DNA of 53,790 nucleotides from a virus: positions 1 through 53,790 of IMG/VR virus record IMGVR_UViG_3300045988_119356, one strand, 5' to 3'. Of this stretch, positions 1-53,790 are shown one piece after another (positions within the stretch are counted from its first letter, which is position 1; the number at the start of each line of letters is the position of its first letter). The notes under the pieces are model-generated. The model was not told where the DNA came from and searched no databases. It worked only from the letters and a program-made list of their open reading frames with translations. The position numbers were made by a program, and so were the translations under genes.

Positions 1-55
1 TTGAACGTGTTAAACACTCCGAACGACGTTAACAGGCGTTGAACGTGTTAAACAC
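1..55. repeat. Left terminal repeat: the last 17 nt of a 38-nt unit plus one full unit. It is identical to the final 55 nt of the window.
   Basis: Direct comparison of positions 1-55 with 53736-53790. The unit is TCCGAACGACGTTAACAGGCGTTGAACGTGTTAAACAC and contains two GAACGNSGTTAAMCA sub-repeats. Confidence 0.9.
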
Positions 56-199
56 CTCCCGGCGCGCTGTGCTGGACTCTTCTTTACTTTACTTTATAGC
101 AACGGCGACCGCGTGTTATGCGCGGGGCTTTTTATAACCGTTTAAAACAGCCGCCGACGTCCGGCGAATCTCTTAAGCGGTTAAGGGACCAGCGGGGTA

Positions 200-529
200 T
201 TAAACCCCGCTAACTTCTTCAATAGTTGCGCACGGTGTCAACATATACCATTTTTTAGGATCAATTTCCACGCCGTTCGCGTATTGTTTACCGGCTTTTT
301 GTGTTATTCTCAAGCCTTGAATTGCGTTTAAGCGTTCGCGCGTTGTTAACGTCGGCCAATCCGCAAGCGTGAAAAATATTTGCCCTTTGTCGTTATGTTC
401 AGCAATTAAATTTTCGTGCAAATACAAGCGCGCGCCGCGTTCGTCACTCTGGACTCTAGTGTTTGATTGTTTGAAGTTTTGAAAGCGGTTGAAAGCGTCC
501 GCGGCTTTTTCTGATATGTTTCTTGACAT
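200..529 (-). CDS. Hypothetical early protein
   Basis: ORF of 109 aa. Its start is preceded by GAGGATTCGAAA, a shared initiation motif. The stop is overlapped by the hairpin AGCGGGG-n7-CCCCGCT. Confidence 0.6.
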   Translation of the reverse strand: MSRNISEKAADAFNRFQNFKQSNTRVQSDERGARLYLHENLIAEHNDKGQIFFTLADWPTLTTRERLNAIQGLRITQKAGKQYANGVEIDPKKWYMLTPCATIEEVSGV

Positions 530-550
530 TTTCGAATCCTCTGTAAATTG

Positions 551-922
551 TTAATAATTTTCTAAAATCAATTGTTCGGCTTGATATAATGCGCGCGCTT
601 GAACGTCAAGCCAAGATTCGCGGCTGTTAGGTTGTTTTTCGCCGTCTCTGGTCCGTTCTAATTCCGAATCCGTACAAAGTCTTTCAGCAATATCACAATC
701 ATAAATTAAAGAACAGCCGCCGGCGCTGTATTGATTCCAGTCGTTCGCGCCGTTCAAAAGCGCACGGCTTAACAGTTTTTTATTGCATATAATACCAAAA
801 TCCATTTCATACAAAGATTCAACAAGCTCGAGTGCATATTCTTTTACGCCGTTTTTCCATGCGCTTTTTGCTGATAAACTTTCGATTTTGTTGTATAAAT
901 TAGAAATATCTTGTCTATTCAT
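551..922 (-). CDS. Hypothetical early protein. The start is probably the second ATG, after GGAGGATTCGAAA.
   Basis: ORF of 123-128 aa. The same 15-nt initiation motif precedes the 529 gene. Confidence 0.55.
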   Translation of the reverse strand: MNRQDISNLYNKIESLSAKSAWKNGVKEYALELVESLYEMDFGIICNKKLLSRALLNGANDWNQYSAGGCSLIYDCDIAERLCTDSELERTRDGEKQPNSRESWLDVQARALYQAEQLILENY

Positions 923-1150
923 TTTCGAATCCTCCAATTTTTGAGGGCATGCCCTTTGCTTCCCTCTTATGTCTTATTTATAACATATTTTTAAAATGTT
1001 GTCAATAAAAAAGTTGTAAACAATTAATATTTTATTTTGTTGTTGTTTGTTAACAAGTGTTTAGAACGTTGTGAGCGTTTATAACTAGTTAGTAACAGTT
1101 ATAAGCTGACTTAATCAAACAATAATATTCTCTATATCTCTATAGAAACT

Positions 1151-1205
1151 TTTTACTTTACTTCTTTACTTTACAAAAAAGTAAAAGTAAACAGTAAAAG
1201 TAAAA
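1151..1205. repeat. Imperfect palindrome of about 25 bp built from TTTAC pentamers (TTTTACTTTACTTCTTTACTTTAC-A6-GTAAAAGTAAACAGTAAAAGTAAAA).
   Basis: The inverted arms can be read directly. A TTTACTTTACTTT fragment also occurs at 96-108. Confidence 0.7.
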
Positions 1206-1284
1206 TGTTCAAATAGGAATCTGAAAACAAAAAACCCCGTCCAACTCTGTCCACGTTATTAACAGCGCTCCACAATCTCCAACA

Positions 1285-1312
1285 TTAACAACACTTAACA
1301 ACAATTAACAAC
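1285..1312 (+). promoter_or_regulatory. Three TTAACAAC direct repeats at an exact 10-bp period (iteron or operator-like array).
   Basis: Copies start at 1285, 1295 and 1305. The array lies in a 680-bp divergent noncoding region. Confidence 0.5.
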
Positions 1313-1475
1313 TCTTTGCGCGTTCGTTCGTATTGTTGTCAACGTTGCCGGCGTTGTTGGAGTTAAGGGGGGCCCTCCCCCCTATAAGCAGTTGAAGGCA
1401 CTTCAACCCGCCAAATTTGCAAACTGCTCAAAAACTTTTACTTGTTAACAAGTGCTGCCACCCCGCATTTAATAC

Positions 1476-1504
1476 TTGACAACAACTTACAGAGCTGATA
1501 TAAC
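1476..1504 (+). promoter_or_regulatory. Sigma70-like promoter: TTGACA, a 17-nt spacer, then TATAAC. It would drive the rightward block.
   Basis: Hexamers and spacing were read directly. It is about 120 nt upstream of the first rightward gene. Confidence 0.45.
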
Positions 1505-1623
1505 TGAGGGTGTTAATAACAATTAGAAGGGTTCGATTGACAATGACCGATAAATTAGATGCTGATAGACTTTATTATGTTAAAAAGAAAAAGAAAAGCT
1601 AAAAAAATTAAAAGAGGTGTTAA

Positions 1624-2070
1624 ATGTCGATTAAAATTTCCGAAAAAACTAAAAATAACCAGTGGGTGTATTTAGTCAAGTCCCCAGCTGGTGAGATTGT
1701 CTATATTGGTGTGGCCCGTTTGAAGGATGCCATCACTTTCAACGCTTTTAACTTCCGACCGGAGTTTGACCCCGACGCACCCTATGAGTTAGAGTTGCTT
1801 GAAAGCTACAGCAATCGATATGAGGCCAACAAAGCTAAAGAGATGTATTTGATGGTGTATGGAACGCCGGTATTTAACCGCGAGTGCAAACGAGTTGTCC
1901 GTTGCATAACGACCGGTGAGGTTTTCAATACGGCTGTCGAGGCTTGCCGGAAATATGGGATTGAGCAAAGCAATATGACGCACCACATGGCCGGTCATTT
2001 GGGTTTCAAAAGCCTGAAGGGGTTAGAGTTCAAGTATGAGGTGCTCTCAGAGAGCAAGGTGCGAGAATGA
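1624..2070 (+). CDS. Small GIY-YIG-like homing-endonuclease-type protein with a C-terminal DNA-binding domain that recurs in paralogs in this genome.
   Basis: The N-terminus has VYLV..(11)..VYIG then R, matching GIY-YIG spacing. The C-terminus has VRCITTGEVF...A.R.YG......H..G......G..F.Y. An RBS AAGAGGTG precedes it. Confidence 0.55.
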   Translation: MSIKISEKTKNNQWVYLVKSPAGEIVYIGVARLKDAITFNAFNFRPEFDPDAPYELELLESYSNRYEANKAKEMYLMVYGTPVFNRECKRVVRCITTGEVFNTAVEACRKYGIEQSNMTHHMAGHLGFKSLKGLEFKYEVLSESKVRE

Positions 2071-2294
2071 GATTTGAAGAAGCGTTAAAAGGTATGATAG
2101 GAGGCAAAAACGCAACATTTGCTCGCTGTACAGGATTTTTCTTCGTGCGTTGTATAACAAAAAAAGACGGAAGAAGTGAATTAAGATTATATTATCAAAC
2201 ACCTGAAGGATTTATAAGCCGTCAACATAAACTAGGTGTCGGTTGGGTTTTAAATTGTGATTGGAGGTATGTGGACAATGTGGCAGAAGATTAA
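2067..2294 (+). CDS. Hypothetical small protein
   Basis: ATGA stop/start overlap with the upstream gene. The GGTGCGAGAATGA context is also found at 2543-2555. Confidence 0.4.
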   Translation: MRFEEALKGMIGGKNATFARCTGFFFVRCITKKDGRSELRLYYQTPEGFISRQHKLGVGWVLNCDWRYVDNVAED

Positions 2295-2409
2295 ATGCTG
2301 GCTAAGTTATCCGTTTAAGCTTCGTTGGTGTAAACGTTGTGCAGATATAGTAAGGATAGATAGCAAACTATGCAAGGCTTGTAAACGTTGCGGAAAGGTA
2401 AAGAGATGA
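2278..2409 (+). CDS. Putative zinc-ribbon mini-protein of 43 aa (CKRC...CKACKRCG).
   Basis: Two CxxC pairs. It is translationally coupled to its neighbours. It is not in the ORF track because it is under 60 aa. Confidence 0.3.
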   Translation: MWQKIKCWLSYPFKLRWCKRCADIVRIDSKLCKACKRCGKVKR

Positions 2410-2555
2410 GTAAATATTTATTTTTTGCTTCTGGCTCTATTTCATCTTCAGCTTGGATATTGCTGAAATCTGATAGATATACTTATTTTGTTGTTCTTAT
2501 GGTAATAAGTTTAATATTATGGCTTGTCGGTGAATATAAAGAGGTGCGAGAATGA
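2406..2555 (+). CDS. Putative small membrane protein of 49 aa
   Basis: ATGA overlaps at both ends. It has a hydrophobic core. It ends ...KEVRE, like the end of the 1624 gene. Confidence 0.3.
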   Translation: MSKYLFFASGSISSSAWILLKSDRYTYFVVLMVISLILWLVGEYKEVRE

Positions 2556-3310
2556 CCGATAACACTACGTACGCTTACACCTCCATAAACTTATGCGAGG
2601 AAACCGCAAATGATATATTCCTGTATGTCGTTCGTAACCGCTCCGGTGGTATTGAGTTTATGGGGTGCGGAACGATGCCTGAGATTGTCAGTATGCGCGC
2701 CATTAAAAACAATAAATTTTTCAACCCGTCCGCTGTGTACGAGTATTGTATTTTATACAACCAACACTTCAAACGGCGTATAGATGCCCTTAACGCTCTT
2801 GGAACCGCTATACGCGCCATACATGGTAGAACACCGCGTATGAACTTATATTCGCGTGACTACAACAACGACAAACGCATCGTATGTCTGCAAACGGGCG
2901 AGATATTTACCAGTGCCGCAGAGATTTGCCGCAAGTATGAAATTAATCCCGGGCAGTTGAGCGATCATCTCAGAGGCGCTCACGGACGTAAGACCGTTAA
3001 GGGTATGACGTTTCTTTATGAATATAAAGTCCGTAAACAGCAAGACCTTTATAACCTGCTAAAATACTGGACGCCGCAAATGTATAACATAGCACCGGTT
3101 GATTGGGACCCTCATAACACCGGTTTGACTGAGGATATGATAGCTTATTGTTACGGAGAGTATTGCAAACAAGAAATTTGTGTGCATTGGTTAGATAGCA
3201 AACGCAATCGCGACGGGCTTGAAGTTATCACTCCTAACACACAAGTGACACCACCACCCGTCCAACTCCCAGAGGTAGAGAGAGTATCGCTTGACAATTT
3301 AAACAGTTAA
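2552..3310 (+). CDS. Paralog with the homing-endonuclease-type C-terminal DNA-binding domain
   Basis: RIVCLQTGEIFTSAAEICRKYEIN...HLRGAHGRKTVKGMTFLYEY matches the C-terminus of the 1624 and 51098 proteins. Confidence 0.55.
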   Translation: MTDNTTYAYTSINLCEETANDIFLYVVRNRSGGIEFMGCGTMPEIVSMRAIKNNKFFNPSAVYEYCILYNQHFKRRIDALNALGTAIRAIHGRTPRMNLYSRDYNNDKRIVCLQTGEIFTSAAEICRKYEINPGQLSDHLRGAHGRKTVKGMTFLYEYKVRKQQDLYNLLKYWTPQMYNIAPVDWDPHNTGLTEDMIAYCYGEYCKQEICVHWLDSKRNRDGLEVITPNTQVTPPPVQLPEVERVSLDNLNS

Positions 3311-3339
3311 TGCTTATTATGAGAGCGGAGATATAATTT

Positions 3340-3951
3340 ATGAACGCATATCCGACAAGAGCTTACGACCTACTTGATGATAACGAGCGGAAAGCGGTTG
3401 AAGAGTATGTTCAATATGTTGTAGCAGAACAAAAACGTAAAAATCAACGTATCGACTTAGCTCTCAATTTACCTATACCGTCAGAATATATAAAACGTTC
3501 TCGTGGTGCTTTATTGCGACCGGTGCCTCGTGCGGCTTTAGCTGAGCGCATTACGGAGGAAAGTAGCTCTTCGGACATATCACCATCTCGTGTTATAAAA
3601 GAGCTGGCTAAAATTGCTTTTAGCGACGTAACGGACTTTTTATACACAGGGCCGTTTGGTAGTGTCAACATAAAACAACTTAAAGACATACCACCCGACA
3701 AATCCGGAGCCATTAAGTCCGTAGAAACTAAAATCGGACAGGCAAGTACCAGCTCTAAGATAACAATGCACGACAAACTTCCAGCGCTCAAAGCCCTTTC
3801 AGAGATGATGGGGCTTACAGCGCCTGAGAATGGACCCGTGCTTGGTGAGTATGTAAAACAAGAGATACGCAAGGCCGCCAAAGAGCAGATTGAAGCTCCA
3901 GAGGCCGAGTATGTTGAACTTTTAGAGCATGTTGAGAGGGTTGAGAGTTAA
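3340..3951 (+). CDS. Terminase small subunit (putative)
   Basis: 203 aa, immediately upstream of and abutting the large terminase, in the expected position. Confidence 0.55.
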   Translation: MNAYPTRAYDLLDDNERKAVEEYVQYVVAEQKRKNQRIDLALNLPIPSEYIKRSRGALLRPVPRAALAERITEESSSSDISPSRVIKELAKIAFSDVTDFLYTGPFGSVNIKQLKDIPPDKSGAIKSVETKIGQASTSSKITMHDKLPALKALSEMMGLTAPENGPVLGEYVKQEIRKAAKEQIEAPEAEYVELLEHVERVES

Positions 3952-5714
3952 TGGGACAGATGACATTAACAGCTTGGAACGAACGCCAAACTGACAACAC
4001 CATACACCCTTGGCGACCCCATCCACTTGGTGCTGATGAATGGCCGCCAAATTATCCCGCTGTCTATCGTTGGCGGTCTAAAGTCCTCAAACAACTTATA
4101 TCTGACCCTAAAACCCTTAAAGCCGCTAAAGTCTATTATTCAACCCATCCGGCTGAGTTTATTATGGACTGGATGGACACTTATGACCCGCGTAAATCCC
4201 CTACCAACGCTAATCCAGCGCTCAGAGGTGAGAAATGGATGCCGTTTGTTTTTTTTAAGCGGCAAAAAGATGTAATTGACTTTTTTGAGTCGTGTTCGCA
4301 TGACCAAACGAGCGGGTTGGTTGAAAAATGCCGTGACTTCGGTTTAACTTGGCTCGCGTGCGGATATTCTGTCTGGCGCTGGCTGTTTATCAAAAATGAC
4401 GCTATCGGTTGGGGTAGCCGTAAAGAAACGCTTGTCGATAAGCCTGGCGACCCTGATAGTATTTTTGAGAAAATCCGTTTAATGCTTAAACGTCTACCGC
4501 GTATATGGTTACCGGCAGGGTTTAGTTGGGGGCGTAATTCAACCTATATGAAACTCTTAAATCCTGAGAACGGCGCAATCATTGCAGGCGAGGCCGGTGA
4601 CAATATTGGTCGTGGTGGTCGTAAGAGTATAATGCTACTTGACGAAGCTGCGCACTTGGAGCGCCCTGAGAAAGTTGAGGCTGCTTTAGGTGATAACACC
4701 AATGTCCGAATTGATATTTCATCAGTTAATGGCGTCGGTAACGTTTTCCACAGACGCAGAGAGAACGGCGTCATTTGGTCGCCTGACGTAACCAGTTATC
4801 CGTTCGGGTTTGTTCGGGTTTTTGTAGCCGACTGGCGCGACCATCCGCTTAAAACTCAAGAATGGTACGATGCCCGTAAAGCTCGTTACGAACGCGAAGG
4901 TATGGCGCATATTTTCGCACAAGAGGTCGACCGTAACTATGCGGCAGCCGTCAGCAACACTGTGATACCTTATCAGTGGGTTGAAGCGTCAATCGATGCT
5001 CACATTAAGTTGCCGTGGTTTGCCGAGGCTCTTGAGACTCATAAAGACGATTGGTACGCAGGGCTCGATGTGGCTGACGAGGGTAACGACCGTAACGCTC
5101 TCACACTTCGACAGTGGGTTATCTGGCGCGATGTGCAAGAATGGGGTGAACGTGACCCTGGTATCAGCGCTCGCAAGGCTGTTTTAGCTTGCAGAGAGCA
5201 TAAAGGTCATATCTGTTGCCAGTATGACTGCATAGGTGTTGGTTCTGGCGTAAAAACCGAATATAACCGCCTTACAACAGACGAAGGAGTTATAAGTGCA
5301 CATGAGATACCATTTATTCCGTGGAACGCGGGGGCTAGTGTTTTAAATCCTTTTGATAGAATTATCCCTGACGACAATGAAAGCTTGCAAAATAAAGATT
5401 TTTTTGATAACTTAAAAGCACAGGCTTGGTGGTCCATACGGACGAGGTTTTATAAAACGTTTAAAGCGGTAAGCGAAGGTGTAAAATATAATCCCGACGA
5501 ACTTATATCAATAGATAGCCGCATAACGCTTTTAGAGCAGTTGAAGAAGGAACTTATACAGCCGACGGTCGGTCATAGTTCAAGACTTAAATTGCTTATT
5601 GAAAAAAAGCCGGACGGTATGCGTTCACCTAACTTGGCGGATAGCGGGGTTATGGCTTTCTTCCCGGTAACTGACGGCTCGACAACAATTTTAACTGGTT
5701 CTTATGGTTTTTGA
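3951..5714 (+). CDS. Terminase large subunit
   Basis: 587 aa. Walker-A-like VEKCRDFGLTW, Walker B LLDEAAH, and a C-terminal acidic nuclease region. Confidence 0.85.
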   Translation: MGQMTLTAWNERQTDNTIHPWRPHPLGADEWPPNYPAVYRWRSKVLKQLISDPKTLKAAKVYYSTHPAEFIMDWMDTYDPRKSPTNANPALRGEKWMPFVFFKRQKDVIDFFESCSHDQTSGLVEKCRDFGLTWLACGYSVWRWLFIKNDAIGWGSRKETLVDKPGDPDSIFEKIRLMLKRLPRIWLPAGFSWGRNSTYMKLLNPENGAIIAGEAGDNIGRGGRKSIMLLDEAAHLERPEKVEAALGDNTNVRIDISSVNGVGNVFHRRRENGVIWSPDVTSYPFGFVRVFVADWRDHPLKTQEWYDARKARYEREGMAHIFAQEVDRNYAAAVSNTVIPYQWVEASIDAHIKLPWFAEALETHKDDWYAGLDVADEGNDRNALTLRQWVIWRDVQEWGERDPGISARKAVLACREHKGHICCQYDCIGVGSGVKTEYNRLTTDEGVISAHEIPFIPWNAGASVLNPFDRIIPDDNESLQNKDFFDNLKAQAWWSIRTRFYKTFKAVSEGVKYNPDELISIDSRITLLEQLKKELIQPTVGHSSRLKLLIEKKPDGMRSPNLADSGVMAFFPVTDGSTTILTGSYGF

Positions 5715-7191
5715 TATGACAAAGAAAAATTTATTAAAACGCTCTCCTGACATTGAAACAATGGTGCCTTACTGGGACAAAGTTTCCGATATTCTTGATG
5801 GCGAAGAGGCTATCAAAGCTCGTGGTAAAAACTATCTTCCTAAATTTCCCGATGAAGAAGAAAACGATTTTGATTTTAGGTTAACGGTAGCTAAATTTAC
5901 AAATATTTATCGAGATGTTGTTGAAGGATTAGCAACTAAGCCGTTTCAAGATGAAATAGGGTTGTTAGGTGGTGAAAAAAGACCTCAACAATTAAAAGAT
6001 TTTGCTGAAGATGTTGACGGGTTCGGAAGCAATTTAACTACGTTTGCCGCGTTGACGTTTTTCAACGCTATCAATTATGGAATTGATTGGATATTTATAG
6101 ATTATCCGACAGTCCAAAATCCTGAGAATGTAACAATTGCTGAAGCTAAAAAGAAAAATCTAAAGCCGTTTTGGGTTCATATTTTAGGTAAGAATGTTCT
6201 CGAAGTAGAAACTCGTATGGAAGGTTCGAAACAGATTATAACTTATTTTCGTTGTCAAGAACCTGGTTTCGGTAATGAACCAATGCACGTTCGCGAGTTT
6301 GTGGAAACCGAGGGTGGTGTTATATGGACTTTATATGTAAAAGTTAAAAACGACGATGGTGAAGATGAATTTGTTGTTGTTGACGAGGGTAAATTATCTA
6401 TTAATTTTATTCCTATCGTCCCGTTCATAACCGGTCGAAGAGATGGCAAAAGCTTTAAAGTTTATCCACCGATGAGAGATGCTGCCGACTTGCAGATAAC
6501 TTTATATCAGAATGAATCGGCTCTTGAATATATTAAAGTTTTAGCTTGCTATCCGATGTTGGCCACAGACGGAACAAAAGCGCCTGTGGACGCAGAAGGA
6601 AAACCGATTAAATTACGTGTCGGGCCAAATAGAGTTATCTATGGTGTTCAGAAAGGTAATGGCGACGGTGGAACTTGGCAGTATGTTGAACCGCAAGCAA
6701 ACAGCCTTGAGTTTTTACAAAAGAACATTGATAAAACCAAAAACGATTTACGAGAGTTAGGTCGTCAACCGCTTACAGCATTATCAACACAATTGACAAC
6801 AGTAACCACGTCCATTGCCGCCGGTAAAGCTAAATCAGCAGTTACCGCATGGGCGTATGCACTTAAAGATGCTTTGGAAAATGCTTTAGCTATTACTATG
6901 AAATGGATGGGTATAGATTATCAACCTGAAATAAATGTTTATACAGGTTTTGATAATGTGCTTGATGATGGTAGTGATATTGAAGAATTAGGAAAAGCTA
7001 GAGAGCGTGGAGATATTTCGGTTGAAACATACTGGGATGAATTGAAACGTCGTAAAATTCTTTCTCCTGAGTTTGATGTAGAGGAAGAAAGAAAAAGGCT
7101 TTTAGATGATATTCCGGCAGATACTGATCCGGATGTTAAATCCGAAAATGAAGCTGATAACAATCTTAACCAAGAAAAAGAGGAAAAATAA
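5704..7191 (+). CDS. Portal protein
   Basis: 495 aa immediately after the terminase, with an acidic C-terminus. Confidence 0.7.
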   Translation: MVFDMTKKNLLKRSPDIETMVPYWDKVSDILDGEEAIKARGKNYLPKFPDEEENDFDFRLTVAKFTNIYRDVVEGLATKPFQDEIGLLGGEKRPQQLKDFAEDVDGFGSNLTTFAALTFFNAINYGIDWIFIDYPTVQNPENVTIAEAKKKNLKPFWVHILGKNVLEVETRMEGSKQIITYFRCQEPGFGNEPMHVREFVETEGGVIWTLYVKVKNDDGEDEFVVVDEGKLSINFIPIVPFITGRRDGKSFKVYPPMRDAADLQITLYQNESALEYIKVLACYPMLATDGTKAPVDAEGKPIKLRVGPNRVIYGVQKGNGDGGTWQYVEPQANSLEFLQKNIDKTKNDLRELGRQPLTALSTQLTTVTTSIAAGKAKSAVTAWAYALKDALENALAITMKWMGIDYQPEINVYTGFDNVLDDGSDIEELGKARERGDISVETYWDELKRRKILSPEFDVEEERKRLLDDIPADTDPDVKSENEADNNLNQEKEEK

Positions 7192-7947
7192 ATGCCGAGT
7201 TGGAAAGTAGATGAAAATGGCAATATTGTCATGAAAGACGGTAATCCGGTTTATGTTAACACTAATGGTGAAGAACAAACAGTTGCTGTCGATACAATTT
7301 CACGTTTGAACAATGAATCGAAAATGCACAGAGAAGCTAAAGAAGCCGCTCTTGAAAAACTTAAAGCTTTCGAAGGGTTGGATGCTACGAAAGCTCGTGA
7401 AGCTCTTGAGATGGTTGCCAAATTGGATGCTAATAAACTAATCGACGCAGGTAAAGTTGATGAAGTGAAATCTCAAATCACAGCTCAATTTCAGACCCAA
7501 ATCGACGAGAAAAGCAAAGCTTTGAGTGATTTGCAGACTAAATACGACAATATGATTGTCAATAATTTGTTCGCAAATTCGGAGTTTATTCGCAACAATG
7601 TAGCTGTTCCGAGAGATATGTTTGAAGCTAAATTCCGCAGTAACTTTAAAGTTGAAAACGGTCAAGTTGTTGTTTACGGGAACGACGGAAATCGTTTATA
7701 CAGCAAAGAACGCGCTGGTGAATATGCAACACCAGAAGAAGGTTTGCGTATTTTGGCCGAAGCTCATCCTCAACACGATAGTATCTTGAGAGCTAATACT
7801 GGAAGTGGCACTGGTTCAACAGGTGCAAGTGGTGGCTCAGGCGGTTCAAGATACATGAAACGTTCTGATTTTGCTAAACTTTCACCTGTTCAACAATCAG
7901 AGTTTGCTCAGAAAATGGCAAAAGGTGAAATCAGCTTGACAGATTAA
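7192..7947 (+). CDS. Scaffolding protein (putative)
   Basis: 251 aa, coiled-coil-rich, with a Gly/Ser linker, between the portal and coat genes. Confidence 0.5.
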   Translation: MPSWKVDENGNIVMKDGNPVYVNTNGEEQTVAVDTISRLNNESKMHREAKEAALEKLKAFEGLDATKAREALEMVAKLDANKLIDAGKVDEVKSQITAQFQTQIDEKSKALSDLQTKYDNMIVNNLFANSEFIRNNVAVPRDMFEAKFRSNFKVENGQVVVYGNDGNRLYSKERAGEYATPEEGLRILAEAHPQHDSILRANTGSGTGSTGASGGSGGSRYMKRSDFAKLSPVQQSEFAQKMAKGEISLTD

Positions 7948-7961
7948 AATTAACTTGATAA

Positions 7962-8085
7962 AGTATAATTGCTTTATTAAGGATTTAACGAAGCGCACTT
8001 AGGTTGGATGACCTGTATCAATCAATCGGTGCGCTTTTTTACGCACCAAACAAAATTAACTAACAATTTTAAGAGGTGCTAATCA
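7962..8085 (+). promoter_or_regulatory. Conserved leader element, copy A: TATAAT, then the hairpin AGCGCAC...GGTGCGC, T6, ACGCACC, then the RBS AAGAGGTGC and ATGGCAAAT.
   Basis: About 115 nt, nearly identical to 12259-12380. It contains a terminator-like hairpin plus T-run and an alternative GGTGCG/CGCACC pairing. Confidence 0.7.
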
Positions 8086-9227
8086 TGGCAAATATTTTGA
8101 CTCTTTTTATCCCGACACTTTTTCAGTCGTTGGATAAAGTTTCTCGCGAGTTGGTAGGTTTTATTCCTTCTGTTGCTCGTAACTCTTCTGCCGCTCGCGC
8201 AGCTTTGAACGAATCTATTTTGGTTCCGGTAAGTACTCCTACCGAAGCTAAAGATTGCGCTCCGTCTATGAATGTTCCTGAACCGGACGATATGAAATTA
8301 GACAACGTTGAAATTAAAATCACGAAATCTAAAAACGTTTCTTTTGGTTTGACCGGTGAGGATTATAAAGGTTTGGAAAACGGTATCGGTGTAAGTGAAG
8401 TTTTTGCTGGTAAATTCGAGCAAGCCATTCGTACTCTTACCAATATGATTGAATCGGACGTTGCCGCTGAAGCTGCCATCAGTGCTTCCAGAGCTTTCGG
8501 TACCCCTGGTACTGCTCCGTTCGCTAGTGATTTGAAAGACGCCGCTCAACTTCGTAAGATTTTGGACGATAACGGAGCTCCGATGTCGGATCGTTCTTTG
8601 ATTATCGATACCAACGCCGGTGTAAACTTGCGTGGTTTAACTCAGTTGACTAATGCTGGCGATGCCGGTACTACAATGACTCTTCGTCAAGGTCAGTTGC
8701 TTGATTTGTTCGGATTGTCTGTTAAAGAATCTGCTCAAATTAAATCTTTCGCTAAAGGTTCTGCTGAGGGTGCTACTGTTAATACTGCTGAAGTTGGAGC
8801 TACCGAGTTGACTTTGAAAGCTGGTACTTCTGGAAATCTTAAAGCTGGTGATGTTATTACTCTTGCTGGTGACAACAACAAGTATGTTGTTATGAAAGAC
8901 GTTGCAATTTCTACCGGTAACAAAATCGAGATTGCTCAACCTGGTTTGCGTGTAGCTGCCAACGATGGTGCTTCTGTTACTGTTGTTGAGAGTTCTATTC
9001 GTAACGTTGCTTTCAACCGCGATGCTATCCAGCTTGTTACTCGCGCTCCCGCTTTGCCTGCTGGTGATGACTCTGCTGATGACAGTTATATGTTGACAGA
9101 TCCACGTTCTGGTATGTCTTACGAAGTTCGTGTATACAAAGGCTATCGTAAACAGCGCGTAGAAGTTGCTTGTGCTTGGGGTGTTAAAGCCATTAAGCCT
9201 GCACACATCGCTGCCTTGCTTGGTTAA
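8086..9227 (+). CDS. Major capsid (coat) protein
   Basis: 380 aa after a strong RBS. The ATG at 8086 is preferred over the GTG at 8076. It sits in the head module after the scaffold gene. Confidence 0.65.
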
Positions 9228-9289
9228 GGTAACGGGGAGGGTGTTTCACCGCCCTCCCATTTTTTAACTTTCTTAATTGGAGAAAATTC

Positions 9290-9553
9290 ATGAGTGAAAT
9301 TTTACCTACCGTTAAAGTTAAACATAAAAAATACGGTATTGAGATGATTGTTAACGAATCTGATTTTAATTCTGAAATTCATGAACCTTTGTGTGAAAAA
9401 AGTAAAAAATTAGTTTCCGAAATGAAGAAATCTGAAAAAGGAATTAAAGGTAAGAAAGAAACCATCGACGGTGGTGAAACCGAAGAAGATGCTAAAAAGA
9501 AAGCCGAGGAAGAAGAGGCAGCTAAATTGAAAGCCCTTATGGGAGGAAAATAA
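9290..9553 (+). CDS. Small lysine/glutamate-rich head protein (decoration or cement?)
   Basis: 87 aa between the coat and connector genes. Confidence 0.4.
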   Translation: MSEILPTVKVKHKKYGIEMIVNESDFNSEIHEPLCEKSKKLVSEMKKSEKGIKGKKETIDGGETEEDAKKKAEEEEAAKLKALMGGK

Positions 9554-10053
9554 TGTTTTACGGTAACGTTGACGATTTCAAAGAATATTTTACATCTAGA
9601 GGTAAAACCATCCCTGAAACTTGGACGGATGAAATGATTGAGTCAGCGTTACTCGTTTCTTCCGAATGGCTCGATGGTCAATATGAAAGTTTGTGGATTG
9701 GTTATAAGGTCGATTTCAAACAAGAAAGAAGTTGGCCTCGCCAGTCTGCCCAAGTCCAATCATATCCTTATTATGTTTACAAAAACGATGAGATACCTGA
9801 ACAAGTTGTCAAAGCTGTTTACGAAGCTTGCTTTAGAGAGTTAACAAAATCAGGTTCTTTACAGGTTGATTTTACTCCGAATAAATACAAATCTGTATCG
9901 GTCGACGGTGCTATATCAGTCGAATACAATGATATTTTATATGCTTCAGAAAGTCAGATTCAGATGCCTGTAATTCAAACGTTAATGTCGGTTTTGATAG
10001 ATCAATCAAAAGGTGGAAATAATCCTATATCAGGAAAAGCGAGCCGTGTATGA
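9553..10053 (+). CDS. Head-tail connector/adaptor (putative)
   Basis: 166 aa, ATGA-coupled, in the head-completion position. Confidence 0.4.
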   Translation: MFYGNVDDFKEYFTSRGKTIPETWTDEMIESALLVSSEWLDGQYESLWIGYKVDFKQERSWPRQSAQVQSYPYYVYKNDEIPEQVVKAVYEACFRELTKSGSLQVDFTPNKYKSVSVDGAISVEYNDILYASESQIQMPVIQTLMSVLIDQSKGGNNPISGKASRV

Positions 10054-10415
10054 GTATTTATGACGATTTACAAAGTGTTACATCTGAGATAATGAGTGAG
10101 TTCAAACAAGGATTAATTCAACTTGTCCAGTTCAAATATTCAGAAGATTCGACACCAGATAATCCCGGAGAACCCGAAGAAGTTTTGATTGAATTAAACG
10201 GAACTGTTAAAGGTGTAAGCTATAAGTATTTAAAAGATAGTTTTATAACAGCTTCCGATAAAGAGATTACAACTGCTGTTGTAAACGATGTTATTCCGTC
10301 TGAAAACGATTTTATCGAAATAGATAATGTCAGATATAAAATATTAGAGTTTTTGCCTTTACCCGGTGCTGGGACACCTTGTGCGTGGAAGTTTATAGCA
10401 CGTAAAGGAGGATAG
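10050..10415 (+). CDS. Head-completion protein (putative)
   Basis: 121 aa, translationally coupled. Confidence 0.35.
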   Translation: MSIYDDLQSVTSEIMSEFKQGLIQLVQFKYSEDSTPDNPGEPEEVLIELNGTVKGVSYKYLKDSFITASDKEITTAVVNDVIPSENDFIEIDNVRYKILEFLPLPGAGTPCAWKFIARKGG

Positions 10416-10416
10416 C

Positions 10417-11424
10417 ATGGCTACAACTCTTCAACAATTATATCTTTTACAAATTCCTGAAGTTCAAACGCTTTTTATTAACGCTATGGAAAATATCGTC
10501 GATCGCGCTGTTATCGAGGATATGATTAAAGCTATTGAGAATAATGATGTTGAAGCTCTTTATCAAGCAAGTGGTTTTACTCCGGCTTTGTTAAATCCAA
10601 TAATTAAAAAAATCGAAGATATATATGAAGAAACAGCAAGTATCACTTTGAGTAGTTGGCCTAAACGACTTAACGCGGTTTTTAATATTCGTAACGAAAA
10701 AGTCGAAAAAGATTTGAGAGATTATTCAAGTAATTTTATAAGTAATATTACAAATGAAGCCAAAGAAGTTGTCCGTTTTCAACTAAGCGAAGGTATGGCA
10801 AGAGGTGATAATCCTAGGGAAACAGCTTTGAATATCGTTGGCCGTATTAATCCGACAACAAAGAAAAGGGAGGGTGGAGTTATAGGATTATCATCCAATC
10901 AAGTCAAATGGGTCGCCAATGCTCGAAAATATTTGGAAAATTTAGATGAAAAATATTTCACTTTAGGTTTGAGAGATAAGCGTTTTGATTCAATAGTTAA
11001 GAAAGCTGTTGAGAGCGGTAAAAAGTTGAATAAAGATGAAATTAGTAAACTTATAACCGCTTATGAGAAAAAAGCGTTAAAATATCGTGGGGATGCTATT
11101 GCTAGAACAGAAACAATGCAAGCTATAAATCGCGGTGAGTACGCTTCAATTCAACAAAACATTGACGAAGGTTTAATACGAGAAGACCAAGTCCGTAAAT
11201 GGTGGGATGATACCGGTGATGGGCGCACTCGATTAACTCACGTTGGTTTAGGTAACAAATATAATAAAAAAAATACAATCGGATTTAATGAACCTTTCGT
11301 TTCGGTATCTGGTTCAGAATTGCTTTATCCTGGTGACAAATCTCTTGGTGCAAATCCAAAAGAAACAATTCATTGTCGTTGTAAAGCACAATATAAAATT
11401 GACTTTTTAGCAGGGTATGTATAA
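10417..11424 (+). CDS. Head morphogenesis protein of the Mu F / SPP1 gp7 family
   Basis: C-terminal W..D..DGRTR.TH..L.G......F......PP-like region ending in HCRCKAQY, the family's CRC signature. Confidence 0.5.
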   Translation: MATTLQQLYLLQIPEVQTLFINAMENIVDRAVIEDMIKAIENNDVEALYQASGFTPALLNPIIKKIEDIYEETASITLSSWPKRLNAVFNIRNEKVEKDLRDYSSNFISNITNEAKEVVRFQLSEGMARGDNPRETALNIVGRINPTTKKREGGVIGLSSNQVKWVANARKYLENLDEKYFTLGLRDKRFDSIVKKAVESGKKLNKDEISKLITAYEKKALKYRGDAIARTETMQAINRGEYASIQQNIDEGLIREDQVRKWWDDTGDGRTRLTHVGLGNKYNKKNTIGFNEPFVSVSGSELLYPGDKSLGANPKETIHCRCKAQYKIDFLAGYV

Positions 11425-11861
11425 TGGCCGAAAGTTTTAATGCTGTAATAGATAAAGTTGTCGCTGACACCAAGGAAAAAATGCTTGCTGTCGTTAAAAA
11501 CAGTATTCAAGAGGTTGTCGAAGATGCTCAAACTCCACTTGCTAAAGGTGGTAAAATGCACGTTGATACTGGGTTTCTAAGGTCATCTGGTCAAGCTCAA
11601 TTAAATCAATTGCCAGTAGGTCAAACCGAGGGTCGTGAACGTGCAGAAGGTGAAGTTGGTGTTTTACCAGAATATGCTACACCGGATAAAGCAGATTATA
11701 TATTGCCTACACTTGCAAAAATGAAAGTCGGTGATACTTTTTATTTCGGATGGACTGCTAGATATGCTCAAATTCGTGAAATTTACGACGGGTTTATGGA
11801 ATCTGCGATTATGAAATGGAAACAAATTGTTGACAACCAGATAAGGAGATTGAAAAAGTGA
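11424..11861 (+). CDS. Neck / tail-completion protein (putative)
   Basis: 145 aa, placed between the head and tail modules. Confidence 0.35.
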   Translation: MAESFNAVIDKVVADTKEKMLAVVKNSIQEVVEDAQTPLAKGGKMHVDTGFLRSSGQAQLNQLPVGQTEGRERAEGEVGVLPEYATPDKADYILPTLAKMKVGDTFYFGWTARYAQIREIYDGFMESAIMKWKQIVDNQIRRLKK

Positions 11862-12265
11862 TTGAATCTAAAATTTTAAATCTTTTACAAAAAAAGGTAA
11901 CCGAGGTTGTCAATAACGTTTATTCGGTTAAATATATAAACACTAATATAAAAGCTAAAGATAAGTTTTGGGAAATTGTTTATATCCCGAATAACATTGA
12001 AGATGAATTTTGGGATGAAGGTAAAACTTATCGCGGTATAATGCGTCTGATACTTCACTGGCCACAAGACAATAAAGGTATATACAAACCCATGGAAGAA
12101 GCTGAAAGAGTTGCTGACGGCTTTAAAAAAGGCTTGGAGTTGTTTGATGATAAGAATCATTTAAAGGTTACTTTAACAGATAATGCCGATTGCACGGGCA
12201 TTGTTGAAAATGAGGGTAAACTGTTAATACCCTTGACAATTAAATATCTATGTTTTAAGCTATAA
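11858..12265 (+). CDS. Tail terminator/completion protein (putative)
   Basis: 135 aa immediately upstream of the tail tube gene. Confidence 0.35.
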   Translation: MIESKILNLLQKKVTEVVNNVYSVKYINTNIKAKDKFWEIVYIPNNIEDEFWDEGKTYRGIMRLILHWPQDNKGIYKPMEEAERVADGFKKGLELFDDKNHLKVTLTDNADCTGIVENEGKLLIPLTIKYLCFKL

Positions 12266-12371
12266 TTGCTTTTATTTAATAAAAGAGCGCACTAGGTTGG
12301 ATGACCTAAAATCAATCAATCGGTGCGCTTTTTTACGCACCAAAGAACTTAAACTTTTAAGAGGTGCATAA
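12259..12371 (+). promoter_or_regulatory. Conserved leader element, copy B (same structure as 7962-8085).
   Basis: Near-identical sequence, including the RBS AAGAGGTGC and the first codons ATGGCAAAT. Confidence 0.7.
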
Positions 12372-13130
12372 ATGGCAAATACAAACGCGTTTTCGAAACT
12401 TTTTGTTTGTCCTATTCCCCAAAACAATGATTTGACCGAAGACGATTACAACGGTTTAGAGTGGAAATTGGTCAAAGGTGTTGGTAATCTTGGAGAAACA
12501 GGTAAACAAACAAACGTTTTGACATATAACACATGGGAAACCGAAGTAGCCGATAAAGCTAAAGGTATTACCGACGCAGGTTCACCAACCGTTGAAGTTG
12601 CTCGTGACCCTTATGATGAAGGTCAGCAAATTTTGCGTGAGGCCGGCGCAGTAGGTAACAACAATAAATATGCTTTCAAAATTTTGAGAGCTGACGGTCC
12701 GCTTGGTGGTACCGGTACAATTCAATACAACAGAGGTATTGTAGCTGGACCAACCCGTCCGAACGGACAGAACGAAGATTTCGATTTGGAAGTCTTTACT
12801 CTTGGTTTGGTACAAGAAGAAATCGTTGTTAATCCGACAACTGGCTCTCAAGCTCCGACTTTAACAGCAGCTCCGTCCATTTCAGGTACAGAACAAGTTG
12901 GTGAAACTCTTACCTGTACAAATGGTACATTCTCCGGTGCTGAAACAATCACTTATTCTTATCAATGGTTTGCAAACGGTGTCGCTGTTTCTGGCGCTAC
13001 TGCAAGCACTTATGAACTTAAAGCATCCGATAAGGATAAAGTTTTCATGTGCCGTGTAATGGCCAAAAATGCCGGTGGTTACGCTTATGGTTTCTCAAAC
13101 ACAACATCTAAAGTAACTGAAGGAGCTTAA
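12372..13130 (+). CDS. Major tail tube protein with a C-terminal Ig-like (Big_2) domain, like lambda gpV
   Basis: 252 aa. The C-terminus TLTCTNGTFSGAETITYSYQWF...FMCRV is Ig-like. It is followed by the G/GT chaperones and the tape measure. Confidence 0.7.
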   Translation: MANTNAFSKLFVCPIPQNNDLTEDDYNGLEWKLVKGVGNLGETGKQTNVLTYNTWETEVADKAKGITDAGSPTVEVARDPYDEGQQILREAGAVGNNNKYAFKILRADGPLGGTGTIQYNRGIVAGPTRPNGQNEDFDLEVFTLGLVQEEIVVNPTTGSQAPTLTAAPSISGTEQVGETLTCTNGTFSGAETITYSYQWFANGVAVSGATASTYELKASDKDKVFMCRVMAKNAGGYAYGFSNTTSKVTEGA

Positions 13131-13132
13131 AC

Positions 13133-13510
13133 ATGGATTTAGCTAGTCTTAAACCATCGGAAAGAATTATTGACATTTTACATCCTGTATCTGGTGACAA
13201 AATCGGTGTAACAGTTCAAATTCTTTCTTTATCTGACGAAAGAATGATGAACGTAAAACGTCGTATTCGAAACAAAAATATCGAACTTCAAAAAAGAGGT
13301 AAAACTCTGAAAGCTTCTGATATTGAAGATAACGAATTGGATTTGTTGGTTGCTTGCATTACCGGTTGGAACTGGGGCGAAAATAAATTCAAAGATAAAA
13401 CACCGGACTGCAACGAGAAAAATGTAAAAGAAGTCCTTACTGAACTTCCTTGGTTTAAACAGCAAATCACGGAGGCTATTGACGACGAAAAAGCTTTTTT
13501 TCAGAGTTAA
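13133..13510 (+). CDS. Tail assembly chaperone (gpG-like)
   Basis: 125 aa. Its 3' end contains the heptamer T_TTT_TTT in the zero frame. Confidence 0.65.
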   Translation: MDLASLKPSERIIDILHPVSGDKIGVTVQILSLSDERMMNVKRRIRNKNIELQKRGKTLKASDIEDNELDLLVACITGWNWGENKFKDKTPDCNEKNVKEVLTELPWFKQQITEAIDDEKAFFQS

Positions 13511-13920
13511 AAACTAATTTGGTTGAGGCCGTACGAGTTTTTACTCGTTACGACCTCGCCGAAGAAGGTGATGAAGAAAACACTCGTCGAAAAAGAAATG
13601 AACGCGTTGGAATTGATACACCTAAGTTTGAGATACCGGAAAATGGTTTTTATTTGTGGGATTGGTTCAATCAAATAAACAATAGTGTATCTCGGATTGA
13701 TTTTAACGGTTATTATTGTTCTATACCGCCGTCCGAGTTTTTAGCTTGGTCAAAACTTACAGGAAATTGTTTGACACCTGAAGAATATGATATTTTAAGA
13801 GCTATGGACGGTATATTTTGTAAAGAGTTAAATGCCGAAATTACATCTAAACGAGCCAGAGAAGAAGATGCTCGGAAAAGAGAAATGGAAGCTAAAAGTG
13901 TAAGGGTGCGGAGAAGATAA
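13133..13920 (+). CDS. Tail assembly chaperone GT-like fusion made by a -1 programmed frameshift
   Basis: The slippery site GCTTTTTTTC at 13495-13501 is in the correct X_XXY_YYZ register. The -1 frame runs into the 13519-13920 ORF. Confidence 0.55.
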
Positions 13921-16146
13921 ATGGCAACAGATATTGCAAAGATAGGTTTCAGTGTTGAAACTTCTCAATTAGAAAAAGGTGTCGCAACCCTTAACAGTTT
14001 TAGTGCAAGTGCAAAATCTGCAAACTCAAATGCTCAAAGTGTAGGAACAGCGATGAACCAAGCCAGCAAAGTTTTTGCGGCCGCTGTTTCTGCCATGAGC
14101 AAAAGTATATTGTCTTTAGTGTCCGCAACAAAAGGCGCGACTGTCGAACAAATTGCCGCTGCAAAAGAAGCATCTGATTATGCCGATAGAATTTACAGAG
14201 CTGCACAAGCTCAAGATAAGTTAACTACGAGCATACAGAAAGCATCGATGGCATCAAGAACTCAACAAACAGTTTTACAAAAACAGCTTGCAGTACAAGA
14301 AAGAATTAACAGATTAACCGGTGTTAGTGGTTTAGCTGGCGGTTCTGCTTTTGCATCTTTTAACGTTTTCAAAAGAGAGATGGGTAAAAACGAATGGAAC
14401 GAAGCAACCGGCATGTTAACTCGTGATTTAATGCCGAATAGGTTTAATACTGCCAATATTGCCGCACAATTTCAAGATATTGGTGTAACTGCCGCGATGG
14501 GTATGAATCCTATGCTTATCGCGTTGCAACAAGGTACTCAATTAGCTGCTGTTATGAACAGTATGGAAGCCCCGTTAAAGGGTTTAGGTGAAGCATTTAA
14601 ACAGATTGTAAACCCTGTATCATTATTGTCCATAGGTTTGACGGCTTTGGCTGTTGTCGGTTTACAGATGGTTGATTGGACAGGTGTTGCTGAAAGTAGT
14701 TTGAATGGTTTAGCAGATATAATGAATTATGTGGCAGACAACGCCGGTATTGTTACTTCTGCTTTGGCTGCTGTTACTGTTGCTATAACTGCTTTTAATA
14801 AAGCAGCTGTATTTTCAACGGTGACGAGCGGATTAAAAACTATGTTGACAATTTTAACTAGTTTAGCCGGAGTTGTTGCAGCAGTTTTAACAAGCCCGAT
14901 AACGTTAACTATTGCTGCTGTAACTGGTTTAACAACAGTCTTTATTAAATTCGAAGATGAGATTAACAGTTTTTTCGGGTTTGATTTTGTCAGCGTTGTT
15001 AAATCGGCTGTTAACGCAATGATAGGTTCGTTTATCGCCGGTTTTGAAGCCATTTGGGAAGGTGCTAAATGGGTTTGGGATAAAATCCAATCTCTTTGGA
15101 ATGGAGGAGAAGGGCCAAGCGGTAGTTTAATGGATGCCTTAAATAAAGGTGTCGATGATGCTCTTGGTCGTGATTACATTGGTGCCGCTTCTGATGCTGT
15201 CAGCTCTGCCGCTACCGTAGCATCTAATAAATTGAGAGAGTGGTCGTCTGGTTTAAGAGAAATGTCGAAAGAGGCTAAAAAAGCCGCGCAAGCATGGAAA
15301 GACTTAAATACTGAAGCATCTCGTAAAATTGCCGATTTACAACTTGAACAAGGTTTGATTGGTGCTGGTACTTATGAATCAACATATTGGAAAACTCGTC
15401 AAGATTTAATAAATCAAGCAAACGATAATAATATTCAATTAACACCTGATAAGTTGGATACAATAAATCAGTTTGCTGAAAGTACAGCTCGTTTAAGTGA
15501 AAAAAACGAAAAGCTGACCGAAACTTATGAGTTTGCCAAGTCCACAACAAATTCATTTTTCCAAGATTTAAGACAAGGTTTAATGGACGGAGCAAACGCT
15601 TGGGAAACTTTCGGTAGTGCAGCATTGAATGTTTTAGATAGCATCCTGAGCAAAATGATGGATGTCGGTGTTGATTATTTATTTCAAAGCATGCGTGGAG
15701 CAGGAATGTTCGGTGGTGTTAACAATGTTACCGGTACAGCTGCTACGGGTGGAAATGTAACAGTTATGGAAGGTTCTTATGTTGGACCGTTTGCAAAAGG
15801 TGGAGCGTTTACCAATGGTGTTTATAATTCCCCGACATTGTTTAAATTTGCTAAAGGTAATAAATTTGGTGTAATGGGTGAAGCTGGTCCAGAAGCTGTT
15901 ATGCCTTTACGTCGTGGATCAGACGGTTCTTTAGGTGTACAAGCCGATGGAATTGGCGATAATGTTGTCGTAAACGTTTATAATAATTCAAATGCTCAGG
16001 CTAGCGTAAATCAAAAACAGACTTCTCAAGGTACTGAAATTGATGTTACAATTGACCAAATGGTTGCTCGAAAAATAGGTCAACCTGGTACATCATCAAA
16101 CAATGCTTTACGAGCTTTTAATAATCAAAGATTAATTGCAAGGTAG
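13921..16146 (+). CDS. Tape measure protein
   Basis: 741 aa, alpha-helical and Ala/Gly-rich, with internal TM-like stretches, downstream of the G/GT genes. Confidence 0.8.
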   Translation: MATDIAKIGFSVETSQLEKGVATLNSFSASAKSANSNAQSVGTAMNQASKVFAAAVSAMSKSILSLVSATKGATVEQIAAAKEASDYADRIYRAAQAQDKLTTSIQKASMASRTQQTVLQKQLAVQERINRLTGVSGLAGGSAFASFNVFKREMGKNEWNEATGMLTRDLMPNRFNTANIAAQFQDIGVTAAMGMNPMLIALQQGTQLAAVMNSMEAPLKGLGEAFKQIVNPVSLLSIGLTALAVVGLQMVDWTGVAESSLNGLADIMNYVADNAGIVTSALAAVTVAITAFNKAAVFSTVTSGLKTMLTILTSLAGVVAAVLTSPITLTIAAVTGLTTVFIKFEDEINSFFGFDFVSVVKSAVNAMIGSFIAGFEAIWEGAKWVWDKIQSLWNGGEGPSGSLMDALNKGVDDALGRDYIGAASDAVSSAATVASNKLREWSSGLREMSKEAKKAAQAWKDLNTEASRKIADLQLEQGLIGAGTYESTYWKTRQDLINQANDNNIQLTPDKLDTINQFAESTARLSEKNEKLTETYEFAKSTTNSFFQDLRQGLMDGANAWETFGSAALNVLDSILSKMMDVGVDYLFQSMRGAGMFGGVNNVTGTAATGGNVTVMEGSYVGPFAKGGAFTNGVYNSPTLFKFAKGNKFGVMGEAGPEAVMPLRRGSDGSLGVQADGIGDNVVVNVYNNSNAQASVNQKQTSQGTEIDVTIDQMVARKIGQPGTSSNNALRAFNNQRLIAR

Positions 16147-16155
16147 GAGAAAATT

Positions 16156-16488
16156 ATGGCAACTTGGCCGGAGAAATTTAAAATTTTAAGGGATAATTTT
16201 CAAGATTCTTTAGGTGATAGAACTATTCGTTCAAGTATGGATATTGGGCCTGCTAAAATACGTCGTAGAACAATTTTAACTGTGTCGAATGTTTCTTTTT
16301 CTATGATGTTAAATCAAGAAGATTATGAAGAATTTAAAGAATTTTATTACAATAATGATGTTGGTGTTTTTGACTTTCAAAGACCCGATTCGAATAAAAT
16401 CGTCCAAGCTCGTTTTGGTTCGGCACCTTCAGCAAGTATGAATGAAACTTTATGGTTAGTTAATGTAAATCTGGAGATACTACCTTGA
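16156..16488 (+). CDS. Minor tail protein (lambda gpM-like)
   Basis: 110 aa, matching the size and position of lambda gpM. Confidence 0.45.
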   Translation: MATWPEKFKILRDNFQDSLGDRTIRSSMDIGPAKIRRRTILTVSNVSFSMMLNQEDYEEFKEFYYNNDVGVFDFQRPDSNKIVQARFGSAPSASMNETLWLVNVNLEILP

Positions 16489-16982
16489 TAAGTGATAACC
16501 TTAAACAAGCTGCTTATGCTCAAGAAACAGATGTTGCTGTAATTGTTTTGTTGACGTTATCGACTCCAGAACTGAAAGACGAGATAAATATATGCAATGT
16601 ACCTGTGGAAAAATTTTCCGATATGGGAGAAAATGTTTATGGTTGTACAAGTAAAGGTAAAAGATATTTGTTTTTACCTTTTGAGATAACCCTTCCTCAA
16701 GATGATAAAACCGGCGCTGTGAGTGCAAAATTAACAATAGACAACGTTAATCGGCAAATAGTTCAATATGCGCGCCAAACAAGGAAAGCTGTCAATGTTA
16801 ATATCCAATGTGTATTATCTAACAATTTAGATTATGTTGAGCTGGAATATAACGATTTTAAGTTAACCAACGTAAACTATGATGGTTTTACTGTATCTGG
16901 AAATTTATCAATTGATTATTTAGGTTTGGAACCATTTCCTTGCGGTCGTTTCACACCGTCAGGTTTTCCGGGATTATTCTAA
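16485..16982 (+). CDS. Minor tail protein (gpL-like)
   Basis: 165 aa, coupled by ATGA/TAATG overlaps. Confidence 0.4.
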   Translation: MISDNLKQAAYAQETDVAVIVLLTLSTPELKDEINICNVPVEKFSDMGENVYGCTSKGKRYLFLPFEITLPQDDKTGAVSAKLTIDNVNRQIVQYARQTRKAVNVNIQCVLSNNLDYVELEYNDFKLTNVNYDGFTVSGNLSIDYLGLEPFPCGRFTPSGFPGLF

Positions 16983-17380
16983 TGTGGTGTAACGATTTTA
17001 TAAAAGTCCCATTTTCAGATAAAGGTCGCTCAGAAAACGGTTGTGATTGTTGGGGTTTAGCACGTTTAATTTATAAAAAACAACTGAATATCGATTTACC
17101 TTTATTATTAGATTATATTGATACCAAGGACAGATTTCATATATCTAATGTTTGTGAAATTGAGTGTAAAGAATGGGAAGAAATAGAAAAAGGCCAAGAA
17201 GAGCCTTATGATGTACTTGTTTTTAAAATACTTGGTTTACCTTGTCATGTCGGAGTAGTTGTAAAAAAAGGTATAATGATTCATTGTGAAAAAGGTTGCG
17301 GAACTCATTTAACCGAGTATAATAGAGAAGCTCAGTGGTGCCAACGTCTTGCAGGAATTTATAGATATGTTAAACGATAA
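16982..17380 (+). CDS. Tail-associated NlpC/P60 peptidase (gpK-like)
   Basis: CDCWGLARLIY (Cys) and HVGVV (His) motifs. The start is preferred at the TAATG overlap at 16982. Confidence 0.65.
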   Translation: MWCNDFIKVPFSDKGRSENGCDCWGLARLIYKKQLNIDLPLLLDYIDTKDRFHISNVCEIECKEWEEIEKGQEEPYDVLVFKILGLPCHVGVVVKKGIMIHCEKGCGTHLTEYNREAQWCQRLAGIYRYVKR

Positions 17381-20300
17381 TATCACAGTTCAAAAATCTT
17401 TAATGCCGTTTCGACGTGATTTTGAAACTTTACATTTAGAAAAATGCAAGACTATTCAAGAGATTGTAGATAAAACTATACCTTTTAATTTCGAAGGCGC
17501 ACATCTTGTTGTTACTTTGAATAATGAAGTTGTTAAATCTGATAAATGGAATATTTTATTAAAGAAAAATGATATAGTTGGTTTGAATTTTATCCCTACC
17601 GGTGGTGGAGATGGTAAGAACTCTTTAATGACTGTTATTAATATTGTAGCAGCTGTTGCCGTTGCTGTTTTTGCTCCGGAGGCGATACCTGCAATGGCTA
17701 GTTATTGGAGTATTTCTGAAACTGCTGCTGCTGCGATTTATTATATAGGTTCTTCTTTGGTAATGAGTGTGGCCAATTATGCTTTGATGTCCACACCAAA
17801 TCAAACTTCAACTTTTAAGTCATCATTAAAAGAATCGCAAACTCAATTTATTGAAAATGCTCAAAATGCTATTAGTAAATATGGTATTATTCCGGTAAAT
17901 TTAGGTACTAATAGAATGTTCCCGCCTCAAGCGGCTTTACCTTATACTGAAACAAGCGGAAATAATCAATATTGCAGACAAATTTTCACATACGGTTATG
18001 GTAAATTAAAAATCAGCGATAGAAAACTTGGTGAAACTTCTATTTCAGAATACGAAGAAGTAGAAATGGACGATCGTTTAAATGCTGACTTAAATCAAGG
18101 GGTCAAACTTTATACTAACGATGTTTATCAAGAATCTTTAAATGTGAAGATTACTCGTGAAGCTGGAGAAATAATTCGTTCTACGCAACGTGATACTGAT
18201 GAATGTGAATTGGACATTACATTCAACGCCCTTGTAGATACAATTTCTTATGGTCCTTATACAGGGTTTCAGTTTGCTACAAGTGTTAACTTTCAAGTTT
18301 ATTATAGAGATGTAAATTCTGAAGATTGGATACGTGTTGATGATTTGAATGTTACAGCTAAAACAATGCAAGCTTTAAGAAAAGTAAAAAGAATTATTTT
18401 TCCTGAAAAAGGTCAATATGAAATAAAAATAATAAGAACTACTAGTTCAGGTGATGGAAGATACCTTATAAATGATTCTTATTTAACTGCTATTCGTTCC
18501 ATTAAATATCAAAATCCGGTCAAATTTGCTGATATTTCAGGTACAGCTATGAGGATAAGAGCTACTGAACAGCTGAATGGTACGGTTAGCTCTTATAATG
18601 CTATTGTTTCAACTTTGGTAAAAGGTTACAATCCTAAAACAGATTCTTGGGTTAACGATGTAGAAAGTTCGAATCCTGCTGATATATTCAGATATGTTTT
18701 ACAAACACCTGCTTTTGCTAAACATTTACCAGATGAAAAAATTGATTTAGAAAAATTGGCTGAATGGTGGAAATACTGTGATGATTTGAAATTAACATAC
18801 AATCGAATTATAGATTACGAAACCAGTATTGATGATGTCTTAAATGATATTTGTGCCGCTGGTGTAGCCACTATTTCAAAAGTCAATAATATTTACAGTG
18901 TTATTATAGATAACGAACGTCCTTATGTAAAAGGTCTTGTAACACCTCGTAATAGTTGGGAATATTCAGGTAATATTAATTATCCTGAAATACCACATGC
19001 TTTAAGAGTCGAGTTTAGAAATGCCGAAAAAGGTTATGAAACTGACGAAAGAATTGTTTACGCCGATGGCTATACAGAAGAAACTGCTACATTGTTCGAA
19101 AGAATTGAGTTTTCTAGTTGTACAAATGCCGATTTAGCTTATTGGTATGGTCGTCGTTATTTTGCAACAGCACTGTTGCAACCGGAAACTCATACTTTCA
19201 AAATGGATTTTGAAAATTTAACTTTTAATCGTGGCGATAGAATTAATCTTGTTAACGATGTAATTCTCGTTGGTGTAGGACAAGGTCGTATTAAAGAGTT
19301 AAAATTTGACGATGAAGGAAACGTTGTCGGTTTTGTTATAGATGAAGAATTAAATATTCCTTCTGTGAACAATTTAGGCGTCCGAATTAGAGATAATTTA
19401 GGAAAAGGTTTTTCATATCATTTGCTAAAATCTATTTCAGGTTTAGTTTCGGAGTTTACATTTAATGAAACAATCGAATTGAATGAAGCTCCAGCTTTAG
19501 GAAGTTTGTGCGCTTTCGTTGAGGACGGTAAAGAATTAGATTTAATAATCACTCAAATTAAACCTGATTCCAATCAATCTGCGACAATAACCGCTATTGA
19601 TTACGCACCTGAAAGATTTAATCCTTTAGAAGAAATACCTCCTTTCGATAGCAATATTACAATACCGGGTGATTTTTATAGACCTTATCCTCCAGAATTG
19701 GATGGTGAAGTTGTTTCGGATGAAACAGTAATGTTGAAAAATTCCGACGGTAGTATTACTTCAATTATGGTCATACCGTTACGAAATCGCAATGAAAACT
19801 CAGTTATACCTGTAATAAAATGTCGTCTTTATGGTACAAGTGAGTGGTTTACACCCGGCGCGTTGAAACGAGATGCCAATCAAGTAATGTTAACAGGTCT
19901 TGAAGATGGTGAAACTTATGATATTGAAATTCGTTATCAGCGTCAAACGGGTTTGCAACTTTTATCAAAACCTTTAGTTTTGAATAAAATTAAATTTGTA
20001 GGCGGTTCGACACCTCCGGGAGATGTTGAGAATTTTAGAGTAACCATCACAAACGGTTTGGGTGTTTTCGAATGGTCCCCAGTTAACGACATTGATATAT
20101 CTCATTATGTTATAAGATATACTAACGAAACCGAAGATGTTACATGGGAAAGTTCTCAAGTAGTTTATCCGCAAATCACCAGTTGTTCGATTACCGGTTT
20201 AATTCACAAAGGTACATATTTAATCAAAGCTGTTGATTTGTTAGGTTACGAGAGTGTTAATCCTACATTAATTGTATCTGCCGATGCTGGCGCTTTTAAT

Positions 20301-21056
20301 AACGTTGTGGAAGATTTGGTACAACAACCTGATTGGATTGGCCGAAAGGAAAACGTTTATGCGTCTGAAGGAATTTTAACCTTATCTCCAGAAAAAAACG
20401 AAGGGATATACTATTTTAATCCAGAACCTTTAGATTTAGGAGAAGTTTACGAAAACTCTTTAAGTTCTGTTTTGAAATTAAGCTTGTCCAGTCGAAATCG
20501 CGTTAGAGATATAGTTAAAATTCGCGATGTTGAAAAAATTAGAGATTTTGGTTTAAATCAAAAAATAAGAGATATTGACCTTATTAGAGATTTAAAAGAT
20601 TTCAGAACATTTACAGGTTCGAAATGGAGTGTCAGTATTGAAATGAATTTAAGTAAAGACGGTGAAGAATGGACGGGTTGGCAAGAGTTTACAGCTTCAC
20701 AGCATACTTTTAGATACTGCCAATTTAGATTGAGATTATATATCGAATCGCTTTGGTTTTCTCCGGATGTACTTAAAGCGTCCGTAATAATCGATATGCC
20801 GGATAGATATGAAAGCGGTGAAGACATTCAAATAAACGACGCTGAGGAAGGCGCAACTATTGTTTATGAAAATGCTTTTTGGAATAATCCAAGCGTTAAT
20901 ATAACTCTTCAGGATGCAGCAGTAGATGATAAAATTAATTACGTTGAGAAAAATAACAAAGGCTTTACAATAAAAGTTTTTAATGATAGTTTAAAAACAT
21001 ACGTTAAAAGGTCTTTTGATTATATCTCAGCAGGTTACGGAAAGGTAGTTCGATGA
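17349..21056 (+). CDS. Central tail fibre / host-specificity protein (gpJ-like)
   Basis: 1235 aa after the M/L/K-like genes, with FN3-like repeats in the C-terminal half. Confidence 0.75.
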   Translation: MQEFIDMLNDNITVQKSLMPFRRDFETLHLEKCKTIQEIVDKTIPFNFEGAHLVVTLNNEVVKSDKWNILLKKNDIVGLNFIPTGGGDGKNSLMTVINIVAAVAVAVFAPEAIPAMASYWSISETAAAAIYYIGSSLVMSVANYALMSTPNQTSTFKSSLKESQTQFIENAQNAISKYGIIPVNLGTNRMFPPQAALPYTETSGNNQYCRQIFTYGYGKLKISDRKLGETSISEYEEVEMDDRLNADLNQGVKLYTNDVYQESLNVKITREAGEIIRSTQRDTDECELDITFNALVDTISYGPYTGFQFATSVNFQVYYRDVNSEDWIRVDDLNVTAKTMQALRKVKRIIFPEKGQYEIKIIRTTSSGDGRYLINDSYLTAIRSIKYQNPVKFADISGTAMRIRATEQLNGTVSSYNAIVSTLVKGYNPKTDSWVNDVESSNPADIFRYVLQTPAFAKHLPDEKIDLEKLAEWWKYCDDLKLTYNRIIDYETSIDDVLNDICAAGVATISKVNNIYSVIIDNERPYVKGLVTPRNSWEYSGNINYPEIPHALRVEFRNAEKGYETDERIVYADGYTEETATLFERIEFSSCTNADLAYWYGRRYFATALLQPETHTFKMDFENLTFNRGDRINLVNDVILVGVGQGRIKELKFDDEGNVVGFVIDEELNIPSVNNLGVRIRDNLGKGFSYHLLKSISGLVSEFTFNETIELNEAPALGSLCAFVEDGKELDLIITQIKPDSNQSATITAIDYAPERFNPLEEIPPFDSNITIPGDFYRPYPPELDGEVVSDETVMLKNSDGSITSIMVIPLRNRNENSVIPVIKCRLYGTSEWFTPGALKRDANQVMLTGLEDGETYDIEIRYQRQTGLQLLSKPLVLNKIKFVGGSTPPGDVENFRVTITNGLGVFEWSPVNDIDISHYVIRYTNETEDVTWESSQVVYPQITSCSITGLIHKGTYLIKAVDLLGYESVNPTLIVSADAGAFNNVVEDLVQQPDWIGRKENVYASEGILTLSPEKNEGIYYFNPEPLDLGEVYENSLSSVLKLSLSSRNRVRDIVKIRDVEKIRDFGLNQKIRDIDLIRDLKDFRTFTGSKWSVSIEMNLSKDGEEWTGWQEFTASQHTFRYCQFRLRLYIESLWFSPDVLKASVIIDMPDRYESGEDIQINDAEEGATIVYENAFWNNPSVNITLQDAAVDDKINYVEKNNKGFTIKVFNDSLKTYVKRSFDYISAGYGKVVR

Positions 21057-21874
21057 GTCAAACAAATGTAGATTTTTCACAAAATCCGTCCGGTGCACAG
21101 TTGATGGATGATTTTCTTGATAAAATGCAGGAAAACGTTTTAACATCTAACAGCGGTTTACAACGGCCGGAATATGCTCAAGAAGGTACTGTTTGGTTGG
21201 ATAAAACAACTACCCCTTGGGTATATAAATTATTTGATGGAAGCGATGATATTATTATCGGACAATTTGATGCTGAAAATAATAAATTCATTCCTTCAGA
21301 TCCTATGACTACTGTTGGTGATTTAATTGTTGAAGGAGAAGATGGTAATCCAACAAGATTAGCTCCAGGGATTGCCGGAACTGTTTTAACATCTAACGGT
21401 GCAGGTAAATTGCCGAGTTATCAAAAATCCGATTATCAATTGGTTTCTAATCTCGAGCAAACTTTATCGGAATCGACAGATAAATATCCTTCTTCAAAGC
21501 TTGTAAACGATGAATTTAACAAAAGAAAATTAATTGCTTATGATGCAGACCGTAATCCGGACAGTCTGCCCGGCAGTTATACGCTAGTGCTGCAAGACAA
21601 TGACGAACGTGTGTCTTTGCAAGTTGCCGACAATGTGACGATAACGATTGATACCTCGCAGCTGACGTTCCCCAAGGGATGGTACACAGTAGTTTTTCAT
21701 TTCTATTTTCCTAACGGCGCCAAGACGGTTAACCTGTCTTATGCCGGCGGCATTCGCTGGGTTAATGGTTTAACTCCGGATTTTACCAACGGCAAGAGTC
21801 ATTTGGTGGCGTTAACCAAGCACCGAATTTGGAACGATGTTGGAATGAGCGATGCCGGCACTTTTGGAGGTTAA
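21053..21874 (+). CDS. Tail fibre / receptor-binding protein (putative)
   Basis: 273 aa directly after the J-like gene. Confidence 0.4.
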   Translation: MSQTNVDFSQNPSGAQLMDDFLDKMQENVLTSNSGLQRPEYAQEGTVWLDKTTTPWVYKLFDGSDDIIIGQFDAENNKFIPSDPMTTVGDLIVEGEDGNPTRLAPGIAGTVLTSNGAGKLPSYQKSDYQLVSNLEQTLSESTDKYPSSKLVNDEFNKRKLIAYDADRNPDSLPGSYTLVLQDNDERVSLQVADNVTITIDTSQLTFPKGWYTVVFHFYFPNGAKTVNLSYAGGIRWVNGLTPDFTNGKSHLVALTKHRIWNDVGMSDAGTFGG

Positions 21875-22439
21875 CATGGGGATTCCTTTTAATTTTGACC
21901 CTTTAGGTAGTGGTAACTCCGATCCATACAAGCGCGGGCAGGTGCTGGGTGAAATTGCCAACCCGCAGGATGCTGCCAGTCAGTGGTTTTATGTCGATGT
22001 TCCTAAACCCGGGGTTTATAAGCTTTGGTTGGTGGGCGGCGGCAATACGACAAACTGGTGTTATATCGGCTGTAACTATCCCGGCTCTGCGGCTGGATTT
22101 ATCGGCAAAATGTATTTTTATATTAAATGTCATCTGCGTGTCGGTGTCGGACTGCAAGACCAGCCGAGCCGTTTGCAGGTGGCAACCTGGGAGGATCCGA
22201 ATACCTGGTATGATTTGGTTGTATGTGAGGCCGGGAAGGATGCTTTAGGAACTGCCGGCCGCGGCGGTTACATTACCGTCAATCGAGACTCGACGTTTAA
22301 CAATTATTTTGACATCGAGCTTGAAACAAACGGAAATAACGGTAGCAACGGAGGTTATCCCGCGTCGGTTTGGGGCGGTTACGGAACTAAAGATATAAAC
22401 GGATATGGTAAACTGCAATATATAAGGATGAAACCATGA
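21852..22439 (+). CDS. Glycine-rich tail fibre protein (putative)
   Basis: 195 aa with a Gly/Asn-rich C-terminus. Confidence 0.4.
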   Translation: MPALLEVNMGIPFNFDPLGSGNSDPYKRGQVLGEIANPQDAASQWFYVDVPKPGVYKLWLVGGGNTTNWCYIGCNYPGSAAGFIGKMYFYIKCHLRVGVGLQDQPSRLQVATWEDPNTWYDLVVCEAGKDALGTAGRGGYITVNRDSTFNNYFDIELETNGNNGSNGGYPASVWGGYGTKDINGYGKLQYIRMKP

Positions 22440-22885
22440 CAAATTATGCAAAACTGGTTAACGGGCGGTTGGAATACGCACCGATTAATTTAGAAACGGA
22501 TACTGGCGTTATATTTAATTATGGCTTGGAAGTTAATGCTCATCAGCTGCTGGCAGACGGCTACAAGCCGGTAGAACTAATCGAAGATAAATCGAAATAT
22601 AGCGATTGTGAAGGTGAATATACTTTCGAGTTCGAAGAAAAAACCGATAAAATTATCGAAGTTGCAAAGTATCACCGCTATTCTGATGAAGTTCTTAATG
22701 AAAAGATAAGACAAAATCGTCTTAACGCTTATCGGAACAATACCGACCAATTAACACTTAGAAAATTACGCAAGCAAGCTATTGGTGCTTGGACTGAAGC
22801 TGATGAAGCGGAATATGTCGAAATGGTCAAAAAAATGTCATCTGATATTGATACAGGAAATCCCTATATTGACATTGTAGATTAA
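22436..22885 (+). CDS. Tail fibre assembly or distal tail protein (putative)
   Basis: 149 aa, ATGA-coupled. Confidence 0.3.
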   Translation: MTNYAKLVNGRLEYAPINLETDTGVIFNYGLEVNAHQLLADGYKPVELIEDKSKYSDCEGEYTFEFEEKTDKIIEVAKYHRYSDEVLNEKIRQNRLNAYRNNTDQLTLRKLRKQAIGAWTEADEAEYVEMVKKMSSDIDTGNPYIDIVD

Positions 22886-22905
22886 ATAATTTATCATAAT
22901 GGTAT

Positions 22906-22979
22906 GGGCGGTTGGCAGAACGGTTATGCGTGGGACTGCAAATCCCTTTAAGTAGGTTCAACTCCTATATCGCCCTCCA
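22906..22979 (+). tRNA. tRNA-Cys(GCA)
   Basis: Folded by hand. Acceptor GGGCGGT/ATCGCCC; D-stem GCA/TGC with a GG loop; anticodon stem GGGA/TCCC with loop CTGCAAA; T-arm GTAGG-TTCAACT-CCTAT; discriminator T; encoded CCA. Confidence 0.6.
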
Positions 22980-22999
22980 TAAAACAAACGGGGGATAAA

Positions 23000-23224
23000 A
23001 TGGATAATAAAGAAGCTTTAGAAATTTATAAAGAGGCTCAAAAAGCCGGTATTTATATGGCGTCAATAATGTTTCTTGCTCTTCTTGTGGTATCTGGACT
23101 GTTTATGTTTTATATTTATCAAAGCTATAAACCGATGCCAGTAACGTCGACAATAACCCAGACTCAAGATGGCGAGAATAACCATCGGGAGTTAACAAAT
23201 GGCGAAGCAAAGTCAAACAATTAA
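23000..23224 (+). CDS. Small membrane protein with one TM segment
   Basis: 74 aa with a hydrophobic segment IYMASIMFLALLVVSGLFMFYIY. An RBS GGGGGA precedes it. Confidence 0.5.
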   Translation: MDNKEALEIYKEAQKAGIYMASIMFLALLVVSGLFMFYIYQSYKPMPVTSTITQTQDGENNHRELTNGEAKSNN

Positions 23225-23232
23225 AGTAACTT

Positions 23233-23547
23233 ATGTTTTACCAAGAGGCGGTGGTAGAGGTGGAAGAGGCGCATAACATATCTAAAATATCTGATAAAAT
23301 CAAGCGCCCTATTATTTCACTTTGGTTGCACTTTTTCTTAAAGCGGATAGGTTCTAAACATCCCGAGTTCCTGTCCGCTCTTTTAACTGACATTAACGCT
23401 TCGGAACGACAGAAAATAATTATGATGTCCCGATACGTTAATAAATTAAAATTCAAACAAATTCCCGATGTTAAAGGTGTTAATTGCGAATTGAGAAATG
23501 TTATGCGAGAACACCGAAAAGTCATAGACAAACTAATAAATCTTTAA
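23233..23547 (+). CDS. Hypothetical protein
   Basis: 104 aa, followed by the terminator at 23561. Confidence 0.4.
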   Translation: MFYQEAVVEVEEAHNISKISDKIKRPIISLWLHFFLKRIGSKHPEFLSALLTDINASERQKIIMMSRYVNKLKFKQIPDVKGVNCELRNVMREHRKVIDKLINL

Positions 23548-23560
23548 ATTCAATCAATTA

Positions 23561-23586
23561 GCTCGGCACAGTCCGAGCATTTTTTA
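23561..23586 (+). terminator. Rho-independent terminator
   Basis: GCTCGG-cacagt-CCGAGC followed by TTTTTT. Confidence 0.6.
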
Positions 23587-23756
23587 TATCTGATGATCTT
23601 GCTAATCTGAGAACAGAGAGCGGGGTTTTTTAATCTTTTCAACTTTCACCTCCGGTTAAAAAACCTTTGCTTTCTGATAATGAAAGCGAGGAAATATGTT
23701 TCAAATCCAAACTTATCAATTTTATTTATTGTTAAATCTTTTAAGGGAGTTAGAAG

Positions 23757-24011
23757 ATGTTAAATAATAGTGACTTTTATGGTAACGCCTCTTTTCTTGT
23801 TTTGGCTATACCTGTTTTAGTTGGAACCGAAAATTTAGACGATATTCTCGAAAGAATTTTATATATCCGTAAACAACCTAAAAATATTCAGCCAGAGTTA
23901 GCTTCTGATTTAGTGGCTGATATCGTTAAAAAATCAACACGTTCTTTAATGGAAAATATGAATAAAGTTCCAGTTAACGGCATTAGCGAGGTTTCTGATG
24001 TTCGAGAATAA
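23757..24011 (+). CDS. Hypothetical protein
   Basis: 84 aa with an RBS GGGAG. Confidence 0.45.
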   Translation: MLNNSDFYGNASFLVLAIPVLVGTENLDDILERILYIRKQPKNIQPELASDLVADIVKKSTRSLMENMNKVPVNGISEVSDVRE

Positions 24012-24429
24012 TCTGGCAAATCAACAAAATTACGGTATGACAAATCAAAGTTTTATTGGTTTTATTCAGGCCGGAAAAATATGTAACTCTTACGGACAAC
24101 AAATCGGAGTTACTACTGATGAATATAATAAAGCCATAGAAACTGCTAAAGGATTTGAAAAAATCCTATACGAGAAAGGCATTTTAACTAAGCCTAAAAC
24201 GCCGGAAGAAATTAATCGAGAATTACAAAATACACTCAAACAAACTCAAGCTATGATGGTTGAAATGTCAAATACCATTGTTGCTCTTAACGATAAAGTT
24301 TTGAAGTTGGAGGGAGATAAAAAAGATGTTCAACAAACAATTGATGATGCAGGACGCACAGAAAATGCTGGGTCAAAAGGGAGCGGGAACGTTCGGCCAA
24401 CTCTTCGACTTAGCGACAAACATAGTTAA
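23998..24429 (+). CDS. Hypothetical coiled-coil protein
   Basis: 143 aa. Its 3' 100 nt overlap the next gene. Confidence 0.45.
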   Translation: MFENNLANQQNYGMTNQSFIGFIQAGKICNSYGQQIGVTTDEYNKAIETAKGFEKILYEKGILTKPKTPEEINRELQNTLKQTQAMMVEMSNTIVALNDKVLKLEGDKKDVQQTIDDAGRTENAGSKGSGNVRPTLRLSDKHS

Positions 24430-24685
24430 CACGTGCCAAAATCCTAAAGCTGAACTCGAAAAACACGGTGTAACTATTGACACAATTAGAAAAGCTAAAA
24501 ACTTTTTGAATTTTCCCGGTGTCGGTTGGCTTATTAACAAATACGGCAACAAAGACCAAATTTTGCAAGACCTTAATAAGCTTGAACAACTTTTTGAACC
24601 GACAAATACCATTAACTTACCGGCAGAACAAGCCCCTGCTGATGAGTTAGAGCAGATGCAAGCTAATCTTGCGCGGCTCAAATAA
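24326..24685 (+). CDS. Hypothetical protein
   Basis: 119 aa. An RBS GGAGGGAG lies upstream, inside the preceding ORF. Confidence 0.45.
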   Translation: MFNKQLMMQDAQKMLGQKGAGTFGQLFDLATNIVNTCQNPKAELEKHGVTIDTIRKAKNFLNFPGVGWLINKYGNKDQILQDLNKLEQLFEPTNTINLPAEQAPADELEQMQANLARLK

Positions 24686-24697
24686 CAAAGGGCTTAT

Positions 24698-25309
24698 TTG
24701 GAGAAAAAACCTATGGACGACAAAACTTATAGCATGGGCGGAATCGGCTTCTTGGCCATTTTGTTCATCTTGATTTTTGCTCTTGTTGGTCGTGGTGGAT
24801 TCGGTAACTGGGGTAACGGCTTCGGTGGTTGGGGCGGATTCCCGATGTGGGGAAATGGCTTCGGTTTCGCCGGTGTCGGAGTTCCTGGTTACGGTCTTGG
24901 GTTTGAAGATTACAAAGCAATTTGTGAAGGACAGAAACAAGGCATTATCGATTCCGCACAAACAAGATACTTGGTTGAACAGCAGGCGGCTGCAACTCAG
25001 GCAGTTGTAAATGCTACTGCTAACACAACCCAAACAAAGATTGACTTTTACGCTTACCAAGACTTGCGTGATCGCTTGTCCGAAGAGCAGAGAAAAGTCT
25101 TGACCCTGGAGAACCAGCTGTTTGTAAAAGACCAGCTCGCTCCGGTCAATGCTCAGTTGGCATCTATTCAGTGCCACATGCTTAAACGCCCTGATGTTAC
25201 CGGTATCGGTGCAGTATGCCCGAACTCTGCTATCATCAACGGTTTAGGTATTAATAGCCTGAGTGGCTATGGCTACGGATGTGGCTGTGGTTGCAATAAC
25301 TTAGCTTAA
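24698..25309 (+). CDS. Gly/Trp/Phe-rich membrane-anchored protein with a C-terminal GYGYGCGCGC tail
   Basis: An N-terminal TM segment, then GNWGNGFGGWGGFPMWGNGFGF. It is followed by a terminator. Confidence 0.5.
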   Translation: MEKKPMDDKTYSMGGIGFLAILFILIFALVGRGGFGNWGNGFGGWGGFPMWGNGFGFAGVGVPGYGLGFEDYKAICEGQKQGIIDSAQTRYLVEQQAAATQAVVNATANTTQTKIDFYAYQDLRDRLSEEQRKVLTLENQLFVKDQLAPVNAQLASIQCHMLKRPDVTGIGAVCPNSAIINGLGINSLSGYGYGCGCGCNNLA

Positions 25310-25314
25310 CTCCC

Positions 25315-25348
25315 TCGGGCGGGGTTTCGGCTCCGCCCTGATTTTAAC
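25315..25348 (+). terminator. Rho-independent terminator (putative)
   Basis: GGGCGGGG-tttcgg-CTCCGCCC, then a T-rich tract. Confidence 0.5.
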
Positions 25349-25372
25349 TCTTTTTTGTAAAGGAAACAAAAA

Positions 25373-25798
25373 ATGACTTTTAATTGCACGAAAACTTACA
25401 GAACTTCAGCCGTTACTTTAACCGGTGGAGATTTATATTTAACCATTCCCGGAATCCAATTTAACACCCTTCCGAACTATACAAATTTAAACGTTGTAGT
25501 TTGTCAGCCTATCCCGGCTGGTGCAAATACAGCTCAGGTATTTTTATCTGACGGCATTAGCAACGTTGAAGTAAGAAACTTGTCCGGAAACTATTTGCGC
25601 GCCGATGAAATTAGATGTCGCAAATGCTATCCGATGATTTTCGGTAACGATCCTGTTCATGCAAGCTTGAGAATCAATGTTTGTCGTTCTTCTTACACTG
25701 GAGCGGCCGCAGCTGCGGCAGCAGTAGCATCGGCTACTACTTTAACCGCTTCTGTTGATGAACCTGTAACAGCATCTACAACAAGAACGAAAGCTTAA
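25373..25798 (+). CDS. Hypothetical protein with a poly-Ala/Thr tail
   Basis: 141 aa. Confidence 0.4.
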   Translation: MTFNCTKTYRTSAVTLTGGDLYLTIPGIQFNTLPNYTNLNVVVCQPIPAGANTAQVFLSDGISNVEVRNLSGNYLRADEIRCRKCYPMIFGNDPVHASLRINVCRSSYTGAAAAAAAVASATTLTASVDEPVTASTTRTKA

Positions 25799-25953
25799 CA
25801 ACATGAGAGGTCTTGGCATAATTATCGGATATATACTCGGAAACGAAAAAGCTCGTAATTGGTGTATTGAAAAAATATGCCAAGCCTCTTGTATTGTTGA
25901 AAAAGAGTTTAAAAAAACTCAACTCGGGCAAATTTTAACAAAGGATAAAAACA

Positions 25954-26397
25954 ATGATGACGTTTCAAAAATTGATTGATGAATACATCGACAATGCTTC
26001 CGAAGAAAGTATGCATAAATTAACCCGTAAAATGGATTGTTTTGTGGAAGAAGTCCGTGAACATCATCCTGAAATGGTAGAAAAATTTTTGATGAAAGTC
26101 GATTATATTCTTAATCCGGATTTCACCAAAGAAACTGCTTTATATGTTGTTTCTAAAATGAAAAACAAAGACGGTACAACCGGTGAACATTGGAATTATG
26201 AAACTACCACAAAAGTTTTGGAAGCTAAAGGATATAATTTCAAGCCGTGCGATTGGTATTATGTTCTTAACATGATGTATTCGGACTATTACAAACAGGG
26301 TCGTTCGGATGATACTTATGTTGAAATGGCTTACGATTTTTTAAATGATATTGATGGTCCTCAACATAAGGCTAAAAAATGGGCGACTATGGATTAA
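25954..26397 (+). CDS. Hypothetical protein
   Basis: 147 aa with an RBS AAGGA. Confidence 0.45.
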   Translation: MMTFQKLIDEYIDNASEESMHKLTRKMDCFVEEVREHHPEMVEKFLMKVDYILNPDFTKETALYVVSKMKNKDGTTGEHWNYETTTKVLEAKGYNFKPCDWYYVLNMMYSDYYKQGRSDDTYVEMAYDFLNDIDGPQHKAKKWATMD

Positions 26398-26427
26398 TGA
26401 TGTTGACAAACAAATCCGGTTGGTGTT

Positions 26428-26781
26428 ATGCTTTTTTACAGAGTTAATGCCAATCGGAGAATTGCTTTGTTTAAGGACATAGGGGATACATTGCGTGATT
26501 ACGCTATTGTAGGAACGTGTATAGGGGGCGTATCGGTGTTGATTAAACCTTTCATATCTATAAAACAAACAATAAGAGATGCCGTTATATCTTTTGTTAT
26601 ATCAATGTTAACAGGTCTTTTATTGGAATATTTTGACATTCCGTACAGTGTCAAAGTCGGGTTGTCCGGTGTTGCTGGATTGTTTGCAGTAAGACTTTAC
26701 ATGATTGGAGAAAGTCTTTTGAAAAAAGTTCAAGATAATCCTGAAATAGTAATCGATAAAATAAAAGATAAGCTCGATTAA
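26428..26781 (+). CDS. Putative holin with three predicted TM segments
   Basis: 117 aa, immediately upstream of the endolysin. Confidence 0.4.
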   Translation: MLFYRVNANRRIALFKDIGDTLRDYAIVGTCIGGVSVLIKPFISIKQTIRDAVISFVISMLTGLLLEYFDIPYSVKVGLSGVAGLFAVRLYMIGESLLKKVQDNPEIVIDKIKDKLD

Positions 26782-26797
26782 TAAACATCGGGTTTTT

Positions 26798-27211
26798 TTG
26801 ATTATGAGAAATATTATGACCGATAACGATATGGAGATTTTTGCTAAAACAATATTTGGTGAAGCAAGAGGAGAAACACACGAGGGGCAAGTTGCAGTTG
26901 CGTGCTGTATATTAAATCGCTTTAAGTCTAAAAAATGGTTTTCGGCCAAAACAATCGCCGGAGTATGTCAAAAGCCTTGGCAGTTTAGTTGCTGGAATAA
27001 AAACGATCCGAACGCTCAAAAAATTGCAAATTTAACATTTCCATCATATTCAAAATATTTTCCGATTATCAAAGAAGCTTTGCAAGGTGATATTACTAAC
27101 GGTGCAACTCATTATTACGCACCGGCGGTGGTTAAATGCCCGAACTGGGCAAAAGGAAAAAGCCCTTGTGCTGAAATTGGAAGCCACTTATTTTTTAAGG
27201 ATATAGACTAA
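26798..27211 (+). CDS. Endolysin of the SleB / Hydrolase_2 cell-wall hydrolase family
   Basis: FGEARGE...GQVAVACCILNR...CQKPWQFSCW matches the SleB catalytic-domain signature. Confidence 0.7.
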   Translation: MIMRNIMTDNDMEIFAKTIFGEARGETHEGQVAVACCILNRFKSKKWFSAKTIAGVCQKPWQFSCWNKNDPNAQKIANLTFPSYSKYFPIIKEALQGDITNGATHYYAPAVVKCPNWAKGKSPCAEIGSHLFFKDID

Positions 27212-27792
27212 TGATTTATTTATATTCATTTTTAATTATTGCTCTTTCATCGTTACTTTGGCGAATCAGAGGCGGTCTTTGGAAAGACTATATTCCGGCA
27301 AATAAAATATGGTATGCTTTAGCTTTTGGTTTTTACGGGTGTTTTTATTTCGGTTGGCTGTTTGAAAATTTCCTTGTTGCTTTTATCGCATGTTATACAA
27401 GCTATCAGCTTTATGGTTGGGGCGTTTACATTGGACGTTTATTGACCGGTTACGAACTAAATCCAGATACTGATAGAGAGTGCGAACTCATTGATGATTT
27501 GTTATATCCGCTACATGTTACAATAAAAGGAAATAAATATTATCTTTATCAATATCCTCGATTGTTTGGATTTTTAGGAACTTCTTTAACTGGATTAATT
27601 ATTACATTTATCTGGGGTTTATTTTTCGGAAGTATCGGAATAATGTTATCCGGTCTTGGAATGGGTGTTTGTTATTTACTTGGAGGATTAATTAATAAAC
27701 TGATTCCTGAACAAAAACTGGGCTGGGGATACGGTGAATTTATTAACGGTGCATATTGGGGGGCTATCCTTACTTGGTGGCTATTATGGTAA
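27211..27792 (+). CDS. Multi-pass membrane protein (lysis-associated?)
   Basis: 193 aa with 5-6 hydrophobic helices, between the endolysin and the spanins. Confidence 0.4.
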   Translation: MIYLYSFLIIALSSLLWRIRGGLWKDYIPANKIWYALAFGFYGCFYFGWLFENFLVAFIACYTSYQLYGWGVYIGRLLTGYELNPDTDRECELIDDLLYPLHVTIKGNKYYLYQYPRLFGFLGTSLTGLIITFIWGLFFGSIGIMLSGLGMGVCYLLGGLINKLIPEQKLGWGYGEFINGAYWGAILTWWLLW

Positions 27793-28004
27793 AATATGCG
27801 GTTTTTTTATTTGTTTTTATTGTTATTCTTGGCGGAGCTTATTGGGCTGGCTATCGGGTGGGAAGCTCTGATACAAAAGTTGAGTATGTGACTAAAGAGG
27901 TCGTCAAATATGTGGAAGTTGAAAAAGAAAAATCGGCAATTTATTCTGCTCCTAATATTAACCGCGATACTGCTCTTAGGATGTACTCCGAAAATAAATT
28001 CTAA
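27756..28004 (+). CDS. i-spanin (putative)
   Basis: 82 aa with an N-terminal TM segment. It overlaps the following lipoprotein gene in another frame. Confidence 0.45.
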   Translation: MGGYPYLVAIMVKYAVFLFVFIVILGGAYWAGYRVGSSDTKVEYVTKEVVKYVEVEKEKSAIYSAPNINRDTALRMYSENKF

Positions 28005-28149
28005 CCCTTGCGCAGTTTATCCTATCGGCGGATATAAAGTTGGAAAAGAACTTGAAAAAATACCCTATGCCGGATTTGAAAATTTTTGGGAGCATCAGGC
28101 TCGTTTGTATAAGTTAAAACAGGAATTAGATTTATGCCAAAAGAGATAA
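27910..28149 (+). CDS. o-spanin lipoprotein (putative)
   Basis: A signal peptide with the lipobox LLLGC, overlapping the i-spanin gene. Confidence 0.5.
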   Translation: MWKLKKKNRQFILLLILTAILLLGCTPKINSNPCAVYPIGGYKVGKELEKIPYAGFENFWEHQARLYKLKQELDLCQKR

Positions 28150-28349
28150 GAATTGTAAGAGTCGGAAAATATGTCGGAGCTGTTAAACAAGGGCGTTGTC
28201 CAATGTATTCTATAACGACACCGGACAAGTTCGATGATTGGAAAAAAGGATTGCAAGAAGATTTCCCAGAGTGTAGAATAGTTGACGGCACTAAGCCAGA
28301 TAGAGCGATGGTCGCTCAATTTATAATTAAAACAACTAATTCCAGATAA
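28134..28349 (+). CDS. Hypothetical protein
   Basis: 71 aa. Confidence 0.35.
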   Translation: MPKEIRIVRVGKYVGAVKQGRCPMYSITTPDKFDDWKKGLQEDFPECRIVDGTKPDRAMVAQFIIKTTNSR

Positions 28350-28456
28350 AGGAGAACCCCGACGGCATCTTTGCTATCGGGGTTTAGAATGTCAGATATA
28401 TAGTGTCGCTAACGCCAACACTGAAAATACACTACCACTTCGCGAGAGGTTTGTCA

Positions 28457-28876
28457 ATGGTGCAAGTTTGGACTGACGCGAGTTTTAATTCAAAAACTAA
28501 AGACGCTGGGCTTGGTATAACAATTCGGCAGTTAATTAAAGGTGGTGTAAAAGAAACTCGAATAAATCTAAAAACTAAAGCTGAAGATAACAATCAAGCG
28601 GAATTGCTGGCCATTTACTATGCTTTACAAAATATAAACGGAGTGCCTGAAAAAGAGCCGATTTTTATCGTTACAGACAGTAAAATAGCGATTGATAGCA
28701 TATTGCATCCGGAAATGAAAAAAGATAAATATAGAGCCGTGGCAGAAAGAATCAGAGGTATGCTTTACTGTGAGCAGTGGAAAATATATCACAAAACGGC
28801 TCACACTGGACGACAAGATAGATATTCAATCAGGCAAGCAATAACTGATAAGTTGGCGAAAAAAGCTAGACAATAA
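28457..28876 (+). CDS. RNase H-like protein
   Basis: VWTDASF...AELLAIYYAL...IVTDSK carries the RNase H D/E/D motifs. The ATG at 28457 has an RBS GAGAGG. Confidence 0.55.
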   Translation: MVQVWTDASFNSKTKDAGLGITIRQLIKGGVKETRINLKTKAEDNNQAELLAIYYALQNINGVPEKEPIFIVTDSKIAIDSILHPEMKKDKYRAVAERIRGMLYCEQWKIYHKTAHTGRQDRYSIRQAITDKLAKKARQ

Positions 28877-28906
28877 TTTATTTTTGAGTATAATACTTAT
28901 GGTTAT

Positions 28907-28939
28907 TAGTCATCGACCGCCCGCGAAAGGATAAACGGG
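28907..28939 (+). terminator. Rho-independent terminator
   Basis: CCGCCCG-n12-CGGGCGG followed by T7. Confidence 0.75.
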
Positions 28940-28940
28940 C

Positions 28941-28969
28941 GGTTTTTTTGTTGACTTATGATATTTTAT
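28941..28969 (+). promoter_or_regulatory. Sigma70-like promoter: TTGACT, a 17-nt spacer, then TATAAA
   Basis: Hexamers read directly. It drives a noncoding transcript towards the tRNA-like element. Confidence 0.5.
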
Positions 28970-29128
28970 CAATTATAAAATATTCATCGCGTTGGTCGGT
29001 TAAATCGAGCAGTGGCGTGGCCCTGCATTGTTACGGAAAATGTTGCATGACTAACAACGTTTTTGGCGGTAACATAGGCTTAGTCAGCCGAGAAATAAGT
29101 GTAATTCTTATAACGCGATACAATTTAT

Positions 29129-29204
29129 CGGGAGGTAGCTCAGTTAGTAGAGCACTAGATTGAAAATCTAGGTGTCGGTGGGGCGGAACCACCCCTCTCT
29201 ACCA
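29129..29204 (+). ncRNA. tRNA-like element with a GAA (Phe) anticodon, a C1-U72 mismatch and a non-canonical T-loop (GGCGGAA); it encodes CCA
   Basis: Hand fold. D-arm GCTC-AGTTAGTA-GAGC; anticodon arm CTAGA-TTGAAAA-TCTAG; T-stem GGTGG/CCACC; acceptor CGGGAGG/CCTCTCT with 6 of 7 pairs. Confidence 0.5.
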
Positions 29205-29321
29205 AACCACCAGCTTAACGGTTTCCGTTTAAGGTCTGCGGTTGCCAGGGCTTCTTGGTTCAGAGGGCGATAAACAGTAACCAAGCAGCGACTTGTAACC
29301 TGTAAGTTTACATGCTCCGTT

Positions 29322-29356
29322 CTTCCGAGGTGCTAAATCGGAGGATTTTTTTTTTT
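29322..29356 (+). terminator. Rho-independent terminator
   Basis: TCCGAGG-tgctaaa-TCGGAGGA followed by T11. Confidence 0.7.
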
Positions 29357-29423
29357 GTAGATAATTCACGATACACAAATAGATTTGTGTAAAGTTTTGA
29401 ACCGTTTTTTGATACGCAAATTG

Positions 29424-29795
29424 TCAATCGTTTTTATAAAAATTTTTATCTCTTTTATAAACACCGTTTACAAAAGAATATCTTTTGTCCGATATTCTTT
29501 TTTTACATTTTTCAAGAGCTTTTTTATAATACATCATGCGTCTTTTTTGTTCTTTAATACGTTGATTGAAATAAATATTTTTAAGAACATAATTACCGAT
29601 GTTTTCAGTTTCTTTAAATCTTAATAAAGAAACGGCGACATTAATAACATCGCCGATTTCTTCTTTTACATTTTCGGTTGTAAAAGCATTTGAGAGTTCT
29701 TTTAACTCTTCGTCTAATTGGACAAGTTGAGAGTGAGGTGTTGCTCTTGGAAATAGTTTTTTATGTATTTCAAGACCTTTTTGAAAATCCATCAT
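29424..29795 (-). CDS. MazG-like nucleotide pyrophosphohydrolase
   Basis: The EEIGDV motif and the all-alpha MazG pattern. Confidence 0.5.
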   Translation of the reverse strand: MMDFQKGLEIHKKLFPRATPHSQLVQLDEELKELSNAFTTENVKEEIGDVINVAVSLLRFKETENIGNYVLKNIYFNQRIKEQKRRMMYYKKALEKCKKRISDKRYSFVNGVYKRDKNFYKND

Positions 29796-29980
29796 TTTTC
29801 CCTGTTAAATTCTTTCATAGCCTTTAGTTTAGCTAGTTGTTTCTCAAATTCTTTGTCCGGTTTTGCAACTGGTTGCCAATGAGTAAGATTATCTCCGTAA
29901 TTATAATTATCGTATCTGTCGATATTGGCGTAAGCTGCATCATGCAACTCTTTAAGCGACTTCTTCTGCGACATCGTCAA
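29792..29980 (-). CDS. Hypothetical small protein
   Basis: 62 aa, coupled. Confidence 0.35.
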   Translation of the reverse strand: MTMSQKKSLKELHDAAYANIDRYDNYNYGDNLTHWQPVAKPDKEFEKQLAKLKAMKEFNREK

Positions 29981-30602
29981 AAACCTCTGGTAATAATTTG
30001 TTAAACTCGAATAAAACCATTTTCATTATTTGCTGAACGCTTGGATGCGCAGCTTTATGGCATCTAATCCTTAAAATATGTCGCCAAGCTCTAAGGTTTG
30101 CAGTCATACAAACTTCAGCAGCAGTAGAGTGAGGTAAAATCATTCTCAGTTGGTCAGGTTTTGCTCCTAACTCTGCCATTCTTCTATAAGAGAGTTCGGT
30201 TTCTTTCATCTGCCCGACCCATTCATTCCACAAGTCAGTCAATTCTTCGATGTTACAAGGTTTAATAAATGTCAATTCGTTTCCAAATTTATCTTTAGAA
30301 TAATTGCAAAAGCGGGTTGATTCTATTGAGAAAGCTGTACCGGCACGATGGCGTGTTATATCTTTATAAGCTCCGACATCAGTTTTCATTTTTACAGTAA
30401 TTGAAAAATGTTCAAGAACCGATTCGTGACCGGATTTTATAAGCATTTGTACCATTTTTTCAGCTGAGTTTTCAGATTCTTTCTCATAAGATTGGTAACA
30501 AGTGCGACCACATTTTTCGATATGTCTAAGAACTTTATTGCGGTCAATATCGGTTAAAATTTCAACAGTAGGCTCTATTATTTTCATTTTCACCTCGTTC
30601 AA
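29952..30602 (-). CDS. thyX: Flavin-dependent thymidylate synthase ThyX
   Basis: VLEHFSITV and the RHR...S signature ITRHRAGTAFSIES. The size, 216 aa, is typical. Confidence 0.7.
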   Translation of the reverse strand: MNEVKMKIIEPTVEILTDIDRNKVLRHIEKCGRTCYQSYEKESENSAEKMVQMLIKSGHESVLEHFSITVKMKTDVGAYKDITRHRAGTAFSIESTRFCNYSKDKFGNELTFIKPCNIEELTDLWNEWVGQMKETELSYRRMAELGAKPDQLRMILPHSTAAEVCMTANLRAWRHILRIRCHKAAHPSVQQIMKMVLFEFNKLLPEVFDDVAEEVA

Positions 30603-31015
30603 TTAACATTTTGAAAAAGCATTTTGAATTTTTGTTCAACGTAATCTATCACGTCCATAAATATAAATCTATCTAAAGATATAACAAATTCGTTAAATAT
30701 ATCCACAGCTTTTTCTTCATCAAATCTAGCAACACCACCAATTGATATTAACACATCTGTCAATTTTTCTACTTGTTTTTGATAGTTTTCCGCGTTGATA
30801 ACATCGTCGATATTTTTTCCGATTTTTTCGATTTGCAAATCAAGAGTGTTATTTGGCAAATTTTTAATATTCCACTCCAAAGCATTATTTAAAACTTTTA
30901 AACATTTGTCTTTGTAGCGATTATAAGAATTAAACATAGGTATTTTGTCGTTCATATTTCCTAACCTATATGATAAGTTTTTGAGCTTCTTGAATATACC
31001 ACTCATAATTAACAT
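30599..31015 (-). CDS. Hypothetical protein
   Basis: 138 aa. Confidence 0.4.
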   Translation of the reverse strand: MLIMSGIFKKLKNLSYRLGNMNDKIPMFNSYNRYKDKCLKVLNNALEWNIKNLPNNTLDLQIEKIGKNIDDVINAENYQKQVEKLTDVLISIGGVARFDEEKAVDIFNEFVISLDRFIFMDVIDYVEQKFKMLFQNVN

Positions 31016-32993
31016 TGTCCCATCTAAAATCTTTAATGTTATTAACTACGCTGACTTTGTAACCGGCCGCTAAACCTGTAATACGTTCTTCATATTTAGA
31101 TTTATTTCCGGTACAAACTCTTTCATCCCATTGACCGCCTGTTTCAGCCATAACACGATTATATTCTTGTTCTGATACACCGTTTTTACGTTTGTAGCAA
31201 CCAACTGGGCCGGCAGGTGGCATAACTTTAGATAAAAATTCTCCGTCCGTGCTGATATAAAATCTTGTGTTCTTTTGAACGTGTTTATCACCCCAGAAAA
31301 GTTTAGAGCCACCGGTAGCTTTAACGGCACAGCAAAAATCAAACGGATTAAAACAACTGCGAATGTATGTTTCAATATCAACACCTTCAACCATGTTTGC
31401 AACGGCCGCGCGCGTACTGACAACGTTTGAGAAGTTTTTATGCCATGCTGGCGGTTGTGAAGATGCTACCGATTCGTGATAATTTAACGGGTCGGGTGTC
31501 CAATAAGCACCTTTGAGTTTACTTTTTCCGTCCGTACCAACAGCGATATAGTTGTTCACATCGCGAATGTACATTTTAGCATATCTAGCTTCTTCAAGGT
31601 CCAAACGTGTTAATTGTTCCCAACGTTTGCAAATTTCTTGAGTTTGCGGGTAATAATCTTTGTGAATATAAAAAGTAATACCATCTGTATTGGCTTGAAT
31701 AACCTGTAAGGTTGGGACATCAGTCAACCATTCAAGCAACATTGACAACATCAACTGACCATTGATGGTAATTGTTATGGTAAACTGAGGGTCGTACATT
31801 ACGCTAAACTTAGAGTTTGATTTACCATAAGCGCCATTAAGGGCGAGTTTGATAGCGTTGGCTTCAGTGCATTTTTTACCTTTTTCTTTTTGCCATTTCT
31901 TACGTTCTTTTTTAAGGTCGCCGTAAACGCTTGCAAATCTTTCTCCAAGATGCTCAGGGTGCAAGCCGTTTACAATAGCTATTGACGGATACAGACTTGA
32001 TACATCGACGTCGACAATCCACCAATCGTCCGTAGCTTGTATGCGTTTCTTTTCAACAGAGCCATGGATACCACCAACGCCATAATGATATTCAACGCCG
32101 TTAACATTGGCGGTAAGATTTTCAAACGCACCTTTGGTTTTAATATTTGTACTTTCCTCACCGGCTGCATTAATTTCTTCACTACGCAAAGTCTGTGAAC
32201 ACATGTAATCATAGATACGCTTAAATTCTAGTTTTTTTAAGCTCACATAAGGAAAAATAATATTTTTAAGTGGTATCTGCGTTCTCGGCGTTTGACGCAT
32301 CTGTCGGCGTCCTGAGGAAGTATCATAGCATACTTCATCACCAAGACGGGACATAATGGTTTGTTCGCCGATTTTCGTATCGTTCCAGTTATAAACATCG
32401 ATACCGAATTGTTCTTCCAAACCTTGTCGGAACTCAATGGCGTGGTGAGCATAATGAGCAAATCGCTTAGTTTCTTGAACGTCGTGATAGTTGTAAGGTA
32501 CAAGCAAGGTATTAACTTCTTCTTGCGTTAATACTGTTCCTGGTTCTATCGGCATATCTTCAATACTGTCAACACGCATGTTTATCTGAAGAAACTTTAA
32601 GCTGGTAGATTTTGCTTTGTTGTCGAAGTGGTGCATTTTGAATAAATCAATTTGCGGTGTAAAACGATCTGAGGTCCAAATGATATGACCAAATCTGTCC
32701 TGACCTTCAATAATTTCTTGAGCTTTCGCGTAAATTTGTTGGTATGTTGCGGAAGGATTATTCCAAAGAAAGTGAATAACTGGATAGTCGAAGTTAATAT
32801 TGTTGTAGCCTATCATTGGCGTTTGAGATGCGGCCAACTCGCGGAAAAATGCTAAAAGTTGTTGGCGGTCATCTCGATACTGAGAGATTTCCCAAACCGC
32901 ACTGGTTGGTTTGTTTAACATCTCCATTGTGAAAGTGAAACAATTTGGGAAAGTTTCAATATCGTAGACAATAGCGTTGGTAAGGTTAAGCAT
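30966..32993 (-). CDS. Family-B DNA polymerase with 3'-5' exonuclease motifs
   Basis: Exo I YDIETF, Exo II NINFDYPV, motif A DVDVSSLYPS, motif B KLALNGAYGK, motif C NTDGITF. Confidence 0.8.
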   Translation of the reverse strand: MLNLTNAIVYDIETFPNCFTFTMEMLNKPTSAVWEISQYRDDRQQLLAFFRELAASQTPMIGYNNINFDYPVIHFLWNNPSATYQQIYAKAQEIIEGQDRFGHIIWTSDRFTPQIDLFKMHHFDNKAKSTSLKFLQINMRVDSIEDMPIEPGTVLTQEEVNTLLVPYNYHDVQETKRFAHYAHHAIEFRQGLEEQFGIDVYNWNDTKIGEQTIMSRLGDEVCYDTSSGRRQMRQTPRTQIPLKNIIFPYVSLKKLEFKRIYDYMCSQTLRSEEINAAGEESTNIKTKGAFENLTANVNGVEYHYGVGGIHGSVEKKRIQATDDWWIVDVDVSSLYPSIAIVNGLHPEHLGERFASVYGDLKKERKKWQKEKGKKCTEANAIKLALNGAYGKSNSKFSVMYDPQFTITITINGQLMLSMLLEWLTDVPTLQVIQANTDGITFYIHKDYYPQTQEICKRWEQLTRLDLEEARYAKMYIRDVNNYIAVGTDGKSKLKGAYWTPDPLNYHESVASSQPPAWHKNFSNVVSTRAAVANMVEGVDIETYIRSCFNPFDFCCAVKATGGSKLFWGDKHVQKNTRFYISTDGEFLSKVMPPAGPVGCYKRKNGVSEQEYNRVMAETGGQWDERVCTGNKSKYEERITGLAAGYKVSVVNNIKDFRWDNVNYEWYIQEAQKLII

Positions 32994-32999
32994 TAATTA

Positions 33000-33344
33000 T
33001 TACTCCAGAAAAGCTGCAATCAAGCGGTTTATAATTGTATGTTCTTCCATATCTGTATCTGTTTTTGATAAACTACATAAATCGGCTAACAACAAATGAC
33101 AAACTTCGTGAAATGCTTTTTCGTTTGTATCAAACTTTTGAGTTCCATTACTTCCCCAAAAATAAACCCAAACCTCGTGCTGATTAGGTTTATAAGATAC
33201 TCTTGCATAAGGACAATCTGGTTCATAAGGCATCCTCTGAAAATATAAAATTTTCCAATCTTTAAGGCCGAATTTATTAAACCAATACCAAAAATATTTC
33301 TTAAACTCTTGGAACTCATCAATCTCTTTTAACTCTTCAGACAT
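33000..33344 (-). CDS. Hypothetical protein
   Basis: 114 aa. Confidence 0.4.
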   Translation of the reverse strand: MSEELKEIDEFQEFKKYFWYWFNKFGLKDWKILYFQRMPYEPDCPYARVSYKPNQHEVWVYFWGSNGTQKFDTNEKAFHEVCHLLLADLCSLSKTDTDMEEHTIINRLIAAFLE

Positions 33345-33363
33345 TTTTCAAATCCTCAAAACG

Positions 33364-33822
33364 TTAATTCCATTCTCTATAATTTAAAACTGCATCGATA
33401 GTTTTTACTGAAACATTAAATTCTTCAGCTAAAATTTTTCTATCTTCTAAACATCTTCTTCTAATGTTTTCAGCTTTCTTATAGTTTAATTTTATTTTTG
33501 AAGTTTTTTGTGAATTTTCACGTATAGTTACCCAACGACAATTAGATGGTTCGTAATTTTTATTGTTATCAATTCTATCTATGGATAAGCCTTTTTTCCA
33601 ACCATTAGATAGAGCCCATTCCGCAAAACTGGCGAAACTTAGCCATTCGTCACAAATTTTTATACCTCTACCACCATATCTATAATATTTAGGACTTTTA
33701 GGATTTAAACATCTTTGTTTCATATTAGTCCATGAATTATAGAGATTTCTGTCCTTACCTTTACAACAAAAACCGGTTTTATAATTACCGTTGTTTTCTC
33801 CGTAAAGCACGCCTCTTTTCAT
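33364..33822 (-). CDS. HNH homing endonuclease
   Basis: C..PK...Y.YGGRGI..C.EW and the IDRIDNNKNYEPSNCRWVT...EN HNH signature. Confidence 0.7.
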   Translation of the reverse strand: MKRGVLYGENNGNYKTGFCCKGKDRNLYNSWTNMKQRCLNPKSPKYYRYGGRGIKICDEWLSFASFAEWALSNGWKKGLSIDRIDNNKNYEPSNCRWVTIRENSQKTSKIKLNYKKAENIRRRCLEDRKILAEEFNVSVKTIDAVLNYREWN

Positions 33823-33851
33823 TCAAAAAACTCCGTAAGAATTGGTAATAA

Positions 33852-33879
33852 ATCGGCAGACTTTGACCGGTCTGCCAGC
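33852..33879. repeat. 28-nt hairpin element ATCGGCAGACTTTGACCGGTCTGCCAGC, copy 1
   Basis: Identical to 48829-48856. It contains GGCAGAC/GTCTGCC arms and a GACCGGTC core. Confidence 0.8.
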
Positions 33880-33896
33880 GGTTGTCAACATTAGGA

Positions 33897-34808
33897 TTAA
33901 AAAGGAATCCTATCGTTAATCAATGTGCTAAACGGTTGACCTTGTTGTTGTGCAGCTTGAGGCATAGCCATAGGGGCGGCCGCACTCGCAACAGGTTGGG
34001 TAAAACCCTGCATTGCAGCTGGTGCAGGCATCGATTGAACACCTTGAGCATTGTTAAGAAAGTCATAAGCCGGAGCTGGCATTGGAGCCGGAGCAGGTTG
34101 AGCTGTCGGCATTTGCGCAGGCATTGCAGCCGGTTGAGCCATTGGCATTTGAGCTGTTGCAGGTGCAGAACTAATCGGAGTTAAGGACGCACCGGCAGGA
34201 AGTGGGTGAGATGCACCACCAAACATTGCCATTGGGTCAGCACCACCAGAACCTTTAATTTCAGTTCCGTAACCAACTAATTCATAGCCGTTCGGATTCC
34301 AGTAAATACCACCGTCTTTTTCATTGTGTGCGGTAATTGTGAGGTTGGCAACTACATAGTCACCACATTTGACTTCGTTTGCTTCAACTTTACGATAAGC
34401 GCCGTTTTCAAATTTGAAAGTTCCCGGTAAGAAAGCGCTTGTACTTACTTTTACAATATAACAACCCGGATAACCTTCGCGAGTGTTATAAGGTACTTGT
34501 GAACCTTGCGGACAAGACGGGCTATCACCGTTAATAACTTTCCATGCAAAACGGGACATTTCACATTGATCTGGGTGCACATTTCCATATTGCGGATAAA
34601 CTTTCGCAACTTCTTGCAAAATATACGGCCAAACTTTTTCAAGAAATTCTTGTTTGTTGTAAGCAATTGAAACACGATTTTCTTTTCTCGGTGTACCGTC
34701 AGCGTTAAGTTTTTTCTGTTTGGTGTGATAATCAACAGCATCTTCCCAAGAGGTAGGATTACCGCTAACAATACGACCAACCGGCATGTTAAAGTTTTCA
34801 ATAGACAT
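33897..34808 (-). CDS. SSB-like protein (putative): a Pro/Gln/Met-rich linker ending in an NDRIPF tip
   Basis: The C-terminal disordered tail resembles the SSB ...DDIPF tip. It sits in the replication module. Confidence 0.4.
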   Translation of the reverse strand: MSIENFNMPVGRIVSGNPTSWEDAVDYHTKQKKLNADGTPRKENRVSIAYNKQEFLEKVWPYILQEVAKVYPQYGNVHPDQCEMSRFAWKVINGDSPSCPQGSQVPYNTREGYPGCYIVKVSTSAFLPGTFKFENGAYRKVEANEVKCGDYVVANLTITAHNEKDGGIYWNPNGYELVGYGTEIKGSGGADPMAMFGGASHPLPAGASLTPISSAPATAQMPMAQPAAMPAQMPTAQPAPAPMPAPAYDFLNNAQGVQSMPAPAAMQGFTQPVASAAAPMAMPQAAQQQGQPFSTLINDRIPF

Positions 34809-34828
34809 ATTAAATCTCCAATTTAAGG

Positions 34829-35071
34829 TTAAATATCCAAGGCTTTACGATAAGTTTCGAGTAAAAACTCTTTCTCGTCCCTATCAGCAGCGTTCATTTT
34901 GCGAAGTTTGATAATCTCACGCATGATTTTAGTATCAAAACCAGCGCTTTTGGCTTCTGCATAAATATCGTTGATATCCGATGTGATAGCAGATTTTTCT
35001 TCCTCGAGATGCTCGATTCGTTCAATTAAAGATAGCAATCTATTGCCATCAATTCCACCAACTTCTGACAT
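34829..35071 (-). CDS. GapR-like (DUF2312) nucleoid-associated DNA-binding protein
   Basis: LLSLIERIEHLEEEK..I..DI.DIYAEAKSAGFDTKIMREIIKLRKM resembles the GapR consensus. The start was chosen at the ATG 1 nt after the upstream stop, with an RBS AAGGAGA. Confidence 0.6.
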   Translation of the reverse strand: MSEVGGIDGNRLLSLIERIEHLEEEKSAITSDINDIYAEAKSAGFDTKIMREIIKLRKMNAADRDEKEFLLETYRKALDI

Positions 35072-35072
35072 A

Positions 35073-36149
35073 TTAAATCTCCTTCTTTCCAAACATTTTT
35101 TCAGCCATTTTGTTTTCATCAATAGCGACAAGCTTAAAACCGTTGTCAGGTCTATGAGTCATTGATTTTATTAACTCTTCCGGCACTCCGGCTTTTTTAG
35201 CCTGTGCAGGTGTCATTATTTTATCAACTCTCACGTCAACACCGGACATCATTTTAACAACGTCTGAGGTTATTCCGTCGTTCCAAGTCGTTTGACCTAG
35301 AGCCTGTTGTATTGAATATCCTTTTAAGCTTCCACCAGCTTTAAGACGATGTAAAGCTAAATCTTCGTAAGTCTCATAAGATTGTTTAATAATCTCTTGA
35401 GCGCGTTTAAGATTAGTTAACATCCATGTCAACCGTTCGTTGCTAATCTCGCTGTCAAAAGCTATTTCAGCAACGTCGATAGCGTTCATAGCTGCTATCT
35501 GAGCGGCCGGACATTGCGACAAACATTGACATTTATAACACTGCGAACCGCTACAAACCGTTGAGGATGGGTGAGATAAGACCTCGGACAGCTCTTGATA
35601 TAAAGACATCAATTCTGTATAATCAATTATCCAATTTCTAACAGTTCCTTGCGGATGAAATGGCCGAGGTTGAAAAATCATAAACGCTATTGTACACGGT
35701 TGAATATTATTTTTCTGACAGTAAGCAATAGCGTGACTTATTAACGTCCAGTTATTTTCAGGTTCAACAATTCGCCAACCATATTTAAGATCTGCGACTG
35801 TTAAAAGAGCAATATCGTGTTTAATACAGTCAGCACGTCCGCGAATTTCCCAACCGTTACCAGAATGTGAAGTATCTACTTCAACCTCACAATTCCCAGA
35901 GGTTGTAAACTCCAAATATTGTCGGCAGTATTCAACCATATCAGCGGTTATATACAATCCGTTCGGTGCTGTTTGCCCGATTAAATCCTCAGCGTTTGCA
36001 CCGTGATAAACTTGTTCACAAAGCCAGTGTGCAGCGTTTCCTTCGTCGGTTTGCTCGGTTGAAGGGTTGAAGGGCTCAATGCCCCCCAACGACTTATAAC
36101 CGTTGCAAGCCATAAAACGAGGTAATTCTGTGGCTGTTAAACTAAGCAT
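35073..36149 (-). CDS. PD-(D/E)XK exonuclease with a Cas4/RecB-like Cys cluster
   Basis: An N-terminal Cys, the ADLKYGW motif, and C-terminal CSGSQCYKCQCLSQC. Confidence 0.55.
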   Translation of the reverse strand: MLSLTATELPRFMACNGYKSLGGIEPFNPSTEQTDEGNAAHWLCEQVYHGANAEDLIGQTAPNGLYITADMVEYCRQYLEFTTSGNCEVEVDTSHSGNGWEIRGRADCIKHDIALLTVADLKYGWRIVEPENNWTLISHAIAYCQKNNIQPCTIAFMIFQPRPFHPQGTVRNWIIDYTELMSLYQELSEVLSHPSSTVCSGSQCYKCQCLSQCPAAQIAAMNAIDVAEIAFDSEISNERLTWMLTNLKRAQEIIKQSYETYEDLALHRLKAGGSLKGYSIQQALGQTTWNDGITSDVVKMMSGVDVRVDKIMTPAQAKKAGVPEELIKSMTHRPDNGFKLVAIDENKMAEKMFGKKEI

Positions 36150-36150
36150 G

Positions 36151-36849
36151 TTAGATGCCTTTTTTAGCTAATTCGTTAATGACAAACAGCATCGCGTTCT
36201 CATTATCACGCATTTCGAACATACCTTGATATGAAGTACCGAAAGTAGCGTTAACAGTGTTGAGAACTCCTTGCATATAGTTAGCTTCAATCAACTTGTT
36301 TGCGAGAGCATATTGCAACTTGTTTGAAAAAGTTTCAAACGTTGACGGTGCCGGAGCGGCAGGAGCTGGAGCAACTGGAGCCGGTGCAACTACTGGAGCA
36401 GGCGCAGCTACGGGAGCTTGAACCTGTTGAACGGGTACGAAAGCCTGAACCGGTGCTGGAGCAACCGGTGCCGGTGCAACTACCGGAGCTTGGACGGATT
36501 CAGGAATAGGTGCTGGAATTGGAGCATCTTCGGTCACCGGTTCAGCAGCTTCCCATTTGCCTAACAATTCAGCTTTAACAGAGTTGTAAACTTCGTCGCT
36601 AACACCACGACGACGTTGCCATACACCTTGAGCAGTCAATTTGTGATTTGAGCTGTGGATTCTTTCGTCCCACGGTAAACCTTCTTTGTCAAAATCCATA
36701 GTATTATCAATCGGCTCTTCGACAACATCATCAGTGCTAACAACAACCGGAGCGTTGGACGGGGTAATAACCTCGTCGATAACATTGTTCAAAACTTTAG
36801 CAACGGCCAACAACTCAACCGCCGTAATATCTTCTAATGTAATTTTCAT
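36151..36849 (-). CDS. Hypothetical protein with a long Pro/Ala/Val repeat linker
   Basis: 232 aa with (APV)n repeats between two folded regions. Confidence 0.45.
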   Translation of the reverse strand: MKITLEDITAVELLAVAKVLNNVIDEVITPSNAPVVVSTDDVVEEPIDNTMDFDKEGLPWDERIHSSNHKLTAQGVWQRRRGVSDEVYNSVKAELLGKWEAAEPVTEDAPIPAPIPESVQAPVVAPAPVAPAPVQAFVPVQQVQAPVAAPAPVVAPAPVAPAPAAPAPSTFETFSNKLQYALANKLIEANYMQGVLNTVNATFGTSYQGMFEMRDNENAMLFVINELAKKGI

Positions 36850-36934
36850 TGTAAAATCCTTTGTTATAATGTTGACAATTTACATTAACTGTTTTACATT
36901 GTTGTTAAATAAAATGCAAGAGGAAAATTTAAAA

Positions 36935-37510
36935 ATGTCAAAATTTGTTATCAAAAGTGAGATTTTATCAAGGTTTTCAAAGCTTTCAACAATTCGTTTA
37001 GAAGTTAAAAACAGCAGACAGTATATTATAGGTTATAATAAATATGTCGCCTGTTTACAGTATCTAGGAGAGTGCGAAGATTCGGACGAGGTTATTTATA
37101 TTGGATTTAACGAAAAATCGTTAGAAAATTTGCGATTCGAGCTGAGTATTGGTAGTGATTATATTATTGAAACGAATCCTGAATTAGCTTTAGCAACGGT
37201 GACAACTTCTTTAGGTAGCAAATACGACAACTTTGTTTACTGGATGGACGAGGATGAAACTGATAACTGGTCATCATGGTTTACCGAATTGAACGAAACT
37301 GTCGGATTTATGTACTGGGATTTGTATCAAGTACAAACATTGTTTGAGTGCAGCCCGTCCGGTGAGATAATTTTCCCAGAACATATAAACGCTACCAAAC
37401 CTGTTATCGTTGTTGACGCTAATAACACCGAATGGGTTGGCGTGTTTATACCTCGTTCGGACAGCGACAAACCTCTTAAACCAGCAACATTACCGGAGTG
37501 GATGAAATGA
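36935..37510 (+). CDS. Hypothetical protein (first gene of the rightward replication block)
   Basis: RBS AAGAGGAAAA. The longer 36686 start in the track is rejected because it runs antisense into the neighbouring gene. Confidence 0.5.
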   Translation: MSKFVIKSEILSRFSKLSTIRLEVKNSRQYIIGYNKYVACLQYLGECEDSDEVIYIGFNEKSLENLRFELSIGSDYIIETNPELALATVTTSLGSKYDNFVYWMDEDETDNWSSWFTELNETVGFMYWDLYQVQTLFECSPSGEIIFPEHINATKPVIVVDANNTEWVGVFIPRSDSDKPLKPATLPEWMK

Positions 37511-37878
37511 GTGATAGATTAAAATTTAGAGTTTGGGATAAATACTTTGAACGTTATTGGACAGATGAACAGGTTGAAAATAACATACAATGGCTTTTAT
37601 ATCCTGATAACGAGAATATTGAAAATGTTATAATCGAACAGTGCACCGGGTTGAGAGATAAAAACGGCAAGCTCATCTATGAGGGAGATATTATAAAATC
37701 AATGGTATATACTGTAAACATGAAGGTTATATACTGTATCGAAGAAACTTTTTTCGGATTAAAATATTCTCACAATGACGATAACAGATGCAGTGCAGCT
37801 ATGCCCTCATCGGAAGAAATTGAAGTCATCGGAAACATTCACGAAAATCCGGAGTTCTTAAATGCTGATAACGCTTAG
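37498..37878 (+). CDS. Hypothetical protein
   Basis: 126 aa, coupled. Confidence 0.45.
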   Translation: MDEMSDRLKFRVWDKYFERYWTDEQVENNIQWLLYPDNENIENVIIEQCTGLRDKNGKLIYEGDIIKSMVYTVNMKVIYCIEETFFGLKYSHNDDNRCSAAMPSSEEIEVIGNIHENPEFLNADNA

Positions 37879-39517
37879 AGATTATCAACAGAACGTTGTC
37901 AACGGAATTTATAACAGTTGGCAGAACGGGAATCGCAATGTATGTGCGGTGTTGTCAACAGGCGGTGGCAAGACTCAAATATTTTCCTCAATAGTTGCAG
38001 ACTTTACAAAACAAAATAGACATTGCGCGATTGTTGCACATCGAAACGAGTTAGTATCTCAAGCATCTTGTACACTTGCTCAGTGGAATATTAAACATCG
38101 TATAATTGCTTCTAATAGCACTATCGCTCAAATAACTCGTAAACACCGTGCTAAGTTCGGTAAATCGTTTGTATCACCGACAGAGCTTACAGCGGTCATT
38201 GGTGTTGATACACTTATTAGCCGTTACGAATCGTTGAAAGCTTGGGCGGAACAAATAAGTTTATGGGTTCAGGATGAAAATCAACACCTTTTGAAAAATA
38301 ATAAATGGGGTAAAGCTATCGGTATGTTTAAAAATGCTTATGGTTTGGGTGTTACAGCTACCCCATGTCGCGCGGATGGTCAAGGAATCGGTAGTATTGC
38401 TGATGGTTTTATGGATGATATGGTCATCGGACCGACAATGCGTTCTTTAATTGACCGAGGATTTTTAGCGGATTATGAAATTCTTTGCCCTAAATCTGAC
38501 TTAAAAGTCGACGATTCGCAATTATCTGCAAACGGCGATTGGTCAAATCAAACACTTCGCAAAGCCGCTAAAAAATCTAAAATTGTCGGTGATGTTGTGC
38601 AAAATTATATCAAATATGCTTTCAATCGTAAAGCTATTGTATTTGCTACCGATGTTGAAACCGCTAATGAAATTTCAAAAGATTTTAACGAACATGGAAT
38701 AAAAGCGGTATCGTTGAACGGAACTTCACAAGCATCGTATCGTGAACAGTCGTTAGAATTGTTTTACGCTGGTGATATTAAAGTTCTTGTCAACGTTGAC
38801 CTCTTCGACGAAGGGTTCTCGGTCGATGATTGTGATGTGGTTATTATGGCACGTCCTACCGCTTCTCTCGGTAAATACCTACAAATTTGCGGCCGCGCTT
38901 TACGCCCGGCACCTGGAAAAACCGCTCTTATCATTGACCACGTTAGCAACGTTATCAGACATGGTTTGCCGGATATGCCTCGTGAGTGGTCGCTTGATAG
39001 ACGGCAAAAAAAAGCTAAGCAGGTTAAAGACCCTGATGAAATCGAGCTTACAGTTTGCAAAAATTGTTTGAAACCCTATGAAAAGTTTAGAACTGTTTGC
39101 CCGTATTGCGGTACCGAACCACCACTGCCAGAACCACGTTCTCGCAGTATTGAAATGGTTGAAGGTGATTTAATATTGCTTGACCGTGCAGCTTTGGAAC
39201 GTATGCGTCGCGGAACGATGTTAGAAGCTCCAGGAAGTGTTGCCGAGAGAGTTGCCAAAGTTGCCGGACCGATAGCCGCTAAAGGTGTGGCGAATCGGCA
39301 AATAGAAAAAATAGCAGCCCAAGGAGAGTTGAAAGATGCTATTGCTCAGTGGGCCGCAATCGAACGTTCTAGGGGTTTCAGTGACAGAGAGATTTATAAG
39401 CGTTTTTATCTGTCAACAGGTATGGACGTGTTGACAGCGTTGGACGGATCGAGAAGCCGTCAAGATTATTTAACAACAGCAGAAAGAGTTAGGGGATGGT
39501 ATAAAAATGACAGATAA
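37862..39517 (+). CDS. SF2 DNA helicase with a C-terminal zinc ribbon
   Basis: Walker A STGGGKTQ, a DExH-like VQDENQH, and CKNCL...CPYCG. Confidence 0.7.
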   Translation: MLITLRDYQQNVVNGIYNSWQNGNRNVCAVLSTGGGKTQIFSSIVADFTKQNRHCAIVAHRNELVSQASCTLAQWNIKHRIIASNSTIAQITRKHRAKFGKSFVSPTELTAVIGVDTLISRYESLKAWAEQISLWVQDENQHLLKNNKWGKAIGMFKNAYGLGVTATPCRADGQGIGSIADGFMDDMVIGPTMRSLIDRGFLADYEILCPKSDLKVDDSQLSANGDWSNQTLRKAAKKSKIVGDVVQNYIKYAFNRKAIVFATDVETANEISKDFNEHGIKAVSLNGTSQASYREQSLELFYAGDIKVLVNVDLFDEGFSVDDCDVVIMARPTASLGKYLQICGRALRPAPGKTALIIDHVSNVIRHGLPDMPREWSLDRRQKKAKQVKDPDEIELTVCKNCLKPYEKFRTVCPYCGTEPPLPEPRSRSIEMVEGDLILLDRAALERMRRGTMLEAPGSVAERVAKVAGPIAAKGVANRQIEKIAAQGELKDAIAQWAAIERSRGFSDREIYKRFYLSTGMDVLTALDGSRSRQDYLTTAERVRGWYKNDR

Positions 39518-39716
39518 ACAACAGTTAATCGATGAGTATGCAGAATTTTTAATCTATAACGGTTTTGATATTGAAGGTATGGGTTATCAACTCAAGGGAT
39601 TAAAAGTTGAAAAGGTTAATAAAGAGGATTTACAAGAGGCTTTTGAGCTTATCGACGAGATAAATAAAAAAACTCAAGAATTTAAGTCTAAGTTTTACGA
39701 GGTGCAAGATGGCTAA
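39507..39716 (+). CDS. Hypothetical small protein
   Basis: 69 aa. Confidence 0.35.
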   Translation: MTDKQQLIDEYAEFLIYNGFDIEGMGYQLKGLKVEKVNKEDLQEAFELIDEINKKTQEFKSKFYEVQDG

Positions 39717-39900
39717 CATAATTGAAGCTGTAATTGTTATTATAGTAGTTACGATTTTAGGTTTTTTGGCAATAGATAAGGTTATATCTGATAATATAAA
39801 CAAAAGCAAAGAATACGAAAAGCGACTTGAAGAATGTTTTAAACAAGAACCGAGAACCAAGGACTGCGAATTTGTTTTATGGAGGCACGAGAATAGGTGA
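39709..39900 (+). CDS. Small membrane protein
   Basis: 63 aa with an N-terminal TM segment. Confidence 0.35.
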   Translation: MANIIEAVIVIIVVTILGFLAIDKVISDNINKSKEYEKRLEECFKQEPRTKDCEFVLWRHENR

Positions 39901-40121
39901 GGTGCATGATGACAATAGATGAGTTTAAGAAAAACATAGCTCCGTATATGCAAAAAGGCTATGTTTTTATGAACGAGAACGGCGGTTGGATGTATTGCCA
40001 AAACAGGCCAGAATTATTTTCCGATAAAGGTTATTGGTCTGACAATGGATTGGAGGATTGGCTTCCGTTCGACATCGAGCCTGTGGATAACTGGCAAGAA
40101 TCATTAATTGAGGTAGTGTAA
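39897..40121 (+). CDS. Hypothetical small protein
   Basis: 74 aa. Confidence 0.35.
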   Translation: MRCMMTIDEFKKNIAPYMQKGYVFMNENGGWMYCQNRPELFSDKGYWSDNGLEDWLPFDIEPVDNWQESLIEVV

Positions 40122-40291
40122 TGAGCGATAAAGAAAAATTAATAATAATATCGGATTTATCTTTTGCGGCTCGTAATTATATATCGGATGCTATCAGAGG
40201 GGTAATAGAAACCGATGAAGCTTTAAGAGTTGCCGATTCGTTATTAACAGCCGTAGTTTATGTGAAAAATTATGAGGTGCCCAATGCGTGA
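40121..40291 (+). CDS. Hypothetical mini-protein of 56 aa
   Basis: ATGA-coupled. It is not in the ORF track because it is under 60 aa. Confidence 0.25.
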   Translation: MSDKEKLIIISDLSFAARNYISDAIRGVIETDEALRVADSLLTAVVYVKNYEVPNA

Positions 40292-40673
40292 GTCAGCAGT
40301 AACATCACACGTCCGTTTAGCGGCTGCAAAACTTAACGTAACACTTTGGCGTAATAACTGTGGTGGCTTTTATGATAACACCGGGCGATTTATTAGATAT
40401 GGACTGGGTTCAGAAGCTCAGTTAGCATCTAGCGACTTTATCGGCATCCGCCCGGTGCTCATAACGCCTGATATGGTCGGTCAAGTATTAGGGGTGTTTA
40501 CAGCCGTTGAAATGAAAACAGAGGGTTTTAAATTTAACAAAAATGATAAACACCTCTTGAATCAAAAAAATTTTATTGATATTGTTAACCAGTATGGAGG
40601 GTTTGCAGGATTTGCAAGCTCGGTTGAAGATTTTTACAGGATTATAAGATATGCAGAGAACAACAAACGTTAA
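40284..40673 (+). CDS. VRR-NUC domain nuclease
   Basis: SDFIGI...VFTAVEMK matches the PD-(D/E)XK VRR-NUC pattern. RBS GAGGTG. Confidence 0.6.
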   Translation: MRESAVTSHVRLAAAKLNVTLWRNNCGGFYDNTGRFIRYGLGSEAQLASSDFIGIRPVLITPDMVGQVLGVFTAVEMKTEGFKFNKNDKHLLNQKNFIDIVNQYGGFAGFASSVEDFYRIIRYAENNKR

Positions 40674-40932
40674 AGGCGAACAGACAAAAGAGGAAATTCT
40701 AAAAGCTGGTTTGGAGCTTTGGCCGAATGTTACACCGTCCACGATTGCAGCAAAATTAGGTATTACGCACGCTGCTGTTTTGTATCATTTTCCGAACATT
40801 AAAGAAGCAGTAGCTCAATATGCTGTTGAAACTGATTGCAGCCCTGTAATTGTTCAGATGCTGGCAACTAATCATAAATTGGTTAAAGATATGCCGGCCG
40901 CTGAGCGTTTACGGCATTTTAGTTCGTTATAA
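40651..40932 (+). CDS. Hypothetical protein
   Basis: 93 aa. Confidence 0.35.
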   Translation: MQRTTNVKGEQTKEEILKAGLELWPNVTPSTIAAKLGITHAAVLYHFPNIKEAVAQYAVETDCSPVIVQMLATNHKLVKDMPAAERLRHFSSL

Positions 40933-41001
40933 GGCTGGGAGTGGATGCGATGAGAGATCACCGGTGCTTATTCGCCTTAATATTCACACCATCCCCGATT
41001 T

Positions 41002-41571
41002 TTAAATCCATATAATTTCCGGTCGACCTGTAAAATCTCGTTCCCATATAAACCAAGCGTAACAAACAGCGCTACTCTCATTTTTCGGAAAAAGCCCGTT
41101 TTTGCTGGACGGGATACGTTCGCTAAAAACACAAACGTAACGTGGTGGATGTTTTTCGAAAAATTTACGACGTGTTGCCGATTCTAAAAATCTTATATTG
41201 AGAAAATGACAAGCTATCGGTGCAATCTGTATGGACTTCTCAACGAACTGTAACGCTGCGGAATAAGGCGGATTTGTGATAACAGCATCAAACCCGAGAT
41301 TGTCGTAAGCGGTTGGCTGCAAGAAGTCAACGCCACCAACACCATAACCTCTGTCGATAAGGTCGGTAGAGATGACGGTGTGGCCGTAAATTTGCAACGG
41401 TTCGGAGAGGTGGCCGCGCCCTGCGGCGCACTCCCAGATAAATTTACCGCCGTTCTCCCAACCGAGAACTTTAAGAAGCGGTGGAATTGCGGACGGGTGT
41501 GTGGCGTAAAAATCATGTTCTTCACGCTCTTCACCCTTTTTACGATGTAAACCGTGCATGTTACCTGTCAT
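41002..41571 (-). CDS. DNA N6-adenine methyltransferase (NPPY motif)
   Basis: VITNPPYSAAL (motif IV) and ECAAGRGHL (AdoMet-binding site). Confidence 0.65.
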   Translation of the reverse strand: MTGNMHGLHRKKGEEREEHDFYATHPSAIPPLLKVLGWENGGKFIWECAAGRGHLSEPLQIYGHTVISTDLIDRGYGVGGVDFLQPTAYDNLGFDAVITNPPYSAALQFVEKSIQIAPIACHFLNIRFLESATRRKFFEKHPPRYVCVFSERIPSSKNGLFPKNESSAVCYAWFIWERDFTGRPEIIWI

Positions 41572-41592
41572 TTTCCCACCTTAACTTTCTTA

Positions 41593-41793
41593 TTATTTAT
41601 AAATTGTTAAAAGTGTTATAATGCTATCAAAAGCATCTTTGTCCCAATGGTCTTTTTTAAGATATTCAAGTCTTGAAATAATACCAGCTTGTTCAAAATT
41701 ACGTTTATAGCAAGCGAAAGCTTCTTTAATGTATTCATCTTTTAATTTTCTAAGTTCTTCATCTGTCAGTATGTTTAAACCAAGTATTTTCAT
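41593..41793 (-). CDS. Hypothetical small protein
   Basis: 66 aa. Confidence 0.35.
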   Translation of the reverse strand: MKILGLNILTDEELRKLKDEYIKEAFACYKRNFEQAGIISRLEYLKKDHWDKDAFDSIITLLTIYK

Positions 41794-42210
41794 TTATACC
41801 TCCTTTAACCACTCCGGTTTGTTTCGATTCGTCCATTTATGCACTGTTGGATTGCTCCGATAACGCTCTAAAAGCCGTTGACAGTTGAGAGCAATATCAG
41901 CTTCGGTAACAGTGTACCATTGGAAATCGTTGTTTTTAACATTTTTATAACAATAACTAAATAAATCGTCATAAGGATAATTGACTTTGAATCCTCTAAA
42001 CTCCATTTCATCACATATCTCTTTATATCTTCTCAATAAATATGCGCTATGATGTCTTGCCCACTTCATGTGCCCTTTACCAAGCAGATAATGCTCAGGT
42101 GCGTCGTCAGTGTTTATAAGTTGTTTGATACATCTAGGCAACTCGCGATATTCCGCAAGTAGCCATAAATCTGACAACCATCGAACCGGTATAACATTAA
42201 CTCTTGTCAT
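41794..42210 (-). CDS. denV: Pyrimidine-dimer DNA glycosylase (T4 endonuclease V / DenV homologue)
   Basis: MTRVNVIPVRWLSDLWLLAEYRELPRC closely parallels the DenV N-terminus MTRINLTLV...LMAEYRELPRV. The size, 138 aa, also matches. Confidence 0.8.
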   Translation of the reverse strand: MTRVNVIPVRWLSDLWLLAEYRELPRCIKQLINTDDAPEHYLLGKGHMKWARHHSAYLLRRYKEICDEMEFRGFKVNYPYDDLFSYCYKNVKNNDFQWYTVTEADIALNCQRLLERYRSNPTVHKWTNRNKPEWLKEV

Positions 42211-42226
42211 AAATCCTCTCAACGTT

Positions 42227-42313
42227 TGGTGGGCGCAATCAGAATCGAACTGATACTCCGCAATTGGAACAAGATTTTAAGTCTTGCGTGTCTACCATTT
42301 CCACCATGCACCC
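42227..42313 (-). tRNA. tRNA-Leu(TAA), type II with a long variable arm and encoded CCA
   Basis: Hand fold of the reverse complement. Acceptor GGGTGCA/TGCGCCC; anticodon arm CAAGA-CTTAAAA-TCTTG; 15-nt variable arm; T-arm ATCAG-TTCGATT-CTGAT. Confidence 0.7.
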
Positions 42314-42448
42314 TCAACTCTATCAACACCCTACGACAGCTTATAATACTTGTCGACACATTTTTACACACATTAACACGAAATTATACTTGACAGGTGA
42401 TATAAGGGGTTGTAGGGTTTTGTTATCTTATTATTTACGAGGTGAGAT

Positions 42449-42634
42449 ATGGATAAAAAAACTTTAAATCTTACAGAGTTAGCCAAGTACATTGGTGTTG
42501 GCAGAAAAACTCTCTATACCATGATACAGGACGGGCGATTCCCCGTTCAACCAATTAAAGGTTTAGAACCTAAACGTTGGAGTGTTGAAAAAGTTAACGA
42601 ATGGATAGAGAGTAAAGAGAATGATAACAATTAA
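42449..42634 (+). CDS. AlpA/Xis-like HTH DNA-binding protein
   Basis: LTELAKYIGVGRKTLYTMIQDGRFP resembles AlpA-family HTH proteins. Confidence 0.55.
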   Translation: MDKKTLNLTELAKYIGVGRKTLYTMIQDGRFPVQPIKGLEPKRWSVEKVNEWIESKENDNN

Positions 42635-44159
42635 TGAATTATTTTCAGGATTAGGAGCACAGATTGCTGCTTTCAAACGTCTTAATATACCTTGTGAAGT
42701 AGTAGGTATTTCAGAAATTGATAAATATGCTATACAATCTTACGAGGCTATAAACGGTCCTACGCGTAATTACGGCGATATAACACAAATCCCTTATTTG
42801 GATTATGCGGATTTATGGACATACTCTTCGCCCTGTCAGGATTTTTCAACGGCCGGAAAACAAAAAGGTATTTATAACGCCGACGGCAGTTTAACACGTT
42901 CGGGATTGTTAAAACACGTTGAAAGATTGCTTGAAACGTCTGTGATGTTAGGCAATCAACCTAAATATTTACTTATGGAAAACGTTAAAGGTTTAGTAAG
43001 TAAAAAATTCAAACCTGATTTTCTTAAATGGTTAGATAAATTAGAACAGTTGGGATATAATAACTATTGGCAAGTTTTGAACGCTAAGGACTATGGTATC
43101 CCTCAAAATAGAGAACGTGTTTTTGTTGTTAGCATCCGTAAAGATGTAGATACCAAAGGTTATAAATTTCCCTCACCTGTACCGCTTGAGAAACGCTTAA
43201 AAGATATGCTCGAACCTTGGGTGGACGTAAAGTATTATTTGAGTGATGATAAGGTTGAGAAATTTGCTAACGCTTTAAATAAAAAAATAGAAAATCAAGA
43301 TATTAGTTATTGTATTGATGCTAACTATTGGAAAGGAACAACACCACAACAATTTTTAAATAAAAATCGCAGACAATTAGTTAAAGAAGTTAGTAACACC
43401 ATTCGTTGTGGTGGTGGTGGTAGCTTGGACGGTAAGCATACATGGGATGTTGTTGTTGAACCTTTTATAGCTGATGATACACAAGGTTTTGACGGTGTTA
43501 GATATTACGATAATTATTCACTGACATTAAGAAGTGAGCGTTCAGGATTAAAAGTGGTTGAACCCTTACAAATAAAAGAAGCAACCCAAAAAGGATATGC
43601 TGAGGCTTATGAGTATGATAGTGTTTCGCTCGATCAGCCTAATAGCAAGACAAGAAGAGGTAGAGTTGGAAAGCAAATATCTAATACTTTGACTTGTTCT
43701 TGTAATATGGGGGTAGTTGAGCCTAAAGTTATTCAAGTTGGAAATATTGTCAACACCGGCAACTGGGATAACCCTCAGAGAGGGCGAATCTATTCGCCCT
43801 CTGGAATCAGCCCCGCTCTCAATACGGTAGGTGGTGGAGGATTAGAACCTAAGATTTTTGAAGAAGGTGTCGGTCTTAATCCTTTATCGAGAAAATTAGA
43901 ATTTAACGGATTTAAAGAAAACTCTCCAAGTTTAAGAGCAACCGATTATAAATGCCCTCATTGCTACTCGGATGGTTACCGTATTCGCAAACTTACGGCA
44001 AGGGAATGCTGGCGTTTGATGGGGTTTACCGACATTGAATTTGATTGTGCAAAATTGTCTGGTGTATCAAACTCACAGCTTTATCGCCAGGCGGGAAATT
44101 CAATCGTGGTAGATGTTTTAGTCGGTATCTTTAAGGAGTTGTTCGATGACAGATTTTAA
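42621..44159 (+). CDS. DNA (cytosine-5) methyltransferase
   Basis: Motif I LFSGLGA, motif IV SSPCQDFS, motif VI ENVKGL, and C-terminal motifs. Confidence 0.85.
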   Translation: MITINELFSGLGAQIAAFKRLNIPCEVVGISEIDKYAIQSYEAINGPTRNYGDITQIPYLDYADLWTYSSPCQDFSTAGKQKGIYNADGSLTRSGLLKHVERLLETSVMLGNQPKYLLMENVKGLVSKKFKPDFLKWLDKLEQLGYNNYWQVLNAKDYGIPQNRERVFVVSIRKDVDTKGYKFPSPVPLEKRLKDMLEPWVDVKYYLSDDKVEKFANALNKKIENQDISYCIDANYWKGTTPQQFLNKNRRQLVKEVSNTIRCGGGGSLDGKHTWDVVVEPFIADDTQGFDGVRYYDNYSLTLRSERSGLKVVEPLQIKEATQKGYAEAYEYDSVSLDQPNSKTRRGRVGKQISNTLTCSCNMGVVEPKVIQVGNIVNTGNWDNPQRGRIYSPSGISPALNTVGGGGLEPKIFEEGVGLNPLSRKLEFNGFKENSPSLRATDYKCPHCYSDGYRIRKLTARECWRLMGFTDIEFDCAKLSGVSNSQLYRQAGNSIVVDVLVGIFKELFDDRF

Positions 44160-46428
44160 CCTTACAACAGCTTATATCACGTCCTTAACCGGCAACCCTA
44201 ACACCGAGTGCGATTGGCGTATTATTAACGACCGCAACGCCGGTGAAATGGGCATTAACCTTCGCGGGTCGCTCACAACCGTTGCAGCTCAATTACAAGC
44301 TTACAACCAACAAGGTTATGGTATTTTTATGACTGTCAACGCTATGAACCCGACAGGCCCTCGCACACTTGAAAACGTTGCTTATACCCGCGCACACGTT
44401 GTTGACCTTGATGATATTATAAGCGCTCAGGACAGTTACAATAGAGCTGTGCAGTCCAATATGCCCCCGCATTTTGCGGTACAATCATCACAAGGAAAAT
44501 TTCACCTTTATTGGCTGGTAGAACCTTATAAAGATAATGATTTTTATAGCTTACAACAACGCAAACTCGTACAACTTTATAATTCAGACCCAAATGTTAT
44601 TGATGCCACTCGAATCCTGCGTGTTCCTGGTTTTTATCATAACAAGCGCGAACCGCAACTTGTAACCTGCTGGGGTATTCACAACGGTCCGAGATATACA
44701 GCGCAACAAATTGCCAATAACCTGGCCACAATCAATATTGTGTCTGTAGGTAGTAAACGTTCGGAGCTCGGTGATCCGAAATTAGCCGCTCCAAACATAA
44801 ATTTGCTCGTGTATGCGTTAAACACCATCGACCCGAATACACTTACTCGCGATGAGTGGATGGCAACGTCAGCAGCTTTTAAACAAGCCGGATGGTCTTT
44901 GACGGATGAAAACACCTTGCATAATTTATGGTTGCAATGGTGCGAAAAATATAAAGACGACAACAAGTCTGAAAATCTTAAAATGTGGGCGTCGTTCAAA
45001 GATACTCAGGTTGGTTGGTCGCGTTTTTGTCGTTTGGTGCCGGAAGTGTTGGCAATACAATATTTCGGTCAACCGTCGACAACCACTTCACCTGCACCAG
45101 CGACAACGCCAGAACCATGCGAGATGAATAACCTGCCGGAAATTCTGGACGCTACTGCAAAACAAATATGGTTTAAAAACTGTTTCTTTGTTGAAAGCGA
45201 AGGCAAAATTTTCTCACCGACTGGACGCTTTATGAATCAAGTACAATTCAACGGTCGTTACGGTGGTAAAGAGTTTACACTTAAAAATAACGGCGGAAAA
45301 CTAACCGACGAAGCGTGGAAAGCTGCTTTGCGTTCGGTTGATTGGTGCATACCAAAAGTGGACCATTGTCGATTCTTACCACAAGAAGCAAGTTTTAGCG
45401 TGATATTAGATGATATGGGGCGTAAAGGTTTAAACACTTATATTCCGGCAAAAATTAAAACTGTTGAAGGTGATATCAGCCGTTGGAAGGATTATTTAAC
45501 AAGAATTTTCAATACACCTGAGGATATTAAAATCTTTGAGGATTATGTTGCACATTGCATTAAATTTCCCGGTTGGAAAATTCCGTGGTCTGTGCTGTTA
45601 CAGTCCGCAAAAGGTATCGGTAAACAAATGATAAGCGATATTATCAAACACGCTGTCGGTGAGCCTTATACGTATCAACCGGACGCTGAAGAACTTGTTA
45701 GTGGTGTCAGTCAGTTTAATGGCTGGATGCGCAATAAATTGATGATTTTGGTTGATGAAGTGCGAGTTGGTGACCGTAATGACCTTATGAACGGGTTAAA
45801 AACAATTATTACCGACCGTCGAATCGCAATTGAATCGAAAGGTGTCGATCAGGAAATGGAGGATAACGTTGCTAACTGGATATTCTTCAGTAACTTTAAA
45901 GACGCTTTCCCGATTGATGAAAACGAACGCCGTTATTGTATTTTTTACAGTAAATTGCAGTCCGCTCTTCAAATTGAAGAAGCTGGTTTGAATAAAGACT
46001 TTTTTGATGGTATGTATCATTGGCTTGAGTGCGAACAAGGTTTTGAAAAACTCGCTTGGTATTATTTGCATTATCCGATTGAGCGCGGTTCATTACCACA
46101 CAGAGCTCCACACACATCATCTTATGAAGAAGTTATACGTATCGGTCGTAGCCCGTTACGTGTTATACTGGACGATAAAATTAACGCTGGTGAGCGTGGT
46201 TTTCGTGGCGGGTATGTCAGCTATGTTATGTTCCAGAAAGCTGTTGCTGAGAGTTCTATGCGCAATAAACCGCTTGAGCATACTCTTAAATCAATCATCG
46301 AAGGAAAAGGTTATCATGAGCTTGGATATACAAAAGCGCCTGTTCCTGGTGAAGATTTGAAACAACCAAGCTTAATATTCGGTTTGAAGGGTTTAAGTGT
46401 TGATGGATATGAAGGAGCGCAAAATTGA
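44146..46428 (+). CDS. Primase-helicase (D5/SF3-like)
   Basis: 760 aa. Walker A KGIGKQ, Walker B ILVDEV, and an N-terminal primase-like region. Confidence 0.55.
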   Translation: MTDFNLTTAYITSLTGNPNTECDWRIINDRNAGEMGINLRGSLTTVAAQLQAYNQQGYGIFMTVNAMNPTGPRTLENVAYTRAHVVDLDDIISAQDSYNRAVQSNMPPHFAVQSSQGKFHLYWLVEPYKDNDFYSLQQRKLVQLYNSDPNVIDATRILRVPGFYHNKREPQLVTCWGIHNGPRYTAQQIANNLATINIVSVGSKRSELGDPKLAAPNINLLVYALNTIDPNTLTRDEWMATSAAFKQAGWSLTDENTLHNLWLQWCEKYKDDNKSENLKMWASFKDTQVGWSRFCRLVPEVLAIQYFGQPSTTTSPAPATTPEPCEMNNLPEILDATAKQIWFKNCFFVESEGKIFSPTGRFMNQVQFNGRYGGKEFTLKNNGGKLTDEAWKAALRSVDWCIPKVDHCRFLPQEASFSVILDDMGRKGLNTYIPAKIKTVEGDISRWKDYLTRIFNTPEDIKIFEDYVAHCIKFPGWKIPWSVLLQSAKGIGKQMISDIIKHAVGEPYTYQPDAEELVSGVSQFNGWMRNKLMILVDEVRVGDRNDLMNGLKTIITDRRIAIESKGVDQEMEDNVANWIFFSNFKDAFPIDENERRYCIFYSKLQSALQIEEAGLNKDFFDGMYHWLECEQGFEKLAWYYLHYPIERGSLPHRAPHTSSYEEVIRIGRSPLRVILDDKINAGERGFRGGYVSYVMFQKAVAESSMRNKPLEHTLKSIIEGKGYHELGYTKAPVPGEDLKQPSLIFGLKGLSVDGYEGAQN

Positions 46429-47180
46429 GTAATATAGAATTATACTGGGGCGACTGTCTTAAAATCATGGACGGATTAATTGCAGACGGTGTTAAGGTTG
46501 ATGCAATTATTACTGACCCTCCGTATGGTACAACAGCGTGCAAGTGGGACAGCGTGATTCCGTTTGAAGAGATGTGGAAAAGGTTGAAAGCTTTAAGAAA
46601 GGATAATACACCTATCGTTTTATTCGGGAGTGAACCTTTTAGTTCTTATTTGAGAATGTCTAATATAAAAGAATATAAATATGATTGGTATTGGGAAAAA
46701 ACTCAAGCAACCGGTTTTTTTAATGCCAAAAAACAACCTATGAGGTGTATAGAAAACATAAACGTTTTTTATAAAAAACAATCTTTATTTAATTTTATAA
46801 AAACTTTCGGGCATAAGCCGATAAATTCATTTACTAAATATCTGAGAACAGTTAATAAAACAGAAGTTTACGGTAAATGCAATAAAGAAATTTCAGGTGG
46901 TGGAAATACAGATAGATACCCAAGACAACTTTTAACTTTTTCAAGTGATAAACAAAGTAATTATTTACACCCCACCCAAAAGCCTCTTGCTCTTATGGAA
47001 TATCTTGTAAAAACCTACACAAACGAGGGTGATACAGTGCTGGACTTTACAATGGACTCCGGTACAACCGGTGTAGCATGCAAGAATCTCAACCGCAATT
47101 TTATCGGTATAGAGTTAGACCTCAATTACTATATGATAGCACAGGAGCGGATAAATAAAAACCCCTCTCAACGCCAGTGA
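46425..47180 (+). CDS. DNA methyltransferase (N6-adenine or N4-cytosine, DPPY motif)
   Basis: IITDPPYGT (motif IV) and C-terminal SGTTGVA (motif I) show the beta-class motif order. Confidence 0.8.
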   Translation: MSNIELYWGDCLKIMDGLIADGVKVDAIITDPPYGTTACKWDSVIPFEEMWKRLKALRKDNTPIVLFGSEPFSSYLRMSNIKEYKYDWYWEKTQATGFFNAKKQPMRCIENINVFYKKQSLFNFIKTFGHKPINSFTKYLRTVNKTEVYGKCNKEISGGGNTDRYPRQLLTFSSDKQSNYLHPTQKPLALMEYLVKTYTNEGDTVLDFTMDSGTTGVACKNLNRNFIGIELDLNYYMIAQERINKNPSQRQ

Positions 47181-47442
47181 ACATCGAGAGGGGTACAAAC
47201 GTTCGAGGATTCGAAGAACATTTATGTAATTATATTAACACGTGTTAACGATGTTGTCAAGGTTAAAATTGTGCGGTATCGCCATTCATTCGGAAAATGA
47301 ACTGTTACCTGAAACTTGAACCTTTGTAGGCTGGTCGATTATAGCACCCGCACAATGCTTCGAAAGAAGTAGTAACAGGATAGAATTAAGCTGGAATATT
47401 TTATCTCCCTACGCCCTCCAGCTCCGCTCTATCTACGTTATT

Positions 47443-47607
47443 TCAAGCCGTAAGGGAAGGCTCAAAATTTTTGCAATCATCAAAACTAGCATAGGACTGG
47501 CGGTTTGGGTTGTTTTTAAGCCATTCTTTCTCTTCGTCTGTTAACTTCCGCCAACATTTTGCAACGCACAGGCACGTGCAAACCGTAAAATCAAGGCTTC
47601 TACTCAT
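47443..47607 (-). CDS. Cys-containing mini-protein of 54 aa (tentative)
   Basis: ORF MSRSLDFTVCTCLCVAKCWRK...; under 60 aa. Confidence 0.2.
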   Translation of the reverse strand: MSRSLDFTVCTCLCVAKCWRKLTDEEKEWLKNNPNRQSYASFDDCKNFEPSLTA

Positions 47608-47842
47608 TGCTTTGCTCCCATGCAGATATTGGTAATGGCTCGCCTCGTTTATTTGATTCGCACCAAAGCCACTCCCATTTTTTAGCTTCGTTTTTTATAA
47701 TCTCTATTGCCTCAGGTGATATTTCGGCTTTTCCCAATTCAAGAAAATATAAGACAGATGACCAAGCGGCATATCTACCATATAATCCGCCTAAATTAAA
47801 ATTTTTAATTTTTTCTTCGTCATATATTCCGGTACTCATCAT
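47600..47842 (-). CDS. Hypothetical protein
   Basis: 80 aa, Trp-rich, with an RBS GAGGAATGA. Confidence 0.4.
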   Translation of the reverse strand: MMSTGIYDEEKIKNFNLGGLYGRYAAWSSVLYFLELGKAEISPEAIEIIKNEAKKWEWLWCESNKRGEPLPISAWEQSNE

Positions 47843-47924
47843 TCCTCACTTTCACCGATAACTGTGTTGATATAGGTTAACAGGTTTTCCATTCCTTCAA
47901 ATACTGATATATCCTCAATAGGAT

Positions 47925-48205
47925 TTACTCCTTAAATAAAACTTTAATAACTGTTTGCATTTGCTTAGGTGTTTTGCCGGTGCATATAAGCTCGTGATAT
48001 TCGTCCCAGTTATTAAAATGTATATCTCCGGTTCTAGAAAATATCATCTGATTTATTTCTACATACTCGTCGACATATTCGCCTTCGTTGTGAATGTATA
48101 TATCATCTTTATCGAAAGATTTTTAACCCATTCAACTAACTCTTCCCAGGTCATCTCGGGCTCAAAAGCTAAATTGTCCTCGTAGTCAGGCGCATTGTTA
48201 CTCAT
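47925..48205 (-). pseudogene. Small gene split by a frameshift at a homopolymer (AAAAA), or a sequencing error
   Basis: ATG 48205 reads MSNNAPDYEDNLAFEPEMTWEELVEWVKNLS... and stops after 48 codons. Another frame continues as ...DDIYIHNEGEYVDEYVEINQMIFSRTGDIHFNNWDEYHELICTGK... to about 47925. Confidence 0.3.
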
Positions 48206-48801
48206 TAATCCATCTCCGTTATTAAATCTAAACCATCATCGTCCAGACATTTACCATTAATATCGTACTTTCGAAGTTTTTTATCACCTTCAAATACGAC
48301 ATAATATTCATCCTCATCAGCAGCGAATACGATACCTATTTTATTATCGGCAGTTACATATTTTTTAGAAACTTTTAACTTGACCGGAACAGGCTGTAAA
48401 CAATAATAACCATCTTTATCTGTTAGATCAACGGCACTGTTGATAAATAACGGTATATTGGTAGACGTATAAGTAACAATCAATCCATCGATAAGTTTAA
48501 ATCTTTTACCGGTTGAAAAACTAATAACCGTTTTACCTTTATTCAAGCTATCGATGATAGCAACTTCATCTAATAAAGATACCTTTTCAAACTTACCTTG
48601 CACTGTTTGTGTAATGGTATCCGTTGTTTGAGCGATATACATATCGTAAAAATTTTTCAATTTTGTTGCGGTTTTGGTACGTAATTTTTTATCATTTTTA
48701 TAATTGTATAACGCATTTACAGAAATACCTATTTTGTCAGCTAATTCGTGAATATTTAAACAGTTTTCATCAGCATATTTTATAAAATCATCATATTGCA
48801 T
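48205..48801 (-). CDS. HTH-domain protein (putative regulator)
   Basis: N-terminal NIHELADKIGISVNALYNY looks like an HTH. The start is placed at the second Met with an RBS GAGGAG. The 28-nt hairpin element lies about 30 nt upstream. Confidence 0.45.
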   Translation of the reverse strand: MQYDDFIKYADENCLNIHELADKIGISVNALYNYKNDKKLRTKTATKLKNFYDMYIAQTTDTITQTVQGKFEKVSLLDEVAIIDSLNKGKTVISFSTGKRFKLIDGLIVTYTSTNIPLFINSAVDLTDKDGYYCLQPVPVKLKVSKKYVTADNKIGIVFAADEDEYYVVFEGDKKLRKYDINGKCLDDDGLDLITEMD

Positions 48802-48828
48802 TTTATTACTCCTCAAAACGTTTGTAAC

Positions 48829-48856
48829 ATCGGCAGACTTTGACCGGTCTGCCAGC
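48829..48856. repeat. 28-nt hairpin element, copy 2
   Basis: Identical to 33852-33879. Confidence 0.8.
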
Positions 48857-48865
48857 AATTATTAA

Positions 48866-49990
48866 TTATTTAGACATCTGGTTAGATAAATCATAAAGTG
48901 ATTTTAATCCAACAGCATCGAACGGATTCACAGAACCATTCTGACCATTACCACCTGCAACAATCATACTTGCCGGGAATTTAACGGATGCAACAGCTTG
49001 TGCAATACCAACCTTGGTTTTATAATCCCATTCTGCAGCTTCTTGCGGTGTCAAACCAGCTGCAACTTTCAAGCGGTTTGCTTCAGCTTGAGCTTTACCT
49101 TCTTGGATAATTTTCTCAGCATCATATTTCGCTTGTTCTGCTTTGAGTTTGGACACGTCGCGATTCTTTGCAGCTTCGGTTGTTTCAACAATTGCTTTAG
49201 CTTTTGCATCTGCTTCTGCTTTAGCTACGGCCGCTTTACCTTGTTCGGTAATGGTAATTGTTTCTTGGCGTGCTTTTTCAGCTTGTGAACGTGCTAAAAC
49301 TGCGGTTTGTTCGGCTTCTTTTTGGGCGTCAATAATTTTCAAGATTTTTTCTTCAGGTCTTGGATCACCCATAACAACTTGTTGAATTTCAACGCCGTAA
49401 TCGTTCAATAAATTTTTGCCGATGATTTTGGGCTTGCCATTTTCGTCAGTTCTTACTTTTGCCAAACGATATGTTGTGCCATCTTCCATTTTGACATCTT
49501 CGTAATAAACGTCATAAGCACCATTTTGCAATTGTCCTTCGAGAACACGAGCGATTTCCGGTTTACGAGCTGAATAAGTATCAGATGCTGTAAACATCGG
49601 GGCAGTTTTATTTGACAAAACGTCGATAGTATTTTTCTTAATTAAATTTTCAACAACATTTTCATAAGAACCAAAATCTTTATGCAATTTCAAACGTGTT
49701 GCTTCGTCTGCCGGTAAACGGAATTTAACACTACCGGAAAAAGTAACTTTCGCACCGTCGGACATGGTTGTAACTTCTTCAAAATCAATATCACCAGATA
49801 CTCTGTAAGTTGAAACATCAGCGAAACCATCCCAATACATTCCCGGCTCACTAATGATTGACATTTCACCGGTTCCCGGAGCTTGTCTTACACGATATTC
49901 TGCGTAATCGTTAGAACCCCAAAGATTAAAAGCTATGATACTGCCGATTATGAAAACTATAAAACCGGCAAATATTTTATCACTGTTCAT
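48866..49990 (-). CDS. SPFH/band-7 (HflK/C- or prohibitin-like) membrane protein
   Basis: An N-terminal TM segment, an SPFH-like core, and an Ala/Glu/Lys-rich coiled coil (AEKARQE...AKAEADAKAKA). Confidence 0.65.
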   Translation of the reverse strand: MNSDKIFAGFIVFIIGSIIAFNLWGSNDYAEYRVRQAPGTGEMSIISEPGMYWDGFADVSTYRVSGDIDFEEVTTMSDGAKVTFSGSVKFRLPADEATRLKLHKDFGSYENVVENLIKKNTIDVLSNKTAPMFTASDTYSARKPEIARVLEGQLQNGAYDVYYEDVKMEDGTTYRLAKVRTDENGKPKIIGKNLLNDYGVEIQQVVMGDPRPEEKILKIIDAQKEAEQTAVLARSQAEKARQETITITEQGKAAVAKAEADAKAKAIVETTEAAKNRDVSKLKAEQAKYDAEKIIQEGKAQAEANRLKVAAGLTPQEAAEWDYKTKVGIAQAVASVKFPASMIVAGGNGQNGSVNPFDAVGLKSLYDLSNQMSK

Positions 49991-50135
49991 TATTAAATAC
50001 TCCTTACTTGGTTTTTTTATAATCGTTTTTAACTTTTTTAACGGATTTCAAAACCACATTAAAAAGTGGTTTAAAAACCCAACAAAAACATAATAATATT
50101 AAGAAAATTGTTAAATACCTAAACAGCATCGGTTA

Positions 50136-50366
50136 TTACTCCCACTCTTTACGAGTTTCCCAACTCAAACTCATTGACAATCTTTCCGGTACATTTTCAC
50201 CGAATTTGATTTCATAATCGGTCAATTCAAAACCAAAATATTTACGATTGATAATCTCATCTCTCGTTTCTCTTTGTTCATCGTGTATGGAAACACATTT
50301 GAATTTCAAAACGTCCTCGTCGCCGATTAAAATATCGACTTTTTGACCTATTTCAAACTCTTGCAC
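50136..50366 (-). CDS. Hypothetical small protein
   Basis: 76 aa. Confidence 0.4.
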   Translation of the reverse strand: MQEFEIGQKVDILIGDEDVLKFKCVSIHDEQRETRDEIINRKYFGFELTDYEIKFGENVPERLSMSLSWETRKEWE

Positions 50367-50378
50367 GGTTATTACTCC

Positions 50379-50732
50379 TTATTTTTTCGGGCAGTTTTCA
50401 ATACATTTCTTGTAAAGTTCCGGTTGGTTTTTCAAAACCGAACAATCACAAGATATTTTTCCATTACTTGAGCTTCTACCTATCATATACCCATTAAAAA
50501 ACCAAGGCATTGTGTTAATGGTAGAATAACGTGTAATGGTATCCGATGAAGTTTTTGTTTCTGGTTTAACAGTCGGTTTTGTAGCTGGTTTAACCGTTGG
50601 TCGACTATAAATGCGAATTGTGGACGGACGGCTGAAACTTCTAAAACCTCCAACACGTCCGACAATTCTAGCATCTGCAATATTTGAAAATGCTAATGAT
50701 GAAATTAAACTTAAAATAAATATTTTATTCAC
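50379..50732 (-). CDS. Secreted small protein (signal peptide, Cys-rich C-terminus)
   Basis: MNKIFILSLISSLAFSNIADA looks like a signal peptide. A PTVKPxTKP repeat and four Cys follow. Confidence 0.5.
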   Translation of the reverse strand: MNKIFILSLISSLAFSNIADARIVGRVGGFRSFSRPSTIRIYSRPTVKPATKPTVKPETKTSSDTITRYSTINTMPWFFNGYMIGRSSSNGKISCDCSVLKNQPELYKKCIENCPKK

Positions 50733-51097
50733 GGGTTTTATCCTCCTTGTTAACGTTTGCTCTAAACTGTTTCCAATTTTTAAGCTTGGTAAATTTTTTA
50801 GCTTTTTTGACTCTCAGCACTCTATCATGCAATTTTTCCAAGTCCTGTTTCAATTGCTCAATTCTTTTATTTTCGCTTCCCAATGCTTTATCTCCTCTTT
50901 GTCATCTCTGTATTGCTGAGAACTATAATACATATCATTTGCGTACTCGTGCTCGTATTGTCGTGCTAAAGCCTTCTCAAGACCTTTTTTAGCTTCTTCT
51001 AAAGTCATCGTTTGCTTCCTTCCCGATAATTAAAACCTTCTTGTCCCCGTCAATACGACCAATAGACAACATTGACAACTCTTCGAGCGTAATTTCG

Positions 51098-51460
51098 TTA
51101 AACTTTATTAACATATCTGAACGTCCTTCCAGCTAAAGTTTTCACGTTGCGAATACCTTTTAAATGCTTGCTCATGTTACCTTTACCAACATTAGCCCAT
51201 CGAGCAGCTTGTTCAGCGTTGAGAAATATATCACCTGTTTCAGTACAAACAACAGCTGATGTCGGTAACAGTTTTAAACCCATAAATCCGGCGAAATCAA
51301 TAGCGTGTTTCATAGCGTCCGAAAAATTGTCATGGACGGATAAAATTTTTATATCGCACAAATTATCAGGGGTAATATGTTTTGCTATTTTATCACTGCT
51401 GTTAGCGCCGATTTGTGTAATAGTACCGCATGTAACGGTATATGTGTAATAGTACCGCAT
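51098..51460 (-). CDS. Third paralog of the homing-endonuclease-type DNA-binding domain protein
   Basis: AVVCTETGDIFLNAEQAARWANVGKGNMSKHLKGIRNVKTLAGRTFRYV. The start is placed at the TAATG overlap at 51460 rather than the track's 51562. Confidence 0.5.
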   Translation of the reverse strand: MRYYYTYTVTCGTITQIGANSSDKIAKHITPDNLCDIKILSVHDNFSDAMKHAIDFAGFMGLKLLPTSAVVCTETGDIFLNAEQAARWANVGKGNMSKHLKGIRNVKTLAGRTFRYVNKV

Positions 51461-52041
51461 TAATTTTCTCCCGCTAATTTTACAGTTAAACCAAATATTT
51501 CCGCTTCTCTTATATCTTTGCATGTATGTATAATAGTACCGCGCGCATCTAAAATTTGCCACTCGGCTTTATTAACCGTTTCAGGATATAACTCGTAAGC
51601 CATTATCAGCGCTTGACGGCTTTTATCGGCGTTCCGGAAATATAACGGATCACCGAATAATACCGGAATGTTGATAATCATATCAGGGCCGATAAAATCT
51701 TTCACCAGTTGATAAATTTTAGCGCTGGTATAAAGTCGGTCAAAAATTGCAAAACCGTCCTGTAATAGTACTTTGTCATCAAACCAAAGTCTGTTTGCGT
51801 TCTCGACACTGCGTAATAGTACAGCGCGCCAATCTGGGTATTCTTCAGCACAATTTGTCGGCATCTGTGTAATAGTATCCCAAAACTTATTCATAAAGGG
51901 CGTGCCGCCGCTTTCAATAAGCATGATTTTCCCATCACTAGCCACAAACTCACCGGTGTTCGGGTCTTGATAAACATATTGAAGAGCTCCGCGCGTTGTG
52001 AGCTTGCTGGCGGCTTTATTCAAGAAAGGTGAGTAAAACAT
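51460..52041 (-). CDS. Hypothetical protein
   Basis: 193 aa. It contains several GTAATAGTAC motif copies in different reading frames. Confidence 0.5.
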   Translation of the reverse strand: MFYSPFLNKAASKLTTRGALQYVYQDPNTGEFVASDGKIMLIESGGTPFMNKFWDTITQMPTNCAEEYPDWRAVLLRSVENANRLWFDDKVLLQDGFAIFDRLYTSAKIYQLVKDFIGPDMIINIPVLFGDPLYFRNADKSRQALIMAYELYPETVNKAEWQILDARGTIIHTCKDIREAEIFGLTVKLAGEN

Positions 52042-52196
52042 CTTTTGATCCTCCGATATATTTCTTCTATTTTAACAACAAACCAAGCAATAGGATATAT
52101 TACACCGGCAATTATTAAAATTATCATCGGAAATGCTATCTTTAACCCTATTATAAAAAAAGGTAATAAAGCAACAAATATAAATACTTCTATCAT
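52017..52196 (-). CDS. Small hydrophobic membrane protein of 59 aa
   Basis: MIEVFIFVALLPFFIIGLKIAFPMIILIIAGVIYPIAWFVV..., with an RBS GGAG. It is under 60 aa, so it is not in the track. Confidence 0.35.
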
Positions 52197-52231
52197 TTTA
52201 ATCTCCGCGTGTTATGAGCTTGCTGGCAGTT

Positions 52232-52582
52232 TTATTGAGTAATGGACTGTAAAACATTCCGCACCCCGTCTAAATACTCTTCAATGTCTGCTATTTTTTC
52301 AGTTACAGAATCATAAGTACCACCTTTAACCTCTTCGGCCTTGATTAAAATATCATCAATATCATTCAAACAATCCGAAATATCATTCAAACAATCCGAA
52401 ATATCATTCAAACAATCCGAAATATTATTCAAATTATCATCGATGTCGCTGGTGTCCGGCGTTGCTTTCAACAGTCTTTCGGCCAACTCTCTCAACAATT
52501 CGTCTTTGTCTTGGGACTCAACATAGCTGTTATGATTACCGTTTGCGATGTCCTCAATGTCCGATTTATCTAATGCTAACAT
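52232..52582 (-). CDS. Acidic protein with (ISDCLND)x3.5 heptad repeats
   Basis: 116 aa. A 21-nt DNA tandem repeat lies at about 52358-52440. Confidence 0.5.
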   Translation of the reverse strand: MLALDKSDIEDIANGNHNSYVESQDKDELLRELAERLLKATPDTSDIDDNLNNISDCLNDISDCLNDISDCLNDIDDILIKAEEVKGGTYDSVTEKIADIEEYLDGVRNVLQSITQ

Positions 52583-52921
52583 ATTTCGATTCTCCCTTTT
52601 TTAATGGTATTTTACAAACTTGTTAAACAATGTCAAGATTTATTTGTGTGATGGTACAGGATTAAAACCAAATAAAAGCTTTTTTAATTATTTTAGCGTT
52701 TTTACCCCAATATAATTTCCTCATACCGGATATAGACGCGTTCGGGCCTACACTCGGGCAATTTTCAAGCTCCGGGCACTTATCATCTTTTTTTTAAAAT
52801 AAAAGTCTGTCCCGGTTCAATTTTATTTTTCAAATCTTTAAGCGTGTATAACATTTTTCGAATCCTCTCTATTTATTGTTTATATTATATTTATAACACA
52901 TTTTAAAATTGTTGACAACAA

Positions 52922-53188
52922 TTAATTCCACGGGCCACGAATGATTTTAACTTGTCCGGCCGATGAACTCCCCGGCAAATAATGAATATATTTATCACCT
53001 TGTTTGCGCCATCTGCCGGCCTCTTGTCCTTCAATTAAAACTCGTCCATCTGCGCACAATTCGCCGTTAATAGCCATCGACAAATCAAAAGCGCTTTGTG
53101 CGGTTTCAAGTATCCACTCGCCGGCTGCCTCCTCTTCCCATTGTCTGAGGGTGTCGGCGGTTAATTCTGAACGTTTAAAAACTGGCAT
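52922..53188 (-). CDS. Hypothetical protein
   Basis: 88 aa. Confidence 0.45.
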   Translation of the reverse strand: MPVFKRSELTADTLRQWEEEAAGEWILETAQSAFDLSMAINGELCADGRVLIEGQEAGRWRKQGDKYIHYLPGSSSAGQVKIIRGPWN

Positions 53189-53191
53189 TGT

Positions 53192-53659
53192 TTAGCGCTC
53201 CGCATCCAAATTATAATCAAAAAGTTTGACAAGTTCAGCAATCAAACTGACAACTTCCGGGCTGTTAACGTCGGCTTTTTTAAGTCCGGCGATATAATCC
53301 GGATCGGCTTCGCTGTGTTGTCCGACGTGTCTATAACAGCCGATTCTTTGCGTCCGTTTGTCCTTAACTTCAGGAAAAACGGCTAAAATATCAACTTCCT
53401 CGGTATATTCGTTAGGCTCTTCATAAAAAACAACTTTTGTTTTGAATCTGTCAAGTTTTGAGCACTCGTTTATAATATTTGAGCGGTCTATCAAATCACC
53501 TAAAAAATAAAGATTACCTTGATATTTTTTATAAATTCTTACTTTTTGATTTCCGTTTTTATATTGTTCTAAATCAACAATCATTTTTTGATTAAAACGG
53601 TCTAAAATTTTAATCGTTTCAACGTTAACAATTTTATCTGATGTATATATTTTTTTCAT
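53192..53659 (-). CDS. Hypothetical protein (first gene of the leftward block at the right terminus)
   Basis: 155 aa with an RBS AAGGAG. Upstream, TTGGAT, 17 nt, then TATACT form a promoter-like arrangement. Confidence 0.5.
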   Translation of the reverse strand: MKKIYTSDKIVNVETIKILDRFNQKMIVDLEQYKNGNQKVRIYKKYQGNLYFLGDLIDRSNIINECSKLDRFKTKVVFYEEPNEYTEEVDILAVFPEVKDKRTQRIGCYRHVGQHSEADPDYIAGLKKADVNSPEVVSLIAELVKLFDYNLDAER

Positions 53660-53676
53660 GTCACTGGCTCCTTATA

Positions 53677-53708
53677 TGTGATAGTATAGCATGTAATAGT
53701 ACAGCATC
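53677..53708 (+). repeat. Two tandem copies of the GTRATAGTAYAGCAT motif (GTAATAGTAC family)
   Basis: TGTGATAGTATAGCATG followed by TGTAATAGTACAGCATC. The same family occurs at 51414, 51443, 51527, 51810 and 51866. Confidence 0.7.
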
Positions 53709-53714
53709 CAACAC

Positions 53715-53790
53715 TCCGAACGACGTTAACAGGCGTTGAACGTGTTAAACACTCCGAACGACGTTAACAGGCGTTGAACGTGTTAAACAC
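53715..53790. repeat. Right terminal repeat: two tandem 38-nt units, preceded by a partial unit.
   Basis: Read directly from the sequence. The last 55 nt equal the first 55 nt of the window. Confidence 0.9.

Follow-up and report, generated by a model that had tools for sequence, protein, structure and literature searches.

The window, i.e., the whole stretch of 53,790 nt that was analysed, begins and ends inside one perfect tandem tract with a period of 38 nt. Two leftward transcription units flank this array (Table 1): a gene pair whose terminators precede it, and the following operon, which has the array on its upstream side. In relatives, homology extends through the hairpin region on one side of the array and reaches its boundary. 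The first gene on the other side encodes a protein with a conserved acidic C-terminal domain of 86 aa; a search of IMG/VR found no relatives of this protein. It was considered as a regulator and rejected, because the acidic domain does not resemble that of a DNA-binding protein. The only recognizable DNA-binding protein encoded in the leftward operon is the Cro/C1-type HTH protein listed in Table 1, a candidate for binding the array. An Rfam scan of the window found three tRNAs only. A second array with an AACAC core and a 10-nt period is present at 1280-1316, upstream of the packaging operon, where it adjoins AT-rich inverted arrays and a conserved G6..C6 palindrome; it has counterparts in four related genomes (L013, L018, L025, L095).

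Table 1. Features at and around the junction of the window ends, and distant genes referred to in the text.
Feature	Position	Strand	Basis or detail
Duplicate of 53736-53790 (final 55 nt of the periodic tract); exit node of the k=55 repeat loop	1..55	.	Identity and simulation
Terminator-like hairpin cluster (59-75, 109-125, 151-167, 191-211), between the upstream leftward gene and the array	59..211	.	
Upstream leftward gene, 109 aa, Kyano_Gp96 family; stop before the terminators and the array	200..529	-	
TerS 3340-3951 (Terminase_2) and TerL 3951-5714, 3.3 kb from the array	3340..5714	+	Packaging-type inference
Cro/C1-type HTH protein, last sizeable gene of the leftward operon	48205..48801	-	
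Second VNTR, 21 nt x 3.6, in frame within the gene 52232-52582	52358..52433	-	TRF and sibling comparison
First gene downstream of the array, 155 aa	53192..53671	-	ATG 53659, RBS GGAGCC 53666-53671
Proximal dyad motif GCTRTACTATYACAT, 2 copies (TGTA-N4-TACA / TATA-N4-CACA), directly upstream of the RBS	53676..53705	-	
Tandem array as assembled, AACAC + 2 x 38 nt, TCCGAACGACGTTAACAGGCGTTGAACGTGTTAAACAC on the + strand	53710..53790	-	TRF, sibling copy-number variants, simulation

Self-comparison of the window showed that its first and last 55 nt are identical letter for letter. The periodic tract at the right end is 81 nt long and consists of a 5-nt partial unit and two exact units starting at 53715 and 53753 (TRF: 100% matches, score 162), whereas the left end comprises 17 + 38 nt, i.e., 1.45 units. 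These tract coordinates agree with the first-pass annotation, which had described 55-nt identical ends built from a 38-nt tandem unit with two full units plus a partial one at the right and 1.45 units at the left. In the sense of the downstream genes, the unit reads GTGTTTAACACGTTCAACGCCTGTTAACGTCGTTCGGA. The exact duplication of 38 nt and the identity of the ends over 55 nt are far beyond chance, and the issue is their origin rather than their reality. Furthermore, the prefix of the window equals its suffix at k=17 as well, because the period of the tract is 38 nt. The two matches therefore make the closure into a circle ambiguous between two and three units.

Each unit contains the sub-repeats GAACGACGTTAACA and GAACGTGTTAAACA of 14 nt, and a motif count found three sub-repeat copies at the left end and four at the right, as had been reported. 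However, the 15-nt consensus GAACGNSGTTAAMCA proposed for them has no match even if one mismatch is allowed, and the two sub-repeats differ beyond what it permits; GAACGWSKTWAACA fits both. This corrected consensus is enriched solely through the array itself, and its other matches (with 1-2 mismatches) sit in coding DNA and look like chance. The first-pass annotation had also tied the array to GTTAAC-centred palindromes elsewhere in the genome. The palindrome at 1441-1452 is indeed CTTGTTAACAAG, but the one at 1047 reads TTTGTTAACAAG (palindrome TTGTTAACAA, 1047-1056) and not CTTG... as claimed, and the look-alike of the unit, TTAACACGTGTTAA, is present, but at 47235-47248, one base off the position given. 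GTTAAC occurs at 40 sites (19.9 +/- 4.3 expected), i.e., it is about twofold over-represented genome-wide, so that such palindromes are weak evidence of kinship to the array. The palindrome at 47235 falls in a segment of ~110 nt that is missing from the relative L176; it therefore gives no independent support and was dropped as a second site.

A megablast search with 25 kb against cultured phages gave no matches, and an exact search for the 38-nt unit in IMG/VR, JGI metagenomes and GTDB genomes returned nothing. The copy numbers given below therefore rest on ENA and Logan contigs, which were reached via identical proteins. The contig k119_162959 of ERZ27272341 (MEGAHIT, k119) is an independent assembly that is 99.6-100% identical to the window, and it spans the junction of the window ends, carrying one unit. 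The two ends of this contig are themselves identical over 119 nt, exactly its k, and this overlap maps to window positions 41224-41342, inside a gene. If the overlaps are subtracted, the unique lengths are 53735 nt for the window (53790 - 55) and 53676 nt for this sibling (53795 - 119). As 53676 = 53735 - 38 - 21, one unit of the array and one unit of the second VNTR (Table 1) account for the whole difference. A second sibling, ERZ19693506, also spans the junction with one unit. In both, the periodic tract is 43 nt long (1.13 units), which is shorter than 55 nt and makes a 55-nt terminal repeat impossible in these genomes. A third sibling, ERZ917862 (k127), terminates within the array with three units. 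In its final 127-mer, 119 periodic nt are preceded by 1 nt and followed by 7 nt of flanking sequence. This 127-mer is the last node specific to a three-copy path before a merge node, which implies that a longer variant coexists with it. Note that this contig is 68 nt shorter than simple closure predicts.

In summary, near-identical genomes with 100% identical flanks, the three siblings stemming from other gut metagenomes, carry 1.13, 1.13, at least 2.13 (the window) and at least 3.13 units. The array is thus a VNTR, i.e., its head-to-tail identical units vary in number among otherwise identical phages. A comparison of repeat copy number, across isolates, had been proposed in the first-pass annotation; counted in whole units, the present one gives one, one, two or more, and three or more. 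The copy number would drift through replication slippage.

The position of the break was reproduced in a simulation of a k=55 graph. With at least three copies, or with a mixture of two and three, the unitig starts exactly at base 1 of the window and ends at 53764, and the window equals this unitig plus an obligatory arc of 26 nt; two copies alone produce no branch. A k of 55 is a standard SPAdes setting, and we infer that the assembler of the window ran at this value. The 55-nt identical ends are almost certainly an overlap from circular closure by the assembler rather than a true terminal repeat. The first-pass annotation had named both possibilities, and three observations favour the overlap: siblings span the junction, the overlap of a sibling equals its own k and lies elsewhere, and the break point matches a k=55 graph. 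The window would accordingly represent a complete siphovirus-type genome, the circle of which was closed by a de Bruijn-graph assembler and cut at a real intergenic 38-bp repeat. At least three units, or a mixture of lengths, would have produced a loop in the k=55 graph, and the contig would follow the shortest path through it, corresponding to 2.13 units. Exact prefix-suffix identity of a standard-k length is known from circular SPAdes and MEGAHIT contigs, where it is often scored as 'DTR'. The window and its sibling behave like such contigs also in that the overlap of the sibling equals its k and the unique lengths agree, the independent assemblies being circular permutations of each other through the junction. 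In contrast to an ordinary k-mer overlap, however, the cut in the window is not arbitrary but lies at the exit node of the tandem-repeat loop, and the contig therefore under-reports the copy number. The real number in the sample of the window is probably three or more, or mixed.

We consider it very improbable that the ends are a true short direct terminal repeat of linear virion DNA with fixed ends in the array, with the boxes acting as terminase or end-recognition sites. The identity of the window ends is what such a genome would give, and a genome with direct terminal repeats likewise assembles as a circle; moreover, the orthologous array, or another array upstream of the packaging module, is where three contigs of complete length and several shorter contigs of the group start or stop (L002, L093, L095, L177, L013, L017). 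However, short-read graphs break at perfect tandem arrays of any function, and the break in the window is exactly where it is expected from graph theory at k=55. The siblings whose flanks are identical have just the 43 periodic nt mentioned above and were assembled through them at k=119. In one of them, an end overlap of length k lies at an unrelated locus. Furthermore, L176 and L179 carry the array in their interior. Tandem short repeats at the end of a contig recall the short repeat arrays SRL and SRR, which flank the terminal repeat of T7, but the TerL encoded here does not resemble that of T7, sibling assemblies run through the array, and there is no evidence for fixed ends.

The packaging genes point in the same direction. 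The closest TerL with characterized packaging is that of phage 9NA (44.7% identity over 94% of the length), which is not a direct-terminal-repeat packager but uses a pac-site headful mechanism (PMC4153490; PMC8954984). The closer TerL relatives belong to Rhizobium phages (59%), for which a literature search found no packaging data. The window resembles the 9NA group (Nonanavirus) in its SPP1-type Terminase_2 TerS, siphovirus-type structural genes (tape measure, J-like tail protein), 53.7-kb genome and circular assembly, and, as in that group, no lysogeny gene was found among the scanned ORFs. Nevertheless, the kinship is distant, and the gene order around the terminase differs. By analogy with the related 9NA TerL, the virion DNA is most likely circularly permuted and packaged by a pac-site headful mechanism, although a circular assembly may also be compatible with a longer direct terminal repeat elsewhere in the genome. 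The array neither lies in terS nor adjoins it. Five genes, i.e., two on the opposite strand and, beyond a divergent control region, three on the same strand, separate the two, and the array is thus placed unlike a pac or TerS recognition region. The earlier suggestion of a short terminal repeat recognized by the terminase is thus not supported.

What the array does is suggested by its counterparts in relatives. Every examined relative that has the region carries an array at the same position, beyond the homologous terminator region (flank alignment with L176 and L179). The arrays of L176 and L177 consist of 19-nt units (x 9.4 and x 5.4, respectively; last unit GCGTTTAACACGT), and those of L179 (x 4.5, including GCGTTTAACACGC), L093 (at least x 3.4, including GCGTTCAACAG) and L095 (at least x 3.4, including CGTTAAACAC and AACACTCCG) of 29-nt units. 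A core G[C/T]GTT[T/C]AAC(AC) is common to all of these and to the window, and the rest of the unit has diverged. In L093, L176, L177 and L179, the array is followed by three to four tandem 17-nt copies of GCTGTACTATTACAC(AA), a TGTA-N4-TACA dyad, and in L176, L177 and L179 this proximal array is followed by a promoter of the TTGACA-N17-TATAAA type; in L093, the elements are arranged likewise, but the -10 element is weaker. A promoter scan did not find this sigma-70 promoter at the corresponding place in the window, where the proximal motif abuts the RBS.

We propose that the array most likely consists of protein-binding sites in the control region of an early operon. The leftward, probably early, operon would have a conserved control region composed of two arrays, of which the 38-nt array is the distal one. 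Each of its units has GTT-N(0-1)-AAC boxes with the above core ~9.5-10 bp apart. The boxes would probably be bound by a sequence-specific protein, either the HTH protein of the phage or a host factor, that modulates transcription of the operon. Iterated protein-binding sites had been suspected in the first-pass annotation, and the conservation of the core box in diverged relatives makes them plausible; their supposed role at genome ends, however, gives way to operon control as the likelier one. The whole explanation, i.e., closure overlap, real VNTR and putative operon-control array, has in our estimate a probability of about 80%. A more far-reaching version is conceivable but rather unlikely: the array would be a constrained hypervariable series of iterons in a two-array module, bound at its boxes by a phage or host factor, the copy number of which would tune early genes or replication and would vary between and even within populations as in a contingency locus, in a clade of uncultured gut and rumen siphoviruses probably infecting Alphaproteobacteria.

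Operator and iteron arrays near promoters are exemplified by the omega-protein heptads of pSM19035, the incC/incA iterons of P1 and the metboxes of MetJ. Like these, the array has short, partly dyad boxes arranged head-to-tail just upstream of a putative promoter region, with a variable repeat number, a conserved core and variable spacers. It differs from them in its composite 19-38 bp units with several putative boxes each, in a copy number that varies between, and probably within, populations, and in that no plasmid replication or partition genes are present among the scanned ORFs.

Even if the overlap is an artefact and the array is real, the boxes could serve as iterons of a replication origin or in pac/TerS headful initiation instead of transcription. 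They are conserved and phased at ~10 bp, the second AACAC-core array stands upstream of the packaging operon here and in relatives, and the phage encodes its own primase-helicase, PolA-like polymerase and gp2.5-like SSB; in T7-like systems, origins are promoter-linked. Nevertheless, we regard a role in origin or pac function as unlikely, since 7 kb separate the array from the primase-helicase gene and 3.3 kb from terS, the scanned ORFs include no plasmid-type Rep or Par gene, there is no significant single-strand structure, and the location directly upstream of a promoter in relatives fits transcription at least equally well. Folding of the array as DNA or RNA was no better than that of shuffled sequences (z = -1.46 and -0.25), and the idea of a hairpin or ssDNA origin was dropped on this ground. 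Plasmid-prophage functions (partition site, copy control) were set aside as well, because PHROGs or Pfam scans revealed no integrase, Par or Rep among the ORFs covered; spacing and sequence, judged by eye, do not fit a CtrA box (TTAA-N7-TTAA) or a DnaA box. Another view is that the array is a neutral, slippage-prone minisatellite in a tolerant intergenic spacer, without sequence-specific function. One to at least four copies are tolerated in otherwise identical genomes, relatives differ in the length of the unit and in most of its sequence, and these phages have many other tandem repeats. We find neutrality doubtful all the same: the position of the array is kept in relatives, and a core of 9-10 nt was retained while the remaining unit was replaced, a pattern expected of constrained binding sites and not of neutral sequence.

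The findings leave the current understanding standing, and they provide a worked example of how a tandem repeat can pass for a direct terminal repeat in viral metagenomics. The pattern consists of an end identity equal to k, a cut at the node of a repeat loop and a reported copy number that is a lower bound, and calling such contigs 'DTR, complete, fixed ends' would misjudge their packaging. In this group of uncultured phages from gut and rumen, the array would mark a conserved, fast-evolving control region. Should its boxes prove to be binding sites, they would offer a handle on early-gene regulation in phages without a cultured host.

The identity of the 55-nt ends reported in the first-pass annotation is exact (1-55 equals 53736-53790), and both copies lie within an exactly periodic tract with a period of 38 nt. 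The periodicity also makes prefix and suffix identical over 17 nt, which allows circularisation with either two or three units. All seven 14-nt sub-repeats were found where the annotation had placed them; the 15-nt sub-repeat consensus proposed along with them has no match anywhere. In the gene sense, the unit reads GTGTTTAACACGTTCAACGCCTGTTAACGTCGTTCGGA and carries GTT-N(0-1)-AAC boxes every ~9.5-10 bp; no significant single-strand structure was found for it.

These ends had been attributed either to a short direct terminal repeat or to a circularisation overlap left by assembly. Identical-protein look-ups traced this phage to three further gut metagenome assemblies in ENA, where all DNA fetched is 99.5-100% identical to the window. 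The contig k119_162959 of ERZ27272341 (53,795 bp) spans the junction of the window (gene 200-529, terminators, one 38-nt unit, gene 53659). At its own ends, this contig has an overlap of exactly 119 nt, matching the k in its name, that maps to window positions 41224-41342, within a gene. Without this overlap it is 53,676 nt long, and the difference from the longer unique length of the window (53,735) is accounted for by one 38-nt unit and one unit (21 nt) of a second variable-number tandem repeat (VNTR). ERZ19693506 likewise spans the junction, with one unit. In both siblings the periodic tract is 43 nt, and therefore no array-built 55-nt terminal repeat is possible there. ERZ917862 (k127) stops within the array, with three units. 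Its last 127-mer comprises 119 periodic nt, preceded by 1 nt and followed by 7 nt of flank, and is the final node unique to the three-copy path, ahead of the node at which a longer variant would merge; this points to a heterogeneous copy number within this sample.

The break point itself could be reproduced by graph simulation with k=55, a standard SPAdes k and, we infer, the setting of the window's assembler. In a circular genome with two units every 55-mer is unique, which would leave the cut site arbitrary. Three or more units, or a mixture of two and three, give a long unitig from 1 to 53764 that starts exactly at window base 1; adding the obligatory 26-nt arc that leads back to the same 55-mer yields the window. 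Such coordinates are therefore what an assembler makes of an array that k=55 is too short to resolve, and the 2.13 units of the window are a lower bound. Thus, the identical ends are artefactual: the circularisation overlap is borne out, and the window does not behave as a direct-terminal-repeat genome. Among known phenomena, the reported identity of the ends comes closest to the k-mer overlap seen in circular contigs. Three contigs of relatives (L093, L095, L177) also start in the array, which shows that such arrays routinely break short-read assemblies.

Relatives found via the downstream protein and via TerL have the same layout as the window, and their terminator region is homologous right up to the array boundary. 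Their distal arrays have different units and share with the window the core G[C/T]GTT[T/C]AAC(AC), e.g. GCGTTTAACACG in L176 and L179, GTGTTTAACACG in the window, and GTGTTTAACG (reverse complement) and AACACTCCG in L095. In L176, L177 and L179, a short spacer separates the distal array from 3-4 copies of the 17-nt motif GCTGTACTATTACACAA (dyad TGTA-N4-TACA) in tandem, after which come a canonical TTGACA-N17-TATAAA promoter and an RBS; in L093 this proximal motif is present three times, and the -10 of an otherwise similar promoter is weaker (that side of L095 was not covered).

Features of the window and of related contigs (L-numbers); window numbering unless a contig is named, the first six rows in minus-strand order
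Feature	Position	Strand	Description
Gene before the terminators	529-200	-	
Terminator-like hairpins	59-211		several
Array, left-end tract	1-55		17 + 38 nt
Array, right-end tract	53710-53790		AACAC + two exact copies of TCCGAACGACGTTAACAGGCGTTGAACGTGTTAAACAC (TRF: 100% matches, score 162)
Proximal dyad motif, two copies	53705-53676	-	two copies of GCTRTACTATYACAT; dyad motif GCTGTACTATTACAC (TGTA-N4-TACA); before RBS
Gene 53659	ATG 53659	-	
Distal array	L176, L177		19-nt unit x 9.4 and x 5.4
Distal array	L179		29-nt unit x 4.5
Distal array	L093		29-nt unit x at least 3.4
Distal array	L095		29-nt unit x at least 3.4
Proximal-motif arrays, 3-7 copies	L012 1278-1393; L096 29-94; L176 2655-2703; L179 2542-2609		
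Proximal-motif look-alikes	51415-51881	-	5, inside ORFs
Initiation region GGAGGATTCGAAAATG	527-541; 920-935	-	near-invariant, ahead of leftward early genes
Divergent control region	1129-1382		AT-rich inverted arrays, ACTTTTTACTTT x 2.2 facing AAAAAGTAAAAGT x 2.3
10-nt-period array	1280-1316		CAACACTTAA x 3.8
Palindrome	1367-1382		GGGGGGCCCTCCCCCC
TerS	3340-3951		Terminase_2 type
TerL	3951-5714		
Packaging/structure			portal, major head protein, tape measure, J-like tail protein
PolA-like polymerase	30966-32993		T7-like replication set
Primase-helicase	44146-46428		T7-like replication set
Other members			gp2.5-like SSB, DUF2800 nuclease, helicase (T7-like replication set)
HTH protein	48205-48801		Cro/C1-type
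Second VNTR	52358-52433	-	21-nt unit x 3.6, 98% identity, in frame, in gene 52232-52582
Other genes			three methyltransferases, three tRNAs

The array is a VNTR with a conserved position and a conserved box. That both were kept while the rest of the unit was replaced argues for putative constrained binding sites, and a functionless array appears improbable. In biological terms, the array most resembles operator or iteron arrays located in front of promoters. A sequence-specific protein would bind the boxes and modulate the adjacent leftward (probably early) operon, and the copy number would change by slippage; we put the probability of such a transcriptional role at roughly 40%. The HTH protein, whose HTH domain is conserved in L176, is the sole recognisable DNA-binding protein of this operon. 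A weakness is that, unlike L176, L177 and L179, the window has no canonical TTGACA-N17-TATAAA after its array; a copy of this promoter sequence, the one following the arrays in L176 and L179, precedes gene 922<-551 instead, at 1005-977 on the minus strand.

A role in replication or packaging is unlikely. Between the array and terS lie 3.3 kb and five genes, so the array is not a pac site adjoining terS. Of the iterated protein-binding sites suggested earlier, the binding-site part gains from the conserved core box, and the terminase part is not supported.

TerL shares 59% identity with its Rhizobium-phage counterparts and 44.7% with the TerL of Salmonella phage 9NA, described as a pac-site headful packager (PMC4153490; PMC8954984); by this homology, at 45% TerL identity, circular permutation and terminal redundancy of the virion DNA are probable.

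Upstream of the packaging operon, the divergent control region, which comprises the AT-rich inverted arrays, the 10-nt-period array and the palindrome at 1367-1382, is a candidate for an origin or pac region. In L010, L013, L018, L025 and L095, AACAC-core arrays with a period of 9-10 nt precede terS, and the G6..C6 palindrome is also present in L013, L023 and L025. On either side of this region are the palindromes TTGTTAACAA (1047-1056; the site begins with TTTG, not with CTTG as given earlier) and CTTGTTAACAAG (1441-1452). One coincides in part with a leftward promoter-like site, and the other precedes a rightward TTGACA-N17-TATAAC site by ~25 nt; both are possible operators. The palindrome reported at 47234 starts at 47235. 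Within 47220-47265, this perfect 14-bp palindrome, TTAACACGTGTTAA, sits inside the spacer of a minus-strand TTGACA-17-TAATAT site, within a ~110-nt segment missing from L176. The adjoining non-coding stretch of ~120 nt (47330-47450) is conserved with L176, has no match in Rfam and is a possible small RNA. Genome-wide, the HpaI site GTTAAC is ~2x over-represented (40 sites versus 19.9 +/- 4.3 expected), so the other GTTAAC palindromes are no evidence of a shared system. That GTTAAC is not avoided fits self-methylation or a host without that restriction system.

Single copies of the proximal motif are found just upstream of RBSs within the operon in L093 and L094; the motif could represent a family of operators or a signal acting in RNA. 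In the HTH-protein ortholog of L176, a linker is formed by a coding repeat of 27 nt x 6.6 (5420-5598; peptide TITRTQATP), whose DNA (ACCATTACACGTAC) is similar to the proximal motif; the window protein has one degenerate copy. Initiation regions of the GGAGGATTCGAAAATG type are present at many gene starts in L091-L093 and L176-L179 and include a GANTC site; the phage encodes several DNA methyltransferases. The protein with the second VNTR has 116 aa in the window and ERZ917862 and 109 aa in ERZ27272341.

The genome is that of a siphovirus-type phage, probably virulent, since no integrase, Par or plasmid-type Rep was detected among the ~50 ORFs scanned. No cultured phages similar at the DNA level were found. 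The nearest contigs in genome collections (closest L095 [JAFUXW010000002.1], L096 and L097) are whole-phage, phage-sized and binned with rumen Alphaproteobacteria MAGs, with TerL ~80% identical. Among cultured phages, the closest relatives by TerL have Rhizobium and Sinorhizobium as hosts; together, these clues weakly hint at an alphaproteobacterial gut host. The novelty of the finding is modest. Its main value is cautionary, for the calling of termini from metagenomic contigs, and the array offers a lead into regulation within an uncultured phage clade.

Follow-up and report, generated by a model that had tools for sequence, protein, structure and literature searches.

A conserved hairpin and A-tract module near the small terminase gene of uncultured phages: most likely a packaging start site, possibly a replication origin

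Introduction

The window analyzed here is a 53,790-nucleotide stretch of viral DNA, a circular assembly with a 55-nt terminal overlap that represents the ~53.7 kb genome of an uncultured phage. The phage appears virulent. Near the left end of the window lies a long gap that a first-pass annotation described as the largest noncoding stretch in the genome, situated between a leftward and a rightward gene block, and interpreted as a replication origin and/or an early promoter-operator region. The question raised by this locus is what such a gap does. It is best explained as the central cis-acting hub of the phage with two functional layers, one transcriptional and one a DNA module, and the ~90-base signal at the heart of the module is most likely the start site of packaging or possibly of replication.

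Results

Using ORF cut-offs of at least 40, 50 or 60 aa, the ORF-free gap spans positions 945–1623 or 938–1623 (679–686 nt) and is the biggest in the genome, the second-largest measuring 262–419 nt under the same cut-offs. It is bordered by leftward ORFs at 551–937 and 200–529 and by rightward ORFs from 1624 onward, in agreement with its described position between two blocks. A possible 19-aa ORF or leader is located at 1543–1602, so the final ~80 nt of the gap are perhaps not strictly noncoding. Megablast and blastn searches of 50,697 phage records with the gap region returned no meaningful match. Rfam identified only three tRNAs over the whole window, and within 900–1700 gave only far sub-threshold miRNA-type matches on the palindrome described below, none reaching the gathering threshold. 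Every motif of the first-pass annotation was found in the gap with small coordinate corrections, and three layers were distinguished: divergent promoters, an AT-rich TTTAC/GTAAA palindrome and a non-transcribed module. Weak DnaA-box and IHF-site resemblances were also seen (TGTCCACG at 1250, TCAAAAACTTT at 1428).

The sigma70-like promoter reported at 1476–1504, here called PR, is present on the + strand as TTGACA-N17-TATAAC; it was missed by a generic promoter scan because that scan demands T at the last -10 position. Its mirror, PL, had been overlooked and lies on the minus strand at 977–1005, with a -35 element TTGACA (1005–1000), a 17-nt spacer and a -10 element TATAAA (982–977). PL is a candidate driver of the ORFs at 937–551 and 529–200. 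Both promoters, predicted from sequence, match 11 of 12 consensus positions (6/6 in the -35 and 5/6 in the -10 element), and together they form an inverted repeat (I2). The close relative L001 retains PL and PR, spacers included, amid sequence that has otherwise diverged, and relatives carry an equivalent TTGACA promoter 70–130 nt to the right of the hairpin. The gap is thus a divergent control region, as had been proposed, with the addition of a leftward promoter.

Duplicated palindromes had been reported at 1046 and 1441. A 13-mer, TTGTTAACAAGTG, is indeed shared at 1047 and 1442 and occurs nowhere else in the genome, one copy being upstream of each promoter, but the perfect 12-bp palindrome CTTGTTAACAAG is found only at 1441. 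The first copy (1047–1059) is located ~45 nt upstream of the PL -35 element and the second (1442–1454, reading CTTGTTAACAAGTG from 1441) 22–35 nt upstream of the PR -35 element. The two copies are altered to TTGTTTGCAA and TTGTTTACAA in L001, and a variant, TTGTTTAACAAG, is found in the spacer of a minus-strand promoter at 52636. As judged from their sequence and placement, the TTGTTAACAAGTG palindromes probably behave like operators.

On the PL side, the large imperfect palindrome of TTTAC pentamers proved to be real. This AT-rich feature (1147–1209) consists of four TTTAC, A6 and four GTAAA, with arms at 1151–1172 and 1178–1199 that extend to 1140–1172 and 1184–1216, and the GC content across 1140–1216 is 0.21. 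Folded as single-stranded DNA it reached -12 kcal/mol (z = -2.84), which was equaled by 1 of 200 shuffles. In L001 the palindrome differs by a single base, at its center, and both flanks have diverged. Its unit, ACTTTTAC/GTAAAAGT, together with the copy at 1434 in the conserved module, accounts for 3 of 6 copies in the genome. A regulatory or structural function is the best explanation for this palindrome.

The module, which had not previously been recognized as a unit, comprises GTT(G/C) units phased at ~9–10 bp, an invariant G6-N3-5-C5-6 inverted repeat and three phased A-tracts (1355–1445). Its hairpin had been reported as GGGGGGCCCTCCCCCC at 1363–1378; the hairpin exists, and its actual position is 1367–1382, a correction of 4 nt. 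This G6-CCCT-C6 inverted repeat forms the invariant center of the module, the G-run and C-run being unchanged in 13/13 aligned relatives and the 3–5-nt center variable. The right half of the module (1383–1445, + strand) contains TCAAC followed by three previously missed A-tracts, CCAAATTTGCAAACTGCTCAAAAACTTTTAC, phased at 8–10 bp, and A-tract autocorrelation over 18 sequences peaks at lags 8–10.

A covariance model (R1) matched the window at 1355–1445 with 81.6 bits and gave exactly one + strand match per genome, always in the orientation of terS, the small terminase gene, in 24 related loci. Matches in non-training loci scored 66.8 bits (L117), 56.9 (L127), 45.5 (L130) and 38 (L122), and nothing else was found over ~1 Mb of other relatives on both strands. 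At least 20 related phages share the ~90-base module, in which conservation is strongest at the GC dyad and the A-tracts, not in the arrays. Outside the module, blastn detects similarity in the surrounding DNA for L001 only; in every other locus the flanks have diverged too far. An exact-pattern scan of viral contigs recovered only three already known loci. The corresponding scan of bacterial genomes gave 9 matches, close to the chance expectation and none confirmed by the covariance model, and therefore offered no prophage or host lead. The module and near-terS arrays are absent from the cultured relatives P106B, X2_24 and 9NA, which leaves no experimental anchor.

A T-run beside the G6/C6 stem is absent on both sides in all relatives and the stem is not listed by the terminator scan, so it is not an intrinsic terminator. 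The flanking promoters point outward, no promoter was found to read into the module and no Rfam family matches it, which together indicate that the module acts as DNA. A structured noncoding RNA or single-strand signal, composed of two hairpins and an A-rich tail, is extremely improbable. Such a signal could be seen in a second inverted repeat that follows the G/C hairpin with differing sequences (GTTTAGAGC/GCTCTAAAC in L117, TGTTTCGGG/CCCGAAACA in L124, GCGGG/TCCGC in L013), and in the A-to-G changes of L001 that preserve G-T pairs on the + strand. However, in roughly half of the sequences the second segment folds with a z-score close to zero, and neither strand is consistently favored; the apparent stems match inverted copies of array units, and the G/C stem is invariant and hence shows no covariation.

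The three TTAACAAC iterons reported at 1285, 1295 and 1305 are present on the + strand (1285–1312) at 10-bp spacing. With up to 3 mismatches permitted, their 28-nt pattern, TTAACAACNNTTAACAACNNTTAACAAC, still has only a single match in the window, and it was found in 0/100 dinucleotide shuffles. TTAACAAC is the reverse complement of the GTTGTTAA units of relatives L005 and L007, and in L007 GTTGTTAAT at 9-bp spacing adjoins the G-run. Five further 9-bp units, each with GTT (1322–1366, + strand; GTT at 1326, 1335, 1344, 1353 and 1362), had escaped the first-pass annotation; they abut the G-run with a polarity opposite to that of the TTAACAAC units. Equivalent (C/T)GTT(G/C) units are located 5–8 nt before G6 in L001–L004, L009, L014, L016 and L117.

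The flanking unit arrays vary by phage from 3 to ~30 copies with a period of 9–11 bp, and their polarity flips at the hairpin in every case seen: the top strand is GT-rich to the left of the hairpin (L004, L008, L130, L007 and the window) and CA-rich to the right (L004, L009, L016 and L130). Absence of the iterons from relatives had been named as grounds for doubting the earlier reading. The exact TTAACAAC triplet is indeed not kept (two copies in L001, none in most others), but the phased-unit architecture is conserved, and the iterons are part of a family-wide feature of short-unit arrays with a period of ~9–10 bp. Arrays with a 9–11-bp period also occur upstream of a Terminase_2 terS in the distant relatives L021, L040, L106, L109, L110 and L113. 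An 18-bp tandem array at the contig ends of L087 and L091 was rejected as a set of iterons since it codes for a hexapeptide repeat on the minus strand. Within the window, a second cluster of GTT(R)AAC-type units is formed by a 38-bp tandem repeat at 53710–55, ~1.3 kb from the module, which precedes a TTGGAT-N17-TATACT promoter at ~53.7 kb on the minus strand.

Arrays of this kind could serve transcription alone. A small phage regulator, e.g. a ribbon-helix-helix protein polymerizing on 7–11-bp repeats, would use the phased units as operators or activator sites, the A-tracts would form a curved, UP-like element of PR, and the GC dyad would be a further binding site. This appears unlikely. Several units do touch promoters: the last A-tract continues into the PR -35 element (CAAAAACTCTTGACA) in the compact L122 and L124 group, the right arrays of L004 and L009 reach up to the -35 element, GTGTGTGA occurs three times before the primase-helicase operon in L115 and L108, the 38-bp repeat stands before its own minus-strand promoter, and TTGTT(T)AACAAG lies within the promoter spacer at 52636. 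Nevertheless, the distance from the dyad and A-tracts to the PR -35 element ranges from ~70 to >230 nt, with arrays of 80–160 bp or, in the window, a 35-nt block intervening, so that a fixed promoter geometry is not kept. Moreover, the module has no conserved small DNA-binding gene as a companion, and ~18–30 units, as in the arrays of L009 and L008, are more than an operator would need.

The gene that does accompany the module is terS (3340–3951, + strand; Pfam Terminase_2, E = 9.7e-11), which has its own promoter at 3291–3320. TerS homologues with 44–58% identity were found in every locus with the module, and TerL of the carrying loci is 57–98% identical. The large terminase gene, terL (3951–5714, + strand), was assigned by tblastn homology, with 59% identity to Rhizobium phages P106B and X2_24 and 44.7% to Salmonella phage 9NA; weaker matches are annotated as PBSX-family or XtmB terminases, and TerL gave no match in Pfam or NCBIfam. 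In 24/24 carrying loci the conserved core (hairpin and A-tracts) immediately precedes terS or, where homing-endonuclease-like genes have been inserted ahead of terS, those genes. The module lies 100–250 nt before terS in L004, L009, L010, L011 and L016 and 730–880 nt before terL in L004, L009, L010, L011/L012/L017 and L016, terS being the first rightward gene. In the window the distance to terS is 1.9 kb with GIY-YIG-like ORFs inserted between, and such ORFs likewise intervene where the distance is longer in relatives. The leftward genes are not conserved among relatives, whereas terS always is. A location near terS is at least as compatible with recognition by a terminase as with an origin.

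The module could instead mark the physical genome ends, with the G6/C6 dyad as a cosN-like nicking site or the module as a short T7-like direct terminal repeat. The order of elements is lambda-like (a GC-rich two-fold symmetric site, a unit, bent DNA, more units, terS) and the dyad is invariant across relatives, like cosN among lambdoid phages. In T7, short-repeat arrays flank the terminal repeat on both sides, which likewise speaks for genome ends. We nevertheless consider this very unlikely. Among the assemblies, 0 of ~11 near-complete contigs (50–57 kb), no shorter contig and not the window itself start or stop at the dyad; contig ends nearby are scattered within repeats, and the TerL relatives are of the headful type (PMC4153490). 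A start shared by L118 and L119 at a C-run was rejected as a genome end; it lies inside a ~38-nt duplicated segment and is best read as an assembly break.

Replication would involve a different gene, that of the primase-SF3 helicase (44146–46428, + strand; Pfam RepB_primase, PriCT_2 and DUF5906), which lies 8.7 kb from the module around the circle in the window and 7.5–8.7 kb from it across the window's clade. The protein had no match at all in NCBIfam and only two 'Primase' chains, 6k9c and 6k9e, as PDB matches; PDB sequence searches with TerS and the primase-helicase yielded no DNA-binding domain assignment. The gene is present in all larger module-carrying contigs (49–69% identity). Both it and terS are core to the group, and a mosaicism test (module with terS and without primase-helicase, or the reverse) therefore cannot discriminate between a terminase and an initiator as the cognate protein.

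That the module is the replication origin for this primase-SF3 helicase is possible, if doubtful. Two helicase hexamers would be loaded by the inverted GTT(G/C) arrays in a head-to-head arrangement on either side of the G6/C6 dyad, melting would occur in the neighboring A-tract/AT-rich DNA, and the GT-rich strand on each side would provide a 3'-5' helicase track and a template for the AEP primase. Short repeats do lie beside an AT-rich segment (three TTAACAAC, five GTT units and the arrays of relatives; GC 0.21 at 1140–1216), the switch in array polarity at the hairpin suits head-to-head loading, and the phage encodes a RepB_primase, PriCT_2 and DUF5906 protein. Comparable arrangements are known from SaPI origins, where short iterons lie on either side of an AT-rich region, and from the SV40 core origin with its palindrome, pentamers and bent AT tract; P4 alpha binds TGTTCACC octamers in both ori and crr. 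The second cluster of similar units ~1.3 kb away is reminiscent of P4 ori plus crr, and the L040 central region contains CTCCCCCACG, as do the right hairpin arms of L002 and L003. In L021, L040, L106, L110 and L113, arrays with a 9–10-bp period in both orientations start 50–150 nt past the primase-helicase stop, the classic rep-then-ori layout; because these distant-relative arrays also precede terS, gene order cannot distinguish a terminase site from an origin. AEP prim-pols recognize short GT-rich template motifs, e.g. GTG(A/G) and TTTGGTTA for NrS-1, which counts for an origin (PMC8718748).

Against an origin, the initiator gene lies 7.5–8.7 kb from the module in the window's clade, while the module keeps its orientation and its closeness to terS where all else around it is reshuffled. 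Conservation peaks at the GC dyad and A-tracts rather than at the arrays, and the NCBIfam and PDB results give no sign of a P4-type origin-binding domain. GC skew, which had been suggested as a check, tracks the direction of transcription and is therefore uninformative about a replication origin here. Of the earlier interpretation, the control region holds with both promoters conserved in L001, whereas the origin assignment was not established.

A single ~150-bp element could also be shared by replication initiation, late transcription and packaging recognition, and would then fall in neither described class. We judge such a combined start site improbable. Long, outward 9-bp-period GT-rich tracks of opposite polarity would flank the invariant G6/C6 dyad for helicase loading and priming, and an AEP-primase/SF3-helicase origin would be physically coupled to the terS promoter.

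Discussion

The interpretation tentatively favored here is that the module (~1285–1445) serves packaging recognition, as the pac region of a TerS of Terminase_2 type and a TerL of putative headful type. The motifs, their conservation in a single copy per genome, their constant orientation and placement with respect to terS, and the protein families are observed; we infer which protein binds, that the module is cut and that its DNA is bent. A ring-shaped Terminase_2-type TerS would engage the GTT(G/C)/(G/C)AAC units, phased at about one turn, together with the phased A-tracts, which should bend the DNA and allow it to wrap on the TerS ring, as proposed for SPP1 and SF6. The wrapped DNA would position TerL so that cutting begins within or close to the invariant G6-N3-5-C5-6 dyad, after which packaging would continue by headfuls. 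TerS binding may also autoregulate terS, since unit arrays abut the terS promoter in compact relatives.

At the sequence level, the A-tract spacing of 8–10 bp in 18 sequences, the unit period of 9–11 bp and the predicted bending are consistent with a pac site. The SPP1 TerS (G1P) presumably belongs to Pfam Terminase_2, the same family as the TerS of the window. Headful packaging is indicated by the homology of TerL to that of 9NA, by the PBSX-family annotations and by the circular assembly with its 55-nt overlap, as predicted from sequence comparison. Phage 9NA gives a pac fragment (PMC4153490). In SPP1, the promoters and the 5' end of terS overlap with pac; TerS binds on both sides of the cut site, at pacL and pacR, and acts as a repressor of its own production (PMC6316719). 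Small-terminase rings carry HTH motifs about one B-DNA turn apart, around which A-tract-rich DNA is proposed to wrap (PMC4737164).

Several observations run counter to a pac site. The architecture of the module, with short repeats that face both ways, a palindrome and a segment that is AT-rich or bent, is likewise typical of replication origins. DNA wrapped on one face should repeat with the helical turn, and a strict 9-bp period falls short of that. Invariant GC dyads, moreover, characterize cos sites more than pac sites. The second GTT(R)AAC-type cluster (53710–55) is more easily explained by an initiator or a regulator than by a terminase. Furthermore, no sequence-specific pac binding was found for SF6 TerS (PMC4737164), which sits poorly with sequence-defined units.

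An uncultured clade of ~50–57-kb phages from gut and environmental metagenomes gains a precisely defined cis-acting DNA signal and a usable search model. If it is a pac site, the module marks where packaging series start, and the variation from 3 to ~30 units would be a natural test of DNA wrapping around small-terminase rings. If it is an origin, it would be among the few defined for phage primase-SF3 helicases. The function falls in a known category either way, and the gain is therefore incremental.

Four known systems invite comparison. Ribbon-helix-helix arrays (omega heptads, ParR/parC, ParG) consist of head-to-tail 7–11-bp repeats, direct and inverted, beside promoters, as observed here; unlike those systems, no partition genes or conserved small regulator gene are found nearby, and the phage appears virulent. 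The lambda cos site (cosQ-cosN-cosB, R3-I1-R2-R1, upstream of Nu1) resembles the module in its succession of a GC-rich symmetric site, a TerS-site-like unit, a bend, further units and terS, but the TerL of the window is unrelated to lambda gpA and related to headful terminases, and no contig ends at the dyad. Origins of SF3 helicases (P4 ori/crr, SaPI ori, SV40 core) share inverted short repeats around a palindrome next to a tract that is AT-rich or bent, and a primase-SF3 helicase is present in the phage, with arrays directly behind its gene in distant relatives; in the window, however, 8.7 kb separate the initiator gene from the module, and no P4-type origin-binding domain was detected.

Compared with the pac of SPP1 and SF6 (pacL-pacC-pacR, TerS G1P), there is no sequence similarity, and the flanking arrays of the module repeat one motif in inverted copies, 3 to ~30 times, rather than two different box pairs, with an invariant G6/C5-6 dyad at the center. 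The two nevertheless agree in that the window TerS is of the Pfam Terminase_2 family, the site is located at the terS promoter and 5' end, boxes flank a central site, and A-tract-rich bent DNA is combined with headful packaging, the bending and the headful mode both being predictions for the window (PMC6316719, PMC4737164).

Genome organization

The window is a complete, circularly assembled phage genome. The same 55 nt stand at its start (1-55) and at its end (53736-53790), which indicates a circular contig with an assembly overlap and a true genome of ~53,735 bp. The leftward gene block (- strand; 53659 down to 48205, then across the junction 529-200 and 937-551) is uninterrupted across the window ends. 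The rightward block (+ strand; 1624 to ~28.9 kb) includes terS (3340-3951, Pfam Terminase_2), terL (3951-5714) and the portal gene. Since the blocks diverge here, the gap between them is the sole site where transcription diverges beside the packaging genes. Replication genes are found at 30-47 kb and encode a SNF2-type helicase (ResIII + Helicase_C), a DUF2800 protein, a 675-aa protein whose only NCBIfam match, to DNA polymerase II, was far sub-threshold, and a primase-SF3 helicase (44146-46428). TerL is 59% identical to that of Rhizobium phages P106B and X2_24 and 44.7% to that of Salmonella phage 9NA, and weaker matches are annotated PBSX-family or XtmB. Headful packaging is suggested by TerL homology together with the circular assembly.

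The genome also encodes a C5-cytosine methylase (42621-44159), an N6/N4 methylase (46425-47180), a pyrimidine-dimer glycosylase (41794-42222), an SPFH/Band 7 protein (48866-49990) and three tRNAs (Cys 22906, Phe 29129, Leu 42227 (-)). Downstream of the methylase gene, at 47160-47260, lies a terminator-like hairpin, CCCCTCTC...GAGAGGGG, and next a leftward promoter, TTGACA-N17-TAATAT (47260-47231), which is aimed back into the hairpin and the gene end and could give rise to a small antisense transcript. This arrangement is kept in the related loci L087 and L091.

Motifs of the divergent gap

The gap (938-1623) is the longest ORF-free one at three ORF-length cut-offs, as expected from the first-pass annotation, which had described the largest noncoding stretch of the genome here. 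The observation made there is sound and beyond chance. Its three TTAACAAC iterons are present at 1285, 1295 and 1305, in a triple pattern that is unique even at three mismatches and was obtained in 0/100 shuffles. The TTTAC/GTAAA palindrome was recovered with a folding z of -2.84, the duplicated palindrome corresponds to TTGTTAACAAGTG at 1047 and 1442 only, and the reported sigma70-like promoter reads TTGACA-N17-TATAAC at 1476-1504 (+). The G6CCCTC6 hairpin exists as well, at 1367-1382, four bases to the right of its annotated position. Three features had been missed: a mirror-image promoter, TTGACA-N17-TATAAA, at 1005-977 (-); five GTT triplets at exact 9-bp spacing (1326-1362) adjoining the G-run of the hairpin; and three phased A-tracts to its right.

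The predicted leftward (1005-977) and rightward (1476-1504) promoters, referred to as PL and PR, are good and conserved. A TTGTTAACAAGTG palindrome lies upstream of each, and a variant within the spacer of a promoter at 52636, which fits a common repressor or activator site. The proposed promoter-operator function is supported by conserved divergent promoters and shared palindromes, while the origin label attached to the same region is possible and unproven. The sequence TTGACAAC, which makes up the extended -35 in PL, in PR and in the minus-strand promoter at 47260, occurs 15 times in the whole window versus ~2 expected from base composition. Back-to-back terminator-like hairpins with T-runs (109-125 (+) and 167-151 (-)) are located just past the stop of ORF 529-200 and would terminate a short PL operon and stop rightward read-through. 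The terS gene has its own promoter, TTGACA-N18-TATTAT (3291-3320), ~20 nt before the ATG. In several relatives (L011, about 773-809; L009, about 3540-3568) the terS -10 is nearly on the start codon with no ribosome-binding site visible, which suggests very short-leader or leaderless terS mRNAs.

Identification of a conserved module

A TerL search yielded 80 related viral contigs and a TerS profile yielded 20 metagenome contigs. Only L001 (TerL 98%) aligned to the window at the DNA level, and this alignment was used as a natural footprint. The conserved blocks comprise PL and PR including their spacers, the A-tract block, and both runs (G and C) of the hairpin, whose centre has changed; the whole TTTAC palindrome is conserved with one change, at its centre. 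Between these blocks the sequence has diverged, with insertions of 38 and 96 nt; the TTAACAAC copies are down to two and the downstream gene is different. CGTCCAA/TGTCCAC units spaced 10-11 bp, a phased repeat with weak likeness to DnaA boxes, are present twice in the window (1239-1256) and four times in L001 (about 335-360, 440-460), where they flank the 96-nt insertion.

One feature recurs in the more distant relatives: G6-N3-5-C5-6, with (C/T)GTT(G/C) 5-8 nt upstream and, ~25 nt after it, TCAAC and then successive A-tracts, with CTCAAAAACTTTTA at their end. A covariance model trained on 13 module sequences gave exactly one match per genome, always on the terS strand, at 24 loci; these include L117, L127, L130 and L122 from outside the training set, and weaker matches in the L006/L124 group. 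No other match was found in ~1 Mb of sequence, P106B, X2_24 and 9NA included. The essential part of the finding is this ~90-bp module (window 1355-1445).

The TTTAC palindrome is kept in the closest relative only. The unit ACTTTTAC is found both in it and where the conserved module ends, and 3/6 genome copies of this unit fall within these 300 nt. Between PL and the module, other relatives have different AT-rich repeats of 20-48 bp in the equivalent position, and this left part of the gap may serve PL as an operator region or act as an unwinding element.

Anatomy of the module

In the hairpin, both the G-run and the C-run are invariant and the centre varies in length and sequence; there is accordingly no covariation, and the runs themselves appear selected. 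An intrinsic terminator was rejected, as no T-run follows the hairpin on either strand, and Rfam and folding statistics gave no support for an RNA reading.

Both sides of the hairpin carry arrays of short units with a period of 9-11 bp and a phage-specific unit sequence. The left-hand arrays consist of TGTTCGGGG and CGTTCSAGG units in L004, of ~30 units in L008 (where the contig end cuts the array off) and of GTGTGGTGC in L130; the right-hand arrays consist of nine AAACACCCG units in L004 and of ~18 CAACACCCN units in L009. The top strand is without exception GT-rich left and CA-rich right of the hairpin, so that the arrays are inverted around the dyad. The left array of the window is the set of five GTT triplets; the three TTAACAAC copies form an additional set of opposite polarity, and GTTGTTAAT, the reverse complement of TTAACAAC, adjoins the G-run in L007. 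The A-tract block is best regarded as the three units (CAAA-type) nearest the centre in the right-hand array, and its A-tracts are spaced 8-10 bp, with an autocorrelation peak at lags 8-10.

Similar repeats and mobile genes

A 38-bp tandem repeat (2.1 copies, 53710-53790 continuing into 1-55) is composed of GTTAAC, GTTGAAC, GTTAAAC and CGAAC units ~9.5 bp apart and adjoins the -35 of TTGGAT-N17-TATACT, the leftward promoter of a gene that begins at 53659. Its units resemble those of the focal arrays, and the same protein may bind here too, at a second cluster of sites. Repeats of the GTGTGTGA type, also 10-bp-phased, run into the -35 of the promoter for a small HTH gene preceding the primase-helicase (window about 42364-42385; L115 2692-2725, L108 1878-1905, L099 2719-2745) and are conserved in relatives with helicase identity of only 37-42%. 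In L012 (2881-2916), four head-to-tail 9-mers, TGTGGAACG, TGTGGAAAA, TGTGTAACG and TGTTGAAAA, adjoin the first leftward gene, and the second matches the DnaA box reverse complement (TGTGGATAA) at 8/9 positions.

A set of paralogous ORFs (window 1624-2070, 2552-3310 and 51098-51562; L012 2049-2459 (-), L013 6847-7209 (-), L016 1742-2176 (-)) encodes an N-terminus that is GIY-YIG-like, WVYLV...EIVYIG, together with a NUMOD1-like motif at the C-terminus, TGE.F.SA.EA.RKYGI...KG..F.Y, and has no Pfam match. Homologues lie right of the module in some relatives, left in others, and are absent in still others, a variable placement that is typical of free-standing homing endonucleases.

Function of the module

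The module always lies in the spacer between promoters directed away from it, with a TTGACA promoter 70-130 nt to the right and leftward genes beginning 390-1150 nt to the left. A purely transcriptional role is considered unlikely, since the distance from the module to the PR -35 ranges from about 70 to >230 nt. Cos or terminal-repeat ends at the module are very improbable, because 0 contigs end at the dyad and nearby contig ends fall within repeats. Two independent metagenome contigs, L118 (25.2 kb) and L119 (21.8 kb), have their starts no more than 2 nt apart, at a C-run equivalent to L117 1745-1747, ~135 nt right of the hairpin. This start lies in a ~38-nt segment duplicated in L117 (AACGCTTAGTAACCCCC..CACATT) and is read as a repeat-induced assembly break, a physical end being a conceivable alternative.

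The strongest signal of the region is the clade-wide module beside terS, which resembles a packaging site at least as much as an origin. That the module is a replication origin is possible, if somewhat doubtful. The phage encodes a primase-SF3 helicase, and a palindrome flanked by inverted arrays, with an AT tract alongside, is reminiscent of the origins that SF3 helicases serve. Where more distant relatives show the gene order primase-helicase, arrays, (one ORF), terS, terL, the arrays start 50-150 nt after the helicase gene, the usual rep-then-ori layout, and the central segment of L040 shares CTCCCCCACG with the hairpin right arm of L002 and L003. The template motifs read by AEP primases are short and GT-rich (PMC8718748). 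The separation of module and helicase gene in the clade of the window is a single evolutionary event. Packaging and origin functions both fit nearly all data, and mosaicism gives no separation between them, as the group has both terS and the primase-helicase gene in its core.

A packaging (pac) site is our tentative first choice, ranked so because of the steady terS linkage and because published structural work gives a rationale for a one-turn spacing of contacts on a TerS ring. The place and orientation of the module beside terS are kept while the left-hand genes are unrelated between relatives and mobile GIY-YIG-like genes are gained and lost on its right side. The SPP1/SF6 small terminase presumably belongs to Pfam Terminase_2, the family of the window TerS. 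The pac region of SPP1 overlaps with the promoters and the 5' end of terS, carries TerS-binding boxes that flank the cut site, and is at the same time an autoregulatory site (PMC6316719). On small-terminase rings the HTH motifs are spaced by about one turn of DNA, and the rings are proposed to choose bendable, A-tract-rich DNA by wrapping (PMC4737164). By sequence, the module is outside every described family; its architecture places it with cis-acting phage sites of a kind already known.

Follow-up and report, generated by a model that had tools for sequence, protein, structure and literature searches.

A duplicated promoter–hairpin leader, probably an undescribed on/off element, upstream of the major head and tail protein genes of a phage

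Introduction

The late unit of phage lambda consists of the PR' promoter, a short transcript terminated at tR', and antitermination by Q. Late expression can also be controlled at the level of translation, as in com/mom of phage Mu, where a hairpin occludes the Shine-Dalgarno sequence and the start codon of a late gene and translation has to be activated. [quoted passage not shown] The role proposed for these elements is timing via antitermination; their function is not established (PMC11512511). Two similar structured cis RNAs of ~70 nt, putL and putR, each lie just downstream of a promoter in HK022, with a -10-like element near putL (PMC9378689), and T4-like phages carry PeSL, a repeated movable module of ~100 nt combining a sigma-70-like promoter, a stem-loop, a Shine-Dalgarno sequence, and a start codon (PMC2839356, PMC4122927). 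The cassette reported here shares the former features with the put RNAs and the latter with PeSL, and probably represents an undescribed on/off leader that serves the two virion proteins of highest abundance.

Results

The window, by which we mean the whole stretch of 53,790 nucleotides analyzed (IMG/VR record IMGVR_UViG_3300045988_119356, an uncultivated phage), contains a cassette of ~150 bases in two copies, each comprising a sigma-70-type promoter and three hairpins, designated P0, P1, and P2. The copies and the genes that they serve are as follows.

7936–8087, cassette copy 1, upstream of the major head gene
8085–9227, + strand, major head (coat) protein gene, served by copy 1 (phrog_283, E = 3e-93)
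9235–9265, + strand, strong canonical terminator downstream of the coat gene (GGGAGGGUG-UUUCAC-CGCCCUCCC, then A and U6), the top match of the terminator scan
12233–12374, cassette copy 2, upstream of the major tail gene
12372–13130, + strand, major tail (tube) protein gene, served by copy 2 (phrog_158, E = 1e-23)

The profile matches agree with the coat and tail-tube assignments of the preliminary description, and the motifs that it quoted are all present where it had placed them. The two copies share 84% identity over the entire 180-column alignment, including a core, ATCAATCAATCGGTGCGCTTTTTTACGCACCAAA, that is identical at 34/34 positions (8017–8050 versus 12311–12344), a match obtained in none of 100 shuffles; within AGCGCACT(T)AGGTTGGATGACCT, one inserted T is the sole difference. 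The earlier statement that the copies are nearly identical holds for ~7990–8050 versus 12285–12344, plus TTTTAAGAGGTGC...ATGGCAAAT, but fails in the ~20 bases transcribed first and in the spacer upstream of the Shine-Dalgarno sequence. A covariance model of the hairpin (R1), run over the whole window with filters off, scored copy 2 at 77.2 bits and copy 1 at 76.7 bits and found no third copy, the next, unrelated match reaching 13 bits. The leader is a real duplication with exactly two copies. The cassette matched no Rfam family, and no resemblance to any described family was found by sequence or structure.

A search of related phage genomes found the element conserved, with both positions kept in about a dozen contigs of ~50 kb. 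Every relative with the cassette has it at both positions, in keeping with the dedicated coat and tube leader proposed earlier. The cassette was absent from coat relatives below ~55% identity, in which the scaffold stop codon is directly followed by the Shine-Dalgarno sequence. Paralogous copies within one genome are 0.91 (L104) and 0.82 (L015) identical, compared with 0.59–0.76 for orthologues, and this within-genome co-evolution fits a shared trans-acting partner.

The promoter elements are listed below.

7936–7970, + strand, promoter of copy 1: -35 TTGACA (7936–7941) and -10 TAAAGT (7959–7964) at 17-bp spacing
7964–7969, + strand, second -10-like hexamer of copy 1, TATAAT, at 22-bp spacing, overlapping TAAAGT, with an AT-rich discriminator
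12233–12267, + strand, promoter of copy 2: -35 TTGACA (12233–12238) and TAAGCT (12256–12261) at 17-bp spacing
12261–12266, + strand, second -10-like hexamer of copy 2, TATAAT, overlapping TAAGCT

The promoter of copy 1 overlaps the final codons and stop of a scaffold-like gene (7192–7947) and was picked up in the promoter scan (TTGACA-17-TAAAGT, TG upstream); that of copy 2 sits within the 3' end of an ORF (11858–12265). TTGACA had been placed 21–23 nt upstream of TATAAT, and the distance is exactly 22 nt in both copies, but the conserved register is TTGACA-17-TAnnnT, which has 7 occurrences in the window (1 expected) and is invariant in all homologues and lineages. TATAAT at 22 bp is clade-specific, being absent from L094, L097, L102, L115, and L117. 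The 17-bp-spaced -10 element puts the predicted +1 on the first base of P0. In both copies and all relatives the promoter precedes the terminator-like hairpin, an order typical of attenuation or antitermination units rather than operon punctuation.

The terminator-like hairpin, P1, and its invariant block are located as follows.

7990–8040, + strand, P1 of copy 1: 5' arm GAAGCGCACU (7990–7999), 3' arm GGUGCGCUUU (8028–8037), U-tract (8035–8040)
8002–8014, + strand, invariant apical block of copy 1, GGTTGGATGACCT (GGUUGGAURACCU)
12281–12334, + strand, P1 of copy 2: AAAAGAGCGCAC ... GGUGCGCUUUUUU, U-tract (12329–12334), invariant block (12295–12307)

P1 is an irregular hairpin of 48–54 nt followed in the window by U6, with folding energies of -20.9 kcal/mol (z = -4.4) in copy 1 and -21.8 kcal/mol (z = -5.4) in copy 2, which bears out the terminator-like stem and T6 described earlier; z-scores against shuffled sequence range from -3.4 to -6.2. 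Hairpin and U6 look like an intrinsic terminator, which would yield an RNA of ~70 nt from copy 1 and ~67 nt from copy 2. P1 departs from the textbook form of a terminator and was not among the matches of the consensus terminator scan. The P1 helix was recovered by RNAalifold from the aligned leaders with a covariation term of only -0.33, the core and upper helix never varying, and the shallowness of the clade limits covariation. The lower stem does covary, with four basal pairs changed on both sides (for example, AAAUGAAG/CUUCAUUU in L102 versus AAACGAAG/CUUCGUUU in L115). With the covariance model, P1 reaches 77 bits on the + strand and 14–19 bits on the − strand.

Among 26 unique leaders, the apical block differs only at R (G or A) and by one U-to-C change, and L117 keeps it though the 3' arm of P1 is missing. 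This invariance far exceeds structural need, and the block is a candidate recognition site for a trans-acting factor. The same two properties would suit a DNA-level element, in which a DNA-binding regulator uses the block and inverted repeats (about +30 to +75) as operators, and palindromic half-sites are also able to co-vary. However, P1 contains G-U wobbles specific to the + strand (5'-arm C-to-U changes facing G, and invariant G-U pairs) that become A-C mismatches on the other strand; the + strand folds better than the − strand by 4.5–6.6 kcal/mol; and the series P0, P1, P2 runs coherently from +1 to the Shine-Dalgarno sequence. Operators in DNA are thus a very improbable explanation.

The U-run is broken or missing in 5 of the 26 unique leaders, and three lineages (L097, L102, and L115) have lost the U-tract. 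In L094 and the tube copy of L015, the stem is extended and followed by a new tract of U5–U8, which argues that terminator function is under selection. With its terminator hairpin, U6 tail, and conserved single-stranded block, the cassette also resembles a small RNA, and in jumbo phages small RNAs derived from 5'UTRs have been mapped in front of structural genes (PMC11512511). The stretch from the promoter through P0 and P1 to the U-tail could accordingly encode an abundant ~67–70-nt RNA in two copies, with the GGUUGGAURACCU loop as a seed for a host or phage target and the coat and tube mRNAs made by read-through. We consider such a gene improbable: no target was found in the phage genome (9 matches with ≤3 mismatches versus 9.0 expected by chance), P1 and the block are kept in the three lineages without the U-tract, and P2 is left unexplained.

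Two similar ~70-nt structured promoter-proximal RNAs per genome also recall HK022 putL/putR (PMC9378689), and the RNA of the cassette would then bind polymerase in cis and make it resistant to downstream terminators. The cassette likewise has a -10-like hexamer adjoining the start, and the strong terminator at 9235–9265 would have to be crossed to express genes 9290–12265. This explanation is highly unlikely, in that P1 ends in a terminator-like U-tract, unlike put RNAs, no likeness of the cassette to described families was found, the distance to copy 2 is just 4.3 kb, and no terminator was detected beyond the tube gene. The terminator at 9235–9265 is, in our analysis, the end of a coat-only transcription unit.

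The third hairpin, P2, involves the ribosome-binding sites.

8042–8079, + strand, P2 of copy 1: CGCACC (8042–8047) paired with GGUGC (8075–8079) in the Shine-Dalgarno sequence AAGAGGUG (8071–8078), -8.4 kcal/mol
12336–12367, + strand, P2 of copy 2: CGCACC (12336–12341) paired with GGUGC (12363–12367), Shine-Dalgarno sequence AAGAGGUG (12359–12366), -7.5 kcal/mol

The predicted unpaired probability of the Shine-Dalgarno sequence is 0.01 for the coat gene and 0.00 for the tube gene, the least accessible among about 45 genes of the window (median of the others, 0.41), and it is predicted to be paired in 27/27 unique leaders (mean unpaired probability, 0.03). P2 covaries across lineages. In L097, L102, and L115, it is longer, unrelated in sequence, and reaches the AUG (-11.8 to -14.5 kcal/mol; z, -4.1 to -7.5), and the loss of the U-tract together with a stronger P2 is a trade-off expected if the OFF state is the selected property. 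The P2 of the main clade (~-8 kcal/mol) may just be tolerated because of the strong Shine-Dalgarno sequence. Masking or removing the 5' arm of P1 opens the Shine-Dalgarno sequence partially and inconsistently, removal raising its mean predicted accessibility from 0.03 to 0.25 only. The preliminary description had overlooked this conserved sequestration.

It had instead proposed classical attenuation, with P1 as terminator and its 3' arm (GGUGCG) pairing with the downstream CGCACC as an anti-terminator that swallows the U-run. Folded by itself, this alternative hairpin is stable (-10.5 kcal/mol; z = -4.0), and most homologues can still form it. Its partner lies downstream of the U-tract, however, so the helix would form only after polymerase has passed the U-tract, too late for the termination decision, and P1 (-21 kcal/mol) forms earlier and is much more stable. 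No covariation supports the pairing, and in the tube copy of L015 both partners are changed without compensation. We regard this mechanism as scarcely probable; GGUGCG:CGCACC is at most a post-transcriptional competitor of the CGCACC:GGUGC pairing.

The 5'-terminal hairpin, P0, was predicted by stepwise folding.

7971–7994, + strand, P0 of copy 1: GCUUU-A-UUAA-GGAU-UUAA-C-GAAGC, beginning at the predicted +1 (G7971)
12268–12288, + strand, P0 of copy 2: GCUUUUAUUUAAUAAAAGAGC, weaker than copy 1 and with a loop lacking GGA

In copy 1, the 3' strand GAAGC doubles as the base of the 5' arm of P1, and a P0-type fold closing onto the basal RAGC of P1 occurs in 23/26 unique leaders, with inner helices differing by lineage. 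P0 folds weakly (-2.6 to -7.4 kcal/mol; z-scores of single leaders, -0.7 to -2.6), and its overlap with P1 in the main clade is only 2–5 nt. It is the sole helix with true anti-terminator topology. P0, which overlaps the 5' arm of the terminator, had also gone unnoticed earlier.

A 5'-terminal stem can also protect an mRNA against 5'-end-dependent decay, as in ompA and the T7 gene 10 leader. The cassette could likewise be an unregulated booster without a switch, in which an extra strong promoter is combined with stabilizing 5'-UTR hairpins, an AU-rich enhancer, and a strong Shine-Dalgarno sequence, the U-run pairs mainly with an upstream A-run, and termination is weak. Consistent with this, the promoter is near consensus, its predicted +1 is where P0 begins, several lineages have a degenerate U-run or none, the U-run pairs with the A-tract, no regulator was found, and the cassette precedes exactly the two proteins needed most, the coat gene having its own terminator downstream. 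It would leave unexplained the 13-nt invariant block, the most occluded Shine-Dalgarno sequences of the genome, the very stable AUG-covering P2 where the U-tract is lost, and the new U-tract after the extended stems in the L015/L094 phage. We judge this explanation unlikely, though worth serious consideration.

Discussion

Our tentative preference, held with a little less than even confidence, is for a default-OFF leader that combines an attenuator with translational sequestration and is opened by a putative factor. Each copy would be a self-contained cis-regulatory expression cassette inserted before the gene of one of the two most abundant virion proteins. Neither a phage RNA polymerase nor a phage sigma factor was detected, and the phage would depend on host RNA polymerase. 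The consensus-like sigma-70 promoter (TTGACA-17-TAnnnT) would initiate at the conserved G of (A)TTGC; the first ~22 nt would fold into the weak P0 and the next ~50 nt into P1, whose GC-rich base and U6 would end most transcripts as a ~70-nt RNA by default. In read-through transcripts, CGCACC would pair with the Shine-Dalgarno GGUGC to form P2, shutting the ribosome-binding site as well. Termination at P1 and closure by P2 would thus set the default to OFF at two levels. Switching ON may occur when a putative phage- or host-encoded factor binds GGUUGGAURACCU and/or the GGAU loop of P0, favoring P0 and disfavoring closure of the P1 base, so that termination fails; the freed 3' arm of P1 (GGUGCG) could then capture CGCACC and release the Shine-Dalgarno sequence. 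The direction of regulation that we infer is counter-intuitive on genes needing the highest expression.

Like the PR'/tR'/Q unit of lambda, this putative default-OFF leader would place a constitutive host-type promoter and an intrinsic terminator within ~70–200 nt directly upstream of virion genes, with a second -10-like hexamer at the promoter. However, lambda has one unit for its whole late operon, whereas the cassette forms two, one per gene; its extra -10-like hexamer lies over the discriminator, not over the initially transcribed region; and its leader is additionally predicted to occlude the Shine-Dalgarno sequence. No Q-family protein was detected in the phage, and no Com-like protein was identified in it. 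As in Mu com/mom and other Shine-Dalgarno-sequestering leaders, an upstream hairpin is a plausible protein site for opening the inhibitory stem, but here that hairpin is also terminator-like. Phages 201phi2-1 and phiKZ are unrelated, have their own RNA polymerases, and show no sequence relation to the cassette, which is known from sequence only and in which the same element is duplicated upstream of both genes. The put RNAs are V-shaped, with two stems and no U-tract, and belong to early promoters (PMC9378689), whereas the cassette has one long hairpin with a U-tract and serves late structural genes. In PeSL, the stem-loop lies upstream of the promoter and many copies surround variable accessory ORFs, whereas the stem-loop of the cassette lies downstream of its promoter and its two copies precede core structural genes.

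Duplicated leader cassette and its distribution

A compact conserved element, consisting of a near-consensus host promoter, a terminator-like hairpin and a predicted occluded ribosome-binding site, was located ahead of precisely two genes, the coat gene and the tube gene. Each copy carries the promoter, a 5′-terminal hairpin at the predicted transcription start (P0), a long terminator-like hairpin (P1), a U-tract and a helix over the Shine-Dalgarno (SD) sequence (P2). The arrangement on the strand presented is as follows:

7936-8087: cassette copy 1
8085-9227: major head (coat) gene
9235-9265: terminator directly 3′ of the coat gene
12233-12374: cassette copy 2
12372-13130: major tail (tube) gene

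The preliminary description had assigned the leader copies to the coat and tail-tube genes, and our searches agreed, identifying the gene after copy 1 as a major head protein (phrog_283, E = 3e-93) and the gene after copy 2 as a major tail protein (phrog_158, E = 1e-23). Both stretches that it quoted were found in the window as described. The core ATCAATCAATCGGTGCGCTTTTTTACGCACCAAA was the same at 8017-8050 and 12311-12344, with 0 such matches in 100 shuffles, and AGCGCACT(T)AGGTTGGATGACCT differed by one base between the two window copies. Its wording "nearly identical" therefore holds for the core but not for the initial ~20 transcribed bases or the spacer ahead of the SD, which are unlike between the copies; over the full alignment, promoters and start codons included, identity was 84%. 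The hairpin covariance model R1, run with filters off, returned the two copies at 77.2 and 76.7 bits and no third or degenerate copy in the window, the minus strand at the two cassette loci scoring 19 and 14 bits and the remainder at most 13 bits.

Scanning viral and metagenome collections for the motif yielded 26-27 unique leader sequences. Conservation in relatives, named beforehand as a check, was borne out in ~12 related contigs of 41-54 kb, each having one copy before the coat gene and one before the tube gene. Among 80 coat relatives, the cassette occurred only where coat identity was at least 65% (L010-L013, L015 and L069). The more distant coat relatives have the scaffold stop codon followed by the SD with no cassette between, and the cassette is therefore a clade-specific insertion. 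Divergent lineages, known from partial contigs, carry the cassette upstream of coat homologues with N-terminal extensions (L097, L102 and L115) or a half cassette ahead of a tube homologue (L117). Extensions of ~18-25 residues on coat or tube homologues (L097, 1988 onward; L115, 3622 onward; L117, 449 onward) precede the position aligning with the Met-Ala-Asn start of the window proteins, and may represent either propeptides or start codons called wrongly.

Within a genome, identity between the two copies was 0.91 in L104 and 0.82 in L015, compared with 0.59-0.76 for orthologues in distant genomes, and the stem extension GGUGAAGUGC/GCGCUUCAC was common to both L015 copies. Judged from the sequences, this within-genome likeness indicates either that gene conversion has occurred or that both copies are adapted to one shared partner. 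No deposited phage genome matched 7000-13200 by Megablast, and Rfam 15 held nothing relevant to the cassette by gathering-threshold or E-value search. The gathering score was passed in the window only by three tRNAs, and the best sub-threshold match over 7930-8100, to an unrelated family, reached 14 bits, the threshold being 34. Bacterial-genome hits L090 and L091, from scanning 185,579 species genomes for the motif, were rejected as chance matches in coding DNA of unrelated GC content.

Promoter and genome context

The distance from TTGACA to TATAAT was 22 nt in both window copies, and all lineages showed the invariant register TTGACA (or TTGACG/TTGACT)-17 nt-TAnnnT, with TAAAGT, TAAGCT, TAAATT, TAATTT, TACACT, TATTAT, TATATT, TATTCT or TAAGAT as the -10 hexamer. 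This 17-bp register puts the predicted start on the G within the conserved (A)TTGC, at window positions 7971 and 12268. TATAAT, a second -10-like hexamer at -7 to -2 relative to that start, is thus untranscribed; it is absent in divergent lineages and replaced in L094, L097, L102, L115 and L117. As an extension of the riboregulator reading given below, which we hold quite unlikely, the overlapping -10 hexamers, 5 bp apart, might give transcripts with or without the 5′ strand of P0, in which case start-site choice itself might set the switch. On inspection, reading TGCTTTA after TATAAT as a MotA box was rejected, there being no -10 at the needed distance and TGCTTT not being kept in tube copies; sigma-54, sigma-E and sigma-28-type promoters in the invariant block were likewise discarded, since sequence and spacing do not fit.

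The window begins and ends with the same 55 nt: this direct repeat is identical at 1-55 and 53736-53790, with a partial third copy at 53698-53752. The overlap makes the window a complete genome of ~53.7 kb, circular or circularly assembled. Its structural module is of siphovirus type (terminase, portal, scaffold, coat, connectors, tube and tape measure), and its replication module comprises a family-A DNA polymerase, a Gp2.5-like single-strand-binding protein, an exonuclease, a helicase and a primase. Three methyltransferases, a holin-endolysin pair and three tRNAs were also found:

22869-22979, 29129-29204, 42227-42313: tRNA-Cys (GCA), tRNA-Phe (GAA), tRNA-Leu (TAA)

PHROGs/Pfam searches revealed no RNA polymerase, sigma factor, Q-type antiterminator or recognisable RNA-binding protein, the Q-family search covering ~70 ORFs of at least 50 aa against PHROGs or Pfam. 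The pattern TTGACA-17-TAnnnT occurred 7 times in the window versus 1 expected, an excess that fits a presumed reliance on host sigma-70 polymerase. The terminator at 9235-9265 is strong and canonical, with a 9-bp GC-rich stem and then a T6 run, and together with the promoter of copy 1 it delimits a predicted coat-only transcription unit. Genes at 9290-12265 therefore need read-through or an unseen promoter.

Several other repeats and signals were observed. A TTGACA-17-TATCAT promoter lies directly upstream of tRNA-Cys. Within 51411-52662 and 52347-52430, in the divergent early region, lie four ATTTGTGTAATAGTACCGCAT-like 21-mers and three tandem 21-nt repeats (AAACAATCCGAAATATCATTC), together with a 55-nt repeat pair at 51987 and 52203; all of these could be operators or iterons. 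A 37-nt repeat (33852-33888 and 48829-48865, 89% identical), with the palindrome GGCAGAC...GTCTGCC, marks the ends of two minus-strand gene blocks and may represent shared terminators. At 36347-36489, an imperfect GGAGCNGGNGCA-type repeat with Gly/Ala-rich coding forms part of a small ORF between two replication gene blocks.

P1 hairpin and the proposed anti-terminator

P1 is 48-54 nt long in the two window copies and reaches ~60 nt in other leaders, with folding energies of -19 to -22 kcal/mol and z-scores of -3.4 to -5.4, and the same helix was recovered by RNAalifold. Its GCGCAC/GUGCGC core and upper helix showed no variation, four basal pairs had both sides changed, and 87.7% of cells were paired versus 34-41% with partner columns slid, a second count coming out similarly; covariation is modest because the clade is shallow. 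The apical block GGUUGGAURACCU and the CAAUCGG adjoining the P1 3′ arm were both invariant, and changes facing G were C-to-U, giving wobbles specific to the plus strand. Set beside such wobbles, a reading in which the conserved sequence serves as a DNA-level operator seems barely credible.

In the manner of an intrinsic terminator, GCGCAC...GUGCGC is followed by U6 in both window copies. P1 is irregular, rather than a compact hairpin, at 48-54 nt, and was not listed by a consensus terminator scan (loop 3-8) that did find the terminator at 9235. At least five uninterrupted U residues directly follow GCGC in 18 of the 26 unique leaders. Three leaders (L094, the tube copy of L015 and the coat copy of L106) have a lengthened stem with U5-U8 after it, the run is broken in L092, L099 and the tube copy of L106, and L097, L102 and L115 have no U-tract.

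The preliminary description had proposed an attenuator in which the P1 3′ arm GGUGCG pairs with the downstream CGCACC as an anti-terminator. This helix is stable alone (-10.5 kcal/mol). In stepwise folding, P1 was finished before CGCACC emerged; since CGCACC is synthesised 3′ of the U-tract, the pairing cannot be an anti-terminator, leaving that attenuator with scarcely any probability. GGUGCG:CGCACC could instead be a later anti-sequestor, competing with P2 for CGCACC. Removal of the P1 5′ arm sent about half of the leaders to GGUGCG:CGCACC, and mean SD accessibility rose only to 0.25. SD opening on masking or removing this arm was partial and inconsistent, the masking run being confounded by an artificial 3′ tag.

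P0, P2 and predicted occlusion of the ribosome-binding site

The only helix with an anti-terminator topology was P0, which shares RAGC with the P1 5′ arm in 23 of the 26 leaders. It occupies the first 20-25 nt from the predicted start, and its closing pairs are formed between the 5′ GC and the basal RAGC of the P1 5′ arm. A P0-type fold was obtained in 23 of the 26 unique leaders, with inner helices differing by lineage (UUAA/UUAA, UCUA/UAGA, UGGA/UCCG, GUCU/AGAU and UCGUUUU/AAAAUGA). The hairpin is weak (-2.6 to -7.4 kcal/mol) and its overlap with P1 is 2-5 nt. Its 5′ strand and the P1 3′ base both read GCUUU and compete for (G)AAGC, and GGAU lies in its loop in 15 of the 26 leaders. As a predicted structure, P0 is supported by recurrence across leaders and by no single fold. 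Both P0 and P2 rest on per-sequence folds, aligned pair counts being unusable, because MAFFT set the lineages in different registers.

In the main clade, P2 pairs CGCACC with the SD GGUGC at -7.3 to -9.3 kcal/mol. Its strands are unrelated in sequence in L097 (AUGAGUGCGCC/GGUGACACUCAU), L102 (GAGUAGCACC/GGUAGCUACUC) and L115 (GGUAGCACC/GGUAGCUAC), where the helix extends to the AUG (-14.4, -14.5 and -11.8 kcal/mol; z = -4.1, -7.5 and -4.5, respectively). The predicted unpaired probability of the SD core averaged 0.03 across 27 unique full-length leaders. Predicted SD accessibility had a median of 0.41 over 45 window genes, with the coat (0.01) and tube (0.00) genes lowest. The strongest P2 occurs in lineages without a U-tract, and this pattern of loss suggests that the OFF state may be the property maintained, via termination or sequestration.

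The reading we prefer, tentatively and at a little under even confidence, is a default-OFF leader that would combine attenuation with SD sequestration behind a constitutive host-type promoter and be opened by a putative factor reading the invariant loop or loops. We rate it no higher, as termination, start site and factor are each inferred. The rivals rank in the order of a booster-stabiliser cassette, a small RNA, a put-like element, the attenuator of the preliminary description and a DNA-level operator. Foremost among them, a cassette that boosts and stabilises expression without regulation appears unlikely beside the low predicted accessibility of both SD sites; were it correct, the element would be a clear case of a movable expression-booster cassette.

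The invariant block

The invariant 13-nt block is, from its conservation, a candidate protein site. UGGAUG lies at the P1 apex in every leader, and in copy 1 GGAU motifs occupy two neighbouring hairpin loops ~25 nt apart (P0 loop, 7980-7984; P1 apex, 8006-8010). CsrA/RsmA targets have two or more loop GGAs 10-60 nt apart, usually one at the SD. The two-loop arrangement of copy 1 is that of high-affinity targets; the SD, AGAGGUG, contains no GGA, and the window tube copy is without the first (P0-loop) GGA site. No aptamer was indicated by Rfam matches to the cassette, and a search of the phage genome for an antisense or target site for the block gave matches at chance level only.

The block, GGUUGGAU(G/A)ACCU (8002-8014 and 12295-12307), resembles the enterobacterial 16S rRNA 3′ end (GGUUGGAUCACCUCCUUA; GGUUGGAUCACCU) at 12 of 13 positions. 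The sole mismatch is the one variable position of the block and loses pairing with the G of AGGUG (anti-SD). The resemblance, though striking in a translation leader, is probably coincidental.

AUG-ACC-UAA and longer upstream ORFs (uORFs) begin within the block, and one subclade carries GGAUAACC. The block AUG of copy 1 opens a 24-codon uORF (8006-8084) that crosses the P1 3′ arm and P2 and terminates 3 nt short of the coat AUG; that of copy 2 (12299-12307) has a Thr codon next and then a stop. Control by a leader peptide or uORF was rejected, as uORF lengths are not conserved and one subclade has AUA for AUG. On the reverse strand of L117 (~332-450), the tube leader retains TTGACA-17-TATTAT and the 5′ half AAGCGCACAGGTTGGATGACCT without the P1 3′ arm or U-tract, and GGATGACC recurs at the ribosome-binding site; the block may therefore work without the hairpin.

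A more far-reaching version of the default-OFF leader would be a new modular class of phage riboregulator, in which mutually exclusive helices (P0, then P1, then GGUGCG:CGCACC, then P2) gate coat and tube transcription and translation, with one putative factor reading GGUUGGAURACCU and the P0 GGAU loop. We regard this as quite unlikely; if true, it would provide a late switch for a host-polymerase-dependent lytic siphovirus without a sigma factor or a Q-type or N-type protein. To our knowledge, little is known about the timing and level of synthesis of the most abundant virion proteins in lytic phages that encode no RNA polymerase, sigma factor or Q/N-type antiterminator. A fragment of ~150 bp fits reporters and in vitro transcription, so that the question of regulation is directly testable. 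If regulated, the cassette would join the very few phage cis-regulatory leaders as a new RNA family, and could be used as a transferable OFF/ON part acting at two levels.

Comparison with known systems

T4-like phages have PeSL cassettes, each with a stem-loop just upstream of its own promoter, in many copies beside variable ORFs (PMC4122927), whereas our hairpin lies downstream of the promoter and occurs exactly twice, each time ahead of a core gene. Mapping in jumbo phage 201phi2-1 placed terminators immediately 3′ of promoters that precede the major capsid gene, and a 5′UTR small RNA upstream of a tail gene (PMC11512511). Promoter-proximal terminators before virion genes have therefore already been seen as a general phenomenon, and the mapped small RNA is a precedent for reading our leader as the source of a 5′UTR-derived small RNA, which we consider very unlikely. 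The put RNA of HK022 has two promoter-proximal copies of ~70 nt with two stem-loops and no terminator, and acts via the polymerase beta′ zinc-binding domain (PMC9378689). Copy number, size and position agree with the cassette, and P0 together with P1 would account for two stems, but P1 runs into a U-tract. We give a put-like cis antiterminator a minimal chance. Resistance to processive antitermination has been reported for terminators with long stems (PMC10325885), which calls for caution with simple antitermination models involving P1. A lambda Q-type unit has a Q gene, whereas the ~70 window ORFs of at least 50 aa that were scanned gave no Q-family match (PHROGs/Pfam), and it has a sigma-dependent, -10-like pause element in the initially transcribed region, whereas the cassette's TATAAT lies upstream of the start. 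The cassette fits no family definition open to testing, and we classify it as a promoter-proximal cis-regulatory leader that would work most like the lambda PR′-tR′ unit, or like a classical attenuator joined to a leader that sequesters the SD.

Follow-up and report, generated by a model that had tools for sequence, protein, structure and literature searches.

A noncoding transcription unit between the RNase H and MazG-like genes

The window (the whole analysed stretch of viral DNA, 53,790 nt) carries a compact unit between an RNase H gene and a MazG-like gene. The first-pass annotation, made from the sequence alone, had described a self-contained noncoding unit running from a promoter-like site to a T11 terminator, and all the features it described are present in the sequence. 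They are listed below with coordinates, strand, and basis.

28917..28949, + strand: intrinsic terminator of the RNase H gene, stem 28917-28923/28936-28942, T7 28943-28949 (sequence)
28951..28979, + strand: predicted sigma-70-type promoter, TTGACT (28951-28956), 17 nt, TATAAA (28974-28979) (sequence)
28986..29119, + strand: 134-nt structured leader, or 5' domain (fold and near-identity to contigs L016 and L014)
29120..29128, + strand: single-stranded 9-nt linker ACAAUUUAU leading from the leader to the tRNA (sequence, fold)
29129..29204, + strand: tRNA-Phe(GAA), 76 nt including the encoded CCA (ARAGORN, Rfam, class membership)
29205..29320, + strand: 3' trailer (sequence, comparison with relatives)
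29321..29356, + strand: intrinsic terminator of the unit, 8-bp stem 29321-29328/29338-29345, T11 29346-29356 (sequence, fold)

The RNase H terminator consists of the stem CCGCCCG/CGGGCGG with a 12-nt loop, followed by T7. It had been recognized correctly, but the coordinates given for it, 28907-28939, were slightly off. Its T-run is the left edge of a shared mobile block, the alignments to L016 and L014 showing identity from this point. The near-consensus promoter reported directly after it was confirmed in its hexamers and 17-nt spacing, and similar sites occupy the same position in relatives: five of them (L017, L021, L023, L025, and L027) have a TTGACA-type -35 and an A/T-rich -10 directly 3' of the RNase H terminator, with different cargo. 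The window promoter is identical in L016 and has one mismatch in L014. The consensus scanner omitted it; the second hexamer ends in A instead of T. Transcription is predicted to start at about 28986.

The leader is enclosed by a closing helix of 8-9 bp, AUCGCGUU(G)/(U)AACGCGAU, which begins at the predicted transcript start; about five hairpins come after it in the predicted fold. Two of its loops, UGACUAA (29048-29054) and UUAGUCA (29080-29086), are complementary to each other, and a T-arm-like hairpin, AUAAG-UGUAAUU-CUUAU (29095-29111), adjoins the closing helix. The minimum free energy of the leader is -41.3 kcal/mol (z = -2.14), and 6 of 200 shuffled sequences folded equally well. A reading of the leader as a tRNA that is expanded or contains an intron was set aside as a lead rather than a finding, ARAGORN giving support solely with introns allowed and an 80% threshold.

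The trailer contains the hairpin CUUAACGG-UUU-CCGUUUAAG and the stem CUUGGUU/AACCAAG. Both helices had been named earlier as evidence of structured RNA after the tRNA; they exist, but the trailer as a whole folds no better than shuffled sequences (z = -0.39). It is kept in close relatives only, being identical in L022 and L024, and the changes in L023 preserve the first hairpin (A-U to G.U), while L016 and L014 have trailers of similar length and unrelated sequence. A comparison of positions 28850-29450 with 4,227 Rfam covariance models (E <= 10) yielded only chance-level matches for the leader and trailer, the tRNA apart. The strong closing terminator (stem UCUUCCGA/UCGGAGGA, 9-nt loop, T11) was confirmed; the scanner overlooked it owing to the 9-nt loop. 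As annotated, no plausible ORF lies inside the unit: none has a convincing start. A 71-aa frame with a TTG start (28948-29163) was rejected, as it begins inside the promoter, enters the tRNA, and has no Pfam match. An aminoacyl-transferase gene was not found near the cassette.

The tRNA-Phe gene and a phage tRNA class with a GGCGGAA/A18 elbow

ARAGORN called tRNA-Phe(GAA) at 29129-29204, in the same register as the first-pass annotation, and Rfam model RF00005 agreed: its score of 48.3 bits exceeds the gathering score, 29, and corresponds to E = 2.4e-7 over the full window, with model positions 1-71 covered. According to the ARAGORN drawing and the minimum free energy fold, the cloverleaf has a 7-bp acceptor stem (CGGGAGG/CCTCTCT, with C1xU72 and G3.U70), a 4-bp D-stem (GCTC-AGTTAGTA-GAGC), a 5-bp anticodon stem with a 7-nt loop containing U33 and a purine at position 37 (CTAGA-TTGAAAA-TCTAG, anticodon at 29162-29164), and a 5-bp T-stem with a 7-nt T-loop (GGTGG-GGCGGAA-CCACC), followed by A73 and the encoded CCA. 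The C-U pair at 1-72, the discriminator A, and the encoded CCA had all been noted correctly, and the 1:72 pair is the sole flaw of the cloverleaf. The T-loop (29182-29188) reads G54 G55 C56 G57 G58 A59 A60, and in the D-loop A18 (29146) precedes G19. The canonical elbow (U54-U55-C56-R57-A58 with G18-G19) is thus absent, with just G19:C56 and R57 kept. The description of the T-loop as aberrant held: neither ARAGORN nor Rfam shifted the T-arm into a canonical register, and no alternative register exists in this tRNA.

Two other readings of the element were rejected. For a tmRNA (a G3:U70 domain with a tag frame), the tmRNA mode of ARAGORN at the 80% threshold returned nothing and Rfam gave no tmRNA match. 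For a tRNA fragment marking an attP or integration site, a complete rather than a partial tRNA is present, and the large ORFs yielded no integrase.

The identity set of tRNA-Phe comprises G34, A35, A36, and A73, and in E. coli also U59/U60 and G20. The window tRNA has the GAA anticodon and A73, while position 20 is U. Two observations count against a working tRNA-Phe: positions 59-60 are AA versus the UU used by E. coli PheRS, and the acceptor end (G2-C71, G3.U70, G4-C69, and A73) carries AlaRS acceptor determinants. With the 1:72 mismatch of initiator tRNA as a precedent, C1xU72 should weaken binding to EF-Tu. Because of this mismatch and the AlaRS determinants, the window copy could be impaired or mischarged. 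Phenylalanine codons in the phage occur at 30 (UUU) and 10 (UUC) per 1,000.

Few nucleotides in biology are as conserved as those of the T-psi-C loop and G18-G19, and the elbow formed by them is relied on by gene finders, modification enzymes, RNase P, the ribosome, and T-box RNAs. IMG/VR was scanned with the pattern GGGGCGGAACC-N11-CCA, which gave at least 120 loci and 122 listed matches. Among the latter, all three remaining T-stem pairs were present in 58 of 122, against about 5% expected by chance. The class was defined by the T-loop GGCGGAA closed by G53:C61 and G52:C62, an A directly 5' of G19, a cloverleaf that is normal in other respects, and a CCA encoded in the gene. The matches listed included at least 38 full cloverleaf tRNAs (at least 35 unique) with at least 13 anticodons and at least 12 amino acids: Phe (12), Asn (4), Ala, Met, His, and Ile (3 each), Val (2), and Gln, Thr, Gly, Glu, and Lys (1 each). 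The window tRNA has all of the defining features and aligns without gaps with 29 other members. In this alignment of 30, 95.2% of cells pair (55.8% in shuffles), double-sided changes number 243, the covariation score is 0.993 (0.21 when shuffled and at most 0.18 when slid), and A precedes G19 in 28-29 members.

The elbow positions themselves also covary, as seen in a strictly filtered set of 206 tRNAs drawn from the same loci. Where T-loop positions 55-56 are UC, the D-loop has GG in 150 of 156 cases; with GC, it has AG in 29/30 and GG in 3/30 (Fisher p = 1.7e-23); UU is accompanied by GA (8/8) and UA by GU (6/6). Other tRNAs in the same arrays have U:A or A:U at 19:56 and A:U at 54:58. Identity elements are retained in the class, tRNA-Ala members having G3:U70 and tRNA-His members G-1:C73. 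In the 36 loci a class member usually occurs singly, accompanied by as many as 37 other tRNAs, and a canonical tRNA of the same anticodon was located nearby for just 3 of 38. A close homologue of the window tRNA lies inside a tight Phe-Lys-Met array (L115).

A recurrent GGCGGAA/A18 class exists, with at least 12 specificities and covariation of both stems and tertiary pairs, and its members usually hold a unique anticodon slot in otherwise ordinary phage tRNA arrays. The odd T-loop of the window tRNA is a conserved feature of this class and not a one-off defect. Default ARAGORN recovered 10 of the 38 members found at a lowered threshold, and the class is most likely widespread among phages and mostly unannotated. 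A search of GenBank phages with ten concatenated class members revealed no cultured phage with the variant T-loop, the nearest (Ro1 and BcepSauron) being canonical. No description of the class was found in the literature searched, which mostly excluded subscription journals, so a prior description is possible. The exact T-arm and CCA of the window gave one match in GTDB genomes, which lies in coding sequence of a Chloroflexi MAG and is due to chance; the T-stem is fixed in this pattern, and the class may also occur in bacteria. Matches to the 17-mer T-arm were tRNA-like in L002 and L004 and not called as tRNA in L005, while those in L001, L003, L006, and L007 were discarded as lying inside a WhiB-like gene.

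Among the explanations offered in the first-pass annotation were a tRNA mimic or decoy and a degenerate tRNA. Neither is favored by the existence of at least 35 distinct tRNAs for at least 12 amino acids. Covarying stems, identity elements, sole anticodon slots, and the invariant T-loop (fixed, like the CCA, by the collecting pattern and so invariant in the class by construction) suggest working tRNAs rather than decoys or pseudogenes. A decoy, soaking up or misleading a host tRNA-targeting defense or enzyme instead of decoding, would fit a perfect tRNA-Phe anticodon stem-loop combined with differing elbow bases, and tRNA cleavage is employed by many defenses that phage tRNAs counter (PMC10264068, PMC11555353, PMC11464382, PMC12445682, PMC12851939). 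However, the known counter-measures are working tRNAs altered in the anticodon loop or stem, not in the T-loop (PMC10264068, PMC12445682), a decoy needs neither identity elements nor single isoacceptor slots, arrays usually have one tRNA with such an elbow, and no defense or anti-defense gene linked to the cassette was found. We consider this explanation very improbable.

Origin of the window copy and its possible roles

The promoter and 134-nt leader block is 100% identical in the unrelated contig L016, where the tRNA-Phe attached to it is a different one, having a perfect acceptor stem and a covaried U19:A56 elbow; at T-stem pair 50:64 the window has G-C and L016 has U-A. L014 has three mismatches over about 190 nt of the block, while its flanking genes are about 75% identical. 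The sister phage L023 has the same tRNA body with a fully paired acceptor stem, and retains the tRNA and trailer without the leader. These comparisons show that the window tRNA is a recombinant, in which an exchange in the conserved D-arm region fused a mobile block (promoter, leader, and first tRNA bases, including the 5' acceptor strand) to an L023-like body. This fusion created C1xU72 and G3.U70, and C1xU72 is a recombination scar and not a designed feature. The recombinant cassette is also present in the independent assemblies and metagenomes L022 and L024.

The source of the block was sought in several data sets. Exact leader k-mers were found in the L014 contig alone in IMG/VR, in L016 alone among JGI/ENA metagenome contigs, and in none of the GTDB species genomes, which therefore provided no host or prophage source. 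In blastn searches of GenBank phages and PLSDB plasmids, the leader and trailer had no match, and the tRNA core alone matched canonical phage tRNA-Phe genes. Searches with nhmmer for the leader, trailer, and right-hand block in 152 loci (1.3 Mb) did not detect diverged copies of either the leader or the trailer.

The site between the RNase H and MazG-like genes is a hotspot for small RNA cassettes. In relatives it holds tRNA-Gln, short sRNAs, tRNA-like genes, or a TnpB-family gene, and in many of them no cargo at all. Some cargo is clearly not decoding, since the L014 and L023 cassettes include tRNA-like genes with broken anticodon arms: the partner of the leader in L014 is called "tRNA-???" by ARAGORN and has no usable anticodon arm, and the upstream element of L023 has a 4-bp anticodon stem and an 8-nt loop, with no ARAGORN call. 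These defective neighbors, the relatives without cargo, and the chimeric acceptor with C1xU72 would be expected if the window copy were a recently damaged tRNA, a currently functionless by-product of recombination carried along by a mobile promoter-leader block. On the contrary, the anticodon loop is intact, as are all helices apart from pair 1:72, the identical body occurs in L023 with full acceptor pairing, the same recombinant was recovered from independent metagenomes, and the odd T-loop, the original ground for suspicion, is shared by the class. Decay of this kind seems improbable.

A processed regulatory RNA, as suggested earlier, is possible for the two flanks, especially the leader. 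According to this scheme, the tRNA would be a processing scaffold, a cleavage signal for RNase P and RNase Z/E, the leader and/or terminator-bearing trailer would be the functional products, and decoding would be dispensable in the window copy. The leader is the best-conserved part and stands each time before a different tRNA or tRNA-like gene, which is mismatched at 1:72 in the window and lacks a usable anticodon arm in L014. The predicted transcript starts at the leader closing helix, the 9-nt linker precedes the tRNA, and all three leader-bearing units share the order of leader, tRNA or tRNA-like gene, trailer (about 120-190 nt), and terminator. Other relatives have short sRNA genes under a promoter at the same position. 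However, near-identity of the leader may reflect recent transfer alone, diverged copies for covariation analysis being absent from the loci searched; the trailers are unrelated in sequence, and that of the window has the unexceptional fold noted above; complementarity to the phage's own transcripts shows no excess (13 11-mers versus 11.5 expected); and L023 dispenses with the leader. We regard the scaffold as unlikely, if somewhat less so than decay.

The explanation to which we incline, with reservations, is a working decoder tRNA-Phe(GAA) with a covaried elbow, in its own promoter-terminator cassette and belonging to the recurrent phage class. A plain tRNA gene seldom has a long structured leader and trailer, which counts against this reading, as does the presence of non-decoding cargo in the L014 and L023 cassettes. 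The elbow would have been rebuilt by coordinated substitutions (G18:U55 to A18:G55 and U54:A58 to G54:G58, with G19:C56 kept), leaving the remainder of the cloverleaf, synthetase identity elements, and CCA end intact. A primary transcript of about 370 nt would start at the leader closing helix; RNase P could release the leader by cutting at the 5' end of the tRNA, and RNase E/Z with exonucleases could free the trailer. The mature tRNA would be charged with phenylalanine and decode UUU and UUC. Since U54, U55, A58, and G18 are absent, m5U54, pseudouridine-55, m1A58, and Gm18 should not be possible, and the variant elbow would look different to any factor reading these positions.

Whether such elbows are selected is a more tentative matter. 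Possibly, GGCGGAA/A18 and the other covaried elbows allow tRNAs to decode yet evade a host factor reading G18, U54, U55, and A58, such as T-loop and D-loop modification enzymes or an undescribed elbow-directed tRNA nuclease or sensor; in that case, the window cassette would serve as one of the mobile vehicles by which such a tRNA is delivered. We consider this rather doubtful. Instead of selection for evasion or orthogonality, the elbow may be neutral and compensated.

The class represents a natural elbow-substitution experiment, in which one alternative (A18:G55, G54:G58) is common to dozens of phage tRNAs with at least 12 amino acid specificities, and together with other elbows of the arrays it reveals which changes are tolerated. 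It raises the question of escape from host modification or tRNA-directed immunity. Given the low recovery by default ARAGORN, phage tRNA repertoires, and the codon-usage and host-range inferences drawn from them, may be under-counted. The cassette is evidence that a promoter and structured-leader block can pass from one phage to an unrelated one through recombination within the conserved D-arm of tRNA genes.

Comparison with known systems

The canonical tRNA-Phe of Raoultella phage Ro1 (MG250486, 86633-86708) and that of Burkholderia phage BcepSauron have the same type of anticodon arm, D-stem, A73, and encoded CCA as the window tRNA, and all are among phage tRNA genes. Ro1 also shares the variable loop and T-stem (GGTGTC GGTGG...CCACC). 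The elbows differ: both phages have the D-loop AGTTGGTA and T-loop TTCGAGT, whereas the window has AGTTAGTA and GGCGGAA. Their genes lie in arrays with short spacers, in contrast to the window gene, which has a promoter and a terminator of its own, a 134-nt leader, and about 115 nt of trailer ahead of the terminator hairpin.

Small RNAs co-transcribed with tRNAs and released by tRNA-processing enzymes include E. coli 3'ETS-leuZ, the stable RNAs C and D of the phage T4 tRNA cluster, and the MHV68 tRNA-like/miRNA units. Their architecture is compatible with the window unit as read from its DNA, and there is no sequence or Rfam relationship to the leader or trailer. The staphylococcal cell-wall tRNA-Gly genes have a deviant T-loop without the T-psi-C signature and are used outside translation, as single specialized isoacceptors beside normal ones. 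The GGCGGAA/A18 class also lacks T-psi-C, but covers at least 12 amino acids and usually provides the sole gene for its anticodon in the array.

Some phage tRNAs withstand the tRNA nucleases of the host (van den Berg et al. 2023, PMC10264068); T5 tRNAs act against retron PtuAB and PARIS (PMC11555353, PMC11464382), and tRNA-Thr against P2 OLD (PMC12445682). No nuclease reading T-loop bases has been linked to the GGCGGAA/A18 class. Nuclease-resistant phage tRNAs differ from those of the host at conserved positions yet decode, which is a possible rationale for deviant phage tRNAs; their changes lie in the anticodon loop or stem, whereas the window tRNA combines an ordinary anticodon arm with a changed elbow.

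Organization of the transcription unit and its tRNA

The phage genome (53.8 kb, 38% GC) originates from a human gut metagenome, and the unit was also found on ENA contig ERZ917862 k127_128070 (53,831 bp). None of the GenBank phages was close to it at the DNA level; its DNA polymerase showed 57% identity to that of Rhizobium phage P106B. The presence of Hydrolase_2/GH108-type lysis genes and of two overlapping ORFs resembling spanins, one with an LLGC lipobox, points to a Gram-negative host. No integrase was found among ten large ORFs scanned. A C5-cytosine methylase, an N6/N4 methylase, and an SPFH/Band 7 protein are encoded at 42621-44159, 46425-47180, and 48866-49990. The other two tRNA genes of the window, Cys (22906) and Leu (42227), lie tightly packed between genes and carry canonical T-loops. 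The phage also encodes ThyX, and a pyrimidine-dimer glycosylase next to tRNA-Leu.

The unit is located at the junction of rightward lysis/RNase H genes and leftward replication genes (MazG-like, ThyX, and DNA polymerase). All features that the first-pass annotation had described for it were found in the sequence, the upstream terminator having been placed slightly too far to the left:

28917-28949, terminator of the RNase H gene
28951-28979, promoter TTGACT, 17 nt, TATAAA
28986-29119, 134-nt leader, its 5' end being the predicted transcript start
29129-29204, tRNA-Phe(GAA), 76 nt
29321-29356, closing terminator, an 8-bp hairpin followed by T11

The consensus scanner omitted the promoter because its -10 hexamer ends in A, and both terminators because their loops exceed 8 nt. 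Support for the promoter comes from its position, since in five other relatives with different cargo a promoter-like site (TTGACA, 16-18 nt, then TAATAT, TACTAT, or TAAATG) directly follows the RNase H terminator. The supposed tRNA-like(GAA) element was identified as tRNA-Phe(GAA) by ARAGORN and scored 48.3 bits with the Rfam tRNA model (gathering score 29) in the same register. Because the gene is 76 nt long, linear positions correspond to standard tRNA numbering.

Table. Parts of the tRNA-Phe(GAA)
Acceptor stem: CGGGAGG/CCTCTCT, with mismatch C1xU72 and wobble G3.U70
D-arm: GCUC-AGUUAGUA-GAGC
Anticodon arm: CUAGA-UUGAAAA-UCUAG
Variable loop: GUGUC
T-arm: GGUGG-GGCGGAA-CCACC
3' end: A73, then encoded CCA

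A class of phage tRNAs with the GGCGGAA T-loop

The first clue to the nature of the T-loop came from an unrelated phage, in which a tRNA-like gene contains the exact 17-nt T-arm (loci L002 and L004 of the fetched phage and metagenome sequences, designated L). This gene, at L002 493-566 (-) and L004 2143-2216 (-), lies within a tRNA cluster. Its 7-bp acceptor is perfect, and it carries ACCA and the identical 19-nt TCGGTGGGGCGGAACCACC; its D and anticodon arms are degenerate, and it was missed by ARAGORN and Rfam. The tRNA-Met beside it has the T-loop AUCAUCC and scored only 28 bits.

Scanning of IMG/VR with the pattern GGGGCGGAACC-N11-CCA, comprising the T-loop, two closing pairs, and the encoded CCA, revealed at least 120 loci. 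All three remaining T-stem pairs were present in 58 of the 122 matches listed, compared to about 5% expected by chance, and these matches included at least 38 tRNAs (35 unique) with full cloverleafs (ARAGORN, 85% threshold), only 10 of the listed 38 being recovered at the default threshold. Among the matches listed, the anticodons were Phe(GAA) (12), Asn (4), Ala, Met, His, and Ile (3 each), Val (2), and Gln, Thr, Gly, Glu, and Lys (one each). When 30 members were aligned (alignment A4), 95.2% of cells in the cloverleaf were paired versus 55.8% in shuffles, and 243 double-sided changes were found, with a covariation score of 0.993 against 0.21 for shuffled and no more than 0.18 for slid controls. 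Identity elements were retained (G3:U70 in tRNA-Ala and G-1:C73 in tRNA-His members), and the base preceding G19 was A rather than G in 28-29 of the 30 members. The T-loop reported as aberrant is a feature of a class and not a one-off.

The elbow, that is, the contact of the D- and T-loops, was compared in 206 tRNAs that came from the same loci and passed a strict filter.

Table. T-loop bases 55-56 and the matching D-loop bases
UC: GG in 150/156
GC: AG in 29/30, GG in only 3/30 (Fisher p = 1.7e-23)
UU: GA in 8/8
UA: GU in 6/6

By these counts, the tertiary pairs 18:55 and 19:56 covary; the loops AGCGUUA, AUCGUUA, and GGCGGAA suggest that 54:58 likewise covaries, as U:A, A:U, and G:G. The pattern fits an intact L-shape made from other bases. 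Other non-canonical T-loops occur in good cloverleafs of the same arrays (L033-L152, e.g., L111, L059, L148, L076, and L047), namely AGCGUUA/AGCGUAA, AUCGUUA/AUCGUAA, UGCAAGU/UGCAAAU, UUAGAGU/UUAAAAU, UUUGAUU/UUUAAAU, and GGCGGUA; their D-loops match, with AG accompanying G55, GU accompanying A56, and GA accompanying U56.

At 36 loci, there was usually one GGCGGAA tRNA per array, together with up to 37 other tRNAs, and only 3 of the 38 listed class tRNAs had a canonical counterpart of the same anticodon nearby. A close homologue of the studied tRNA resides inside a tight Phe-Lys-Met array of a 237-kb contig (L115). The covarying elbow, array position, and single anticodon slot appear to be marks of working decoder tRNAs. 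For the window's tRNA-Phe, a role as decoy, one of those suggested when the T-loop was regarded as aberrant, is very improbable.

Recombination at the RNase H/MazG-like hotspot

Relatives were gathered via the RNase H and MazG-like proteins, and comparison of the cargo between these two genes identified the interval as a hotspot of small RNA cassettes.

Table. Cargo between the RNase H and MazG-like genes
Terminator alone, or two small leftward genes: L010-L013, L019
Promoter, ~60-nt or ~90-nt RNA, terminator: L017, L021
Promoter with canonical tRNA-Gln(UUG): L025, L027, L028
TnpB-family gene (Cas12f1-like_TNB domain) next to tRNA-Gln: L028
Unit studied here: window, L022, L024
Unit variants: L023, L014

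The L028 gene (2722-3906 (-)) encodes a 394-aa protein, with a 161-aa neighbour. Intergenic block 29357-29424, downstream of the MazG-like gene, is more conserved than the neighbouring genes (90% identity in L014; recognisable in L030, L017, and L023); its palindrome ACACAAAT-AG-ATTTGTGT at 29373-29390 is a perfect inverted repeat only in window-type phages.

Block 28943-29143, comprising the terminator T-run, promoter, leader, and 15 nt of the tRNA 5' end, is 100% identical in L016, a 2.1-kb metagenome contig with unrelated flanks. There it continues into a different tRNA-Phe (1624-1701; 59.6 bits in Rfam) with anticodon AAA, D-loop AGCCAGUUA, T-loop UUAAAAU obeying the U19:A56 rule, and a perfect acceptor CGGGAGG/CCTCCCG without CCA, followed by an unrelated ~150-nt trailer and terminator. 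A34 is rare in bacterial-type tRNAs. An int-alpA RNA motif (RF02996; 37.6 bits, gathering score 35.8) lies just downstream of this cassette at 2001-2065 (+), and its region is 85% identical to L009 3333-3426, upstream of the RNase H gene.

The block recurs in L014, mismatching at 3 positions in ~190 nt, versus only ~75% identity of the flanking genes; a tRNA-like gene (4301-4387 (-)) with a normal T-loop follows it. In L023, which is closely related to the window, the tRNA body and trailer are the same but the leader is missing; a degenerate tRNA-like gene (~3695-3770 (-)) is present upstream in its place. Both tRNA-like genes have canonical elbows and unusable anticodon arms: in L023, the 8-nt loop AACGCGCG on a stem of 4 bp, and in L014, UCU-GGCC-AGA with a long variable arm. 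The L023 acceptor 5' strand, GGAGGGG, pairs fully with CCUCUCU (G1.U72, A3-U70, G5.U68).

Comparison of L016, L014, and L023 therefore shows that the window tRNA is a recombinant of an L016-type 5' strand and an L023-type body, with the junction within the shared GUAGCUCAG and with C1xU72 and G3.U70 as scars; the parental state at 3:70 is A3-U70 in L023 and G3-C70 in L016. The mobile promoter-leader block recombines through tRNA D-arm sequence. That the window tRNA is a decaying by-product of recombination seems quite unlikely. C1xU72 may be a handicap for this copy. Between the L016 and L023 tRNAs, 1:72 and 3:70 are altered on both sides with pairing kept, 5:68 shows a one-sided change (A-U to G.U), and 50:64 in the T-stem is U-A versus G-C; both lineages are evidently maintained as folded tRNAs. 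By chance, the window copy carries the AlaRS acceptor determinants G2-C71, G3.U70, G4-C69, and A73 (29130-29132 with 29197-29199; 29201), and mischarging of this tRNA, with its Phe anticodon, with Ala is conceivable.

Proposed function and relation to known tRNAs

The leader is predicted to fold into a closed multi-hairpin domain (z = -2.1) with mutually complementary 7-nt loops UGACUAA and UUAGUCA. Its hairpin AUAAG-UGUAAUU-CUUAU has T-loop-like features and adjoins the 8-bp closing helix; under the covariation rules, the loop UUAAA of a neighbouring hairpin would offer AA for pairing with G55 and U56. ARAGORN called the leader tRNA-like only when introns were permitted and the threshold was low, and an "expanded tRNA-like" element is a lead only. 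All known leader copies are nearly identical, which may simply reflect recent transfer. The leader had no match in Rfam or in the phage, plasmid, and bacterial genomes searched. The trailer is conserved in close relatives only and folds no better than shuffles; neither part was more complementary to transcripts of the phage itself than expected. The tRNA could chiefly be a handle for processing of the conserved leader, although we consider this unlikely.

On balance, the favoured and somewhat probable reading is that the unit yields a ~370-nt transcript and that RNase P and 3' processing would free from it a tRNA-Phe with a covaried elbow, decoding UUU/UUC, with the leader and trailer as co-products. 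The finding leads beyond a single gene, to a widespread, under-called phage tRNA class with rebuilt elbows and to the mobile promoter-leader block.

The full-text literature searched, in which few subscription journals are represented, contained no description of such an elbow; the class is therefore rated apparently undescribed rather than certainly new. Published differences between phage and host tRNAs lie in the loop or stem of the anticodon arm (PMC10264068, PMC12445682), and Cas12a3 touches the backbone of the T-arm rather than bases of its loop (PMC12851939). Ten class members queried together matched no cultured phage with the variant loop in GenBank. The nearest GenBank genes, the tRNA-Phe genes of Raoultella phage Ro1 and of BcepSauron, are both canonical; in Ro1, the variable loop and T-stem are those of the window's tRNA, whereas AGUUGGUA and UUCGAGU differ from it.
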